From Actinomycetota bacterium (GTDB lineage Bacteria; Actinomycetota; Thermoleophilia; Miltoncostaeales; Miltoncostaeaceae): a DNA stretch of 39,259 nt. Position numbers and translations under genes: made by a program. Position 1 is the stretch's first letter, and each line of letters starts with the position of its first letter. Shown piece by piece: positions 1 through 39,259 of the stretch. A model generated the notes under the pieces. It did not search any database, was not told the DNA's origin, and saw nothing but the letters and a program-made list of their open reading frames with translations. The stretch lies in assembly GCA_005800465.1 (NCBI GenBank), contig SYFI01000003.1, positions 1 through 39,259 on the forward strand. Reading direction: 5' to 3'.

Positions 1-975
1 CTCCTGCAGTGGCACGACGGTGCCGCAGATGACTGTGGCGCCCTGCAGGATCATGCCGTTGACGAAGCCGATGATGCCGGCGGCCACCACCACAAGCAGC
101 GCGCTGCCGCCCACCGCGGCGATCGCGATAAGCCACGTGACCACGGCCGAGACCCCGAGCCCGATCATCACCGCCTTGCGGGGCGCGACGTTGCGGGTGA
201 CCAGCGGCGTCATGCCACCCAGCCCGAGCACGAGAAACCCGCAGAGCCCGGCAATGGCCACATTGCGCTCACCAAGCGTGTCGTACAGATACAGCGGCAC
301 GATCGACAGCACCGTGCCCTCCATAAAGCTCATGGTGAATGCGGCGGGCGCCATGAACCCCGCGAATCCACGCATCTGCCCCTTGGGCACCCCCACGCGT
401 ATCTCAAACGTGTAGCGGCGCCGCGGCACGGTCTCACTGGCGAGGATGACGCACCCGATACCCACCGCCAGCAACACCAGGTGCACCTCATAGGGACGGT
501 GAATGGGGTCGCCCCAGTACTGGGCAACCAGACCCGCCATGCCCGGACCCAGGCCGAAACCCAGACGGAAGAATGCCCCCGCCGCCATGGCGGCCAGTGC
601 CCGCTTGGCCGGGATGGCGTGATCCACCACAAACGCCGTGCCCACACCCAGGAACATGCCGACCGCCAGCCCCTGCAGCACCCGGCCCACAAAGAGCATG
701 GGCACCGACTCGGTGAAGGCGAACAGGAGCGATGCGGACGTGAGCACGAGCATGGCCGGCAGCAGGACGCGCTTTCGGCCCAGGCGATCGGATGCGCTCC
801 CGGCCACCAGCATGGTGGGCACCACCGTGGCCGTGTACGTGGCGAACAGCAGTGTGAGCGTGCCGTTGGACAGGTGGAACTGGCCCGCATAGAGCGGCAG
901 CAGCGGGGTAATGATGCTGGTGCCCATGGTGAACACCAACAGGGAAACCAGCGCCAGATAGGCCCCGCGGGTCAA
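1..975 (-). CDS. MFS transporter (C-terminal part runs off the window edge)
   Basis: Absent from the ORF track because it is open at the window edge. My minus-strand translation in the frame ending at base 1 reads (M/L)TRGAYLALVSLLVFTMGTSIITPLLPLYAGQFHLSNGTLTLLFATYTATVVPTMLVAGSASDRLGRKRVLLPAML...FVGRVLQGLAVGMFLG... This is a multi-TM protein with the MFS loop motif D-R-x-G-R-K-R. TTG at 975-973 overlaps the TGA (974-972) of the upstream MFS gene (TTGA). Confidence 0.85.
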   Translation of the reverse strand, partial: MTRGAYLALVSLLVFTMGTSIITPLLPLYAGQFHLSNGTLTLLFATYTATVVPTMLVAGSASDRLGRKRVLLPAMLVLTSASLLFAFTESVPMLFVGRVLQGLAVGMFLGVGTAFVVDHAIPAKRALAAMAAGAFFRLGFGLGPGMAGLVAQYWGDPIHRPYEVHLVLLAVGIGCVILASETVPRRRYTFEIRVGVPKGQMRGFAGFMAPAAFTMSFMEGTVLSIVPLYLYDTLGERNVAIAGLCGFLVLGLGGMTPLVTRNVAPRKAVMIGLGVSAVVTWLIAIAAVGGSALLVVVAAGIIGFVNGMILQGATVICGTVVPLQE

Positions 976-2579
976 TCCCGTGGCCTCGGGGGGTGCTCGC
1001 CCGTGCCCGGGATCATCGCCACGATGCGTGCCCCCGGGCCAACGACCCGAGGCATGCGCCAAGCCGCCACGAGGCCCAGGAGCAGGATGCCTGCGGCCGC
1101 AAACAGGGCGGCGCGCATGCCCTGCGCCGCCTGGTCGCGCACGGCCACCGGCAGCAGGCCGGAGTTGGCGGTGACGGAGGCGGGGAGCGATATCGCGAGG
1201 ACCGTACCGAGAAGGGCGCCCCCAAGGGCTCCACCGGAATACCGCGCGATATTCGGCAGGGCCGACGCAACGCCGATCCGATCATGCGGCGCCTCGTGGA
1301 TCGCCGTGGTGGTCACGGGTGACGTGGCAGACGACAACCCGAGCCCGGTGAGGATGAGCCCCGGCAGCATCCACACATACGACTGCGTCATGGCCCCCAG
1401 CGCCAGCGCGATTGCGCCGGCCACCGCCGTACCCACAGCGAATCGCACCACCACGTCGCTTCCCACCATGCTCATGAGGCGTCCGGATGTCGGCGCGCCG
1501 ATCATGAAACATGCTGCCACCGGGGTGATAGCCAACGACAGCTCGATGCCCGAGTAACCCAGCACCGTGGAGAAGTAGAACGGCAGCAGTATGAGCGTGC
1601 CGAACATGGCTCCTCCCACGGCGAACCCGGCCAAGTTGGCATTTCTCACCGTCGGCAATTTCAGCAGCGAGAGATCGAGCATGGGATCGTCGGTGGTGCG
1701 CTCACGCCAGGTGAACAGCACGAGGAACACGATGCCGAGAGCCCCGACGATGAGCGTGCGGGGTGCCATCCATCCCCATGCCGATGCCTGCGAAAGCGCG
1801 GTGAGCAGCGGGAACAGGCCAAGTGCGGCTAGCGCGGCACCCAGCATGTCGAATGGGCGGGCCTCAGTTGGCGCCCGCTCTCGCAATACAAACAGTGCGC
1901 CCACAAGCACGATCAGCGCCACCACGGGGGTGAACCAGAACACGCTGCGCCATCCCCATACGCCCACAAGCACGCCGGCGAGGTTCAGGGCCAGCACCGG
2001 GGCGACGGCCATGATGCCCGACAGCACGCCAAGGGCCAGCCCGCGCTTCTCGGGCGGAAAGAGAATGGCCGCATAGGCGAATGCCGTGGGCGCCATGGCC
2101 GAGGCACCGACCCCCTGCATGATGCGGAACACGATGAGGGCGGGCTCGCTCCAGGCCACTGCGCACAGCACCGAGGCGAGAACCATGATGAGGATTCCCG
2201 CCACCCACACCCGCCGGCGCCCGTACAGATCGCCCGCGCGGCCGGCGATGGGCAGCAGCACCGCCTGGGTCACGAGATAGCCCGTCACCACCCAGGTGGT
2301 GCCCGACACGCCTGAGTGGAAATCGTTGGCGATCGATGGGAGGGCGATGTTGACGATGCTGATGTTCAGCACCTGCAGCATCATTCCGCCGGCCACCACG
2401 GCCATGGCCATCCACCGCCAGCGGGGACTCTGCCGCAGCCGGGCACGGACGGCGAGCAGGGCGGGCGGGCGTGGCATCTGCATGACGGTCGCACCGTATA
2501 CCCCGCCCGCGATCGCCAGTGGTGCCCGAGACCAACCCGGCTCGCTACGCTCTCGCCCGTGGTAAAGAAGAAGCGCCAA
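972..2579 (-). CDS. MFS drug/H+ antiporter, DHA2 (EmrB/QacA-like, about 14 TM)
   Basis: 535-aa ORF with MFS signatures: NIALPSIANDF, IAGRAGDLYGRRRVW, FRIMQGVGASAMAP. It is long and hydrophobic, consistent with 14 TM helices. The true start is probably the internal Met at 2483 (MQMPRPPALL...) rather than 2579. Confidence 0.9.
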   Translation of the reverse strand: MALLLYHGRERSEPGWSRAPLAIAGGVYGATVMQMPRPPALLAVRARLRQSPRWRWMAMAVVAGGMMLQVLNISIVNIALPSIANDFHSGVSGTTWVVTGYLVTQAVLLPIAGRAGDLYGRRRVWVAGILIMVLASVLCAVAWSEPALIVFRIMQGVGASAMAPTAFAYAAILFPPEKRGLALGVLSGIMAVAPVLALNLAGVLVGVWGWRSVFWFTPVVALIVLVGALFVLRERAPTEARPFDMLGAALAALGLFPLLTALSQASAWGWMAPRTLIVGALGIVFLVLFTWRERTTDDPMLDLSLLKLPTVRNANLAGFAVGGAMFGTLILLPFYFSTVLGYSGIELSLAITPVAACFMIGAPTSGRLMSMVGSDVVVRFAVGTAVAGAIALALGAMTQSYVWMLPGLILTGLGLSSATSPVTTTAIHEAPHDRIGVASALPNIARYSGGALGGALLGTVLAISLPASVTANSGLLPVAVRDQAAQGMRAALFAAAGILLLGLVAAWRMPRVVGPGARIVAMIPGTGEHPPRPRD

Positions 2580-3158
2580 CGCGTTATCGATCCCGTCAAC
2601 CTCGGTGACCGGGACCTCCTGTGGGGCTACGCGCGGCTGTCGCGCCTCTACGGCGTGGTGCTTTTGGGCGTGTCATTCGCGCTGCTGGGGTTGTCCGTCA
2701 TCCTCGAGGCCACATCTGAGGATGGCTGGTCGTGGATGTGGCTGGGCGTGACCGTGGGCATGGGTGGGATCACGGGCCTTATCTTCTTCCCACTGCTCAG
2801 CGTGTGGCTCAAGCGCAGCGGGCTGGCATCTATCCGCCTGCCGGACGCGCAGCTGGCCGACGGGTCACGCCTGCTCGAGGCCGGACCACGCGACTGGCGG
2901 CGATGGGCCACCATCTCGTCGATCGTCATGTTCGTGGCGTCGGCCTTCATGCTGCTGTTTCTCGTGGCCGTGCTCGGCCGTGGGGGCACCGCCGAGGGCG
3001 TGGTAATCGGCGTGCTATTGGCCTGGGGGGTGGTGACCATTGCCGACGGCGAGAAGATCGCCATGGCCGAGGAGGAACAGGGGCGCGCCTACTGGGCAGC
3101 GGGGCAGCGCCCCACCGGCGCGGGCAACCGGCTGGTGTTCACCACCCGCGCGAAGTAG
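2559..3158 (+). CDS. Hypothetical small membrane protein (about 4 TM)
   Basis: The 3' part of ORF 2316..3158 is hydrophobic: YGVVLLGVSFALLGLSVIL, WLGVTVGMGGITGLIFFPLL, ISSIVMFVASAFMLLFLVAVLG, VVIGVLLAWGVV. The 5' part of that ORF is antisense to the MFS gene. In-frame GTG at 2559 is chosen as start and is uncertain. No family recognised. Confidence 0.6.
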   Translation: MVKKKRQRVIDPVNLGDRDLLWGYARLSRLYGVVLLGVSFALLGLSVILEATSEDGWSWMWLGVTVGMGGITGLIFFPLLSVWLKRSGLASIRLPDAQLADGSRLLEAGPRDWRRWATISSIVMFVASAFMLLFLVAVLGRGGTAEGVVIGVLLAWGVVTIADGEKIAMAEEEQGRAYWAAGQRPTGAGNRLVFTTRAK

Positions 3159-3161
3159 CGC

Positions 3162-3374
3162 TCAGCTGGTCGGCGTGTTCCGGTGCAGGTCGCGGAACAG
3201 GCGCTCGGGGCGCTCCGCGTACATCTTGGTGAGGCCGCACTCGATGCAGGTCTCACCCCGAAGGGCGCTCACGCGCCCGGAGGCCATTCCCGATCGACGG
3301 CGCTTCAGGGACACAATCCCCGACACGACCGTGTATTCGACCCGGCCACCACACTCATTGCAGGCATCTGGCAT
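3162..3374 (-). CDS. Small zinc-ribbon protein (two CxxC knuckles), unknown function
   Basis: 70-aa ORF MPDACNECGG...ETCIECGL with CxxC at both ends. Third codon positions are G/C-rich like neighbouring genes. It is divergent from trxB. Confidence 0.6.
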   Translation of the reverse strand: MPDACNECGGRVEYTVVSGIVSLKRRRSGMASGRVSALRGETCIECGLTKMYAERPERLFRDLHRNTPTS

Positions 3375-3384
3375 GTTGCTAGGG

Positions 3385-3410
3385 TATCCCCTCTATACCG
3401 GGAGGGGGTA
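3385..3410. promoter_or_regulatory. Imperfect inverted repeat with C/G tracts in the divergent zinc-ribbon/trxB intergenic region; candidate CsoR-family operator
   Basis: TATCCCCTC (3385-3393), spacer tataccgg, then GAGGGGGTA (3402-3410); 8 of 9 positions are complementary. The flanking sequence reads GGTAT-CCCCTCT-ATACC-GGGAGGG-GGTAT. It lies 37 nt upstream of the trxB GTG. Confidence 0.4.
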
Positions 3411-3446
3411 TGTTCCCGCTCCATGTCGAGTGCCTAGGAGGGCCGT

Positions 3447-4394
3447 GTGTCCGTAGATGGCGTCAACGAAGTGATTATCGTCGGCAGCGGGCCCGCCGGG
3501 CTCACCGCCGCCATCTACGCGGCCCGTGCCGGGTTGGAGCCGTTGGTCATTGAGGGCTACGGCGCGGGTGGTCAACTGATGATCACAACCGACGTGGAGA
3601 ACTACCCGGGATTCCCCGACGGCGTTCAGGGCCCCGACATGATGGTCATGTTCCGTCAGCAGGCCGAGCGGTTTGGCACCCGGTTCATCACGGCCGATGT
3701 ATCGCGGGTCGACTTCTCGGAACGACCGTTCCGGGTGTGGGTTGATGACGACGAGCACGTAGGTCGGTCGATCATCGTGTCCACCGGTGCGTCCGCACGC
3801 TGGTTGGCCATTGAGGGCGAGACGCGCCTGCGCGGAAAGGGCGTGTCGGCGTGCGCCACCTGCGACGGCTTCTTCTTCCGCGACAAGCCGGTGGTAGTGG
3901 TCGGTGGTGGCGACACCGCGATGGAGGAGGCCCTCTTCCTCACCCGTATGTGCGAGAGCGTGACCATCGTGCACCGCCGCGACGCATTTCGGGCATCGGC
4001 CATCATGGCCCAGCGGGTTCTCGAGAACCCCAAGATCACCGTGGTGTGGAACTCCCGCGTGGTTGACGTGGAAGGCGCCAACGTTGTGGAGGGCGTGCGT
4101 GTGGCCGACGTCGACACCGGTGACGAGCAGGTCATCCCAACCGCCGCCATGTTCGTGGCCATCGGGCACCAACCCAACACCGAACTGTTTGAGGGGCTCC
4201 TCGATGCCGACGGCGAGGGCTACCTCATCACCGACGGCACCCGCACCAACGTCGAGGGCGTGTTCGCCTGCGGCGACGTGCAGGACACTATTTACCGGCA
4301 GGCCGTTACGGCAGCGGGCAGCGGATGCATGGCGGCAATCGATGCGGAGCGGTGGCTTGAGGCCGCAGCGCATCCGGCCACTGCCACCCACTGA
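3447..4394 (+). CDS. trxB: Thioredoxin-disulfide reductase
   Basis: FAD motif VIIVGSGPAGLTAAIYAARA, redox-active CATCDG, NADPH motif VVVVGGGDTAMEEALFLT, C-terminal GVFACGDV. GTG start. Confidence 0.97.
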   Translation: MSVDGVNEVIIVGSGPAGLTAAIYAARAGLEPLVIEGYGAGGQLMITTDVENYPGFPDGVQGPDMMVMFRQQAERFGTRFITADVSRVDFSERPFRVWVDDDEHVGRSIIVSTGASARWLAIEGETRLRGKGVSACATCDGFFFRDKPVVVVGGGDTAMEEALFLTRMCESVTIVHRRDAFRASAIMAQRVLENPKITVVWNSRVVDVEGANVVEGVRVADVDTGDEQVIPTAAMFVAIGHQPNTELFEGLLDADGEGYLITDGTRTNVEGVFACGDVQDTIYRQAVTAAGSGCMAAIDAERWLEAAAHPATATH

Positions 4395-4423
4395 CAACAC
4401 CCGAACACGAACCAGGAGCAGAA

Positions 4424-4741
4424 ATGTCTGACGTCATCGAGATCACCAGCGACACCTTCCAGGGCCTTGTACTCGAAAGCGAGAAGCCCGTCGTGGTGGA
4501 CTTCTGGGCCCCGTGGTGCGGCCCCTGCCGCATGATCGGCCCGGTTATCGACGAGATCGCCCGCGACCGCGACGACATCGTGGTGTGCAAGATCAACGTG
4601 GACGATGCCCCGGACATCGCACAGCGCTACGGGATTCAGGGCATTCCCTTTATCGGCCTGTTCGAGGGTGGCCAACTCACCAAGAACGCCGTGGGTGCCA
4701 TGCCGCGCGCCGGTATCGAGCAAGCACTCGGGCTCGCATAA
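4424..4741 (+). CDS. trxA: Thioredoxin
   Basis: 105 aa with VVDFWAPWCGPCRMIGP (WCGPC active site). It follows trxB after 29 nt. Confidence 0.97.
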   Translation: MSDVIEITSDTFQGLVLESEKPVVVDFWAPWCGPCRMIGPVIDEIARDRDDIVVCKINVDDAPDIAQRYGIQGIPFIGLFEGGQLTKNAVGAMPRAGIEQALGLA

Positions 4742-4744
4742 ACC

Positions 4745-4978
4745 ATGCCCTCGTACGACTTGCGATTCCAGTCGTGTGCGCACGACTTCGAAGTGTTCCG
4801 CCAGGGCTTCCTGCGTGATGACGACCGTTCGTGCCCCCAGTGCGGGGCGCGGGCCGAACAGTTGATCACCGCCGGGTTCGTGTCGGCCAAGCCCTCCCGT
4901 GGTGGTGGCGCCGGTGCGCCAACTGGCGGGGGCGGCCACGCACACGGCGGTGGCTGCGGCTGCGGCCACAACCACTAA
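4745..4978 (+). CDS. FmdB-family zinc-ribbon protein with Gly/His/Cys-rich tail
   Basis: N-terminus MPSYDLRFQSCAHDFEVF...CPQCG resembles the FmdB pattern MPxYxYxCxxCGxxFE...CPxCG. The tail is GGGGHAHGGGCGCGHNH. It starts 3 nt after the trxA stop. Confidence 0.75.
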   Translation: MPSYDLRFQSCAHDFEVFRQGFLRDDDRSCPQCGARAEQLITAGFVSAKPSRGGGAGAPTGGGGHAHGGGCGCGHNH

Positions 4979-4986
4979 GTCGTACC

Positions 4987-5271
4987 GTGGCCACCGGCGC
5001 ATCAGCACCTCCCACCCGTGAACAGATCATGGTGCGTCTGCGGCGCGCGGAGGGTCAATTGCGCGGCGTGCAGCGCATGCTCGACGAGGACTCGTCATGC
5101 GACGACGTGCTGGTGCAACTGGCGGCCGTCACCGCGGCACTCGATCAGGTGGGGCTGCACCTGATCGGCGAGCGGCTGCGCGGCTGCACGCAGGCGGATG
5201 GGGAGATCTGCGCCGACGAGCTCGAGCGAAGCGTTGCCACGCTCATGCGCCACGCGCGCATCGGGCGCTAA
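4987..5271 (+). CDS. CsoR/RcnR-family (DUF156) metal- or thiol-sensing transcriptional repressor, x-C-x-C type
   Basis: RLRRAEGQLRGVQRMLDEDSSCDDVLVQLAAVTAALDQVGLHLIGERLRGC matches the CsoR-family helix pattern (RLxRIEGQxRG...C.DV..Q..AV). The start is either GTG 4987 or ATG 5029. The rest of ORF 4831..5271 overlaps the FmdB gene. Confidence 0.85.
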   Translation: MATGASAPPTREQIMVRLRRAEGQLRGVQRMLDEDSSCDDVLVQLAAVTAALDQVGLHLIGERLRGCTQADGEICADELERSVATLMRHARIGR

Positions 5272-6272
5272 GCCGACCACCCGGGGCGCACCCGCGCCAC
5301 GATCGCTGCGGCCCGGTGCTGCACCGGCGGGGCCAGCACCACCCACTCGACCGTCCCCACCACGAGGCTCGGTCTTGCGAGGGGCAGCCGGCTCGCCCCC
5401 TCCGCGCCAACAAAGGTGCCGCCAAACCACGCGCCGGTAAATGCGGTGCCCGTTGGCAGGGTGAGCCCAATGGCCCCGCACACGGCAAGGGATGTGGCTC
5501 CGGATGCCAGCACAAAGGGCAGGCCCAACCGCTGGATGAGCACCCAGGTAACAAGTGCCGCCACGCAGCCGATAGGCACCACTGCGGCATGCGCCATGCC
5601 ATCCATGCCCGGCAGCAGCGGGTGGTCGCGCTCGGCACCCACGGCATCCGCCACCAAGTAGAGGCCGGACGCCGCGATGTAGGCCAGCGCCCCCATGCGT
5701 CCACCCACGCCATCCCACACCGATGGGCCGATGAGCGACCAGAGCACCCCGGCCAGCAGGGCGGCGCCCATCACCCACCCGGTGCCAAGCGTCACGGTAG
5801 GCGACAACATGCCGAGGAAGGCGCCGGTATAGACCGCTCCAGCGGCGCTTAAGTCAATCTGCTGCCCGGGCAGCGCCATGGCCACGAGAACGACGGCCAC
5901 CAGCGACGTCGCCACGATAACGGGGATGCCCATTTCGCGAGCCAGAAAGAGGGTCATCGCGGCCGCTGCCACAGACATGCCGACATTGATAGCCCGTACC
6001 CGCACGACCTGCTTGGAGGTGGGCGTGGTGATGGCCATGCCGCCCACCAGAAGAACCCCGGCAACAAGGGCTGCTGCCAAGGGGAGGGGCTCGGCGTCCA
6101 GCAGAAACGATGCGGCGCAGAGGAGCCCGAGGCCCACGGCCATGACCGATGCGAGCAGCAGTACGGCAGGCGACGGCAGCTCCGAACGGCCCTGCCACGG
6201 CTCCTCGTGGGGGATGCTCGCAGTGGACCGGGCCTCGGGCTGAAAGAGGGGTGAGAGGCGGGGCGGGGTCAT
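5268..6272 (-). CDS. Polytopic membrane protein, unknown family (paralog B of a tandem pair)
   Basis: Starts at internal ATG 6272 (MTPPRLSPLFQ...) of ORF 5268..6689. This ATG overlaps the TGA of the upstream paralog (ATGA 6272-6269). The protein is very hydrophobic and aligns by eye with the upstream gene: GWVMGAALLAGVLWSLIGP, PLLPG, LVTWVLIQRLGLPFVLAS. Confidence 0.8.
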   Translation of the reverse strand: MTPPRLSPLFQPEARSTASIPHEEPWQGRSELPSPAVLLLASVMAVGLGLLCAASFLLDAEPLPLAAALVAGVLLVGGMAITTPTSKQVVRVRAINVGMSVAAAAMTLFLAREMGIPVIVATSLVAVVLVAMALPGQQIDLSAAGAVYTGAFLGMLSPTVTLGTGWVMGAALLAGVLWSLIGPSVWDGVGGRMGALAYIAASGLYLVADAVGAERDHPLLPGMDGMAHAAVVPIGCVAALVTWVLIQRLGLPFVLASGATSLAVCGAIGLTLPTGTAFTGAWFGGTFVGAEGASRLPLARPSLVVGTVEWVVLAPPVQHRAAAIVARVRPGWSA

Positions 6273-7366
6273 CGTGATGGCGTGGCCGGCGCTCGCGCGA
6301 CACGCGCAACGAGAGGTCCGAGGTGGCGACCATGCATAAGCCATTCGGCGCCGGCAGCGGCCATGCACGCGATGGTCGCCGTGGCACCGAGTACCCCCAC
6401 GTGGCCGGTGAGCGGCCCCCAAGAGTGCAGCATCAGCGTGCCGTAGACGATTCCTGTAACGCCGATCCAGAAGGCCGTCGGAAGGCGCTGAGGGCTGGCA
6501 CTGGCGATGAGCGTGCCACCCACCCATGCCGATCCGAGCACCGGCATGCTGGCGGGGAGGGCGATGGCCATGACCCCGCACACGCACAGCGAGGGCAGCG
6601 CCGATGCCAGCACAAAAGGCATTGAGGTGCGGCGGATGAGCTCCCAGGTGACCAGCGCACCGGCCATCCCGATGGGAAGAATCGCCCAACTTGCAAGACC
6701 CACGCTCTCAGCTGGCAAGAGGGGTGGGGAGTCGGTGCCGCTCCAATGGGCGAGCAGGTATACGACCGACCCTGTCAGAAAGGCGACTGCACCAAGCCGG
6801 GCTCCCACCCCGGGCAGCACCGCGGGGCCGACGACAGACATGAGCAGCCCCGCGAGCAGGCCCGCAAGCAGCACCCACCCCCAGGCCAGCACCGGTCCGG
6901 GCTGGAGCAGCCCCGTGAACATGCCCGCGTACCCGGACGCCGATGCCATGAAGTCGAGCGGGCCATCGCGCAGGGACAGAACTCCGATGATGGATCCCGT
7001 GACCCCCACTGCCACGAGCACGGGAACCCCCAACTCGCGCGTGAGGAACTGGGCGAACACGGCCCCGCAGAGACCGAGGGTCACGTCGATGACCCGTGGC
7101 ATCCGTGATGGCCGCGAGGTAATGAGGCCGAGCACGAATCCCAGCAGGCTGAGCGCTCCGATCAGCGCGACGACGGCGAGGTTCACGCCGTGCACCCGCA
7201 TCCAGAAGCCATCCACATACAGGTATCCGAGCGCCACAAGCAGCAGGGCGCCGAGAATGAACGTCACGAGCGGAGGCCGGTACCGGCGATAGCCCTCGCG
7301 CAGATCGCGCACCGTTGCCGTCTCGGATGCTTCCAGGTGGGCCGTGGGGCCGGGGACGCTGCTCAT
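6269..7366 (-). CDS. Polytopic membrane protein, unknown family (paralog A of a tandem pair)
   Basis: 365-aa hydrophobic ORF with blocks shared with 5268..6272: GWVLLAGLLAGLLMSVVGP, PLLPA, LVTWELIRRTSMPFVLAS, AWVGGT. Its ATG overlaps the stop of the HAD gene (ATGA 7366-7363). Confidence 0.8.
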   Translation of the reverse strand: MSSVPGPTAHLEASETATVRDLREGYRRYRPPLVTFILGALLLVALGYLYVDGFWMRVHGVNLAVVALIGALSLLGFVLGLITSRPSRMPRVIDVTLGLCGAVFAQFLTRELGVPVLVAVGVTGSIIGVLSLRDGPLDFMASASGYAGMFTGLLQPGPVLAWGWVLLAGLLAGLLMSVVGPAVLPGVGARLGAVAFLTGSVVYLLAHWSGTDSPPLLPAESVGLASWAILPIGMAGALVTWELIRRTSMPFVLASALPSLCVCGVMAIALPASMPVLGSAWVGGTLIASASPQRLPTAFWIGVTGIVYGTLMLHSWGPLTGHVGVLGATATIACMAAAGAEWLMHGRHLGPLVARVARAPATPSR

Positions 7367-8043
7367 GCGGCAATTCTTACGGGAATCTGCGCCAGCGTCG
7401 TGATGACGTCATCCGCGGCAGCGGCCTCGGCCTGCGGGGAGCGGTCCAGAAGCAGCGCCTCGAGCCCGGCGCTTCGGGCACCATCCAGGTCCTCCACGCG
7501 ACGGTCGCCAACGTGCAGTGCCTCCGCCGGTGCCATGCCGAGGGGGGAGAGGGCCGTGGCGAAGATGGCGGGATCGGGCTTTTGATAGCCAGCCGCCGCA
7601 CTCGCAACGATGACCCCAAAGCGGTCGGCCACCCCCAGACGGGTCAGGTGCTGGGGCAGCGCGCAGTCCCAGTTGCTCACCACGCCGAGCACCAGACCCA
7701 TGTTGTCCAGGCGGTCAAGGGCCGGCAGCACGTCGTCGAACAGGTAAAAGCGCAGGGATTCCACCAAGAGGTCGGTGGCCAGCGGGATGGGCGGTGCACC
7801 GGGGCCGAGCGCATCAACGAGCACTCCGGCGCACTCGGCACGCAGCGTTGCCAGCCCCTGTGCATCGCGCCCCAGCTGCATACGCAACCGGTAATGGCGT
7901 ATCTCGAGGGCGAGGGCATCGGCCACCTGTTGCTCGTCCAGTGGAAAACCGGCATCGGCCAGCAGGGCGGTGAGCACCGGGGCCGGTGGATCCATGCGAA
8001 GAAGCGTGCCGAACGCGTCGAGCAGGACCGCGCGCACCGTCAC
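7363..8043 (-). CDS. HAD-superfamily hydrolase, subfamily IA (haloacid-dehalogenase/REG-2-like motif I)
   Basis: Motif I VLLDAFGTLL (second Asp replaced by Phe), motif II VVSNWD, motif III YQKPDPAIF, motif IV HVGDRRVEDLDGA. Confidence 0.85.
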   Translation of the reverse strand: MTVRAVLLDAFGTLLRMDPPAPVLTALLADAGFPLDEQQVADALALEIRHYRLRMQLGRDAQGLATLRAECAGVLVDALGPGAPPIPLATDLLVESLRFYLFDDVLPALDRLDNMGLVLGVVSNWDCALPQHLTRLGVADRFGVIVASAAAGYQKPDPAIFATALSPLGMAPAEALHVGDRRVEDLDGARSAGLEALLLDRSPQAEAAAADDVITTLAQIPVRIAA

Positions 8044-8061
8044 CGAAGCCCCACTGAACTA

Positions 8062-8697
8062 ATGGATGACACGGATCGTGAAATGGGAGCGGGGGACGCC
8101 ACAGGGGCAAGGGTACGTCCCGACCACGGCGCGCGGGCGGATGCCGCCCCGGTCCTATACTCGGCGGCCGTGTCCGGAACCACCTCCACGCCGCCCTCAG
8201 GTACCAGCGCTCGCCATCCCCACGGTGCTCGTGGCCGTACCCGCGTGGCGTTTATTGCGGGCGCTGCGGTGGTCATTGCCTGGATCCCCTCGTTCGTCGC
8301 GACTGCGTACTCCGTGCAGCCAGCGGGCGAGGTGCTGGCCAACCCCGTCAATGGCTGGGCATTTCTCTGGGATTCGGTGACGGCGTCGCGCGATCCCCGT
8401 CTGGGCACGCCCGACGTCGCCATGCAGGAAGCTGCGCAGCTCTGGGCCGGGAGCCCGGCCGTGGCCGCCGACGTATCACTCAAATCTCTTCCCTCCCCGT
8501 GGACCGTTCCCGTTCCCGATGGTGGCGCCCACCCCCGTGCCGGACATGACGTGGTGGCTCCGGCCGATCCGCTGCAGTGGGTGGTGCAGGGTCGCGTGAA
8601 TGGCGGACCCGATCAGGTAATTGGACTTCTTGACTACCGCACCGGCCGGGTGGTCTGGGATATCCGTCCGCTGGCAACAGCCGGAGCGGCGCGATGA
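8062..8697 (+). CDS. Hypothetical N-terminally anchored protein, translationally coupled to ponA
   Basis: The 3' part of ORF 7315..8697; the 5' part is antisense to the HAD gene. One TM segment (VAFIAGAAVVIAWIPSFVATAY) is followed by a soluble domain. The stop overlaps the PBP start (ATGA 8694-8697). The start (ATG 8062 or a downstream codon) is uncertain. Confidence 0.55.
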   Translation: MDDTDREMGAGDATGARVRPDHGARADAAPVLYSAAVSGTTSTPPSGTSARHPHGARGRTRVAFIAGAAVVIAWIPSFVATAYSVQPAGEVLANPVNGWAFLWDSVTASRDPRLGTPDVAMQEAAQLWAGSPAVAADVSLKSLPSPWTVPVPDGGAHPRAGHDVVAPADPLQWVVQGRVNGGPDQVIGLLDYRTGRVVWDIRPLATAGAAR

Positions 8698-10904
8698 TCC
8701 CGGTCAACCGCATGCGAAGGCGCCGTAAGGCCCGGGCAAAGCACGGGCGGCTGGGTGCCGGGCGCGTCGTCGCGTTCGCCCTTGTGGTGATGGTGACCAT
8801 CCTCGGGGTGGCGGGCGCGACCGCGTACCAGTCGGCCACAGCTCGCCTGCCTGGACTCGACGAACTCCAGCCGGTGGCCCTCGGCCAGAACTCGCGCATC
8901 CTCGATCGCAACGGCAAGGTGCTCGGACACATCACGGGCGTGACCAACCGCACCGAGCTTCCCTACGCACGCATCCCCAAGTCGCTACGCGATGCCACAG
9001 TGGCGATCGAGGACAAGCGCTTCTACCAGCACAACGGAGTGGACTACGTGCGCCTCGTGGGCGCCGCAGTGCGCGACGTAACCGCCGGGAGCCTCAAGCA
9101 GGGTGGCAGCACCATCACCATGCAGCTCGCGAAGAATCTGTACGACCCCAGCGCGAAGCGTGACTTTTCGCAGAAGATCAAGGAGGCCTACCTGGCCAAT
9201 GAGATCGAGCAGAAGTACACCAAGGATCAGATCCTCGCGAAGTACCTCAACGGTGTTTTCTACGGCGAGAACTCCATCGGGGTGCAGGCAGCATCGCTTA
9301 CGTACTTCAACAAGCCCGTATGGGCCATCTCGCTCCCGCAAGCGGCCCTGCTGGCCGGACTGCCGCAGGCACCGTCCGCATATAACCCCTTCCTCAACCC
9401 GAAAGATGCCACCGCGCGGCGCAACACCGTGCTGGACGAAATGGCGAGCCAGGGCTATGTGAGTCGGGCGGATGCCGATGCCGCCATGGCCAGCGATCTG
9501 GGACTGAATCGCGGCAGGTTCTACGAGCGTAAGAAAGAGGGCTACTTCTTCGATTACGTGCGCCAGCAGTTGCTCGATCAGTTTGGCGAGCAGCGTGTGC
9601 AGCAGGGTGGCCTTGCCGTTCGCACCACCATCGATCCCAAGCTGCAGCGCGCCGCCGAGCAGGCGATCGCCCGCAATCTTGGGCAGCCCGACGACCCCGC
9701 CGCCGCCATCGTGATGATTGATGCCCGCACCGGCTACATACGCGCGATGGCCACCAGCCAGACGTATGGCAGCGATAGCCAGTTCAACTACGCCACCCAG
9801 GCCAAGCGTCAGGCCGGATCGACGTTCAAGACCTTTGTGCTGACGCGGGCGATCGCCGATGGCACCAACCCGTACACCACCATCTATGCCAGCCGGCCCA
9901 TCAACATCAATGACCCCAAGTGGGGTCCGGTCGATGTGGCCACGTACTCAAACTCATACGCTGGCCCCATCTCTGTTCATAACGCCACGCTCCGCTCCGA
10001 TAACTCGGTGTACATCCAGATGACCCTCGATGAGGGACCGTACCGCGTGGTGAACATGGCCAAGCGCATGGGAATCAACGAGGACCTGCCGGTGGTCCCC
10101 TCCATTGGCCTGGGGGCGGGCGAAGTCACACCGCTCGACATGGCTACGGCGTATGCCCCGTTGGCCAACGGGGGCTTTCGCGTGAAGCCCATCTCCATCA
10201 CCGACCTGGGCGCAAATGCGCCGACCAATGGCATCGGCACCCCGAAGCGCACTCGCGTGTTCTCGGACGGCGTGGCCTACGAGGTCACCCGTATTCTGCG
10301 TGACAACGTGCAGAGTGGCACCGGCGGAGCCGCTGATATCGGCGTTCCCCAGGCGGGCAAAACCGGCACAACCGACGATTACACCGACGCCTGGTTTGTG
10401 GGCTATACGCCGCGGTACGTGTGCGCCGTGTGGGTGGGTTACCCCAATGCCGATGGCGTGCGCCGCTCGATGACCAGCGTGCACGGCATCACCGTTTCCG
10501 GCGGCTCGTTCCCAGCGCGGATCTGGGCCGACTTCATGCGTGTTGCCACCGCGAAGGACGGCTCACTCGACTGGGCAATGCCCAAGGATCCCGTTGAGTG
10601 GTCGGCGTTCTCGTCCGACTTCACCGACAGCGCCTCCCAGTACGCCGTGAGCTCAGCCAAGAGCACCAGCACCGGGCGCACCACCAGCACGCCGAAGACA
10701 ACCTCAACCGGCGGCATGAACACCAAGGTTCAGCCACCCGACACCGTGGTGGTGCCAATTCCCGCACCGGCTCCAGCTCCGGCGCCTGCTTCTGCTCCCA
10801 CCCCCGCTCCTGCTCCTGCTCCTGCTCCGGCTCCTGCTCCAGCTCCTGCTCCGGCGCCTGCTCCCACGCCGACAGCACCCACTCCCGCTCCGCCGACTCC
10901 CTAG
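8694..10904 (+). CDS. ponA: Class A penicillin-binding protein (bifunctional transglycosylase/transpeptidase, PBP1A)
   Basis: N-terminal TM. GT51 motifs AIEDKRFYQHNGVD, GGSTITMQLAKN, KIKEAYLANEIE. Transpeptidase motifs STFK (SxxK), SDN (SxN), KTGTT (KTG). Pro-Ala repeat C-terminal tail. Confidence 0.95.
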   Translation: MIPVNRMRRRRKARAKHGRLGAGRVVAFALVVMVTILGVAGATAYQSATARLPGLDELQPVALGQNSRILDRNGKVLGHITGVTNRTELPYARIPKSLRDATVAIEDKRFYQHNGVDYVRLVGAAVRDVTAGSLKQGGSTITMQLAKNLYDPSAKRDFSQKIKEAYLANEIEQKYTKDQILAKYLNGVFYGENSIGVQAASLTYFNKPVWAISLPQAALLAGLPQAPSAYNPFLNPKDATARRNTVLDEMASQGYVSRADADAAMASDLGLNRGRFYERKKEGYFFDYVRQQLLDQFGEQRVQQGGLAVRTTIDPKLQRAAEQAIARNLGQPDDPAAAIVMIDARTGYIRAMATSQTYGSDSQFNYATQAKRQAGSTFKTFVLTRAIADGTNPYTTIYASRPININDPKWGPVDVATYSNSYAGPISVHNATLRSDNSVYIQMTLDEGPYRVVNMAKRMGINEDLPVVPSIGLGAGEVTPLDMATAYAPLANGGFRVKPISITDLGANAPTNGIGTPKRTRVFSDGVAYEVTRILRDNVQSGTGGAADIGVPQAGKTGTTDDYTDAWFVGYTPRYVCAVWVGYPNADGVRRSMTSVHGITVSGGSFPARIWADFMRVATAKDGSLDWAMPKDPVEWSAFSSDFTDSASQYAVSSAKSTSTGRTTSTPKTTSTGGMNTKVQPPDTVVVPIPAPAPAPAPASAPTPAPAPAPAPAPAPAPAPAPAPTPTAPTPAPPTP
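10761..10901 (+). repeat. Coding low-complexity (Pro-Ala/Pro-Thr)n tract at the PBP1A C-terminus
   Basis: DNA is reiterated cc(n)gc(n) hexamers (gctcctgctcctgctcctgctccggctcctgctccagctcctgctccggcgcctgct). They encode PAPAPAPAPASAPTPAPAPAPAPAPAPAPAPAPAPTPTAPTPAPPTP. Confidence 0.9.
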
Positions 10905-11389
10905 GAGACGTCCTCCGCCCCGATCATGTCCTTCGAGCGGGCGGTGAGCAGCAGGATACCGGCCATTCCCGCGAGGGCCGCTCCTACGATGGTGATCCAT
11001 GCCGCTGGCAGCACAGTGATGATCCAGTCGCCGCCGAGCGGCGATGCGGGCATGCCGGGGCGTTCGGCCACCACACCAACGGCGGGCACGAGCGCGGCGC
11101 GCGAGGCCCACCCCACGGCCACCACCGCGGCCATCACGATAAATGAGCCGATAACGCGTGCCAGTCGGGTGCCTGTGCGTGGCCTCCACCAAATGGTGAG
11201 GAGCCCCGCGATCGCCAGCACCACACCGGCCACGGGAAGGATCCACGTGCCACCGGTGGCGCCATACCCCGACAACTGGTCGGAGCCCGTGGGAAGGTCG
11301 GCCGAGTACCACGGGAGCCCGGGAAGTACGGCGAGCAGCAGACCACAGCCCGTCGCGGCGAGGCCGAGCACGGGCACGCGCATGCTCAT
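10901..11389 (-). CDS. Small Trp-rich membrane protein (about 4 TM), unknown function
   Basis: Starts at internal ATG 11389 (MSMRVPVLGLAATGCGLLLAVL...), which overlaps the DUF2079 stop (ATGA). Hydrophobic segments alternate with short loops. It is the last gene of the six-gene operon. Confidence 0.7.
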   Translation of the reverse strand: MSMRVPVLGLAATGCGLLLAVLPGLPWYSADLPTGSDQLSGYGATGGTWILPVAGVVLAIAGLLTIWWRPRTGTRLARVIGSFIVMAAVVAVGWASRAALVPAVGVVAERPGMPASPLGGDWIITVLPAAWITIVGAALAGMAGILLLTARSKDMIGAEDVS

Positions 11390-12894
11390 GCACCCGCCCG
11401 GGGGCGCACTCTGTGGAACACCACGACCCCGCCCGTGTTCCACACAAGCCGGAAGTCGGCGCGCCTTGCCAGATTGTCAAGCGCCGCCTGAAACCCCCGG
11501 GGGTCAAGGCGGTCGTACATATCGGGACGCGTCCGGTCCACGATCACCCATTCGGCGTCGTCGATGGCCGGAAACACCAGGATCCGGGTGCGGGCCGACA
11601 AGTGCCCACCGGGGTTATTCCCCGCCGACACGATGGCGCGATCCGGGATGAGCGCGGCGGCCCGGTCGAGTGCCTCCGACGTCGCAGTGCGCTCGTACTG
11701 CGCCAGTCGCGAGGGCGATGCCACCGACACACCCTGAAACCACGGCAGCGGTCCCTTGATCATGGTGGCCAGCACTCCTGCGACAACCAGCCCAAGCGCC
11801 ATTCCCCCACTCGCCCGCGCCGCGCGGCCAAGCCAGGGGGGGCGCCCGTGCTCGCGCAGGTGTGAGAGCCCGAGCAGGGCAGCGGCAATGAGGTACGGAC
11901 TCGGGACCGCCGCGTAGTGGAATTCCACCGAGTAGTTGGGCCACCACTCGGCGAGCATGTTCATGAGAAGATCAGGAAGCGCGCACACCGCCAGCAATGG
12001 TGCGGCCAACGGCAGCAGAAGCAGCGGCACAAGGAGAATGAGCAGATACGATAGACGCGACCAGCCACCGATCGTGGTGACGAGGTCCACGGGACTCGTG
12101 ACCGCGCCCACGATGGCCTTTGCGGGGGTGGCGCCGAACTTGCCGTAGCGCTCGGCAAACGGTGCGGGCAGCCCACTTCCGGCGGCGGGGATGATGATCA
12201 GTACCGCGATGGCGGTCCATGCCAGTGCAGAGACCGCGAGCACGGCGCCTGCGATGCGGCGGCGATGGCGGATCGCAATCCACAGCCCAAGCATGGCGAT
12301 GGAGAGGCCCACCTGCTCCTTCGACATCAGGGCGAGCCCGGCCATGACACCGAGCACCACATCACGGTGGGTCTCGGCTGCCCATATGGCATACATGATG
12401 AGCGGCGCGGCAAGGGTCACTGCGTGAAAGTCGGTGAGTACCGCCCACTGGAGCGGTACATACAGCAGGTAGGCGGCGGCGGCGGCCACAGCCAGGCGGT
12501 CGTCGCGCAGCCACAGGCGTCCCAGCCAAAATGCCGGCAGTGCCCCCAGTGCCACGATCAGCGCCTGCGCCACCAGCAGGGGCACGGGTGACGTGGTGAC
12601 CCACTGCAACGGGGCGAACGCCATGAGCAGCGGATCGACATGTGATCCAAGCCGGCTGATCTGCGCGCCGGCCGCGTCGGTGGCCTCGAGAGGATGCCCC
12701 TGGGCTGTGCTCCAGATCGCCTGCACCATGTTTCCGAGATCAAAGCGCCCGGTCCACCACGCCTCGTGGCGCCCGGCCGCCAGCCAAGAGAAGAGCGACG
12801 CCCATCCAGCCACCATGAGCCACACCAGAAGCCGTGGCAGATCGCGGGTGATGGCATTGGGGTTCAGCCGGCCAGCAAGTGGGGCGGTGCTCAT
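11386..12894 (-). CDS. DUF2079-family polytopic membrane protein (GT-C-like putative glycosyltransferase)
   Basis: 502 aa, many TM helices. The N-terminal pattern GRFDLGNMVQAIWSTAQGHPLE...SRLGSHVDPLL is what I associate with DUF2079. The large C-terminal soluble part contains VIVDRTRPDMYD. Confidence 0.75.
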   Translation of the reverse strand: MSTAPLAGRLNPNAITRDLPRLLVWLMVAGWASLFSWLAAGRHEAWWTGRFDLGNMVQAIWSTAQGHPLEATDAAGAQISRLGSHVDPLLMAFAPLQWVTTSPVPLLVAQALIVALGALPAFWLGRLWLRDDRLAVAAAAAYLLYVPLQWAVLTDFHAVTLAAPLIMYAIWAAETHRDVVLGVMAGLALMSKEQVGLSIAMLGLWIAIRHRRRIAGAVLAVSALAWTAIAVLIIIPAAGSGLPAPFAERYGKFGATPAKAIVGAVTSPVDLVTTIGGWSRLSYLLILLVPLLLLPLAAPLLAVCALPDLLMNMLAEWWPNYSVEFHYAAVPSPYLIAAALLGLSHLREHGRPPWLGRAARASGGMALGLVVAGVLATMIKGPLPWFQGVSVASPSRLAQYERTATSEALDRAAALIPDRAIVSAGNNPGGHLSARTRILVFPAIDDAEWVIVDRTRPDMYDRLDPRGFQAALDNLARRADFRLVWNTGGVVVFHRVRPRAGA

Positions 12895-13811
12895 CGGCGT
12901 GACACCCGCCGGCCCCAGGCCGTAGCCAGGGCGACGAACACCAGCTCCACGACGATGAGCGCCAGGCGCGACCCCACCGACAGCGCGATCGCCACGCCGC
13001 CCGGCACCTGGCGTGCCAGCACCAGGGCAAACAGGGCGTCACGGATGCCGAGCCCGGATGGCACCACAAACACCAGCATCGAGACCACGAACGCGAGCAG
13101 GAACCCACTGGCAACGCCCACCGGATTTCCGATGGCCGGGCCGCCCATCCCGCGCACCAGCGCCCACACGCTGAGTGCCAGCAGCGCCGAGGTGACGAGA
13201 TACCAGACCACCATGAGCAGGACGCGGCGGAAGGGCATGAGCGCACCGAGGGGAGGGCGCTTCGCCCGGGCCAGCAGCCATGTGGATGCGGGGCCGAACA
13301 CGCGGGGATGCAGCAATAGCGACGCCAGCGGCACACCCAGCACCAGCCAAGCCAGCGGTCCGACGGAACTTCCGCTCCCGATGTCGAGCAGCGCAACCAC
13401 GGCGAGCATGGCCGCCGCCGCGAGTGCGATCACCTGCTCGTAGGTCGTCGCGGCGAGGGTGACCATCTTTGGAACCCCATGGGCCTGGGCCATCACCGCA
13501 CGGCCCACGAGCATCAGAACGTTGCCCGGCACGTACCGCCCCAGCAACGACTTGGCCCATGCAGCGACCGTGGCGGCAACCGGCGGGGCGGGGCGGTGCA
13601 GGCCGCCCAGAATCGCGTCATAGGCGAAGGCCGAGAGTGTCAGCGACACCAGCACCAGACCGCCGCCCAGTACCAGCCAACCCGCTGATGGCTGCCAGTC
13701 AAATGCGGTGACGACGTCCCACGCGTTGTACACCGTCCACCCAAGGGCGGCGATGATGAGTAGCCCGGCCACAGTGCCCAGTGCGCGCATGAGGTTGCGG
13801 CGGTCGCTCAT
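12891..13811 (-). CDS. UPF0104 / lysyl-phosphatidylglycerol-synthase TM-region family (flippase-like) membrane protein
   Basis: 306 aa, about 8 TM, with LLGRYVPGNVLMLVGRAVM typical of the LPG_synthase_TM family. Overlaps both neighbours by 4 nt. Confidence 0.7.
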   Translation of the reverse strand: MSDRRNLMRALGTVAGLLIIAALGWTVYNAWDVVTAFDWQPSAGWLVLGGGLVLVSLTLSAFAYDAILGGLHRPAPPVAATVAAWAKSLLGRYVPGNVLMLVGRAVMAQAHGVPKMVTLAATTYEQVIALAAAAMLAVVALLDIGSGSSVGPLAWLVLGVPLASLLLHPRVFGPASTWLLARAKRPPLGALMPFRRVLLMVVWYLVTSALLALSVWALVRGMGGPAIGNPVGVASGFLLAFVVSMLVFVVPSGLGIRDALFALVLARQVPGGVAIALSVGSRLALIVVELVFVALATAWGRRVSRR

Positions 13812-14926
13812 GAGCGGCTGCGCTTAATGGCATCGAGCAGGGGCTCTGCCACCGCTTGGGGGGTGCCCATTTCCTCGTACCGTCGTCGCGCCGCGGTGCC
13901 AAGGCGCTCGCGCAGGGCAGGGTCGCCGGCAAGTGTGCGGAGCTCATCGGCCAGCGCATCGGGGTCGCCGGCGGGCACCAGCAGCGCGTTCTCCCCGTGC
14001 ACCAGGGCCTCGCGGATTCCTGGCGTGTCGGCAGTCAGCACCGGGCGTGCAGCCGCCATGGCCTGGAACACCTTGTTGGGGATGACCCGCGAGGCCTTGT
14101 CGCTGCGACCAAACACGCCCAGCACCACTGCGCTCGATGCAATCTCGTCTGCGAGCGCCTCGTAGGGCACCCACGGCACGTGCTGCAGCGCCTGCGGGGG
14201 GTCGCGACGCATCTCATGTGCCAGCCAGCTGTCGAGCTGACCACTGCCGATGAGGCGGACGGGAGGCACGCCCTCACCGCGCGCCGCGCTCACGATGACG
14301 TCGAGGCCGTGCATGGGCGCGAGCTTGCCGTACCAGAGCACGTGCAGAGTTCCGGACGGCTGTGGGGTGGGCGGAAAGGCATCGGGTTCGGCACCCACTG
14401 GCGCCACCACCAGGCGGTGCCGGGGCACGCCAAAGCGCATGGCCATGAAGTTGGCGTTGGCACGGGTGTCGCACAGCACGAGGTCGGCCAGGCGCAGCGT
14501 GGTGCGGTCGATCCCGGCCAGCACAGCACCACCAACGCGACCCGCGCGCGCGCGGTCGCCGGCCAGCGTGTCGGTGAGTGAGATCATCATGTCCACCACC
14601 AGCAGCGCACGGTGGCGACGGGCCACCATCCATGCCGGCACCGCGTCGGGCTGCGCCGGGTATCCCGCCACCACCACGTGCGGTGACCCGCCCGGATGCC
14701 GCTCCACGGCCAGGGCGGCCCAGGCAGCGACATAACTGCCGCCGGCCTTCATGAGATTCCCCGGAGAGAGGAAGCCCCCGGCCTTGTGGGTGGTGCGCTC
14801 CCACACGGGCCTGTGCCGCTCATCAACAACGACCCCAAGCGAGCGCAGGCCCTCCACGAGCACACGAGTACGCGGATAGTCGCGCTCGTAGGTGCCCACC
14901 CACTCGACTCGCAGCGGGCCGATCAC
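13808..14926 (-). CDS. Glycosyltransferase family 4 (GT-B, Glycos_transf_1)
   Basis: C-terminal half has LIGSGQ...VLGVFGRSDKASRVIPNKVFQAMAAARPVLTADTPGIRE..GENALLVPAGDP, the GT4 E-x7-E-type region. GTG start overlaps the upstream stop (GTGA). Confidence 0.85.
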   Translation of the reverse strand: MIGPLRVEWVGTYERDYPRTRVLVEGLRSLGVVVDERHRPVWERTTHKAGGFLSPGNLMKAGGSYVAAWAALAVERHPGGSPHVVVAGYPAQPDAVPAWMVARRHRALLVVDMMISLTDTLAGDRARAGRVGGAVLAGIDRTTLRLADLVLCDTRANANFMAMRFGVPRHRLVVAPVGAEPDAFPPTPQPSGTLHVLWYGKLAPMHGLDVIVSAARGEGVPPVRLIGSGQLDSWLAHEMRRDPPQALQHVPWVPYEALADEIASSAVVLGVFGRSDKASRVIPNKVFQAMAAARPVLTADTPGIREALVHGENALLVPAGDPDALADELRTLAGDPALRERLGTAARRRYEEMGTPQAVAEPLLDAIKRSRS

Positions 14927-15873
14927 CCCTCGATGATGCGCTCGATGCGTGACGCCGCCTCGTCCTCCTCCGACCGCAGGCGACCGCGCTGGATCAGCTC
15001 GCTCACGAGGCCGAGGGTGAACAACTGGACGCCCACCACGATGAGCAGCACCGCGAGGATCAGCAGCGGGCGGCCCCCGATGGCCTCGCCAAAGAACTTG
15101 AGCACCGTGAGGTAAATGCCGATCAGGACACCGATGAAGAACAGCAGCAGACCGGCGCCGCCAAACAGGTGCATGGGCCGGTGACGAAATCGGCCGACGA
15201 TCGAGATGGTCACCAGGTCGAGGAGCCCGCGCAGGTACCGCTCAAATCCGTACTTGCTCGTGCCGTGCTGCCGCGCCCGGTGATTGACGGGGATCTCCAC
15301 GACCGTAAAGCCCTCAGACGCCGCAATGGCCGGGATAAAGCGGTACATCTCACCGGGGATCGCCAGCGCTTTCACCACGTCTGCGCGATAGGCCTTGAAC
15401 CCACAGTTGAGATCGTGCAGTTCAAGCCCGGATGCCTTGCGGGCAGTGGCGTTGAAGATCTTCGATGGGATGCGCTTGTTCCACGGGTCGTTACGCTCCT
15501 TTTTCCACCCTGACACCAGGTCGGCGCCCTCGGCAAGCGCGGCGAGCATCCGCGGGATCTCGGCGGGGTCATCCTGCAGGTCGGCGTCGAGCGTGATGAT
15601 GACATCACCCTCTGCCTCGGTGAAGCCGGCGGTGAGTGCCGGCCCCTTCCCGAAGTTGCTTCGCATCTTGATGACGCGGATCTGTTCGTGAAGCGCCGCA
15701 AGACCCGCGAGCACCACATCGCTGCCATCGCGTGAGCCGTCGTCGATGAAGATCACCTCGTGCGGCGTGCCGACGATGCGCATGACTGGCAGCAGTTCAT
15801 TTACCAACTGCTCGAGCGAGTCGCGCTCGTCGTACACCGGGATGACGACCGAGATGAGACGTGGCGGAGTCAA
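14923..15873 (-). CDS. GT2 polyprenyl-phosphate sugar synthase-like glycosyltransferase (GtrB/DPM1/ArnC type, two C-terminal TM helices)
   Basis: ISVVIPVYDERDSL, VIFIDDGSRDGS, ITLDADLQDDP (DxD region), SGWKKERNDPW..R..S, then two C-terminal TM helices (LLLFFIGVLIGIYL, LILAVLLIVVGVQLFTLGLV). TTG start overlaps the upstream stop (TTGA). Confidence 0.9.
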   Translation of the reverse strand: MTPPRLISVVIPVYDERDSLEQLVNELLPVMRIVGTPHEVIFIDDGSRDGSDVVLAGLAALHEQIRVIKMRSNFGKGPALTAGFTEAEGDVIITLDADLQDDPAEIPRMLAALAEGADLVSGWKKERNDPWNKRIPSKIFNATARKASGLELHDLNCGFKAYRADVVKALAIPGEMYRFIPAIAASEGFTVVEIPVNHRARQHGTSKYGFERYLRGLLDLVTISIVGRFRHRPMHLFGGAGLLLFFIGVLIGIYLTVLKFFGEAIGGRPLLILAVLLIVVGVQLFTLGLVSELIQRGRLRSEEDEAASRIERIIEG

Positions 15874-17735
15874 CGGGTAGGACCTCCAGTGGTCTCACGG
15901 CGCCGGTCGCGGCGGCGACCGAGCGATGGAAGCGGGCGGCGGCCACGACGGGCCTGCCGCTCATGCTCGCTGGGAATGGGCTTATAGGGACCGGCAGCCA
16001 CTAGGCCACGGCGCACCCTGCGCATCACCAGACCCCCGAGGCTCCAGGTGATTATCAGGATCGCAGCGGCGAGCACCGGGCCGGCGACCCCGCGCCCACC
16101 AGCCAGGGTCGTCTCGATGAGGTACCAGACCGACCCGACGAAGCCGCGGTCGATGCGACCGGACAACCAGACGCACAGAAGCACGATGGGTGTCATGGCG
16201 ATGATGGCGAGCGCCACCACCTGCCACGAACGCCGCGCGCGGGTGACCACCAGCGCCGCGTGGGCCGCCGGAAGGGCGATCACCAGTGCGAATGGACTCA
16301 CGATCCAGAGCACCAGACACACCCCGCCAAGGGCGATGACGCCGGCAGCGGCGCGGGACGCCACCTCGGCATCCCGGCGGATTGCCCGCAGGCGCACGGC
16401 CAGCCAGGTGAGCACGCCGGCACCCACGGCCAGCAGCATTGCCACGACTGCCGGCAGGTCGAATGGCACCGAACCCGCCAGCGGGGGCCATCCGCCGGCT
16501 GCCGACGCCAGCATGCCTGCGGTGGCCAACAGATGGGCCACCAGCATTCCGACCACCAGCGGCAACAGGCGCCACCCGAGGGCGGCGATGAAGGGAAGCA
16601 CGCGCACCCCGGCCCGGCGCAGACGCACTGCCAGATCGAGCGCTCCCACAAAGAGGGGAAGGGCGAGGAGCAGGATGACAATGCGGCTCATCACCGAACG
16701 CAATTCCCGGTCGCCGATGATGAGGCCGGCGGATGGCCGCGACACCGAATCCACCATGTCGAGTGCGCCGAGCAATGTCTCGGCGGTGCGCCCTGACGAT
16801 CCAAGGGCGGCCTCGGTGGCCAGGTTGCCACCCACCGCGGGGCGCTCGGGACGGGAGGCCAGCGATACCGACGGGATACCCGCGGCGATGTAGGCCGCCT
16901 GATCGCCGCTGGTCTGCGGCACACCCATTGCGGCGATCTGGGGGAATGGGCCGGGGGCATTGGCAACGCTGGCGCCCGCACGGCCGGCGGCCTGCACGGC
17001 TGCAGCGCCGAGTGCCAGCGCACGTCGACCGTCCCGGCCGTCGTCCCAGATGTGCAGGGCCCCCGGATTACCGGCCGGATCATCCAGCGAAATGGCGGCC
17101 TCGACCGGCACCCGGTTAAACCGCTCCGCGAACCAGCGTGCGCCGGCGTTGCCGATGGTGGACCCGCCCGTTGACACCACAAGGACGGGGCGCTCGCGCG
17201 CCACCGTGCCAAGTGCCCGTGCCAACTGCACCAGCACAGCTGAGCCGCTCTCGCCCCCGATCACGCCAGGTGGGGTGTCGCGGGGGGCCGAGATGATAAG
17301 GGCATGGCGCGACGAGATGCCGCTGGGTGCTGGTAACGAGACGTAGACGTTCTGGGTGGTGATACGACCACCGGGTGTGGTGACCAAGAACACCTGACGC
17401 CGTACCGCCGTGGCACCCGGCACGCCCTCGAACTGGGTCACCATCCAGTCTGCGGCACGTTGATCCCCCGACGTGCCCGGCACCCGCTGCGGTGCGACCC
17501 CGTTCAGGTCGGCGGCCAGCCCACGTGCGGCAATGGCGTCGAACGCCGGGGGCAGCGGAGGTTCGGGTGCGCCTCCCGGCGATTCAAGGGTAAGCAGGGC
17601 GACGAGCAGGGCGACGAGCGCCACCAGCCACGAGAGCCGATAAAGGCGGCCATTCAGCACCGGGGAAGTATCGCACCACGATCCTTCCGACCCCCTCTGC
17701 CCCATGCACGGCGCGTTGCGGTCTCTCTCGGGCAC
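15870..17735 (-). CDS. Membrane protein: N-terminal anchor, extracytoplasmic M28-peptidase-like domain (apparently degenerate), C-terminal polytopic domain
   Basis: The region QNVYVSLP..ALIISAPRD..GGESGSAVLVQLARAL..PVLVVSTGGSTIGNAGARWF..ISLDD..SGDQAAYIAAGIPSV follows the order of M28 motifs, but the usual His/Asp/Glu-Glu/His positions are substituted. About 8-9 TM helices follow. The start may be downstream (ATG 17705 or GTG 17660). Confidence 0.55.
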   Translation of the reverse strand: MPERDRNAPCMGQRGSEGSWCDTSPVLNGRLYRLSWLVALVALLVALLTLESPGGAPEPPLPPAFDAIAARGLAADLNGVAPQRVPGTSGDQRAADWMVTQFEGVPGATAVRRQVFLVTTPGGRITTQNVYVSLPAPSGISSRHALIISAPRDTPPGVIGGESGSAVLVQLARALGTVARERPVLVVSTGGSTIGNAGARWFAERFNRVPVEAAISLDDPAGNPGALHIWDDGRDGRRALALGAAAVQAAGRAGASVANAPGPFPQIAAMGVPQTSGDQAAYIAAGIPSVSLASRPERPAVGGNLATEAALGSSGRTAETLLGALDMVDSVSRPSAGLIIGDRELRSVMSRIVILLLALPLFVGALDLAVRLRRAGVRVLPFIAALGWRLLPLVVGMLVAHLLATAGMLASAAGGWPPLAGSVPFDLPAVVAMLLAVGAGVLTWLAVRLRAIRRDAEVASRAAAGVIALGGVCLVLWIVSPFALVIALPAAHAALVVTRARRSWQVVALAIIAMTPIVLLCVWLSGRIDRGFVGSVWYLIETTLAGGRGVAGPVLAAAILIITWSLGGLVMRRVRRGLVAAGPYKPIPSEHERQARRGRRPLPSLGRRRDRRRETTGGPTR

Positions 17736-17744
17736 GATGTGGGT

Positions 17745-19229
17745 ATGGAGACACCACCGCTCATCCTCGTATCCAATCGTGGCCCGGTTGTCTTTGTGGA
17801 CGACGGCGCGGGTGGCACCACGATGGTGCGTTCGGGCGGTGGACTTGTGACCGCGCTCTCAGGGCTGGTCAACGTGACGCCCGCCGTGTGGATCTCGGCC
17901 GCCATTGAGAGCGGAGACGCCCGGGTTCAGCACGAAAGCGGCGGCGAGGTGCGCATCCCAGGGCTCGGAGTGGACACCCGCGGGCGTTTCGTGGAGATGG
18001 ACCCCGACGTCTACGAGCAGTACTACAACGTAGTGGCGAACCCGATGCTGTGGTTCATCCAGCACTACCTCTGGGACCTCTCAAACGTGCCGGACATCCG
18101 CGTGGAGGAGTTCGCGGCGTGGGAGGACGGCTATCTCGCCGCCAACCGCCTGTTCGCCGACGCCGTGGTTGGCGCCCTCGCTGATCACCCGGGTGCCGTG
18201 GTCATGCTGCACGACTACCACCTGTACACCGCCCCCGGAATCGTCCGCGAGCGTGTCCCAAATGCCTTCCTGCACTTCTTCGTGCACATCCCGTGGCCGC
18301 AGCCCGACTACTGGCGCGTGCTGCCCACGGTCATCCGCGACAAGGTGATCGAAGGCCTTCTGGCCAACGACATCGTTGCCTTTCACACCGAGCGGTACGC
18401 GCGCAACTTCCTGCTCTCGTGCGAGGACCTGCTGGGGCTCGAGGTGGATTACGCGAAAATGTCTGTCGCCTACCGTGGGCGCTGGGTGCGTGTGCGGCAC
18501 TACCCCATCTCAATCGATGCCGACAGATTCATCGATCTCGCTGCCAGCAAGGCCGTGGCAACAGAGGAGGCCCAGTTCCTCAGGCGTCGGCGACGCAGCC
18601 TGGTGGTGCGGGTGGACCGCACCGACCTGTCCAAGAACATCCTGCGGGGCTTCACCGCGTTCGATCTCTTTCTGGATCGGCACCCGGAGTTTCACGAGGA
18701 GATCACGTTCTTCGCCATGCTCCAGCCCTCGCGCCAGGACGTGCCGGAATATGTGGAGTACGTCAACCGCATCACCGACATCGTGAGCAGCATCAACACC
18801 AAGCACGGCAATACCGACTGGATGCCGATCGACCTCAGGTTCGAGAGCAACCTCCCGCTGGCGGTCACCGCGTACAAGCACTTCGACGTGATGATGGTGA
18901 ACTCGATCTTTGACGGCATGAACCTGGTGGCCAAGGAAGCCCCGCTGGTCAACGAGCGCGACGGGGTGCTCATCCTCAGCGAAAACGTGGGTGCCTACGA
19001 GGAGATCGGTGCGTTCGCCATCGGCGTCAACCCCTTTGACATCGAGGCGCAGGCCGAGGCGCTGCACACCGCACTCACCATGCCCCGCACCGAGCGGCGC
19101 GGGCGTGCCGAGGCCATCCGCCAGGTGGTGATGGAAAACGACATCGCCAAGTGGCTCACCACGCAGTTGACTGACATCGAGGAGGCGCGTGGCGAATCAG
19201 TGCTGCCGCCCGGGGCCGACGCCCCGTAA
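17745..19229 (+). CDS. otsA: Alpha,alpha-trehalose-phosphate synthase (GT20)
   Basis: LILVSNRGP, GGLVTAL, NPMLWFIQHYLW, MLHDYHLY, FFVHIPWP, VDRTDLSKNI, MVNSIFDGMNLVAKE. The part of ORF 17460..19229 upstream of ATG 17745 is antisense to the neighbouring gene. Confidence 0.9.
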   Translation: METPPLILVSNRGPVVFVDDGAGGTTMVRSGGGLVTALSGLVNVTPAVWISAAIESGDARVQHESGGEVRIPGLGVDTRGRFVEMDPDVYEQYYNVVANPMLWFIQHYLWDLSNVPDIRVEEFAAWEDGYLAANRLFADAVVGALADHPGAVVMLHDYHLYTAPGIVRERVPNAFLHFFVHIPWPQPDYWRVLPTVIRDKVIEGLLANDIVAFHTERYARNFLLSCEDLLGLEVDYAKMSVAYRGRWVRVRHYPISIDADRFIDLAASKAVATEEAQFLRRRRRSLVVRVDRTDLSKNILRGFTAFDLFLDRHPEFHEEITFFAMLQPSRQDVPEYVEYVNRITDIVSSINTKHGNTDWMPIDLRFESNLPLAVTAYKHFDVMMVNSIFDGMNLVAKEAPLVNERDGVLILSENVGAYEEIGAFAIGVNPFDIEAQAEALHTALTMPRTERRGRAEAIRQVVMENDIAKWLTTQLTDIEEARGESVLPPGADAP

Positions 19230-19308
19230 ACACGCCGGACCGCATGTGGAGTGCCCACTGTGCCCGAGCAATACGCCGTCGGGATGCTGGACGGCGATGG
19301 CCATGACG

Positions 19309-19343
19309 CGTGACACGAGACCCCCGGTGTCGCGTGTCACGCG
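19309..19343. promoter_or_regulatory. Two copies of a CGTG-N-CACG palindrome 24 bp apart, upstream of the LLM gene / super-operon
   Basis: CGTGACACG at 19309-19317 and CGCGTGTCACGCG (perfect 13-bp palindrome) at 19331-19343. The second ends 24 nt before ATG 19367. The two copies can also pair with each other as an 11-13 bp hairpin. No T-tract follows. Confidence 0.4.
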
Positions 19344-19366
19344 GGGCCTCCGCTAGCCTCGCCGCG

Positions 19367-20500
19367 ATGTCGCGACCCCTTGAGATCTCGTGCATGGGCC
19401 CCGCGCGGCCGCCATCGCAGGCGGCCGTGGGTGCTGCCGCACGCCGCGAGGCCGACGGCTACAACGCCATGTGGTGGGCCGACCACCTGCTGCACTGGTT
19501 CCCCATGGGCATCTGGGATCCCGCGCTGGTGCCTCAGGCCGCCGCGCAGCCCAGCCCGCACGTGTGGTTCGACCCGGTGCCGGTCATCGCGCAGTCGGCC
19601 CTCTCCACCGAGCGCATCAGGCTCGGAGTCGGCGTCACCGATCTGGTGCGGCGCAACCCGGCCAGCCTGGCGCAGACGGCCCTCACGCTCGACCACCTGA
19701 CCGGCGGCAGGTTCATGCTGGGCATTGGCACCGGCGAAGAGCTCAATCTCGGCCCGTACGGAATGACCAATGCCCGGCCACTCAGGCGACTTGAGGAGGG
19801 AATCGAAGTGATCCGCCTGCTCATGTCGGACCCGGGACCCGTGGACTATGCCGGCGAGGTATTCACGCTCGAGGGTGCCTGCATGGGCGTGCGCCCGGTC
19901 GGCGACCGCCCGCCTCCCATCTGGGTTGGCGCACACCGGCCCAAGGGCCTCGCACTGGTGGGGCGCCTCGCCGACGGCTGGCTGCCCCTCGCCACAGATG
20001 TGGATGACTATTCGGCCATGCTCGCGCACGTGCGCACCGCGCAGGCGGCCGCGGGCCGTGCACTGGGTGACGTCACCGCCGGGGCCTACTGCCGCGTCGT
20101 GGTGGCCGACTCGCGTGACGGCGCCCGGGACGTCATCCTGAACTCACTGCTCTTCCGATTCATCGCGCTCACCCGTCCATCCGAGGCATTCGAGGCCGCT
20201 GGCGTTGACCACCCGCTGGGAAAGGGTGTATTCGGCATCACCAAATTGCAGCCCATGGCCATCGGTCGCCACGAGGCACTGGCACTGGCCGCGGCGGTGC
20301 CAGATGAGGTGCTTTTCGGCACCGTCATCCATGGCACACCCGACGACATCGCCAGCGGCGTACGTGCCCTCGCAGATGCTGGGGCGGAGCACGTGCAGCT
20401 CACAAACATGACACCGCTGTGCGACCCATCGCGCGCCGCCGCCAGCGAGGCGCTGCTCGGCGAGGCAGTTGCGACGATCCGATCAGGGGATTCCACATGA
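19367..20500 (+). CDS. LLM-class (luciferase-like) flavin/F420-dependent oxidoreductase
   Basis: GYNAMWWADHLL, IRLGVGVTDLVRRNPASLAQTALTLDHLTGGRFMLGIGTGE, TPDDIASGVRALADAGAEHVQL are typical of LLM family members. Start taken as ATG 19367; GTG 19310 or 19334 cannot be excluded. Confidence 0.85.
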   Translation: MSRPLEISCMGPARPPSQAAVGAAARREADGYNAMWWADHLLHWFPMGIWDPALVPQAAAQPSPHVWFDPVPVIAQSALSTERIRLGVGVTDLVRRNPASLAQTALTLDHLTGGRFMLGIGTGEELNLGPYGMTNARPLRRLEEGIEVIRLLMSDPGPVDYAGEVFTLEGACMGVRPVGDRPPPIWVGAHRPKGLALVGRLADGWLPLATDVDDYSAMLAHVRTAQAAAGRALGDVTAGAYCRVVVADSRDGARDVILNSLLFRFIALTRPSEAFEAAGVDHPLGKGVFGITKLQPMAIGRHEALALAAAVPDEVLFGTVIHGTPDDIASGVRALADAGAEHVQLTNMTPLCDPSRAAASEALLGEAVATIRSGDST

Positions 20501-21543
20501 AGCGACGCGCCGCACTTGGACTTCTGGCCATTACCGGAGCGGCTGGCCTTGCACTGACGGGCTCGGCACAGGCGGCCAATATCGTCCTGGGTGGCTGGGG
20601 CAGCATCACTGCCGACATCGGTGGTGGTGCACTGGTGTGGAGCGATACCGCACCCGCCAAGACGGCCACCTTTACCTACTGGCGCACCGACACCGGCCGT
20701 GCGGCCTTCAGCGGATCCATCGGCAAAGCGACGAAGCCGGTGGTCATCCGTACCAGCGCGGGAATCTCCACCGGTGCACGGGTTCGGGCGACGGGAACTG
20801 ACAGGGGCTACGTCACCATCGCCCCGGGTGCCGCATATGCCGGGCCGATCATCTGGTGCTGCGATTCCGAAAGCGCCGAGGTTGTGGTGTCGAGCGATGG
20901 CCGCGATGGCGCGCCGTCGCCAGCTGGGGCCGGGCTCGATGGCAGTCGCGTGCGATGGATTGCGGGCAGCGCATCGGGTGCGGTACTCGGCAGCGCGAGC
21001 CCCGTGGAGGGTGATCTGCGCGCAACCTCGGTATCGATTCCTGGCAACACGGGTCCGGGCCTCGCGTCGATCGCCACCGGCGTGGCCGCATGGGCCGATA
21101 GGGGTGCCACGGCGATCTCGATCGGTATTCCTGGTGACGACGGTGTGAGCGGCTTGCGCGGCGTGGCGCAGGGCGGCATCGTAAAGAGCGTGTTCGCCAC
21201 CCCGGCGTTTGTCGTGACCGTGGTGAAGAGCGGCAGCCGCGCCAAGGTGGTGCGTACAGACGTTGCCTCGGGCACAGCACGCACCGTGTGGAGCGGGTCC
21301 GGAACCCCCGTGCTGGCTACCGGTGGCGCTGCAATTGTGATCGGGACCGGAAGCAAAGTTTTGTCCAGCAGGGGCGGCGCCAAGGCCAGGGCCGCGGGCA
21401 CCGCCAAGGGCATCGTGGCTGCACTTGCCACCGACGGCACGCGCATTGTGGTGTTTGAGCGCATCACCAGAAAGGTCACCGTGAAGAAGCGCACGACGAA
21501 TGTGAAGAGCACGGTTGTCCGCGTGCTGGGGAGCGTTCGATGA
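20497..21543 (+). CDS. Secreted hypothetical protein (Sec signal peptide)
   Basis: MKRRAALGLLAITGAAGLALTGSAQA|AN signal peptide, followed by a Gly/Ala/Ser/Thr-rich, beta-strand-like sequence. ATG overlaps the LLM stop (ATGA 20497-20500). No family recognised. Confidence 0.65.
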   Translation: MKRRAALGLLAITGAAGLALTGSAQAANIVLGGWGSITADIGGGALVWSDTAPAKTATFTYWRTDTGRAAFSGSIGKATKPVVIRTSAGISTGARVRATGTDRGYVTIAPGAAYAGPIIWCCDSESAEVVVSSDGRDGAPSPAGAGLDGSRVRWIAGSASGAVLGSASPVEGDLRATSVSIPGNTGPGLASIATGVAAWADRGATAISIGIPGDDGVSGLRGVAQGGIVKSVFATPAFVVTVVKSGSRAKVVRTDVASGTARTVWSGSGTPVLATGGAAIVIGTGSKVLSSRGGAKARAAGTAKGIVAALATDGTRIVVFERITRKVTVKKRTTNVKSTVVRVLGSVR

Positions 21544-22649
21544 GGTGGTTGCGTATGGCACTCGCCATTGCCGCCGCCATCGCGGTGACCCCGGCGATGG
21601 GCGCCCAGATGGCAATTCAGGACGACCAGCTGCCCAACATGTCGGGCGCCGCGCTCGAGCAGCGGCTCGACCTGCTGCAGAGCACGGGCACCACCATCAC
21701 CCGGGTGGACATCCTGTGGGGATTCGTTGCCCCCACGCGCCCGGCTGATGCATCCGACCCCGGAGACCCGGCCTACGACTGGACCCGCTACGACGCCATC
21801 ATCACAGGCCTGCGTGCGCGCGACATCACGCCCATCGTGGACTTCGCGTGGACACCCACGTGGGGGTCGTCCTCGGGCAAGCGCAACGCGGCACCGCGCA
21901 CGGCCGACGGCGCAGCATTTGCCGCCGCGATCGCGCGCCGGTACAACGGCACGTGGCCCGACGGCAAGGGCGGCACCCTTCCGTTGGTGCGCCACATCGA
22001 GGTGTGGAACGAGCCCAACATCGCCACGTACTGGTACCCGCAGTGCCGGCGTCAGGGTGGGCGCTATGTGCTCGACTCGGCGCGGGCATACTCCGCACTG
22101 CTGGCCGCCTCATACACGCAGATCAAGGCTGTGAGCCCCACGGCAATCGTCATCGGGGGCGTCACCGGCCCGGTGGGTGAATCCTCCTGTAATTCGGCCG
22201 ACTCATCGGTGGGCACGCTGACATTCGCAAAGGAGATGGTGCGAAACCGCGTGCCACTCGACGCGTGGAGCATGCACCTGTACCCAATCGGATCACCCAC
22301 GCAGGCGTACTTCGTGCCGTCGTGGAAGACGATCCCGCAGATCCAGTCGCTGGTGGATAGGCTGTCGCCCGGTGCGCCCATCTATGTGACGGAGAACGGG
22401 TATCACACGTCGTACAACCGCTATCACCGCTACTTCGTGAGCGAGTTCCAGCAGGCCTCGTGGCTCACGCAGACGCAGGTGGTGGCGAACCGGTATCCCC
22501 GTGTGGAAGTGGCCATGTGGTTCAACCTTCAGGACAATCCGTACTGGACGGGCGGTCTCCTTCGTGACGACCTCACGCAGAAGCCCGCTTGGCGCGCCTT
22601 CCGTCAGGCGACCGCTGGCCAGTCGCGACCGGCGGAATGGAGTCGATGA
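21540..22649 (+). CDS. Secreted glycoside hydrolase, clan GH-A (GH5/GH39-like TIM barrel)
   Basis: Signal peptide MRWLRMALAIAAAIAVTPAMGA. HIEVWNEPN (acid/base Glu in the NEP motif) and IYVTENGYH (nucleophile Glu) occur at the expected spacing. ATGA overlap with the upstream gene. Confidence 0.75.
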   Translation: MRWLRMALAIAAAIAVTPAMGAQMAIQDDQLPNMSGAALEQRLDLLQSTGTTITRVDILWGFVAPTRPADASDPGDPAYDWTRYDAIITGLRARDITPIVDFAWTPTWGSSSGKRNAAPRTADGAAFAAAIARRYNGTWPDGKGGTLPLVRHIEVWNEPNIATYWYPQCRRQGGRYVLDSARAYSALLAASYTQIKAVSPTAIVIGGVTGPVGESSCNSADSSVGTLTFAKEMVRNRVPLDAWSMHLYPIGSPTQAYFVPSWKTIPQIQSLVDRLSPGAPIYVTENGYHTSYNRYHRYFVSEFQQASWLTQTQVVANRYPRVEVAMWFNLQDNPYWTGGLLRDDLTQKPAWRAFRQATAGQSRPAEWSR

Positions 22650-23425
22650 CCGACCACCGGGATGAGCGCACGGACGAGCGACTGGACGATGTCCGGGCGT
22701 ACTACGACCGCATCGCGCCGCGCCTGCGCGCGGTGGAGCAGGAGAACTGGCACCTGCAGAGCCGCATGTCATGCGTGCTCGCCACAATTGACCAGCACGG
22801 TCCGGGGCCGGGTGGCCGCGTGCTCGACGTGGGCTGCGGCGGGGGATTCCTGCTGGAGGAGCTCGCCCGACGCGGGTACTCGGGTGTGGGAATCGACCTG
22901 TCGCCTGAGTCTGTGGAGATCGCCCGTACCCGCCTCACGGACCTGGGCGCTGCCGATCGCCTGGACGCCGTGGTGGGCAGCGCATATGAGCCACCCGAGG
23001 GGCCGTACGACCTGGTCACACTCACCGACGTGCTCGAGCACCTGGAGGACCCGCGTGCCTGCCTGCGTGCGCTGCGCACGCAGATGGCGCCGGGTGGTCT
23101 GCTTGTTATCTCCACGCCCAATCGCCGCAGCCTTCCCGGGGCCCGGCGCTGGATGTCGGAGCACGGCGTTCCCGGCATCAAGTTGAGCCTGGCCCCCATT
23201 GACAACTGGCAGTCGTGGGTGGATCTCGAGTCGCACGCGGCAGCGGCGGGCATGGTGCCGGTAAGCAAGCGCGGCATCTTCTTTCGCCCCGGCGGAAAGA
23301 TTGGGTCGCAGATCGGTCGCGTGTACAAGTTCGCATCGGTACGTAAGGGCGAGAAGAAACTGTCCGCCACCCCTGTGGGGCGCTTCGGCTTCTACATCGT
23401 GCTGGGCTTCCGGCCCCTTCCCTGA
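22646..23425 (+). CDS. Class I SAM-dependent methyltransferase
   Basis: Motif I RVLDVGCGGGFLLEEL, motif II GVGIDLS, post-II DLVTLTDVLEHLEDP, LLVISTPN. ATG 22646 overlaps the upstream TGA (an alternative ATG is at 22637). Confidence 0.9.
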   Translation: MTDHRDERTDERLDDVRAYYDRIAPRLRAVEQENWHLQSRMSCVLATIDQHGPGPGGRVLDVGCGGGFLLEELARRGYSGVGIDLSPESVEIARTRLTDLGAADRLDAVVGSAYEPPEGPYDLVTLTDVLEHLEDPRACLRALRTQMAPGGLLVISTPNRRSLPGARRWMSEHGVPGIKLSLAPIDNWQSWVDLESHAAAAGMVPVSKRGIFFRPGGKIGSQIGRVYKFASVRKGEKKLSATPVGRFGFYIVLGFRPLP

Positions 23426-24174
23426 TGTCTGATCGAGCGGCGGGTGGGTCCGCAGCCGCCCCCGGGCGGCGCGGCTGGATTGCCGGGGGCATCATCGCGC
23501 TGGTGCTGGTGGCGTTCGGGGTGTTCGTGCTGCCGTTCGCGTTCACCACGCCGCCGCCCATCATCACGCGCTTCACCTCCACCCTTCTGTTCAGCCCCGG
23601 AGCGCCGGGGGCACGTGATGTGGCCCGGGTGTCCATCCGGCTCAGCGAACCGAGCTCGGTGTCCATCGTGGTAAAGAACTCGTCGGGTGCTGTGGTGCGC
23701 ACGCTCGCCGACGGTGCCGTGGTGCGCACCAAGACGCTCAGCGTGCCATGGACCGGCAACGGCGACGGTGGCACCGCGGTGGTACCCGATGGCACCTACA
23801 CAATTGACCTCGAGGCCCATGCCGGGCAAAAGAAATTCTCCAAGAGCCGCCGCATCGTGGTGGACACCACCGCGCCCGGAGCGCCGGGTCTGACTGTTCG
23901 CATCGTCGGCTTCTCATGCGTGGCAGTGGTCACCGGACCGGACGAGCCCACGCGCCTGGTGGTGACCTCCCCGGCCACCGATGCCACTACCGACCCGCAT
24001 ACCCTGCCGGCGCAAGGCACGTTTACATGGACCACCCGCCGGGTGGCATCGGGTGCGCAGGCCATCATAGCCACGGTGAGTGACCCAGCGGGCAACACGG
24101 CGCGCACCACCCGCCCCTGCGCACCCGTGAAGCGGCCCGCGAAGGCCACTGCGTCTCCGGGAGCGCGCCCGTGA
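23425..24174 (+). CDS. N-terminally anchored extracytoplasmic protein with FlgD-Ig-like domain
   Basis: TM segment IAGGIIALVLVAFGVFVLPFAF, then VSIVVKNSSGAVVRTL...VPWTGNGDGGTAVVPDGTYTIDLEA (FlgD_ig-like pattern W.G....G..V.DG.Y), then VVDTTAPGAP (Ig-like linker motif). Confidence 0.65.
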   Translation: MSDRAAGGSAAAPGRRGWIAGGIIALVLVAFGVFVLPFAFTTPPPIITRFTSTLLFSPGAPGARDVARVSIRLSEPSSVSIVVKNSSGAVVRTLADGAVVRTKTLSVPWTGNGDGGTAVVPDGTYTIDLEAHAGQKKFSKSRRIVVDTTAPGAPGLTVRIVGFSCVAVVTGPDEPTRLVVTSPATDATTDPHTLPAQGTFTWTTRRVASGAQAIIATVSDPAGNTARTTRPCAPVKRPAKATASPGARP

Positions 24175-25715
24175 GCGCGGTAATGGTGCGCGAGGTCGCG
24201 GCCATCGCCGGTGCCGCTGGCATGGCCGTGATGCTTCTGCCGCGGGTCATCGGAGGTCCACTCCGCATTCCCGATGGTGCGCGCCGTGTCACCGGCCTGA
24301 TCATTCTCCTCGCTGCGTGGATCGCCATGGCGGCCACTCTGGTGCCGTCCGGAATCCAGGACCGCCTCGCGCGGCCCACGGACGCCGTCGCATCCGCAGT
24401 GGCCATCGTCATTGGTCTCGTGGTTGTCGCCTTCATTGGCAGGCATCTGGCCACCCATACCTGGGCGTGGTTCCTGCTGCTGGGCCTCGCACTGCCTATT
24501 CGCGTGCCCATCTCCGTTGGGGGCACCGATGCCAACCTGCTCATCCCGCTCTACGGGGTGATCGTGCTGGGCCTCATCACCTGGGCGTGGCAGGCGCGCG
24601 TCGACTCCGGGTCGCGCCGCTGGACCAGCACGGTGCTTGATCTCCCGCTGCTCTTGTTCGCCGGCTTCACACTGGTGTCGCTGTGCTGGTCGTCAGACAT
24701 CCCCCAGGCCGCCACCAAGATCACGTTCTTCTGGATCCCGTTCCTGCTCCTGTATGTGGTGGCCGTGCAGTTGTGGCGGCGGGGCCGCGCGCTCCCGGTG
24801 CTTGCCATCACCACCATGGCCATGGCAATCCCGGTGTCGCTCTTGGCCGTGGGCGAGTACATCGGCCGTGGCGTGCTGTGGAACCACCGCCTCGAGCAGG
24901 CCAACGTGTACAGCCGCTTCTTCCGGGTCAACTCGATCTTCTACGACCCCAACATCCTGGGGCGCTATCTGGTGCTGGCCATGCTCATCGGCGTGGCCGT
25001 GGCCTACCTGAAACGGGCGGATGGACGGGTGCTCATCGCCTGTGCCGTGGCCGAGATCATCTACGCCGCCGGTCTCACCGTGACGTTTTCGCGCTCGAGT
25101 GCGCTCATGCTGATGGTCGGACTGTTCATCATGTCGCTGCGCATGTTCGGGAGAAAGCGCGTGGTCATCGTCGCCGTCATCTTCAGCGTGCTCGGGTTCG
25201 GCGTGGCCGTGGCCGGATCGCATCAGGTGCGCGATGCCCTCACGTCCACATCGCGCCTGTCCAAGGTGAGCGAAGGGCGCTTTGACCTGATGGGTGGTGG
25301 GGTGGATTTGTGGAAGGCACACCCAGTGGTGGGTGGAGGCCTCGGTTCGTTCGCCACCGACTACTCGGCGCAGCTCTCGGGCGGCGAACTGCGCAAGACC
25401 CGCGTGGTCATCTCGCACAATGCGCCGGTCACCATCCTCAGCGAAGAGGGCGTCGTCGGATTCGCCCTGTTTACGTGGCTCTCGGTGCTGGCGCTGCTGG
25501 TGGGCATCCGTGCCGGCCGCGAGCGCGACGACCACGTGGGCGTGCCGGGCGCCATGATGCTTGCCGGGCTCGTGGGCATCTTCGTGCACGCGCTCTTGTA
25601 CTCGGCGCTCATTGAGGACCCGTATACGTGGCTGCTCGCCGCCGGGATCACGGTGGTCGTGGCCACGGCGCGAAGCAACGTTCTGCCCGAGCCCGGCACC
25701 GCAGAGGCGCCATGA
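24171..25715 (+). CDS. O-antigen ligase/polymerase family (Wzy_C) polytopic membrane protein, copy 1
   Basis: 514 aa, more than 10 TM. Wzy_C-like core TVTFSRSSALMLMVGLFIM, GGGLGSFATDY, ISHNAPVTILSEEGVVGFALF. GTGA overlap with the upstream gene. Confidence 0.8.
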   Translation: MSAVMVREVAAIAGAAGMAVMLLPRVIGGPLRIPDGARRVTGLIILLAAWIAMAATLVPSGIQDRLARPTDAVASAVAIVIGLVVVAFIGRHLATHTWAWFLLLGLALPIRVPISVGGTDANLLIPLYGVIVLGLITWAWQARVDSGSRRWTSTVLDLPLLLFAGFTLVSLCWSSDIPQAATKITFFWIPFLLLYVVAVQLWRRGRALPVLAITTMAMAIPVSLLAVGEYIGRGVLWNHRLEQANVYSRFFRVNSIFYDPNILGRYLVLAMLIGVAVAYLKRADGRVLIACAVAEIIYAAGLTVTFSRSSALMLMVGLFIMSLRMFGRKRVVIVAVIFSVLGFGVAVAGSHQVRDALTSTSRLSKVSEGRFDLMGGGVDLWKAHPVVGGGLGSFATDYSAQLSGGELRKTRVVISHNAPVTILSEEGVVGFALFTWLSVLALLVGIRAGRERDDHVGVPGAMMLAGLVGIFVHALLYSALIEDPYTWLLAAGITVVVATARSNVLPEPGTAEAP

Positions 25716-26791
25716 CCCTCCCGCCCCTACGCGTGATGTGTCTGTCAAACATGTATCCCGGGCCGGGTGCACCCGACTACGGCGCGTTTATCGAGCGCAT
25801 GTGCGACTGCATGGAGACCCGCGGTGCCCATGTGGAGCGCGTGGTCATCAACAGCCGCGCCTCAGGGGCGCTTCGCACGCCCGCGAAGTACGCGCGGCTG
25901 GCCACGCAGGCCATGAGTGGTGCCGGTGACGTCGATGTGATTTGGGCGCACTACCTCTTTCCCACCGGCCTCATCGCGTCGCTTGCGGGACGCATGCGAC
26001 GCACCCCCTGGGTGATCACCGCGCATGGCGGGGACGTGGCCAATCTTTCGCGGGGAACCATCCGCCAGTTGAGCAGCGGCGCCGTCTCGGGCGCCGCGAT
26101 GGTCATCGCCGTAAGCGAGTGGCTCGCCGGACGCATGTACGAGGAGGGCCTGCGACCCGAGCGGGTTGAGGTGGCCAGCATGGGCGTGGATACCGACCGC
26201 TTCCAGATCGGCGACCGGTTGGCTGCGCGTGTGCGGCTGTCGATCCCGGCCGACGTGCCCGTCGTCCTTGCGGTCGGTGGTCTCAGCGAGCGCAAGAATC
26301 CCATGGGTCTTCTGCAGGCATTCGCGCGCCTTCATGCCGATCGTCCCGATGCCCGTCTGGTGTTTGTGGGGGACGGCCCCCAGGCCGCGGTGATCGATGC
26401 CGGTTCACGGCGTCTCGGTATCCCAGGTGCCGTGCACCGGACGGGTGTGGTCCCCAACCGCAGCGTGACCGACTGGATGACCGCGGCCGACGTGGTGGCA
26501 CAGGTGAGCCTGGTGGAACCGCTGGGTGTGGCCGCGCTGGAAGCCATGGCCAGTGGGCGCCCGGTGGTGGGAACGTCGGTGGGGGGCCTCAAAGAGGTGG
26601 TGCCCGACGGCGTGGCGGGCGTGATTGTGGATCCGCGCGATCCGGTGTCCATCGCGGAGGGGCTCGTGCGGATGCTCGATGCCGGACCCGACCCGGAGAC
26701 CTGCCGGGCCGCGGCCATGGAGCACTCCCTTCTGCACGAAACCGACCGCGTGCTGGGGATTCTGGCAGCGGCCGCAGGGCGCCCGGCGTAA
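25712..26791 (+). CDS. Glycosyltransferase family 4 (TuaC-like N-terminus)
   Basis: MTLPPLRVMCLSNMYPGPGAPDYGAFIE.., VFVGDGPQ, VSLVEPLGVAALEAMASGRPVVGTSVGGLKEVV (GT4 E-x7-E). ATG 25712 overlaps the upstream TGA. Confidence 0.9.
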   Translation: MTLPPLRVMCLSNMYPGPGAPDYGAFIERMCDCMETRGAHVERVVINSRASGALRTPAKYARLATQAMSGAGDVDVIWAHYLFPTGLIASLAGRMRRTPWVITAHGGDVANLSRGTIRQLSSGAVSGAAMVIAVSEWLAGRMYEEGLRPERVEVASMGVDTDRFQIGDRLAARVRLSIPADVPVVLAVGGLSERKNPMGLLQAFARLHADRPDARLVFVGDGPQAAVIDAGSRRLGIPGAVHRTGVVPNRSVTDWMTAADVVAQVSLVEPLGVAALEAMASGRPVVGTSVGGLKEVVPDGVAGVIVDPRDPVSIAEGLVRMLDAGPDPETCRAAAMEHSLLHETDRVLGILAAAAGRPA

Positions 26792-26829
26792 CGGACGGCG
26801 GCGGCGCTCCTGCTAGCGTCACCTCTCAG

Positions 26830-28287
26830 ATGTCGGTACGCGTACCCACCGGGCCGACCGGCGCCCTCGGGGGTGTCGGCATCCGCGCCGCGGTCCTCGT
26901 TCTCGTCGCCGCGGTTGCCGCAGGCGCCCTCGCCGCGTACGCGCCGGTCCCGGGCGTGCTGCTGGCCGTCGCGCTTGTGGGGGTCATGCTGGTCCGGGGC
27001 CGCACCCTGCCCGAACTTGGCCGGGCCGCGGTGCTGGTGGCCCTCGTCACGGCGATCATCGGCCCCAACCTCGGGGTTCCGGGCCGCGCCGAGGTGTTCG
27101 CCTTCAGGTTCGTGGCCGTACTCATCATTCTGGGCATCGCCACCTGGCTGCTGATGGGCCGGGGGCTCCCGGTGCCCAATGGCCTTGGCATGCCCATGGC
27201 GCTGGTCGCAGGCTGGGTGGGCTGGGCGCTGGTGTCAATCAGCTGGGCAGGGTCCACCACCGACGCCATCCGCTGGACGACCTTTCTCATCATCAGCAGC
27301 GGAGTGATGCTGGCCATTCCGATCACGGCATCGTCACGCAGGTATCTGTCGTGGGTGCTGGGTGCGCTGGGGGCGGCATTCGTATTGTCAATTCTTGGTG
27401 CGCTGGCCGAGGTGTTCGCTGGCGTGCGCTTCCCCGCCTCGGCGCTCACGCCGCGCGAGGGCGCATTCGCCGCCACGTCGTTCTTCGGCAACCAGAACAA
27501 CTTCGCCACGTATCTGTCGCTCACCCTGCCCTACCTGGTGCTGTTGCCGGTGGTGGCACGCGACGCCCGAGTGAGGATCCTCGGGGCGGCGGGCGCGATC
27601 GTGGCGATCGTCTTCATCCTTTTCAGCGGCTCGAAGGCCAACCTCGGGGCGGTGGGAATCATCCTCGTCGGCATGCTCGTGGTGCTCGCCACCGACCGCT
27701 CCATGCGCCGCGCCTTTGTGGCGAGCGTGGTCGTGGTGGGGGCGGCACTGGCCCTCATCATCCCTTCGCTCTTCGGGGCCGGCATCGTGCCCATCCCCCA
27801 GCAGGCGGTGGCAAAGCTGAGCTTCAGCACCCTGCAGGCCCAGGTGAGTTCGGGCCAGGGCTCGGGTGCGGTGCGCAGCACACTGCTCACCAAGGGCATC
27901 GACATCGCGGCGAGCACCGGTGGAGTGGGCGTGGGCGCCGGCAATGCCGAGAACACCGTGCGATCTGAGAATGGCTACGAAGGCGTTGCCAACCTGCACA
28001 ACTGGACCCTCGAAGTGCTCGTGGACACCGGCGTTGTGGGTCTGGTCCTCTACGCCACGCTCTACATATTTATGCTCGTGGGCTGCTTCCGTGCCGCCCG
28101 CGGCAGCGGTGACCCGCTCATGCGGTACATGGGACTTGCCGGGCTTCTTGCCCTGCTGGGGTTCATCACCGGCAGTCTCGCGTGTTCCACGGTCATCGCC
28201 TTCGCGCCCATGTGGATCACCTTCGGTCTATGCCTCGCCACCATCGTGCTCGCCCGACGAGCCGGCCCCGACGGGAGAATCCCCTGA
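26830..28287 (+). CDS. O-antigen ligase/polymerase family (Wzy_C) polytopic membrane protein, copy 2
   Basis: 485 aa, more than 10 TM. ILFSGSKANLGAVGIILVG, VGVGAGNAENT, NLHNWTLEVLVDTGVVGLVLYATLY (the H-N-x-x-L-E pattern of the Wzy_C family). Confidence 0.8.
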   Translation: MSVRVPTGPTGALGGVGIRAAVLVLVAAVAAGALAAYAPVPGVLLAVALVGVMLVRGRTLPELGRAAVLVALVTAIIGPNLGVPGRAEVFAFRFVAVLIILGIATWLLMGRGLPVPNGLGMPMALVAGWVGWALVSISWAGSTTDAIRWTTFLIISSGVMLAIPITASSRRYLSWVLGALGAAFVLSILGALAEVFAGVRFPASALTPREGAFAATSFFGNQNNFATYLSLTLPYLVLLPVVARDARVRILGAAGAIVAIVFILFSGSKANLGAVGIILVGMLVVLATDRSMRRAFVASVVVVGAALALIIPSLFGAGIVPIPQQAVAKLSFSTLQAQVSSGQGSGAVRSTLLTKGIDIAASTGGVGVGAGNAENTVRSENGYEGVANLHNWTLEVLVDTGVVGLVLYATLYIFMLVGCFRAARGSGDPLMRYMGLAGLLALLGFITGSLACSTVIAFAPMWITFGLCLATIVLARRAGPDGRIP

Positions 28288-28313
28288 GCGATTCCGGCGC
28301 CCTGCGCATTCTC

Positions 28314-29498
28314 ATGCTCAGCCACATGTATCCGAGCCCGGTCAATCCGACCGGCGGAATCTTCGTGCACGAACAGGTGAAGGCCCTCTGCGACCGCGGC
28401 CACGATGTGCGCGTGGTGTCTCCCAAAGGTTGGGTGCCACCGGGTCTCAGCCGATGGGCGTCGTACCGCGACGTGAAGCCGCGGGCGGAGATTGACGACG
28501 TGCAGGTGTACTACCCGCGCAAGCTCACGCTTCCCGGCGCGCGTCTGGGCCACCGCAACGCCGACGCCTTCCTGTTGGGCGTGCGGAGAACCGTGCAGGG
28601 TATCCACCGTGAGTGGCCAATCGACGTGATCCACGCGCACATGGTTGTGCCCGATGGCTGGGCGGCCGCTCGTGTGGGGCACGGGCTCGGCGTGCCCGCC
28701 GTGGGCACCGCCCATCGCGCCGACGTGCTCGACATCCCCGCCATGGGTGCGGCACCGCGTATGCGGGTGGCCGAGGCCATCGAGAATCTTGACGCCGTGG
28801 TGACGGTGAGCCACGCCATCGGCCAGGCCGCAGACGCCATCGCCCGACCCCGCCGGGCAATCACGGTGGTGCCCAATGGCGCCGACGCCACAGTGTTCAT
28901 GCCCCGCGACGCACGCGTGGCCCGCGAACGCCTGGGGCTTGATCCAGATGCGCCCACCATCTCGTACGTGGGCAAGTTGGTGCCGCGCAAGGGCGTTGAC
29001 GACCTCATCGAGGCCATGGGAATCCTCGCCCGCCGCCCCGAGGGCGCACCGGCTCTGGTGATGGCCGGGATCGGCGAGATGCGCGGGCCGGCGGAGGCCC
29101 GGGCACGCGAGTTGGGCATTGCCGATCGCATTACGTGGCTTGGCAAGGTGCCGCACGATGACGTGGGGTGGGTCATGTCAGCGGGCGACATATTTGTGCT
29201 GCCGAGCCTCTCGGAGGGCCTTCCCACCGTGGTGTGCGAGGCCATGGCGTGCGGGCTGCCGGTTGTGGCCACCGCGGTGGACGGCACGCCCGAGATCGTG
29301 GACGACCCGGCCACCGGCCTGCTGGTGCAGCCGAAGGACCCGGTGGGGCTGGCGGCAGCGCTCGCCCGGGTGATGGGTGACGCCGCGCTGCGTGCTGCCA
29401 TGGGTGCCGAAGCCCTTCGGCGCAGCGAGGCCGACTACACGTGGGCGGCCAACGCCCTGCGCATGGAGGACGTGTACCGGCGGGTGATCGCCACTTGA
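28314..29498 (+). CDS. Glycosyltransferase family 4 (TuaC-like N-terminus)
   Basis: (LRIL)MLSHMYPSPVNPTGGIFVHEQVKAL, YVGKLVPRKG, VLPSLSEGLPTVVCEAMACGLPVVATAVDGTPEIV. The first canonical start is ATG 28314. Homology seems to extend upstream (ALRIL), so an in-frame CTG at 28284 overlapping the upstream TGA may be used. Confidence 0.85.
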   Translation: MLSHMYPSPVNPTGGIFVHEQVKALCDRGHDVRVVSPKGWVPPGLSRWASYRDVKPRAEIDDVQVYYPRKLTLPGARLGHRNADAFLLGVRRTVQGIHREWPIDVIHAHMVVPDGWAAARVGHGLGVPAVGTAHRADVLDIPAMGAAPRMRVAEAIENLDAVVTVSHAIGQAADAIARPRRAITVVPNGADATVFMPRDARVARERLGLDPDAPTISYVGKLVPRKGVDDLIEAMGILARRPEGAPALVMAGIGEMRGPAEARARELGIADRITWLGKVPHDDVGWVMSAGDIFVLPSLSEGLPTVVCEAMACGLPVVATAVDGTPEIVDDPATGLLVQPKDPVGLAAALARVMGDAALRAAMGAEALRRSEADYTWAANALRMEDVYRRVIAT

Positions 29499-30664
29499 CT
29501 GTGGCCACCGACGGCGTGGCCGTGGTGCTTCAGGCATCAGGCCCCAATGCGCTGGGTATCATCCGATCGCTGGCAGCCCGGGGCATTCCGGTTCTCGCCA
29601 CCGACTGCGACCCCAAGGCGCTCGGCATGCTGTCGCGGCATGCAAGGGCCGAGGTCGTGCGCGACCCGGTGGGCGACCCCGCAGGATTCCTCGACGATCT
29701 CGCGGCGCTGGGACGATCGCTCGACGTACCGGGTGTGCTCTTTCCCACGCACGACGAGGCCATTGAGGTCGTCGGCCCGGCAGAGGCCCACATCGGCCAG
29801 TGGTTCCGCATGCCGTGGAGCCCGTGGGCCGACCTCTCGCCCTACATCGACAAGTCCGGTCAGCACGCCGCGGCACGGCGCATTGGGTTCCCTGTGCCCG
29901 CCACTCTCGAGCCCACAGATGAGAACGACGTGCGTGCTGCCATCGGCGAAATGCGGTTCCCCGTCATCCTCAAGCCGCGTGTGGACCCCGCCGGCTTCAA
30001 ACGCACATTTGGGCGCCAGGTGCTGCAGGCCGAGGACGCCGACGCACTGCTTCGGCAATGGGACCGCGCCGAAGCCCACCTGCCACAGATCTCCGAGGTG
30101 ATCCCCGGGGGCGATGAGTGCTTGTGGACCCTCGGCAGCTACCGCGATGCCAGCGGCACACCATTGGCGTCATTCACGGGACACAAGCTTCTTCAGTGGC
30201 CCGTCGGGTTCGGCACCGCCCGGGCCGCCGAGGCGTGGTGGGACCCGAGCCTGGCCTGGCGATGCCATGCGCTGCTCGATGAGATCGGCTTCCATGGCAT
30301 CTCGCAGGTGGAGGTCAAACGCGATACCCGCGACGGCCGTGACTACCTGATTGAGGTCAACCCGCGATCGTGGCTGTGGATTTCCCTCGCCACCGAGGTG
30401 GGGGTCAACATTCCCGAGGCGGCCTTCCTCGATGCCGTCGGGCGCCCACACACGTGGCCCGAGGGGCACCGCAGCGACGTCCGGTGGGTGCTGGGTGCCA
30501 AGCATCTTGGTGCGAGTGCCGACAAGCTGCGCAGGGGTCGCCTGGGTCGCCGCGAACTCACCCGCACGCTCAAGCCACCGATCATCGATGGCGTGTGGTC
30601 GGTATCCGACCCGCGTCCGGGCATCGACCAGATGCGTCGGCTTCTCACTCGGAGGATCGGATGA
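29495..30664 (+). CDS. ATP-grasp carboxylate-amine ligase (COG3919-like, the group containing D-aspartate ligase)
   Basis: PNALGIIRSLAARGIPV, FPVILKPR, SEVIPGGDECLWTLGSY, GISQVEVKRD..DGRDYLIEVNPRSWLW are motifs I associate with the predicted ATP-grasp enzyme family. TTG 29495 overlaps the upstream TGA (TTGA); GTG 29501 is an alternative. Confidence 0.8.
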   Translation: MTVATDGVAVVLQASGPNALGIIRSLAARGIPVLATDCDPKALGMLSRHARAEVVRDPVGDPAGFLDDLAALGRSLDVPGVLFPTHDEAIEVVGPAEAHIGQWFRMPWSPWADLSPYIDKSGQHAAARRIGFPVPATLEPTDENDVRAAIGEMRFPVILKPRVDPAGFKRTFGRQVLQAEDADALLRQWDRAEAHLPQISEVIPGGDECLWTLGSYRDASGTPLASFTGHKLLQWPVGFGTARAAEAWWDPSLAWRCHALLDEIGFHGISQVEVKRDTRDGRDYLIEVNPRSWLWISLATEVGVNIPEAAFLDAVGRPHTWPEGHRSDVRWVLGAKHLGASADKLRRGRLGRRELTRTLKPPIIDGVWSVSDPRPGIDQMRRLLTRRIG

Positions 30665-33003
30665 CCACGCTGTCCATCCGCATCACCGGAGCCCGGGAGG
30701 CATTTGTCGCGCGCGCGCGATGGGTGCTGGAGACCATGGCCGAGGGCCTTGGCCATGAGGCCGTCTTCACCGATGATGCCAGCGACATCACCTATGCCCC
30801 GGACCCGCCCGAGTCGGGCATCTGGATCCCCATGCAGCGTGAGGCACAGGCATTCTTCGAGGGGCAGGAGGCATTCCCGGGCGAGGCAGTTCACCATGCC
30901 GCCGGGCTCACGCTGCTGTTTGCCCCGACGGCGGAGGACGCACCCATCCCCGGCGACATCGTGGCAAGCGCCTTCTATCTGCTGGCCCGCTGGGACGAAT
31001 ATCGCGTGGCCGACCGTGACCGCTTCGGGCGGCTGCCATTTGCGCGCAGCGCCTTCACGCACATCGAGGGGCTCGACATCGAGGACCCCGCGGTCGAGGG
31101 GTACCTCGCTGCACTCCGAACCGCCCTCGGTCTTCCCGCGCCCAGCTCCTGGACCGTGCACCTCACCCACGACATCGACCGTATTCGGCGGCACACGCCC
31201 CGGGGCATCGCCCGGTCAGTGAAGCGCCGGGGCCCAACCGCTGTGCGCGATCTGGTGCACCACGATCCGTGGGACAACCTCACCGATCTGCTTGAGACCA
31301 CATGGCGGCGGGGGTTGAGGTCAACCGTGTTCCTCATCGGGCGCAACCGACACCGCCTTGATGGCACCCCACGGCGGACGTACGAACGCGAACGGCGCAA
31401 CCTTGCGGCCGCGGTGCACGCGATGGGTGGCGAAGTGGCACTGCACGGCGCCTTCGCGTCGTCGGAGAGCGGGCAGGCACTAACGGAGGAGGTCGCGGTG
31501 CTGCGCGGCGAGGCCGGCGACATCCGCGGCGTGCGCTTTCACTACCTGCGCTTCAGGTACCACGACACCGCCCTGCGGGTGGAGCGCGCCGGACTCGCCT
31601 ACGACGCCAGCCTCGGTTTCAGTGAGCGCCCGGGGTTCGCAGCCGGTTACGCGAGGCCATTCCGTCCCTGGATCGTGGGCGAGGAGCGCGCCGCACACAT
31701 TCACCTGGTGCCGCTTGCGGTAATGGACACCACGCTGCACTCGCATCTCGGCCTGGCCGCAGATGACGCGCGCGACAAGGCATTGGCCGTGCTCGACCGC
31801 GTGCGCATCGCCGGTGGCTGCGTGGCGCTGCTCTGGCACAACACCTACCTGGCCGAGGAGCGGGCACCCGGCTACGACCGCCTGTGGGAAGACCTGCTCG
31901 ACGAGTTGATGGCCAGGGGAGCGACCCTGGGGCCCATTTCCCCGCCCGATCGCCCTGAGGGTGCACGCCTCGACGGTCGCCACATCGTGCACCTGACAAG
32001 CGTGCACAGCCCGCGTGACGTGCGGATCTTCCATAAGGAGATCGGTGCGCTCACCGCCGCAGGTGCCGAGGCCGAGGTCATGGCCGCACCACGCGGCGGT
32101 GGCCGGCTCGGGCGCATGACCCGCGGGGTGCGCCTGGTCAGGCAGGCGCGCACGGTGGACGCCGACGCGTACCACGTGCACGATCCCGAGCTGCTGCCCG
32201 CAGCCGTGTGGCTGCAGCGTGCCACCGGCCGGCCGGTGATCTACGACGCCCACGAGTATCTTGGCGAGACCACACGCACCAAGCGGTGGATCCCGGGGCC
32301 ACTCAGGCGTCCCGTTGCGGCGCTGGCCGCAGGCATGGAACGCGCCGCAGGCCGCAGGTTGTCCGGCGTGGTCACCGCCAATGAGGATCTGGCTGCCCGC
32401 TTCGCCGCCGCGGGATGCCGGGCCGTGAGCGTGAGCAACAACCCCTATGCCGCACAGTTCGGTGACCCGGGCGAGCCCGAGGGGCCCATCGTGCTGTACG
32501 TCGGGGGTCTCGGGCCGCTACGCGGCCTTCCGCTCATGCTCGAGGCATTCCCGCGGGTAGGTGTGGACGGCGCGCGGCTACTGCTGGCCGGTCCGGGCGA
32601 GGTGGGGACGCTTCCACCGGACATCGAATACCTAGGTGTGGTGGATCACTCGGCAGTGCCGGATCTGCTCAGGCGATCAGCGATTGCCTGGATCCCGCTT
32701 CGGCGCCATGGCAACTACGACCGCGCGGTACCCACCAAGTTGGTGGAGGCCATGGCCATGGGTCGCCCGGTGGTGGCCAGCGACCTGCCGCGCATGGCAG
32801 CGATCGTGCGGGCCACCGGGTGCGGCATCGTGGTGCCATTCGACGATCCCGATGCCCACGCTGCTGCCATCCGCAATCTGCTGCAGGACCCCGATCGTGC
32901 CCGTGCCATGGGTGCGGCAGGCCGTCAGGCATTCCTCGACGGCATGGCGTTTGAGAACGAGGCCGATGCCCTCACGTCGTTCTACGAGGAGGTTCTCGGC
33001 TGA
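30661..33003 (+). CDS. Fusion protein: N-terminal polysaccharide-deacetylase-like domain (about 30661-31950) + C-terminal GT4 glycosyltransferase (about 31975-33003)
   Basis: N-terminal part: WTVHLTHDIDRI, EVALHGAFAS, GVRFHYLRFRY, YDASLGFSERPGFAAGYARPFRPW, VALLWHNTY. The order resembles divergent CE4/NodB-type deacetylases. C-terminal part: RHIVHLTSVHSPRDVRIFHKE, VHDPELLP, VLYVGGLGPLRG, VPTKLVEAMAMGRPVVASDLP. ATG 30661 overlaps the upstream TGA. The 5' part of ORF 30370..33003 overlaps the ATP-grasp gene. Confidence 0.7.
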   Translation: MTTLSIRITGAREAFVARARWVLETMAEGLGHEAVFTDDASDITYAPDPPESGIWIPMQREAQAFFEGQEAFPGEAVHHAAGLTLLFAPTAEDAPIPGDIVASAFYLLARWDEYRVADRDRFGRLPFARSAFTHIEGLDIEDPAVEGYLAALRTALGLPAPSSWTVHLTHDIDRIRRHTPRGIARSVKRRGPTAVRDLVHHDPWDNLTDLLETTWRRGLRSTVFLIGRNRHRLDGTPRRTYERERRNLAAAVHAMGGEVALHGAFASSESGQALTEEVAVLRGEAGDIRGVRFHYLRFRYHDTALRVERAGLAYDASLGFSERPGFAAGYARPFRPWIVGEERAAHIHLVPLAVMDTTLHSHLGLAADDARDKALAVLDRVRIAGGCVALLWHNTYLAEERAPGYDRLWEDLLDELMARGATLGPISPPDRPEGARLDGRHIVHLTSVHSPRDVRIFHKEIGALTAAGAEAEVMAAPRGGGRLGRMTRGVRLVRQARTVDADAYHVHDPELLPAAVWLQRATGRPVIYDAHEYLGETTRTKRWIPGPLRRPVAALAAGMERAAGRRLSGVVTANEDLAARFAAAGCRAVSVSNNPYAAQFGDPGEPEGPIVLYVGGLGPLRGLPLMLEAFPRVGVDGARLLLAGPGEVGTLPPDIEYLGVVDHSAVPDLLRRSAIAWIPLRRHGNYDRAVPTKLVEAMAMGRPVVASDLPRMAAIVRATGCGIVVPFDDPDAHAAAIRNLLQDPDRARAMGAAGRQAFLDGMAFENEADALTSFYEEVLG

Positions 33004-34256
33004 TGGCACGCGTGCTCTATGTCTCGCAGTACTTCGTCTCCGCCGATCAGCCGGGTGGCGTTCGCCACTGGCAGCACACCCGGGCACTCGCCCGCGCCGG
33101 ACACGACGTCACGGTGGTCACCAGTTACGTGCAGCACAAGGAGCGCACAATCCCCGAGGAGTATCAGGGGCGGCGCATCGTGAAGTCGCGTGAAGACGGC
33201 GTCGATGTCATCCGCTGCTACTCAACGCCGGGCTACGGGCGCGATATGCGCTCACGCATGAGCAACTACGCCACATTCGCGCTGTGGTCGGTGCTGGCCG
33301 AACTCCGCATCCCGCGCCCCGACGTGGTCGTGGCGTCATCGCCACCACTGCCCGCTGCTGCTGTTGCCGCGGCATTTGCAAGCGCGAGGGGATGCCGGTT
33401 GCTTCTCGAAGTGCGCGACCTCTGGCCCGATTCCATCATTCCCATGGGCGTGGTCAAGGATTCCCGCGTGATCGCCGCTGCACGGAAGATGGAGCAATAC
33501 GCCTACCGGCGGGCCGACCGTATCGTGGCGCTCACCGAGGGCATCCGGGATGGCATCGCGGCACAGGGCATTCCGGCGGGTCGCATCAGCCTCATCACTA
33601 ATGGAATCGATCTGGACATCGCAGGCGGTGAGCACCCGCCCGCCGACGTGGGCGTGCCAGACGACGCCTTTGTCGCCATGTACGTGGGCAATCACGGCAC
33701 CTACTCGTCGCTGGGCACAGTACTGCAGGCCGCGAAGATGCTGGGGGACGACCCATCCATCCGCATCGTCCTGGTGGGAGGCGGCGACCAGAAGCCCATG
33801 CTGCAGGAGATGGCCCGCGACCTCGGCCTGCAGAACACCACCTTCATCGGATCGGTGCCCAAGCACGCGGTGCCGTCGTATCTCGAGCGTGCCGATATCG
33901 GGCTCATCCCGTACCAGGACATGCCCTTGTTCGCTGGGGCGCTGCCCAACAAGACGTTCGACTACATGGCCGCTGGCAGGCCGCTGCTCGCCGCTGCACC
34001 AGTTGGCGAGCTGACCGGGCTCATCGACCGTGCCGACTGCGGATGGAACGTGGCGCCGGAAGACCCCGCGGCCATGGCCGCCGCCATCCGCGACGCCGCC
34101 GGCAACCGGGCCACGGGGCTCGCCAGAGGCGCCCGGGGCCGGGAGTACGCACTGGCCGAATACGACCGTGCAGTGCTCGCAGCGCGCTTCGTGCGGCTGG
34201 TGGACGACCTCGCAGCATCCCCCCGTGCGCGCAGACGACGGCGGCCCGCGAGATGA
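33003..34256 (+). CDS. Glycosyltransferase family 4 (WbuB-like)
   Basis: MARVLYVSQYFVSADQPGGVRHWQHTRALARAGHDVTVVTS, MYVGNHGTYSSL, ALPNKTFDYMAAGRPLLAA. The start overlaps the upstream stop by 1 nt (TGATG). Confidence 0.9.
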   Translation: MARVLYVSQYFVSADQPGGVRHWQHTRALARAGHDVTVVTSYVQHKERTIPEEYQGRRIVKSREDGVDVIRCYSTPGYGRDMRSRMSNYATFALWSVLAELRIPRPDVVVASSPPLPAAAVAAAFASARGCRLLLEVRDLWPDSIIPMGVVKDSRVIAAARKMEQYAYRRADRIVALTEGIRDGIAAQGIPAGRISLITNGIDLDIAGGEHPPADVGVPDDAFVAMYVGNHGTYSSLGTVLQAAKMLGDDPSIRIVLVGGGDQKPMLQEMARDLGLQNTTFIGSVPKHAVPSYLERADIGLIPYQDMPLFAGALPNKTFDYMAAGRPLLAAAPVGELTGLIDRADCGWNVAPEDPAAMAAAIRDAAGNRATGLARGARGREYALAEYDRAVLAARFVRLVDDLAASPRARRRRRPAR

Positions 34257-34969
34257 CCATTGCATCGCCCGATGAACCGCTCCGCTACCGTGGGGAGCAC
34301 GTGCAGCAGATCGTTCCCGACACCGAGGCTGGCAGGGCGGCAGCCACTCGTCCGGTCGGCGGCGCAGCGAAGCGTGCCCTCGACCTCGTGGTCGCAGTGC
34401 CCGCGACGATCGCGCTCGCACCGGTCATGGCCGGCATCGCCCTCTGGGTGCGCCGCGACTCCGACGGCCCGGCCATTTTCCGCCAGGAGCGGGTGGGTGC
34501 GTTTGGCAAGCCGTTCAGGGTCCTCAAGTTCCGTTCGATGGTCATGAACGCCGAGCACATCGGGGCCGGGCTCGCCGTCACCGAGGACGACGACCGCATC
34601 ACCCGCGCCGGGCGCATCCTCAGGCGCCTGTCGCTCGACGAGCTGCCGCAGCTGATCAACGTGGTGAAGGGCGACATGAGCCTTGTGGGGCCCCGGCCCA
34701 CCGTGCCATGGCAGGTGGAGCGCTACGACGCCACCCAACGGCGGCGGCTTCTGGCACGGCCCGGGGTGACCGGGCTGGCCCAGGTGCGTGGCCGGGCATC
34801 TATCCCCTGGTCGGCGCGCATCGCGCTAGACGTGGACTACGTGGACAACTGGCGCATGGCCCGCGATCTGCGCATCCTTCTTGAGACGGTGCGTGTGGTC
34901 GTCCGTGGCGAGGGCTCATACCGCGGCGAGAGCGGTGGATTCGACCTCTCGGAGGGCACCGGTGGCTGA
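34253..34969 (+). CDS. Small polyprenyl-phosphate phosphoglycosyl transferase (bacterial sugar transferase family), pathway initiator
   Basis: AKRALDLVVAVPATIALAPVMAGIALWVRRDSDGPAIFRQERVG..GKPFRVLKFRSM, RLSLDELPQLINVVKGDMSLVGPRP, RPGVTGLAQV. ATG 34253 overlaps the upstream TGA. Confidence 0.92.
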   Translation: MTIASPDEPLRYRGEHVQQIVPDTEAGRAAATRPVGGAAKRALDLVVAVPATIALAPVMAGIALWVRRDSDGPAIFRQERVGAFGKPFRVLKFRSMVMNAEHIGAGLAVTEDDDRITRAGRILRRLSLDELPQLINVVKGDMSLVGPRPTVPWQVERYDATQRRRLLARPGVTGLAQVRGRASIPWSARIALDVDYVDNWRMARDLRILLETVRVVVRGEGSYRGESGGFDLSEGTGG

Positions 34970-35993
34970 CTCCCCGTCGGTGCTGCTCACCTGTGCCGGG
35001 CAGCGCGTGGACATCGTGCGGGCCTTCCGCGACGCCCTGCATCGCCGCGGCGAGGGTGGGCGGGTCGTCGTGAGCGACCTCGACCCGCTGTCGCCATCGC
35101 TGTACGCGGCCGATCTGGTGGTGGCGCTGCCGCCCGTGGACGACCCGGGGTACGGGCGTGCGGTGGCCGACGTCGTGGCCCGCGAGGGCGTGGGGGCCGT
35201 GCTTCCCCTCACCGACCTCGATCCGGTGGTGCTGGCCGAGGCGGCACCCCTGATTACCGAGGCAGGCGGGCGGGCATTCCTTCCCACCCCGCAGGTGGCG
35301 GCCGGGTGCCAGGACAAGTGGCTGTGCCACGAGATGCTTGAGGCGGCGGGACTTCCATCGCCACCCACCTGGCAACTCCGCACCGTCGATCAGTTGTCGC
35401 TGCCCTTTCCGGTGATGATCAAGCCGCGCATCGGGTTCGCCGGTCGGTGGATCCACCGTTGCGACGACACCGACGAGCTCGACTTCTTCCTGGCACGCAC
35501 ACCCGTGGCCAGCGTCATCCAGAAGGCGCTCCCGGGCGAGGAGTTCAGCATCGACTGCCTGGGGTCGCTGGACGCGCGCGCAATCGGTGCAATTCCCCGC
35601 TCCATGCTGCAGAGCAAAGGCGGCGAGCAGATCAAGGGCGAGACGCTTGACGACCCGCAGCTGGTGGACCTCGCGGCGCGCACTATCGAGGGGCTCGGCC
35701 TGGTGGGCCCCTGCACCATCCAGTGCTTCCGCGAGAATGGCGACATCCTTGGCATCACCGACATCAACACCCGCTTCGGCGGTGGCTTTCCGCTGCCCCT
35801 CGCGGCGGGCGGCGACTACCCCGTCCTCATCCTCGCAATGGCTGCAGATGAGGACGTCCCGCCCCGCCTCGGAGATCACCGCGCGGGTGTCGTGATGACA
35901 CGATTCCTCTCGGAGCGCATCCTCATGCGCGATGGTGAGGCACTCATACCCATGGCGGACCGCGGCGAGGAGGCGATGACCAGTGGCATCTGA
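34962..35993 (+). CDS. ATP-grasp domain protein (CPSase-large-subunit-like / ATP-grasp_4 type)
   Basis: LLTCAGQRVDIVRAFRDAL, DKWLCHEMLEAAGLPSP, FPVMIKPRIGFAG, IQKALPGEEFSIDC, GPCTIQCF..GDILGITDINTRFGGGFPL. GTG 34962 overlaps the PGT gene by 8 nt; the start is uncertain. Confidence 0.8.
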   Translation: MADSPSVLLTCAGQRVDIVRAFRDALHRRGEGGRVVVSDLDPLSPSLYAADLVVALPPVDDPGYGRAVADVVAREGVGAVLPLTDLDPVVLAEAAPLITEAGGRAFLPTPQVAAGCQDKWLCHEMLEAAGLPSPPTWQLRTVDQLSLPFPVMIKPRIGFAGRWIHRCDDTDELDFFLARTPVASVIQKALPGEEFSIDCLGSLDARAIGAIPRSMLQSKGGEQIKGETLDDPQLVDLAARTIEGLGLVGPCTIQCFRENGDILGITDINTRFGGGFPLPLAAGGDYPVLILAMAADEDVPPRLGDHRAGVVMTRFLSERILMRDGEALIPMADRGEEAMTSGI

Positions 35994-36780
35994 TCGCGAG
36001 ATCACCCTGGGGGACGTGGGGCGCACCATCTGGCGGGGCAAGTGGTACATCATCATCGCCGCAGTGGTGGGGGCGGTCATCGGGCTTCTCTTCACCTTCA
36101 CCTCAACCACCCAGTACACGGCGTCGGCAAAGGTGTACCTGGGCCAGGCCACGACCATGATGGGCAACCTCGCCCAGACCGCCGGCACCAACCCGCTCAC
36201 CGCGGCCACGATCCTGCAGGGTGATGTGGTGGTGGACGCCGTGGCGGAGAAGACCGGTCTCACGCGGTCGCAGGTGAACGCCGGCACCGACATCTCTGTG
36301 CCGCGGGCCCCCGGTACCACCAGCACCAACCAGCCGGCCATCGCCACCATCACCGCACGCACAGGGAGCACCGACACCTCCATCGCGCTGGCCAATGCCT
36401 ACGCCGAGGTGGCGCTGGCGGGGGCCAACAGCGGCTACGCGAGGGTGCAGCAAACCCTCGAGAACCAGGTGCGCGTGGCAACGGCCGACGTGGCTGCCCT
36501 GCGGGCACAGGCCAACCGGGGTGGCGGGAGCCAGTCGGCGATCATCTCCCAGCTGGCGTCGCTGCGCACTGATCTGGCCACCGCGCAGTTGCAACTGGCG
36601 CGCATACAGCAGATCGAGGCGCCGGCCGTGGTCTCGCTCGCGAAGAGTGCGGCGTCGTCCAGCAGCAGCAGCAACCGGATGCGCACAGCGATTATCGGTG
36701 GCCTCATCGGGCTGCTGCTGGGCACCGTCGTGGCCCTCATCGTGGGCGGCACAAGGCGGCGAGGGGCCTCGGCCACCTAG
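35983..36780 (+). CDS. Wzz-like polysaccharide co-polymerase (chain-length determinant), no kinase domain
   Basis: ITLGDVGRTIWRGKWYIIIAAVVGAVIGLLFTF (Wzz N-terminal pattern + TM1), a central predicted coiled region (QQTLENQVRVATADVAALRAQ..LRTDLATAQLQLARIQQ), and C-terminal TM2 AIIGGLIGLLLGTVVALIVGG. Confidence 0.8.
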   Translation: MASDREITLGDVGRTIWRGKWYIIIAAVVGAVIGLLFTFTSTTQYTASAKVYLGQATTMMGNLAQTAGTNPLTAATILQGDVVVDAVAEKTGLTRSQVNAGTDISVPRAPGTTSTNQPAIATITARTGSTDTSIALANAYAEVALAGANSGYARVQQTLENQVRVATADVAALRAQANRGGGSQSAIISQLASLRTDLATAQLQLARIQQIEAPAVVSLAKSAASSSSSSNRMRTAIIGGLIGLLLGTVVALIVGGTRRRGASAT

Positions 36781-36795
36781 GCCGGGCGCCCACCC

Positions 36796-38037
36796 ATGCG
36801 GCTCATCCCGCGTACGCAGAAGGGCATTGCCTGGTTCGTGTCGGGCGTCTGCATTCTTCTGGCCCTCGCAAGCGTGGGGCTGCTGGTGATCTCCGGGGGC
36901 CTTGACTCGGGCGACCAACTGGGGACCTCCGAGGGCTTCGTGCCCGCGAAGGCGCCGGTTGGTAACGCCACATCCACCTCGTGGCCCGAGTACGGCTACA
37001 ACGCCGAACGCACCCGGGCCAATCCGGACCTCGATCTGGCGCCCCCATTCGCCAAGGTGTGGCACCGCGAAGCCAGGGCGCTTGTGGAGTTTCCACCCGT
37101 TGTGAGCGATGGCCGCCTCGTGTTCGGCACCAATGGCCGGTACGCATTGTCGCTGAGCGTGGCCACCGGTGGCATCTACTGGTACGTCAAGCTTTCGGGC
37201 CGCGTGGCGGCATCGCCGGCGATCGCAGGCGATCTGGTGCTGTTCTCCACCGACGACGGCTACGTGACCGCCCGCCGCTTCGACCACGGGCAGGTGGTGT
37301 GGCATCGCAAGGTGGGCTCATCCGTTGAGTCGTCGCCGCTCGTCATTGGCAACCGCGCCTACGTGGGCACTCTCGATGGCCTCGTGAAGTGCCTCAATGT
37401 GCGCACTGGTGCGGTGATATGGACCTCCAAGGCAGCGGGCGCAGTGAAGTCGAGTCTCGCGCGATCGGGCAGGGACGTGGTGGTGGGCGACTATGGCGGT
37501 CAGGTCACCGCGTTCAATGCGCGCACCGGACGGATTCGTTGGCAGGCCACCAGCCCGGGGCAATTGCTCGGGGGTCCCGGCACCTTCTACGCAAACCCCG
37601 CCGTGGCCTACGGTCGCGTCTATGTGGCCAACGTCAATGGGCGCGTCATTGCACTCGATGCCAACGACGGATCCGTGGCCTGGGTGCGGGTGCTTGGAGA
37701 CTGGGTGTACTCAAGCCCCGCCGTGAGCGGCGACACCGTGTACGTGGGTTCCTACGACCATCGCCTGTATGCCTTCTCTGCAGTGACCGGTGGCGTGCGC
37801 TGGTCGTACGACGCGGGAGAGCGCATCGCCGGATCACCCACGGTCATCGGTGGGCTGGTGTGGTTCGCGACGCTTGCACGTAATCCGCGGCAAGGGCGTA
37901 CCTACGCCATTGACACCACGACCGGGCGGCGAGCCTTCACGTTCCCCGATGGGCGCTACACGCCCGCGGTGGGCGTGGACGGGCGGCTGATCCTCACGGG
38001 GGTCCGCACCCTCTACGGGCTGGCGCCCACCCCATGA
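36796..38037 (+). CDS. N-terminally anchored PQQ-like (BamB/YVTN-type) beta-propeller repeat protein
   Basis: TM segment IAWFVSGVCILLALASVGLLVI, then repeated blades: G.IYWYVKL.GRVAASPAI.GDLV, G.VVWHRKVGSSVESSPLV.GNRAYVGT.DG.V.CLN..TG.VIW, G.IRWQ, DGSVAWV..LGDWVYSSPAVSGDTVYVGSYDHRLYAF...G.VRW. Confidence 0.8.
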   Translation: MRLIPRTQKGIAWFVSGVCILLALASVGLLVISGGLDSGDQLGTSEGFVPAKAPVGNATSTSWPEYGYNAERTRANPDLDLAPPFAKVWHREARALVEFPPVVSDGRLVFGTNGRYALSLSVATGGIYWYVKLSGRVAASPAIAGDLVLFSTDDGYVTARRFDHGQVVWHRKVGSSVESSPLVIGNRAYVGTLDGLVKCLNVRTGAVIWTSKAAGAVKSSLARSGRDVVVGDYGGQVTAFNARTGRIRWQATSPGQLLGGPGTFYANPAVAYGRVYVANVNGRVIALDANDGSVAWVRVLGDWVYSSPAVSGDTVYVGSYDHRLYAFSAVTGGVRWSYDAGERIAGSPTVIGGLVWFATLARNPRQGRTYAIDTTTGRRAFTFPDGRYTPAVGVDGRLILTGVRTLYGLAPTP

Positions 38038-39259
38038 GCATCCGGCAGGTGGCGCGGGCGGCAGCCGTCGTCGCCCTCTTCGGAATCCTCTCCCGCACCC
38101 TCGGGTTCGTACGCGAGATCGTGTTGGCGGGTGTGTACGGCACCACGGCGCAGACCGATGCCTACGTCAATACACTGTTTCTGGTCAACACGGTGGCGGC
38201 GGTGCTGCTCTACGTGCTCACAACGCTGCTCATCCCGGTGTTCCAGCAGGAGCGCGAGCGATCCGGTACCGACAGTGCGTGGGGGCTCCTGTGGTCCATC
38301 TTCGCCTGGGTGGGCATTGTGCTCATTGCGCTCACGGCGTTCATTGCCATCTGGCCCGAGGGACCAGTGGCGCTGTTCGACATGGGGCCCGAGCGTTCCC
38401 AGATCGCCGCAGACCTCCTGCGGGTGATGGCACCCGCACTGATGCTGCAGGGGTTCAGCGCCCTGTTCACCGCAATCCTGCAGGTGCACGGGCGCTTCAC
38501 CGGGCCAGCAGCCGTGGGCGTGGCGTTCAACACAGGAATTCTGATCGGTGTCATCGCTGGCGCCGGCACCATCGGCATCACCGCGGCCGCCTGGGGCGTC
38601 ACGCTGGGCGCGTTGCTGCAGGTGCTGTTCCAGCTCCCGCAGTTCAGTCGCGAGGCCCGGAACGGGGGCGGGCACATGTCGCTCAGGCACCCCAGTCTTT
38701 CGCCCACGCTGGTGCTCGCCATCCCCGTGCTCGCGGCATCGGTGCTGCAGCAGATCAACTCATTCACCGACAAGCTCTTCGCCTCGTCGCTCGAGGCCGG
38801 CCGCAACGCCGCGCTCTCCTTTGCGAATGCGCTCGGGTCGGCACCCCGCACCGTGCTGCTATTTCCCCTGCTCATGCCGCTCTTTCCTCTTATCGCGGGG
38901 TATGTCGCCAAGGGGAAGCGGAACGAGACCGCTGCCGCCTTCCATCGCGCCGCCGGCATCCTGGCACTGGTGGCCATCCCCGTCACGGTATTCATGGCCA
39001 TCGGTGCGTCGGAGATTGCGCAGGTGGCGTTCGGCCGGGGCAAATGCGATGCCGCATGCGTGTCGGAGATTGCGTCGCCACTGGCCTTCTATGGCGTGGC
39101 GGTGTGGGGCAACTTCATCGGCTATCTGCTCAACCGCACCCTCTCGGCCAGCAACCGTGCACGCGAAGTGATGATCGCCACCATCATCAGCGTGGTGGTC
39201 ACCATCGGGCTTGATCTCGTGTTCCTGCAGCCGATGCAGCAAGCCGGTCTTGCGCTGGC
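38034..39259 (+). CDS. murJ: MurJ/MviN-family MOP flippase (N-terminal about 408 aa; continues beyond the window)
   Basis: Absent from the ORF track because it is open at the window edge. My translation from ATG 38034 (ATGA overlap with the upstream stop) reads MSIRQVARAAAVVALFGILSRTLGFVREIVLAGVYGTTAQTDAYVNTLFLVNTVAAVLLYVLTTLLIPVF... This matches the MurJ N-terminal signature (SR.LGF.R....A..YG.....DA). Confidence 0.85.
   Translation, partial: MSIRQVARAAAVVALFGILSRTLGFVREIVLAGVYGTTAQTDAYVNTLFLVNTVAAVLLYVLTTLLIPVFQQERERSGTDSAWGLLWSIFAWVGIVLIALTAFIAIWPEGPVALFDMGPERSQIAADLLRVMAPALMLQGFSALFTAILQVHGRFTGPAAVGVAFNTGILIGVIAGAGTIGITAAAWGVTLGALLQVLFQLPQFSREARNGGGHMSLRHPSLSPTLVLAIPVLAASVLQQINSFTDKLFASSLEAGRNAALSFANALGSAPRTVLLFPLLMPLFPLIAGYVAKGKRNETAAAFHRAAGILALVAIPVTVFMAIGASEIAQVAFGRGKCDAACVSEIASPLAFYGVAVWGNFIGYLLNRTLSASNRAREVMIATIISVVVTIGLDLVFLQPMQQAGLAL

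Follow-up and report, generated by a model that had tools for sequence, protein, structure and literature searches.

The window, that is the whole 39,259-nt stretch of DNA analysed here, contains a tightly packed gene cluster, at least 17 genes long, for making a cell-surface sugar polymer (Table 1). By GC3 frame analysis and the ORF listing, 17 co-directional + strand genes, g01 to g17, form one unbroken chain from 19310 to the window end. An explicit read-out of the junctions gave start/stop overlaps at 13 of 16: ATGA at g01/g02, g02/g03, g03/g04, g06/g07, g10/g11, g12/g13 and g16/g17, GTGA at g05/g06, TTGA at g09/g10, TGATG at g04/g05 and g11/g12, and overlaps of 8 nt at g13/g14 and 11 nt at g14/g15. 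There are gaps of 38 nt (26792-26829) and 15 nt (36781-36795). All this agrees with the initial annotation, which had also proposed a CTG start at 28284 for g09 as a possible 14th overlap. That start is not needed, because the ATG at 28314, chosen by the gene caller and giving a 394-aa protein, fits the orthologs (393 aa in Miltoncostaea marina), and the TuaC model aligns to g09 from residue 4. The preferred reading of the g08/g09 junction is a gap of 26 nt. For g01, the start used earlier was an alternative in-frame ATG at 19367.

Table 1 Genes and domains of the cluster, with coordinates in the window
Gene	Assignment	Coordinates	Strand	Evidence
g01	Luciferase-like (LLM) oxidoreductase, probably F420-dependent	19310..20500	+	Pfam Bac_luciferase 3.2e-59
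g02	Secreted protein, Sec signal peptide, invariant Cys-Cys pair	20497..21543	+	N-terminus MKRRAALGLLAITGAAGLALTGSAQA, ortholog alignment
g03	Secreted clan GH-A glycoside hydrolase (GH39/PslG-like)	21540..22649	+	Motifs and profile matches
g04	Class I SAM-dependent methyltransferase	22646..23425	+	Pfam Methyltransf_23 4.8e-26, also Methyltransf_11/12/25/31
g05	Membrane-anchored Ig-like domain protein	23425..24174	+	Pfam FlgD_ig 6.7e-8, Big_13 2e-5
g06	Wzy_C polytopic membrane protein no. 1, polymerase or ligase	24171..25715	+	Pfam Wzy_C 8.5e-13
g07	GT4 glycosyltransferase	25712..26791	+	Pfam Glycos_transf_1 2.4e-32, Glyco_trans_4_4 1.7e-16
g08	Wzy_C polytopic membrane protein no. 2	26830..28287	+	Pfam Wzy_C 1.9e-11, 44.4 bits (cut-off 31.7)
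g09	GT4 glycosyltransferase (TuaC-like)	28314..29498	+	Pfam Glycos_transf_1 4.5e-40
g10	Core ATP-grasp ligase	29495..30664	+	AF2 and Foldseek, profile, conserved residues, synteny, fusions
g11-N	DUF7033 + CE4-type (VimE-like) deacetylase domain (~residues 1-430)	30661..31950	+	NCBIfam, Pfam, AF2, Foldseek
g11-C	GT4 domain (~residues 440-780)	31978..33003	+	Pfam Glyco_trans_1_4 3e-22, Glycos_transf_1 4.6e-18
g12	GT4 glycosyltransferase (WcaI-like)	33003..34256	+	Pfam Glyco_trans_4_4 1.4e-23
g13	Small monotopic polyprenyl-phosphate glycosyl-1-phosphate transferase (initiating PGT)	34253..34969	+	Pfam Bac_transf 5.3e-63
g14	Accessory ATP-grasp ligase (PRK12767 'CPS-like' family)	34962..35993	+	Pfam PylC-like_N 5.1e-16, ATP-grasp_3 2.4e-13, ATPgrasp_Ter 2.7e-17
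g15	Wzz/PCP-type chain-length determinant, short	35983..36780	+	Pfam Wzz 3.8e-11, 43.6 bits (cut-off 25.5)
g16	Membrane-anchored PQQ-type (BamB-like) beta-propeller	36796..38037	+	Pfam PQQ_2 5.3e-43, Beta-prop_ACSF4 9.5e-42
g17	MurJ-family (MOP superfamily) flippase, cut by window end	38034..39259	+	Pfam MurJ 6.9e-47

Judging from the overlaps, the chain would be co-transcribed. Terminator-like sites were not in excess (3 found, 6.0 expected), and the only one on the + strand lies within the coding sequence of g10. The upstream minus-strand cluster at 11386-17735 likewise has four 4-nt overlaps, so tight coupling is not special to the 17-gene chain. On the source contig the chain runs on for five genes beyond g17, followed by tatC on the opposite strand; past the window the contig encodes the full-length MurJ, a PMT_2 GT-C, a GT2, an unknown gene, an SDR gene and an ABC ATPase. 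Nucleotide-sugar genes had been described as absent from the window, which holds, but shortly past its end the conserved cluster finishes with a UDP-glucuronate decarboxylase, one of the five further genes. No UDP-glucose dehydrogenase or UDP-sugar 6-dehydrogenase was found in g01-g22.

The locus had been recognised as Wzy-type, and the PGT, both Wzy_C proteins, Wzz, four GT4 domains and the MOP-superfamily flippase do exceed the Pfam thresholds; the LLM, SAM methyltransferase and other named domains were confirmed with Pfam and NCBIfam profile HMMs. The Wzy_C match of g06 reaches 48.8 bits (cut-off 31.7), and g06 and g08 have about 14 and 12 hydrophobic segments, respectively. The GT4 protein g12 matches the NCBIfam WcaI family (1.9e-48, 165 bits against a cut-off of 276), and g13, with 238 aa and one hydrophobic segment, matches EPS_sugtrans (6.4e-81). 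The g15 protein has two TM segments (18-44 and 233-259) and is without a kinase domain. The flippase g17, whose position is kept in related loci, has 515 aa in full length on the source contig and then scores 214.4 bits with TIGR01695, slightly under the cut-off of 235.55. The locus lies close to the origin, with trxB/trxA and a class A PBP nearby; because of this setting and the score just under the MurJ equivalog cut-off, g17 could be a housekeeping lipid II flippase. No LCP-family wall ligase was found in the cluster, using Pfam over the cluster and the source-contig annotation.

The secreted GH-A hydrolase noted earlier is g03: its WNEPN (E158) and TETG (E285) motifs are invariant in 22 orthologs, it matches profiles of GH39 beta-xylosidases (9.4e-7) and PslG (2.5e-4), and its N-terminus is a signal-like segment. 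For g01 the best NCBIfam matches are F420-LLM families, each below cut-off; many related loci have this gene at their 5' end (57-74 % identity), and L007 lacks it. The methyltransferase g04 shows 62-90 % identity across loci. Three genes, g02, g05 and g16, had gone unnamed. The least conserved gene of the cluster, g02 (27-84 % identity), has no family match in Pfam, NCBIfam or PDB profiles, g05 has one N-terminal TM segment (residues 16-48), and g16, also with an N-terminal TM segment (9-40), is predicted to be extracytoplasmic; many related loci have a second g16 paralog upstream of it.

The two different ATP-grasp proteins reported earlier are both upheld, g14 clearly by HMM and g10, a weak ATP-grasp match by HMM, by its structure model. 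The AF2 model of g10 (pLDDT 89.6) matches ATP-grasp enzymes in Foldseek at E 2e-16 (2pn1, TM 0.77), and a profile match to Ddl was obtained at 1.9e-5. Residues K160, E201-G205 and E287-x-N289-x-R291 are invariant, so that at the level of sequence the ATP-grasp Lys and E-x-N-x-R motifs are intact. Some sources name g10 homologs COG3919 or 'D-aspartate ligase'-like. The g14 protein matches 2pn1 (2.1e-28) and NCBIfam PRK12767.1-4 (1.2e-70, 238 bits against a cut-off of 390), and neither ligase matches the TupA-like ATP-grasp family in Pfam or NCBIfam. The two are distant kin (hhalign E 3e-5, 24 % identity). Within the cluster g10 is the core and g14 the accessory ATP-grasp: of 46 loci, 34 have g14 and 12 lack it cleanly, and it has no evident partner deacetylase or donor-acid synthesis gene. 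Assignment of the pair to unrelated metabolism, such as biotin carboxylase paralogs, was not borne out, as both are linked to glycan genes across species and the likeness of g10 to biotin carboxylases is at fold level only (14-19 % identity, TM about 0.6). In at least one genome g10 paralogs do occur outside glycan loci (L044/L083), beside an ABC transporter and cysteine dioxygenase, and in L038 g10 lies apart from the rest of the cluster.

The deacetylase fusion reported earlier is confirmed as a deacetylase-GT4 protein, g11. Its N-terminal half matches the NCBIfam VimE deacetylase over residues 71-416 (1.8e-32, 112.5 bits against an equivalog cut-off of 440) and Pfam DUF7033 (2.6e-9), while PF01522 is not reached. 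The AF2 model (pLDDT 90.2) resembles polysaccharide deacetylase 3rxz (Foldseek 3e-7, profile 4.1e-5) and WbmS 3hft (3e-6). Conservation of H170-D171-x-D173, H262, R292-x-H294, D356 and W392-H393-N394 points to these as the putative catalytic residues. No TM segments were found in g11-N, which is read as cytoplasmic.

Together g10, g11-N and g11-C make up a module that elsewhere consists of three separate genes. In L085 and L086 these are consecutive within another Wzx/Wzy cluster: a g10 homolog (41 % identity, 3e-84), a DUF7033 deacetylase (37 %) and a g11C-type GT4 (35 %; 31-35 % to residues 442-775); in L086 a g12 homolog also follows (32 %, 2e-56). A Bacteroidales contig has a deacetylase/ATP-grasp pair of overlapping genes, and in Gaiellaceae no more than about 2 kb separates the ligase from the deacetylase. 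Among distant stand-alone DUF7033 deacetylase loci, a g10-type ligase lies immediately upstream in 36 of 50 and a GT4 immediately downstream in 30 of 58. Ligases of the g10 type are also fused to a DUF7033 deacetylase (P0482), to canonical Polysacc_deac_1 in three architectures (P0385, P0423, P0447), to a DegT sugar aminotransferase (P0437), a formyltransferase domain (P0418), a FemAB-like GNAT (P0419) and GT4 (P0427, P0472, P0340); sugar amines are the product or the substrate of most of these partners. The module, the core of the cluster, is a widespread uncharacterised trio which probably removes the acetyl group of an amino sugar and attaches another acid with ATP.

The cluster is conserved across Miltoncostaeaceae (Thermoleophilia), a poorly studied actinobacterial family; our literature search found no paper on this system. 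From 79 species-level loci recovered, 36 span at least 20 kb, and in 32 of these at least 10 of 12 core genes are collinear on one strand. The gene order holds also between species with protein identities of only 45-60 %. In 48 of 53 loci g11 is directly 3' of g10. The cultured M. marina carries the cluster (CP064655.1), with 10 of 14 junctions still overlapping. Family-wide collinearity of the genes argues for a core envelope polymer of the wall rather than a variable capsule.

We consider it probable that the cluster encodes a conserved Wzy-dependent assembly line for an envelope heteropolysaccharide of Miltoncostaeaceae, with de-N-acetylation followed by ATP-dependent re-acylation. What the analysis establishes is the gene structure, the identity of domains and folds, synteny, and the linkage and fusions of the module genes; the catalytic steps, the substrates and the polymer itself we infer as follows. 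The small PGT g13 would start the repeat unit on polyprenyl phosphate, and g07, g09, g12 and the GT4 half of g11 would lengthen it on the cytoplasmic face, the latter adding an N-acetylated amino sugar. The CE4-type domain of g11 would strip the N-acetyl group, and the translationally coupled g10 is predicted to acylate the freed amine, using ATP to join to it a different carboxylic acid, which would be a hydroxy/dicarboxylic acid or an amino acid. Where g14 is present, in roughly three quarters of the species, it may add a further amide-linked group, and g04 would methylate. The unit would be flipped by g17 and polymerised by one Wzy_C protein under the control of Wzz (g15), while the second Wzy_C protein may ligate the polymer to an acceptor. 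Outside the membrane, g03 together with g02, g05 and g16 would process the polymer or serve as its scaffold. Genes past the window end would contribute a side sugar, added by a polyprenyl-P-sugar synthase/GT-C pair, and UDP-xylose, made by the UDP-glucuronate decarboxylase.

The amide-linked substituents proposed in the initial annotation could instead be formed on the C6 carboxylate of a uronic acid, activated by the ATP-grasps and amidated with an amine or amino acid in the same Wzy-type polymer, the deacetylase having an unrelated role, e.g. creating a free GlcN-type positive charge. This corresponds to the teichuronopeptide-like model of that annotation. The C-terminal ATP-grasp of Cj1438 acts in this manner on a sugar carboxylate of the growing capsule chain (PMC11800379), the decarboxylase at the conserved cluster end implies a UDP-GlcA pool, and the top matches are TuaC/TuaE-like. 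We nevertheless regard this as unlikely, although for g14, with no linked deacetylase, it is quite possible: neither ligase matched the TupA-like family, no UDP-sugar 6-dehydrogenase was found in g01-g22, and the partners and fusions of g10 are deacetylases, an aminotransferase and N-acyl/formyl transferases, with no uronic-acid-making dehydrogenase among them. The linkage of g10 to deacetylases and its sugar-amine fusion partners make it more likely that the amine of a de-N-acetylated amino sugar is acylated than that a uronate carboxyl is amidated. For g10 the idea of an amide-linked substituent is strengthened, with a more specific mechanism.

The product need not be a wall polysaccharide or capsule. 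The Wzy_C domain is common to Wzy polymerases, WaaL ligases and PglL O-oligosaccharyltransferases, and with two such proteins and no LCP-family ligase in the cluster, a WaaL/PglL-type protein might move a conserved oligo- or polysaccharide to protein (S-layer/O-glycosylation) or to a lipid acceptor. A fixed glycan would suit the family-wide conservation, and the VimE/VimA product of P. gingivalis is a linking sugar for protein attachment (PMC7468200). We give this little credence, since polymer pathways are where a Wzz regulator and a PslG-like hydrolase within the cluster are typically seen, and no candidate acceptor protein was found. It is also conceivable, but highly improbable, that separate units are packed together here, g17 being the housekeeping lipid II flippase and g10 and/or g14 acting on peptidoglycan precursors, like D-aspartate ligase, or on a small metabolite. 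The names given to g10 homologs, the family and surroundings of g17, the g10 paralogs of L083 adjoining transporter and cysteine-metabolism genes, and the equally tight packing of other operons in this genome would agree with such a composite. Against it stand the g10-g11 adjacency, the collinearity at low protein identity, the deacetylase/GT4 linkage across distant lineages with different flippases (e.g. Wzx in L086), and the physical fusion of the ligase to deacetylase and GT4 domains in relatives.

The parallel drawn earlier with the tua operon is generic only. The best NCBIfam matches carry the names TuaC (g09, 4.8e-54), TuaE (g08, along its full length, 6.3e-22) and TuaH, but their scores of 183.8, 78.2 and 49.2 bits are far under the equivalog cut-offs of 550, 400 and 550, and the flippase is MurJ-type in contrast to the Wzx/TuaB-type of tua; the dehydrogenase result for g01-g22 also speaks against it. 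The description 'teichuronopeptide-like' is not established, because nothing shows uronic acids in the polymer. The assembly line with re-acylation that we favour has its precedent in VimE and VimA: the VimE deacetylase acts first, and VimA then transfers an aminoacyl group to the C2 amine of a diacetamido uronic acid (PMC7468200), the same deacetylate-then-acylate logic that we propose for g11-N and g10.

The genes g01-g17 form one unbroken plus-strand chain that runs to the window end, as judged by codon-position G+C and ORF analysis. The window has a G+C content of 68%. Base for base it equals the first 39,259 nt of a 199-kb metagenomic contig, and it is found also in the MAG GCA_005778575.1. 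We place the start of g01 at position 19310; the in-frame ATG at 19367, where the initial annotation had the chain begin, falls within g01 and would also be a plausible start. The 13 start/stop overlaps (ATGA, GTGA, TTGA, TGATG, 8 nt and 11 nt) that had been counted earlier among the 16 junctions were reproduced exactly when all junctions were read, as were the two gaps of 38 and 15 nt. The CTG at position 28284, which had been offered as an optional start of g09, is superfluous, and g08 and g09 are best read as separated by a 26-nt gap. The gene caller favours the later ATG at 28314, from which g09 is 394 aa long, and this start agrees both with the length of the ortholog in the cultured species Miltoncostaea marina (393 aa) and with the alignment to the TuaC model, which begins at residue 4; the CTG is thus unneeded and was ruled out.

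Overlapping junctions are kept at 10 of 14 positions in the M. marina cluster. Tight packing is a general habit of the genome rather than a peculiarity of the chain, because the minus-strand cluster upstream likewise shows 4-nt overlaps. Terminator-like sites were not enriched (3 observed, 6.0 expected), and the sole site on the plus strand is weak and lies within g10. With a G+C content this high, promoter and terminator consensus scans were uninformative; neither Rfam nor tRNA matches were found in the window. The chain goes on past the window edge on the source contig, where the full-length MurJ-family gene (515 aa) is followed by a PMT_2 GT-C, a GT2, an unassigned secreted protein, an SDR and an ABC ATPase, with tatC on the opposite strand at the end.

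An OtsA gene (GT20 trehalose-6-phosphate synthase) precedes g01 in the same orientation at a distance of 80 nt, and its product carries a basic N-terminal extension of ~100 aa ahead of the GT20 domain. In one related locus (L007), the OtsA gene stands directly before g02, the LLM gene between them being missing. Further upstream is a second envelope-type cluster of five genes with 4-nt overlaps, which encode a DUF2079 membrane protein, an LPG_synthase_TM protein, a GT4-like protein, a GT2 and a 621-aa protein with ~7 TM segments and no Pfam match. Positions 5268-8697 are taken up by three long ORFs whose codon bias resembles that of coding sequence and which have no Pfam match. The window also contains trxB and trxA and a class A penicillin-binding protein gene. 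Together with the position of the M. marina cluster, which is near the end of the 3.37-Mb chromosome CP064655.1 (about 3.34-3.36 Mb, 7-28 kb from the record end), these genes suggest an origin-proximal 'cell-envelope island'.

Positions of features in the window and in related loci
Feature	Sequence	Position (nt)	Strand
trxB and trxA	window	3447-4741	
Long ORF	window	5268-6689	minus
Long ORF, overlapping the preceding one	window	6269-7366	minus
Long ORF	window	7315-8697	plus
Class A penicillin-binding protein	window	8694-10904	
Second envelope-type cluster	window	11386-17735	minus
OtsA	window	17460-19229	plus
Gap of 38 nt in the chain	window	26792-26829	
Gap of 15 nt in the chain	window	36781-36795	
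PpgS-like GT2 and PMT_2 GT-C insertion	L001, past the window end	14617-17009	
Second PQQ-type propeller	L034, L040, L042, L047, L059, L062	about 16.6-17.7 kb each	
Second PQQ-type propeller	L084	11840-13261	
PIG-L deacetylase/ATP-grasp pair	L086	11862-15488	
PIG-L deacetylase/ATP-grasp pair	L085	13164-15295	
Tandem g10-type ligases upstream of deacetylase	L096	4746-6001	
Tandem g10 paralogs without glycan genes nearby	L083	6760-9182	
The same tandem g10 paralogs	L044	10001-12369	

Searches against Pfam and NCBIfam bear out the part list of the initial annotation, namely an LLM oxidoreductase (g01), a SAM methyltransferase (g04), two Wzy_C proteins (g06 and g08), four GT4 domains (g07, g09, g12 and the C-terminal half of g11), a Bac_transf PGT of 238 aa (g13), an ATP-grasp protein (g14), a Wzz protein (g15) and a MurJ-family protein (g17). 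The initiating polyprenyl-phosphate glycosyl-1-phosphate transferase, g13, scored 212.2 bits with Pfam Bac_transf (cut-off 27). The Wzy_C scores of g06 and g08 were 48.8 and 44.4 bits, respectively (cut-off 31.7); one of the two may be a putative polymerase and the other a putative ligase, the sequence not telling which. The co-polymerase g15 has two TM segments and scored 43.6 bits with Pfam Wzz (cut-off 25.5). No Pfam match to a Wzx-type (Polysacc_synt) flippase was found among g01-g17 and the five further contig genes g18-g22, and the flippase position is occupied by g17, a MurJ-family MOP protein; the related locus L086 does carry Wzx. With a MurJ score of 214 bits, against a cut-off of 235.6, g17 may be a dedicated flippase or the housekeeping MurJ, a question that arises because the locus is origin-proximal, near trxB/trxA, and has a penicillin-binding protein nearby.

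The GH-A hydrolase reported earlier is g03. It reached no Pfam family, its WNEPN and TETG motifs are invariant in 22 orthologs, and its family profile matches GH39 xylosidases (9e-7) and PslG (2.5e-4). Three genes had not been named: g02, secreted, with an invariant Cys-Cys pair and no family in Pfam, NCBIfam or PDB profile searches; g05, a membrane-anchored Ig-like protein; and g16, a membrane-anchored PQQ-type beta-propeller. Four proteins of the chain (g02, g03, g05 and g16) are predicted to act extracytoplasmically. A second PQQ-type propeller paralog is found between Wzz and g16 in many related loci, including that of M. marina, and is missing from the lineage of the window. The conserved cluster ends with the SDR, a UDP-glucuronate decarboxylase by its match to human UXS1 (E 2e-109) and the only nucleotide-sugar enzyme among g01-g22. 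A PpgS-like GT2 and a PMT_2 GT-C are inserted between MurJ and this decarboxylase only in the closer relatives of the window, M. marina being without them, and probably represent lineage-specific extracytoplasmic side-chain glycosylation.

Homologs of g10 come almost all from uncultured Thermoleophilia. A scan with one genome per species gave 79 loci, nearly all of them from Miltoncostaeaceae or other Thermoleophilia, with six from Gaiellaceae. In tblastn comparisons that used every protein of the chain, 32 of the 36 loci of at least 20 kb had 10 or more of the 12 core genes, collinear on one strand and with 45-90% identity. Neighbourhood conservation, which had been proposed as a check, was found for both ligases: g11 follows g10 in 48 of 53 loci, and g14 is present in 34 of 46. 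In 12 loci g14 is cleanly absent, the gap between g13 and g15 being only 100-230 nt there. A hypervariable capsule or O-antigen locus was ruled out by the collinear order and the protein identity maintained over dozens of species, and this conservation, unlike that of serotype-variable loci of these kinds, argues for a core envelope polymer as the putative product. Several MAG records (L004, L012, L020, L021 and L023-L025) titled 'Bifidobacterium breve', 'uncultured Bifidobacterium sp.' or 'Acidobacteria bacterium' carry the Thermoleophilia cluster at 70-98% identity, and their titles are almost certainly taxonomic mislabels.

The ATP-grasp fold was found for both g10 and g14, in keeping with the two different ligases claimed initially. 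The accessory protein g14 passes three Pfam thresholds (ATP-grasp_3, PylC-like_N and ATPgrasp_Ter) and falls in the NCBIfam group PRK12767 'CPS-like'; among solved structures, the uncharacterised protein 2pn1 is closest to it (2e-28). The HMM match of g10 is marginal (ATPgrasp_Ter 21.6 bits, under the Pfam cut-off of 29.1), and its AF2 model (pLDDT 89.6) matches ATP-grasp enzymes in Foldseek with an E value of 2e-16, 2pn1 being the best small structural match. The g10 family profile also matches D-Ala-D-Ala ligase (Ddl) at 1.9e-5. The two families are distant (hhalign E 3e-5, 24% identity), and the invariant residues of g10 (K160 and E287-V-N289-P-R291) align in hhalign with those of g14 (K154 and D267-I-N269-T-R271); the Lys and the acidic-x-Asn residues are presumably the nucleotide- and Mg-binding equivalents. 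It had been stated at the outset that assignment of the ligases to unrelated metabolism, as purine or biotin-carboxylase paralogs with no conserved glycan linkage, would speak against the proposal. Biotin carboxylases are indeed the top Foldseek matches of g10, with an identity of only 14-19% and a TM of about 0.6, which is a fold-level likeness; no BCCP or carboxyltransferase gene lies near g10, and this assignment was rejected because the linkage to glycan genes is conserved. Some g10 homologs bear the source name 'D-aspartate ligase' (COG3919-type). The TupA-like family was absent from the Pfam matches of g10 and g14 at E up to 0.01.

Several lines mark the N-terminal half of g11 as a probable deacetylase. 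Its first 430 residues (g11-N) carry DUF7033, the only Pfam family reported for this half; Polysacc_deac_1 (PF01522) gave no Pfam match in g11, and the distant homolog P0203 carries PF01522 and PF23019 together. The NCBIfam model for VimE, the UDP-2,3-diacetamido-2,3-dideoxy-glucuronate deacetylase, matches g11-N at 1.8e-32 over model positions 56-429 of 431, with 112.5 bits against an equivalog cut-off of 440, a level that is not reached. For structure prediction, homologs were taken from the database. The AF2 model of g11-N (pLDDT 90.2) matched 3rxz (3e-7), the O-antigen protein WbmS (3e-6) and chitin deacetylases in Foldseek, with a query TM of only 0.33-0.41, and the g11-N family profile matches the polysaccharide deacetylase 3rxz at 4.1e-5. 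The conserved residues H170, D171, D173, H262, H294, D356 and H393 appear typical of metal-dependent deacetylases. As g11 has no membrane segments, the deacetylase domain is predicted to be cytoplasmic.

Stand-alone DUF7033 deacetylases found outside Miltoncostaeaceae are 30-39% identical to g11-N. In two metagenomic Wzx/Wzy clusters (L085 and L086), a full-length g10 homolog (41% identity, 3e-84), a deacetylase (37%) and a GT4 resembling the C-terminal half of g11 (35%) are encoded by three consecutive separate genes, next to which comes a g12-like GT4; g11 thus unites in one gene two members of a three-gene module. In a Bacteroidales locus (L087), the deacetylase and ATP-grasp genes overlap. 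When metagenomes were scanned with the distant deacetylases alone as seeds, a g10-type ligase was immediately upstream on the same strand in 36 of the 50 loci with room upstream, and a GT4 immediately downstream in 30 of the 58 with room downstream. In Gaiellaceae the ligase lies ~2 kb from the deacetylase in all loci (6/6). The module was found in Thermoleophilia, Chloroflexota, Bacteroidales and unassigned metagenomic lineages, and the g10-type family comprises 2,232 clusters at 50% identity (E up to 1e-30).

L085 and L086 also carry a second pair, in which a non-homologous PIG-L (LmbE-type) deacetylase adjoins an ATPgrasp_Ter protein, together with a GT4; in L086 a FemAB-like (VimA-like) gene comes after the pair. 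It appears that a 'deacetylate, then re-acylate' logic arose more than once.

Among the top members of the g10-type family, the ligase was found fused to a DUF7033 deacetylase (P0482), to canonical Polysacc_deac_1 in three architectures (P0385, P0423 and P0447), to a DegT-type sugar aminotransferase (P0437), a formyltransferase domain (P0418), a FemAB-like GNAT (P0419), a D-2-hydroxyacid dehydrogenase (P0450) and GT4 domains (P0427, P0472 and P0340). One of the CE4-fusion clusters contains a Chloroflexota protein. Tandem pairs of g10-type ligases upstream of the deacetylase occur in many of the loci L088-L128 (for instance L096, L099 and L101-L105), and double g10-type domains in one polypeptide were seen in P0339, P0349, P0356, P0369, P0379, P0404 and P0436; such doubled ligases could add two residues sequentially. 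There are exceptions to the glycan linkage. In one genome, two tandem g10 paralogs (58-59% identity to g10), which L083 and L044 show as the same stretch, have an ABC importer, a cysteine dioxygenase, an amidohydrolase and a PglD-like acetyltransferase as neighbours and no glycan genes nearby. Here a small-molecule pathway may have co-opted the ligase. One further genome has g10 apart from the remaining cluster.

The partners of the g10-type ligase, i.e. deacetylases, an aminotransferase, and formyl and GNAT transferases, would from their family assignments unmask, create or acylate a sugar amine. In the simplest reading, each step of which we infer from sequence, the GT4 half of g11 would add an N-acetyl amino sugar, the fused deacetylase would expose its amine, and g10 would activate a carboxylic acid as an acyl phosphate and join it to the freed amine. 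The remaining pathway would follow standard Wzy logic. The fusion to a D-2-hydroxyacid dehydrogenase hints that the donor may be a hydroxy acid as well as an amino acid. No deacetylase is linked to the accessory g14, which might attach one more residue or convert a uronate to its amide, as Cj1438C does (PMC11800379).

Amino sugars of surface glycans often bear non-acetyl N-acyl groups, such as alanyl, seryl, aspartyl and hydroxy-acyl groups, and to our knowledge the installing enzymes are unassigned for most of them. Thermoleophilia are a common class of soil and freshwater actinobacteria and almost unstudied. Searches of the open literature found no paper on DUF7033, on the envelope of Miltoncostaea or on an ATP-grasp enzyme that N-acylates a glycan amino sugar; a paper of the Aravind group on ATP-grasp and polymers of the cell surface deals with TTL-like enzymes of eukaryotes and has no bearing here. 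The finding reported initially is real and its core inference reasonable, and what is new here is the family-wide conservation of the cluster, the widespread ligase/deacetylase/GT4 module and a cultured test organism.

We tentatively propose, as a possibility, that this module is a widespread and undescribed one that replaces the N-acetyl group of an amino sugar with an amino acid or another acid while the glycan is assembled, and that in Miltoncostaeaceae it is central to a core wall polymer, shared by the family, encoded near the origin and flipped by MurJ, with aminoacyl or short-peptide side groups, a possible functional stand-in for teichoic acids in the class. If this is true, DUF7033 would gain a function, as would thousands of unannotated ATP-grasp proteins that are usually mislabelled 'carbamoyl-phosphate synthase' or 'D-aspartate ligase', and the module would offer, in place of the FemAB-like VimA route, one that depends on ATP. 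Our analysis also gives, for Thermoleophilia, a first concrete view of a pathway to an envelope polymer. As the pathway is present in the cultured M. marina, the prediction is directly testable.

The initial annotation had drawn a parallel with the tua operon of Bacillus subtilis, and the generic part list does correspond: a PGT, TuaC-like GT4s, a TuaE-like Wzy protein, a Wzz-like protein and a MOP-superfamily flippase are common to both, with TuaC and TuaE as the top NCBIfam names of g09 and g08, respectively, and TuaH also among the top names. The parallel does not extend to orthology, the scores being far below the NCBIfam equivalog cut-offs (TuaC 183.8 against 550 bits, TuaE 78.2 against 400 and TuaH 49.2 against 550), nor to TuaD, as no UDP-glucose 6-dehydrogenase was found among g01-g22, nor to the flippase, which is MurJ-type here and Wzx-type in tua. 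The tua operon furthermore lacks the ATP-grasp, deacetylase, GH-A, methyltransferase and propeller genes, all of which the locus has. Like PslG in the Psl operon of Pseudomonas aeruginosa, g03 is a secreted clan GH-A enzyme within a biosynthetic operon, although the similarity is distant. The GT2 g19 (PpgS 4.8e-27), paired with the GT-C g18 (PMT_2), resembles the mycobacterial PpgS/Rv3779 pair of arabinogalactan decoration, with a sub-equivalog score of 94.8 against 370 bits.

Cj1438 of the Campylobacter jejuni HS:2 capsule combines a GT2 with a TupA-like ATP-grasp domain, and the amide that it forms on the growing glycan is needed for addition of the next sugar (PMC11800379). As in our locus, a surface-glycan ATP-grasp ligase is physically coupled to a glycosyltransferase. 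In Cj1438, however, it is the GlcA carboxylate that is activated, and the enzyme is a TupA-like ligase, a family that neither g10 nor g14 matched; its capsule pathway depends on an ABC transporter instead of Wzy, whereas here the partner would be a deacetylase that frees an amine. In Porphyromonas gingivalis, VimE deacetylates, after which the FemAB-like VimA adds Ser or Gly to the freed sugar amine (PMC7468200). The Wbp/Vim system of P. gingivalis and Tannerella forsythia thus shares with our locus a cytoplasmic CE4-type deacetylase beside a GT4 (VimF) and, by analogy, the proposed de-N-acetylation followed by aminoacylation of the amine. Acylation there is the task of a FemAB-like GNAT and would here fall to an ATP-grasp ligase; our deacetylase is fused to the GT4, and the host is an actinobacterium of Gram-positive lineage without T9SS. 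Counterparts of VimA and of WbpA/B/E/D were missing: no FemAB/Acetyltransf_6 protein and no Wbp-type dehydrogenase or aminotransferase was found in the 17 genes and the five downstream genes. The locus is outside both the Wbp/Vim pathway and the TupA-like ligase family.

In mycothiol and bacillithiol synthesis, a three-step chemistry known from actinobacteria, the GT4 MshA or BshA adds GlcNAc, the deacetylase MshB or BshB frees the amine and the ligase MshC attaches an amino acid with ATP. The product there is a small-molecule thiol and not a polymer, the deacetylase is of the LmbE/PIG-L type instead of CE4, the ligase is aminoacyl-tRNA-synthetase-like instead of ATP-grasp, and the MshA/BshA matches of g07 and g09 reflect generic GT4 similarity under the cut-offs. 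The order of GT4, deacetylase and ligase would nevertheless be the same as that proposed here.

Follow-up and report, generated by a model that had tools for sequence, protein, structure and literature searches.

An ATP-grasp ligase gene overlapping a VimE-like deacetylase–GT4 fusion in a surface-glycan cluster of Miltoncostaeaceae: a candidate deacetylate-then-re-acylate module

In a surface-glycan cluster of an uncultured Miltoncostaeaceae bacterium, a 780-residue protein joins a VimE-like deacetylase domain to a GT4 glycosyltransferase domain, and the start of its gene is overlapped by that of an ATP-grasp ligase (to be referred to as AG1). The gene structure, the folds, the conservation of candidate residues, the fusion and the conserved linkage with the ligase are directly supported by the analyses described here. 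We see about an even chance that these proteins form a cytoplasmic three-activity module within a Wzx/Wzy-type glycan cluster, which glycosylates, de-N-acetylates and then re-acylates.

The N-acyl groups of bacterial amino sugars are not always acetyl, and the non-acetyl ones influence antigenicity, charge, and recognition by phages or by the immune system. To our knowledge, the enzymes that install most of these groups are unknown. The Miltoncostaeaceae are a common, almost uncultured actinobacterial group of freshwater and soil.

Organization of the surface-glycan cluster

The features of the cluster are given below, numbered along the window (the whole stretch of DNA that was analyzed, 39,259 nucleotides).

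24171-28287: two Wzy_C genes and GT4a, the upstream part of the cluster
28182..29498, + strand: GT4b, upstream glycosyltransferase (Pfam; best NCBIfam match TuaC, weak)
29495..30664, + strand: AG1, 389-residue three-domain ATP-grasp ligase, TTG start (ORF list, Pfam, AF2, Foldseek)
30661..33003, + strand: fusion ORF, 780 residues, VimE-like deacetylase domain and GT4 (ORF list, Pfam, NCBIfam)
30661..31185, + strand: N-terminal α/β subdomain (residues 1-95) and DUF7033 (residues 97-175) (Pfam PF23019, 2.6e-9; AF2 secondary structure)
31138..31932, + strand: CE4-like (β/α) barrel, residues ~160-424 (NCBIfam, Foldseek, HMM alignment, residue conservation)
31933..31983, + strand: inter-domain linker, residues 425-441, GPISPPDRPEGARLDG... 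(pLDDT drop toward the C terminus of the N-domain model)
31984..33003, + strand: GT4 (GT-B) glycosyltransferase domain, residues 442-780 (Pfam)
33003..34256, + strand: GT4c, downstream glycosyltransferase, WcaI-like
34043..38037, + strand: hexose-1-P polyprenyl-P transferase, AG2, Wzz and PQQ-type β-propeller (Pfam/NCBIfam)
34881-35993: AG2, second ATP-grasp
38034 to the window end: MurJ-type flippase (MurJ, 9.6e-56)

The coordinates of the AG1 gene, the 780-residue ORF and the ATGA overlap between them are as given in an earlier note on this DNA, and the motifs quoted there (HLTHDID, ALHG, RFHYLRF, LLWHN, VHLTSVH and RIFHKE) are all present in the translation. The TTG start of AG1 at 29495 overlaps the TGA stop of GT4b as TTGA, the end of AG1 and the start of the fusion share ATGA at 30661-30664, and the stop of the fusion ORF and the ATG of GT4c share one base at 33003. 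GT4c is translationally coupled to the fusion ORF through this 1-nt overlap. The true start of GT4b is probably located downstream of 28182. AG1 and the fusion have no predicted signal peptide or transmembrane segment, and all three proteins are predicted to be cytoplasmic.

The Wzx/Wzy-type set of the cluster is complete, with an initiating phosphoglycosyltransferase (Bac_transf, 1e-62; EPS_sugtrans, 1.6e-80), a Wzy-type polymerase, Wzz and a MOP/MurJ-type flippase. The synteny of the whole cluster is kept in loci L001 and L006 and in most of the set A loci. Homology E-values of 1e-20 to 1e-250 and conserved synteny underlie the features of the locus, which are not due to chance.

The ATP-grasp ligase and its linkage to the deacetylase

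AG1 is an intact ATP-grasp enzyme, with the three-domain fold and with the Lys, Glu and E-x-N ligands of Mg/ATP conserved, in agreement with what had been read from the gene before. Residues K160, E273, E287, N289 and R291 are invariant in the AG1 alignment. The AF2 model (pLDDT 92.8) matches biotin-carboxylase-type ATP-grasps at 1e-16 with the program Foldseek, and 2pn1 with a TMt of 0.77; this fold does not single out a substrate. Profile matches include Ddl B (HMM, 9e-6) and a weak one to ATPgrasp_Ter of Pfam (2e-4), and those to NCBIfam are weak and generic only. More than 315 homologs of AG1 were found, with 58-96% identity among the 120 best listed, and its 389 residues are the modal length. 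The only pointer to the D-aspartate ligase (Aslfm) group is the automatic JGI naming of homologs.

AG1 is located immediately upstream of the fusion in about 55 of the 67 evaluable loci (82%). In most of the fusion genomes, the two genes share 4-8 nt at the AG1 stop. In a distant lineage (L005, L085 and L086), the same block is found as four separate genes, in the order GT4, ATP-grasp, deacetylase-like and GT4, with identities of 41% for the AG1-like, 36-38% for the DUF7033 deacetylase-like and 35% (full length) for the Cgt4-like protein. In these three loci, the separate GT4 encoded downstream of the DUF7033 gene is a full-length ortholog of the GT4 domain of the fusion, and GT4b shares 35% identity with the GT4 that precedes the ATP-grasp in L085. 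In Bacteroidales, an ATP-grasp gene of the AG1 subfamily (4e-22 to AG1 versus 9e-7 to AG2) overlaps a deacetylase-like gene, and this pair lies outside any glycan cluster. Across the broad Bacteroidota-type set, an ATP-grasp neighbor is present in only 9 of 65 loci.

L085 and L086 have a second pair as well, in which a non-homologous deacetylase, PIG-L, stands with an ATP-grasp and a GT4. The free amine therefore looks like the common denominator. In L085 this second pair also has a FemAB-like gene, of a kind confined to the distant L085-type clusters. Downstream, other clades of the family have a GNAT-like gene in 13 loci, an AAC(3)-like gene in 2 loci and a PlsC-type gene in 24 loci. For the PlsC-type partner, a role as a lipid O-acyltransferase is just as possible.

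Three lines of evidence support the functional link between deacetylase and ligase proposed in the earlier note: conserved adjacency in three deep lineages, GT4 fusions of independent origin, and neighbors of other family members that install acyl groups. It is qualified by ~11 species-level loci in which the fusion and its catalytic residues are kept without an adjacent AG1. One clade of this kind also lacks GT4b, GT4c, the phosphoglycosyltransferase and AG2. In the two non-adjacent genomes that were checked, an AG1 ortholog is present on the same contig, at least 16 kb away and in other contexts.

AG1 could instead be a uronic-acid amidoligase, or another ligase acting on glycan carboxylates, that works independently of the deacetylase, the adjacency reflecting a shared cluster only. 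There is a precedent in Cj1438C, a GT-fused ATP-grasp that amidates the C6 carboxylate of GlcA in a capsule (PMC11800379). In NCBIfam, GT4b and GT4c match best, though weakly, the models of the teichuronic-acid enzymes TuaC and TuaH; AG1 orthologs can work apart from the fusion, and some fusions have no adjacent AG1. On the other hand, AG1 has no match to ATPgrasp_TupA at E ≤ 10, and a UDP-sugar 6-dehydrogenase is absent from the cluster in the window and from L001, L085 and L086. The Bacteroidales pair, outside glycan clusters, has no members besides the deacetylase-like gene and the ATP-grasp, and the non-homologous PIG-L deacetylase is likewise paired with an ATP-grasp. An amidoligase of this kind is considered unlikely.

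A free-amine (cationic) hexosamine as the end product, as with PgdA, IcaB and PgaB, would leave AG1 with an unrelated role, in a precursor or in a separate decoration. The coupling of AG1 in 82% of the evaluable loci, the recurrence of the pairing across phyla and the same-contig AG1 ortholog in both of the non-adjacent genomes checked make this quite improbable, even though the fusion and its catalytic residues survive in clades without an adjacent AG1 and many CE4 enzymes need no re-acylation. Moreover, the known CE4 enzymes of surface polymers are extracellular, whereas the fusion domain is predicted to be cytoplasmic.

The deacetylase–GT4 fusion protein

The N-terminal ~425 residues of the fusion comprise DUF7033 followed by a CE4-like barrel, the architecture of VimE, and belong to the VimE family. 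The match to the VimE model of NCBIfam (NF053580, 3.5e-33) covers profile positions 55-429 of 431. Its score of 115 bits misses the curated equivalog cut-off of 440 bits, and the N-domain is therefore a VimE homolog rather than an equivalog; seven relatives scanned against this model have scores of 61-149 bits. DUF7033 (PF23019) is present in 74 of 74 relatives. Residues D99 and R124 are conserved in the N-terminal α/β and DUF7033 region, and the N terminus of the fusion is conserved in L001.

A structural comparison of this domain with CE4 and PuuE-like folds had been suggested in the earlier note. The top Foldseek matches of the AF2 model (pLDDT 94) are polysaccharide deacetylases with CE4/PuuE-type barrels, with 3rxz at 1.8e-7. 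Other matches are 5znt, 3s6o, 3cl6, 3qbu and 9f6z, and the Foldseek probability is 1.0 for 3rxz, 5znt, 3s6o, 3cl6, 3qbu and 1z7a. In this model, the N-domain has the distorted (β/α) barrel fold of CE4 / NodB-homology deacetylases.

The candidate catalytic residues in the barrel are D171, D173, E258, H262, R292, H294, D315, D356 and H393, and all of these except D315 are listed as (near-)invariant down to 22-30% identity. As a candidate counterpart of motif 1 (TFDD, with the catalytic base and a metal-binding Asp), strand 1 closes with an invariant HDID (D171-x-D173), in place of DD and with a spacing unlike the canonical one. Motif 2 (HxxxH) is incomplete. Of its two metal-binding His, the first is matched by H262 in the alignment with 3rxz and the second is missing; from its conservation, H294 is a candidate substitute. 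R292 is aligned with the motif-3 Arg of 3rxz in the HMM alignment, and RFHY is found for RxPY. Motif 5 (LxH, the catalytic acid) is represented by H393 in LLWHN, conserved family-wide.

These non-canonical motifs, the presence of PuuE allantoinase among the structural matches, and the lack of a Pfam PF01522 match for the window protein even at E ≤ 10 would fit an O-deacetylase/esterase, a PuuE-like amidohydrolase, or a non-catalytic sugar-binding module for the GT4. Such an identity is very doubtful, however. Across more than 4000 clusters of the family, acidic and His residues are strictly conserved where the barrel strands end on their C-terminal side, the VimE-named family gives the best profile match, and PF01522 is matched, if weakly (best 1.7e-5), by 10 of 74 relatives and the WbmS-like deacetylase family by 4 of 74. 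The assignment of this region as deacetylase-like, first made from its motifs, is borne out by the VimE match, the barrel and the conservation of D171, D173, H262, R292, H294 and H393.

In the GT4 domain, both Rossmann halves are matched (residues 460-771), with all Pfam models above their cut-offs: Glyco_trans_1_4 at 3e-22 (79.8 bits), Glycos_transf_1 at 4.6e-18 (65.8 bits) and Glyco_trans_4_4 at 7e-9 (36.6 bits). The closest solved relative is PimA (1.7e-11), and weak matches include MshA and BshA. A complete GT4 with an E-x7-E-type region had been described in the earlier note. The two halves stand, but the canonical E-x7-E is absent: in the region RAVPTKLVEAMAMGRPVV the first position is not Glu, and only the second Glu, in PTKLVEAMAMG, is present. 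Variation of EX7E is known among WcaI-like GT4s.

The fusion is genuine. About 60 species-level genomes of Thermoleophilia/Miltoncostaeaceae have it in frame, with identities of 48-97%, as do essentially all short-read relatives. GC3 is uniform over the 780-residue ORF (0.80-0.82 in each half), and a sign of a frameshift is therefore absent. Other DUF7033-GT4 fusions arose independently, with either order of the domains. An assembly or frameshift artefact, a possibility raised in the earlier note, is effectively refuted by these independent assemblies, the few relatives that look split or mis-fused (L004, L061, L064, L071, L076, L079 and L084; P0042, P0027 and P0054) being mostly on long contigs with many broken genes. 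The view that a deacetylase–GT4 fusion is unusual needs revision, as a GT–deacetylase fusion has a precedent in MatB (PMC5972031). The fusion is also frequent inside the class Thermoleophilia.

Proposed mechanism and comparison with known systems

In the proposed mechanism, the GT4 domain of the fusion would transfer a sugar. The VimE-family CE4-like domain would remove the N-acetyl group from the same sugar, a neighbor or the nucleotide precursor, giving a free amine. The translationally coupled AG1 would then activate a small carboxylate, most likely an amino acid, as an acyl-phosphate and ligate it to the freed amine. The repeat unit would thereby gain an N-acyl or N-aminoacyl hexosamine before it reaches the MurJ-like flippase and is polymerized. 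We infer each chemical step, the order of the steps, which acyl group is added, and a UDP-linked or an undecaprenyl-PP-linked substrate. Deacetylation followed by re-acylation, by the predicted activities, is well supported by context, that is, by the four-gene block, the Bacteroidales pair and the acyltransferase neighbors, and AG1 probably installs the new acyl group.

A broader reading, taken as a whole, falls somewhat short of an even chance. AG1 may represent an uncharacterized ATP-grasp subfamily that serves as the dedicated and tRNA-independent re-acylating partner of DUF7033/VimE-type N-deacetylases; AG1, the deacetylase and the fused GT4 may build N-aminoacyl (peptide-bearing) hexosamines into a cell-surface glycan of Thermoleophilia; and DUF7033 may be a general acetyl-swap deacetylase, always with an ATP-grasp, GNAT, FemAB-like or AAC(3)-like partner. 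If true, a function would be given to the large DUF7033/VimE-like family (more than 4000 clusters at 50% identity) and to an ATP-grasp subfamily that is widespread and at present carries the automatic annotation "D-aspartate ligase". An ATP-dependent, tRNA-independent route would be added to the Vim-type pathway, a concrete three-protein system would be available for in vitro reconstitution, and a first view of the cell-envelope glycan chemistry of Miltoncostaeaceae would be obtained.

The proposed module would be a new enzyme combination serving an already known strategy. In the Vim pathway, the putative deacetylase VimE, whose activity is proposed, is followed by VimA, which adds Ser or Gly, and the GT4 VimF is downstream (PMC7468200). 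The Wbp/Vim system of Porphyromonas gingivalis and Tannerella forsythia resembles the present one in that VimE is homologous to the fusion N-domain, a GT4 is encoded beside the deacetylase, and the proposed logic is removal of N-acetyl and then addition of an amino acid. There are also differences. The acylating partner there is the FemAB/GNAT-type VimA and here an ATP-grasp, only here do the deacetylase and GT4 form one polypeptide, Wbp genes and a VimA-type FemAB-like transferase are absent from the window, and a T9SS/A-LPS system is replaced by an actinobacterial Wzy-type cluster.

NodB is the founding CE4 enzyme. In NodC/NodB/NodA and in LpxC/LpxD, the N-acetyl group of a sugar is removed in the cytoplasm and a different acyl group is installed, a precedent for the acetyl swap proposed here. 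In comparison, re-acylation by NodA and LpxD is carried out by acyl-ACP transferases and not by an ATP-dependent ligase, the proteins are separate, and the fold of LpxC is unrelated. In mycothiol and bacillithiol biosynthesis, a GT4 (MshA/BshA) is followed by de-N-acetylation (MshB/BshB) and ATP-dependent ligation of Cys to the sugar amine (MshC/BshC), and the order of activities is the same as that proposed here. However, the deacetylases have the PIG-L/LmbE fold, MshC is aaRS-like and not an ATP-grasp, and unfused genes lead to a soluble thiol instead of a polymer.

In Cj1438 of Campylobacter jejuni, a GT2 is fused to a TupA-like ATP-grasp amidoligase (PMC11800379). It is likewise a GT-linked ATP-grasp that forms an amide on a surface polysaccharide, but it activates the sugar's own carboxylate, whereas AG1 is not TupA-like and is linked to a deacetylase. 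In Streptomyces, MatB joins a GT2 to a CE4, with the deacetylase domain described as extracellular (PMC5972031). Both MatB and N-deacetylase/N-sulfotransferase (NDST), of which NDST1 (9f6z) is among the structural matches of the N-domain, are bifunctional proteins with a deacetylase joined to a second glycan-processing activity, as in the fusion. In contrast to the fusion, MatB has a processive GT2 synthase as its GT and a deacetylase domain described as extracellular, and in NDST the freed amine receives a sulfate.

Gene organization and the reality of the fusion

AG1, a gene for an ATP-grasp ligase, and the fusion gene downstream of it are part of a + strand cluster of roughly 17 kb, extending from about 21540 to the end of the window (67.8% G+C). 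The cluster begins with an unknown protein, a methyltransferase, an Ig-like membrane protein, a Wzy_C protein, the glycosyltransferase GT4a, a second Wzy_C protein, and GT4b. These are followed by AG1, the fusion, GT4c, and a hexose-1-P polyprenyl-P transferase, and then by a second ATP-grasp gene (AG2), Wzz, a PQQ-type propeller, and a MurJ-type flippase. The features referred to below are:

24171–25715 and 26830–28287, + strand, the two Wzy_C (O-antigen polymerase/ligase-like) paralogs
29495 (TTG start)–30664, + strand, AG1, a 389-aa ORF; its start and the TGA stop of the upstream GT4 gene overlap as TTGA
30661 (ATG start)–33003, + strand, the fusion, a 780-aa ORF
34881–35993, + strand, AG2, between the phosphoglycosyltransferase and Wzz; PylC-like N domain, PRK12767-type (238 bits)
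36796–38037, + strand, PQQ/BamB-like β-propeller with an N-terminal membrane anchor, a conserved member of the glycan cluster in all relatives

The ORFs and coordinates of AG1 and the fusion and the ATGA overlap between them are present as the earlier note described them, and the stop codon of the fusion has one base in common with the ATG of GT4c. The longest-ORF starts of GT4b (28182), the phosphoglycosyltransferase (34043), and AG2 (34881) overlap the preceding genes by about 90–210 nt. The called homologs of these three proteins in the related locus L001 are shorter (394, 239, and 343 aa, respectively); each of the three genes therefore probably begins downstream of its longest-ORF start.

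The deacetylase-like and GT4 parts are in a single frame in essentially all short-read assemblies of the relatives, at 48–97% identity, and the exceptions are mostly long contigs carrying many broken genes. The GC3 of both halves is 0.80–0.82, and their codon-position G+C follows the pattern that genuine genes show in the window. A frameshift or assembly artefact, which the earlier note had considered, is ruled out by this uniform GC3 and by the in-frame fusion in about 60 assemblies.

A close homolog that appeared to be standalone (P0010) is actually a frameshift-split fusion. Five proteins in which AG1 is fused to the deacetylase (P0042, P0027, P0054, P0038, and P0093) were dropped as Rosetta-stone evidence, because most of them are on long contigs of the kind with many broken genes and because the genes overlap by 4 nt and one indel there would join them.

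The deacetylase-like domain, the GT4 domain, and the ligase

Pfam places DUF7033 at residues 97–175 of the fusion and finds no match to PF01522 even at E ≤ 10. Residues 70–416 match NF053580, the VimE deacetylase family of NCBIfam, over profile positions 55–429 of 431 (E = 3.5e-33), with a score of 115 bits as compared to the equivalog cut-off of 440 bits. An AlphaFold2 model of residues 1–440, built on 74 homologs, has a pLDDT of 94. As the earlier note had anticipated, its best fold matches in the PDB are all polysaccharide-deacetylase or PuuE-type barrels:

3rxz (1.8e-7)
5znt, insect chitin deacetylase
3s6o
3cl6, PuuE
3qbu, HpPgdA
1z7a
9f6z, NDST1

A search of PDB sequences with the N-domain sequence alone gave nothing meaningful, whereas the family profile also recovered 3rxz (1.4e-5). 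In the profile alignment with 3rxz, His262 corresponds to the first His of the HxxxH motif and Arg292 to the Arg of motif 3, with no counterpart for the second His of HxxxH. Asp99, Arg124, Asp171, Asp173, Glu258, His262, Arg292, His294, Asp356, and His393 are conserved in homologs from 97% down to 22–30% identity, as is Asp315, which is replaced by Glu in one clade. Based on the fold, the profile matches, and these conserved residues, the N-domain is predicted to be a divergent hydrolase of the CE4-like type whose active site looks intact but is non-canonical. Given the atypical motifs, an esterase, a different amidohydrolase, or a domain with no catalytic role is possible, but a catalytic function is favoured by how strictly the acidic and His residues are conserved.

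No description of DUF7033 was found in the literature. One protein in the representative library (P0321, 6683 aa) contains 18 separate stretches matching N-domain residues ~118–181, inside the DUF7033 segment.

Both GT4 Rossmann halves are located at residues 460–771 (Pfam), and the closest solved relatives of the C-domain (PimA, PimB′, MshA, and PglA) are ordinary GT4s. The motifs quoted in the earlier note are all found in the translation of the fusion except for E-x7-E. The canonical form of this motif is absent from the GT4 domain, and the second Glu alone is left, in PTKLVEAMAMG.

AG1 is a complete three-domain ATP-grasp protein (model pLDDT 92.8), and its ATP and Mg ligands are invariant. 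Foldseek matches biotin-carboxylase-type enzymes (1e-16) and 2pn1 (TMt 0.77); the matches are generic, and the substrate is not readable from the fold. Neither AG1 nor the fusion has a predicted signal peptide or membrane segment, which supports the cytoplasmic location proposed earlier.

Occurrence of the ligase and the deacetylase-like protein in relatives

With one genome per GTDB species, 276 genomes encode a relative of the fusion, and every one of the best 80 is a Thermoleophilia/Miltoncostaeaceae MAG, some with a wrong label. Three contigs with the Thermoleophilia-type cluster (L006, L017, and L022) are titled as 'Bifidobacterium breve' MAGs in GTDB and are probably mislabelled bins. 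The whole cluster is syntenic across the related loci (tBLASTn with 15 window proteins). About half of the syntenic clusters lack AG2, and its presence is independent of AG1.

AG1 is directly upstream of the fusion in ~55 of the 67 evaluable loci, usually with an overlap of 4–8 nt, and an adjacent AG1 is absent in ~11. The latter include a clade at 49% identity, in which all that remains of the cluster is Ig-like, Wzy, GT4a, Wzy, fusion, Wzz, propeller, and MurJ, both Wzy_C paralogs being kept even here. The catalytic-type residues are retained in fusions that have no adjacent AG1. The AG1-less clades are compatible with the free amine being the end product and AG1 being unrelated to it, but such an arrangement clashes with the recurring tight coupling to AG1.

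In two of the AG1-less genomes (L028 and L034), an AG1 ortholog (58–59% identity) is located elsewhere on the same contig, adjoining a PglD-like sugar N-acyltransferase in both cases. The ortholog in the L028 genome (L169:7837–13100) overlaps the stop codon of a 373-aa protein with Biotin_lipoyl, PglD_N, and Hexapep domains; 2-oxoacid dehydrogenase E1 α/β, sulfotransferase, and Acyl_transf_3 genes are nearby. This region resembles a system for sugar N-acyl transfer linked to a lipoyl carrier.

In a distant high-GC lineage (L005, L085, and L086), the block consists of four separate adjacent genes: a GT4 (35% identical to GT4b), an ATP-grasp ligase (41% identical to AG1, 1e-85), a DUF7033 protein (36–38% identity), and a last GT4 (35% identical to the fusion C-domain over its full length). 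This arrangement identifies the window protein as a fusion of genes that are neighbours elsewhere. The same three-locus lineage also has a second set, with a non-homologous deacetylase (PIG-L), an ATP-grasp ligase, and a GT4 that is 32% identical to GT4c:

L085:12862–16940, PIG-L, ATP-grasp, GT4, and FemAB-like
L086:10693–12408, second PIG-L set

Bacteroidales MAGs have an ATP-grasp gene just downstream of, and overlapping, the DUF7033 gene; this ligase is specifically AG1-like (4e-22, versus 9e-7 to AG2). This pair adjoins groEL and lies outside any glycan cluster. In metagenomes sampled for the Bacteroidales-type branch, 65 loci were evaluable, and 9 of them have the AG1-like ATP-grasp gene. 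Amidation of a uronic acid by AG1, for which Cj1438C is the precedent (PMC11800379), is weakened by this minimal pair and by two further observations. AG1 lacks TupA-like similarity, and no UDP-sugar dehydrogenase gene was found in the window. A search of the window for Wbp-type amino-sugar genes likewise found none.

In other DUF7033 clades, the next downstream gene encodes a PlsC-type acyltransferase (24 loci, L133–L167), a 364-aa GNAT-like protein (13 loci, L094–L118), or an AAC(3)-like N-acetyltransferase (L106 and L107). The whole DUF7033-type family comprises 6883 clusters at E ≤ 1e-3 and 4211 at E ≤ 1e-10, the majority being standalone proteins of 430–500 aa. Independent fusions to GT4 have the same domain order in P0226 and P0223 and the reverse order in P0343. 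The GT4 domains of P0226 and P0343, the latter from a low-GC organism, have a canonical EX7E motif.

Proposed pathway and comparison with known systems

In the most economical reading of these observations, the fusion would couple the transfer of a sugar to de-N-acetylation, and AG1 would then use ATP to ligate a carboxylate onto the exposed amine. All of these steps would be cytoplasmic, before flipping. Three deep lineages show linkage of ATP-grasp and deacetylase-like genes, in differing gene orders and contexts, and the non-homologous second deacetylase is likewise paired with an ATP-grasp ligase. Other members of the family precede other acyl-installing enzymes. The same logic is seen in the published Vim proposal, where VimE deacetylates, VimA adds Ser or Gly, and the GT4 VimF is encoded downstream (PMC7468200). 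By analogy with VimA, and from ATP-grasp chemistry, our guess is that the acyl group is an amino acid. NCBI's name for VimE implies a UDP-sugar substrate, and the earlier note had proposed a lipid-linked intermediate. All of the support comes from comparisons, in organisms that have not been cultured.

The AG1/fusion module offers a clean, testable three-protein system, and it supplies a functional hypothesis for the large DUF7033-type family. The deacetylate/re-acylate strategy is already known, and the NodB/NodA, LpxC/LpxD, and MshB/MshC pathways have a matching logic. MatB is likewise a glycosyltransferase–deacetylase fusion, but it combines a GT2 with an extracellular CE4 domain (PMC5972031). 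No description of a glycan module with an ATP-grasp ligase and a deacetylase was found in the literature. Judged from the sequences, the new features here are the fusion of a predicted cytoplasmic, VimE-type deacetylase-like domain to a GT4, an ATP-grasp ligase occupying the putative re-acylation slot, and the pairing pattern across the family.
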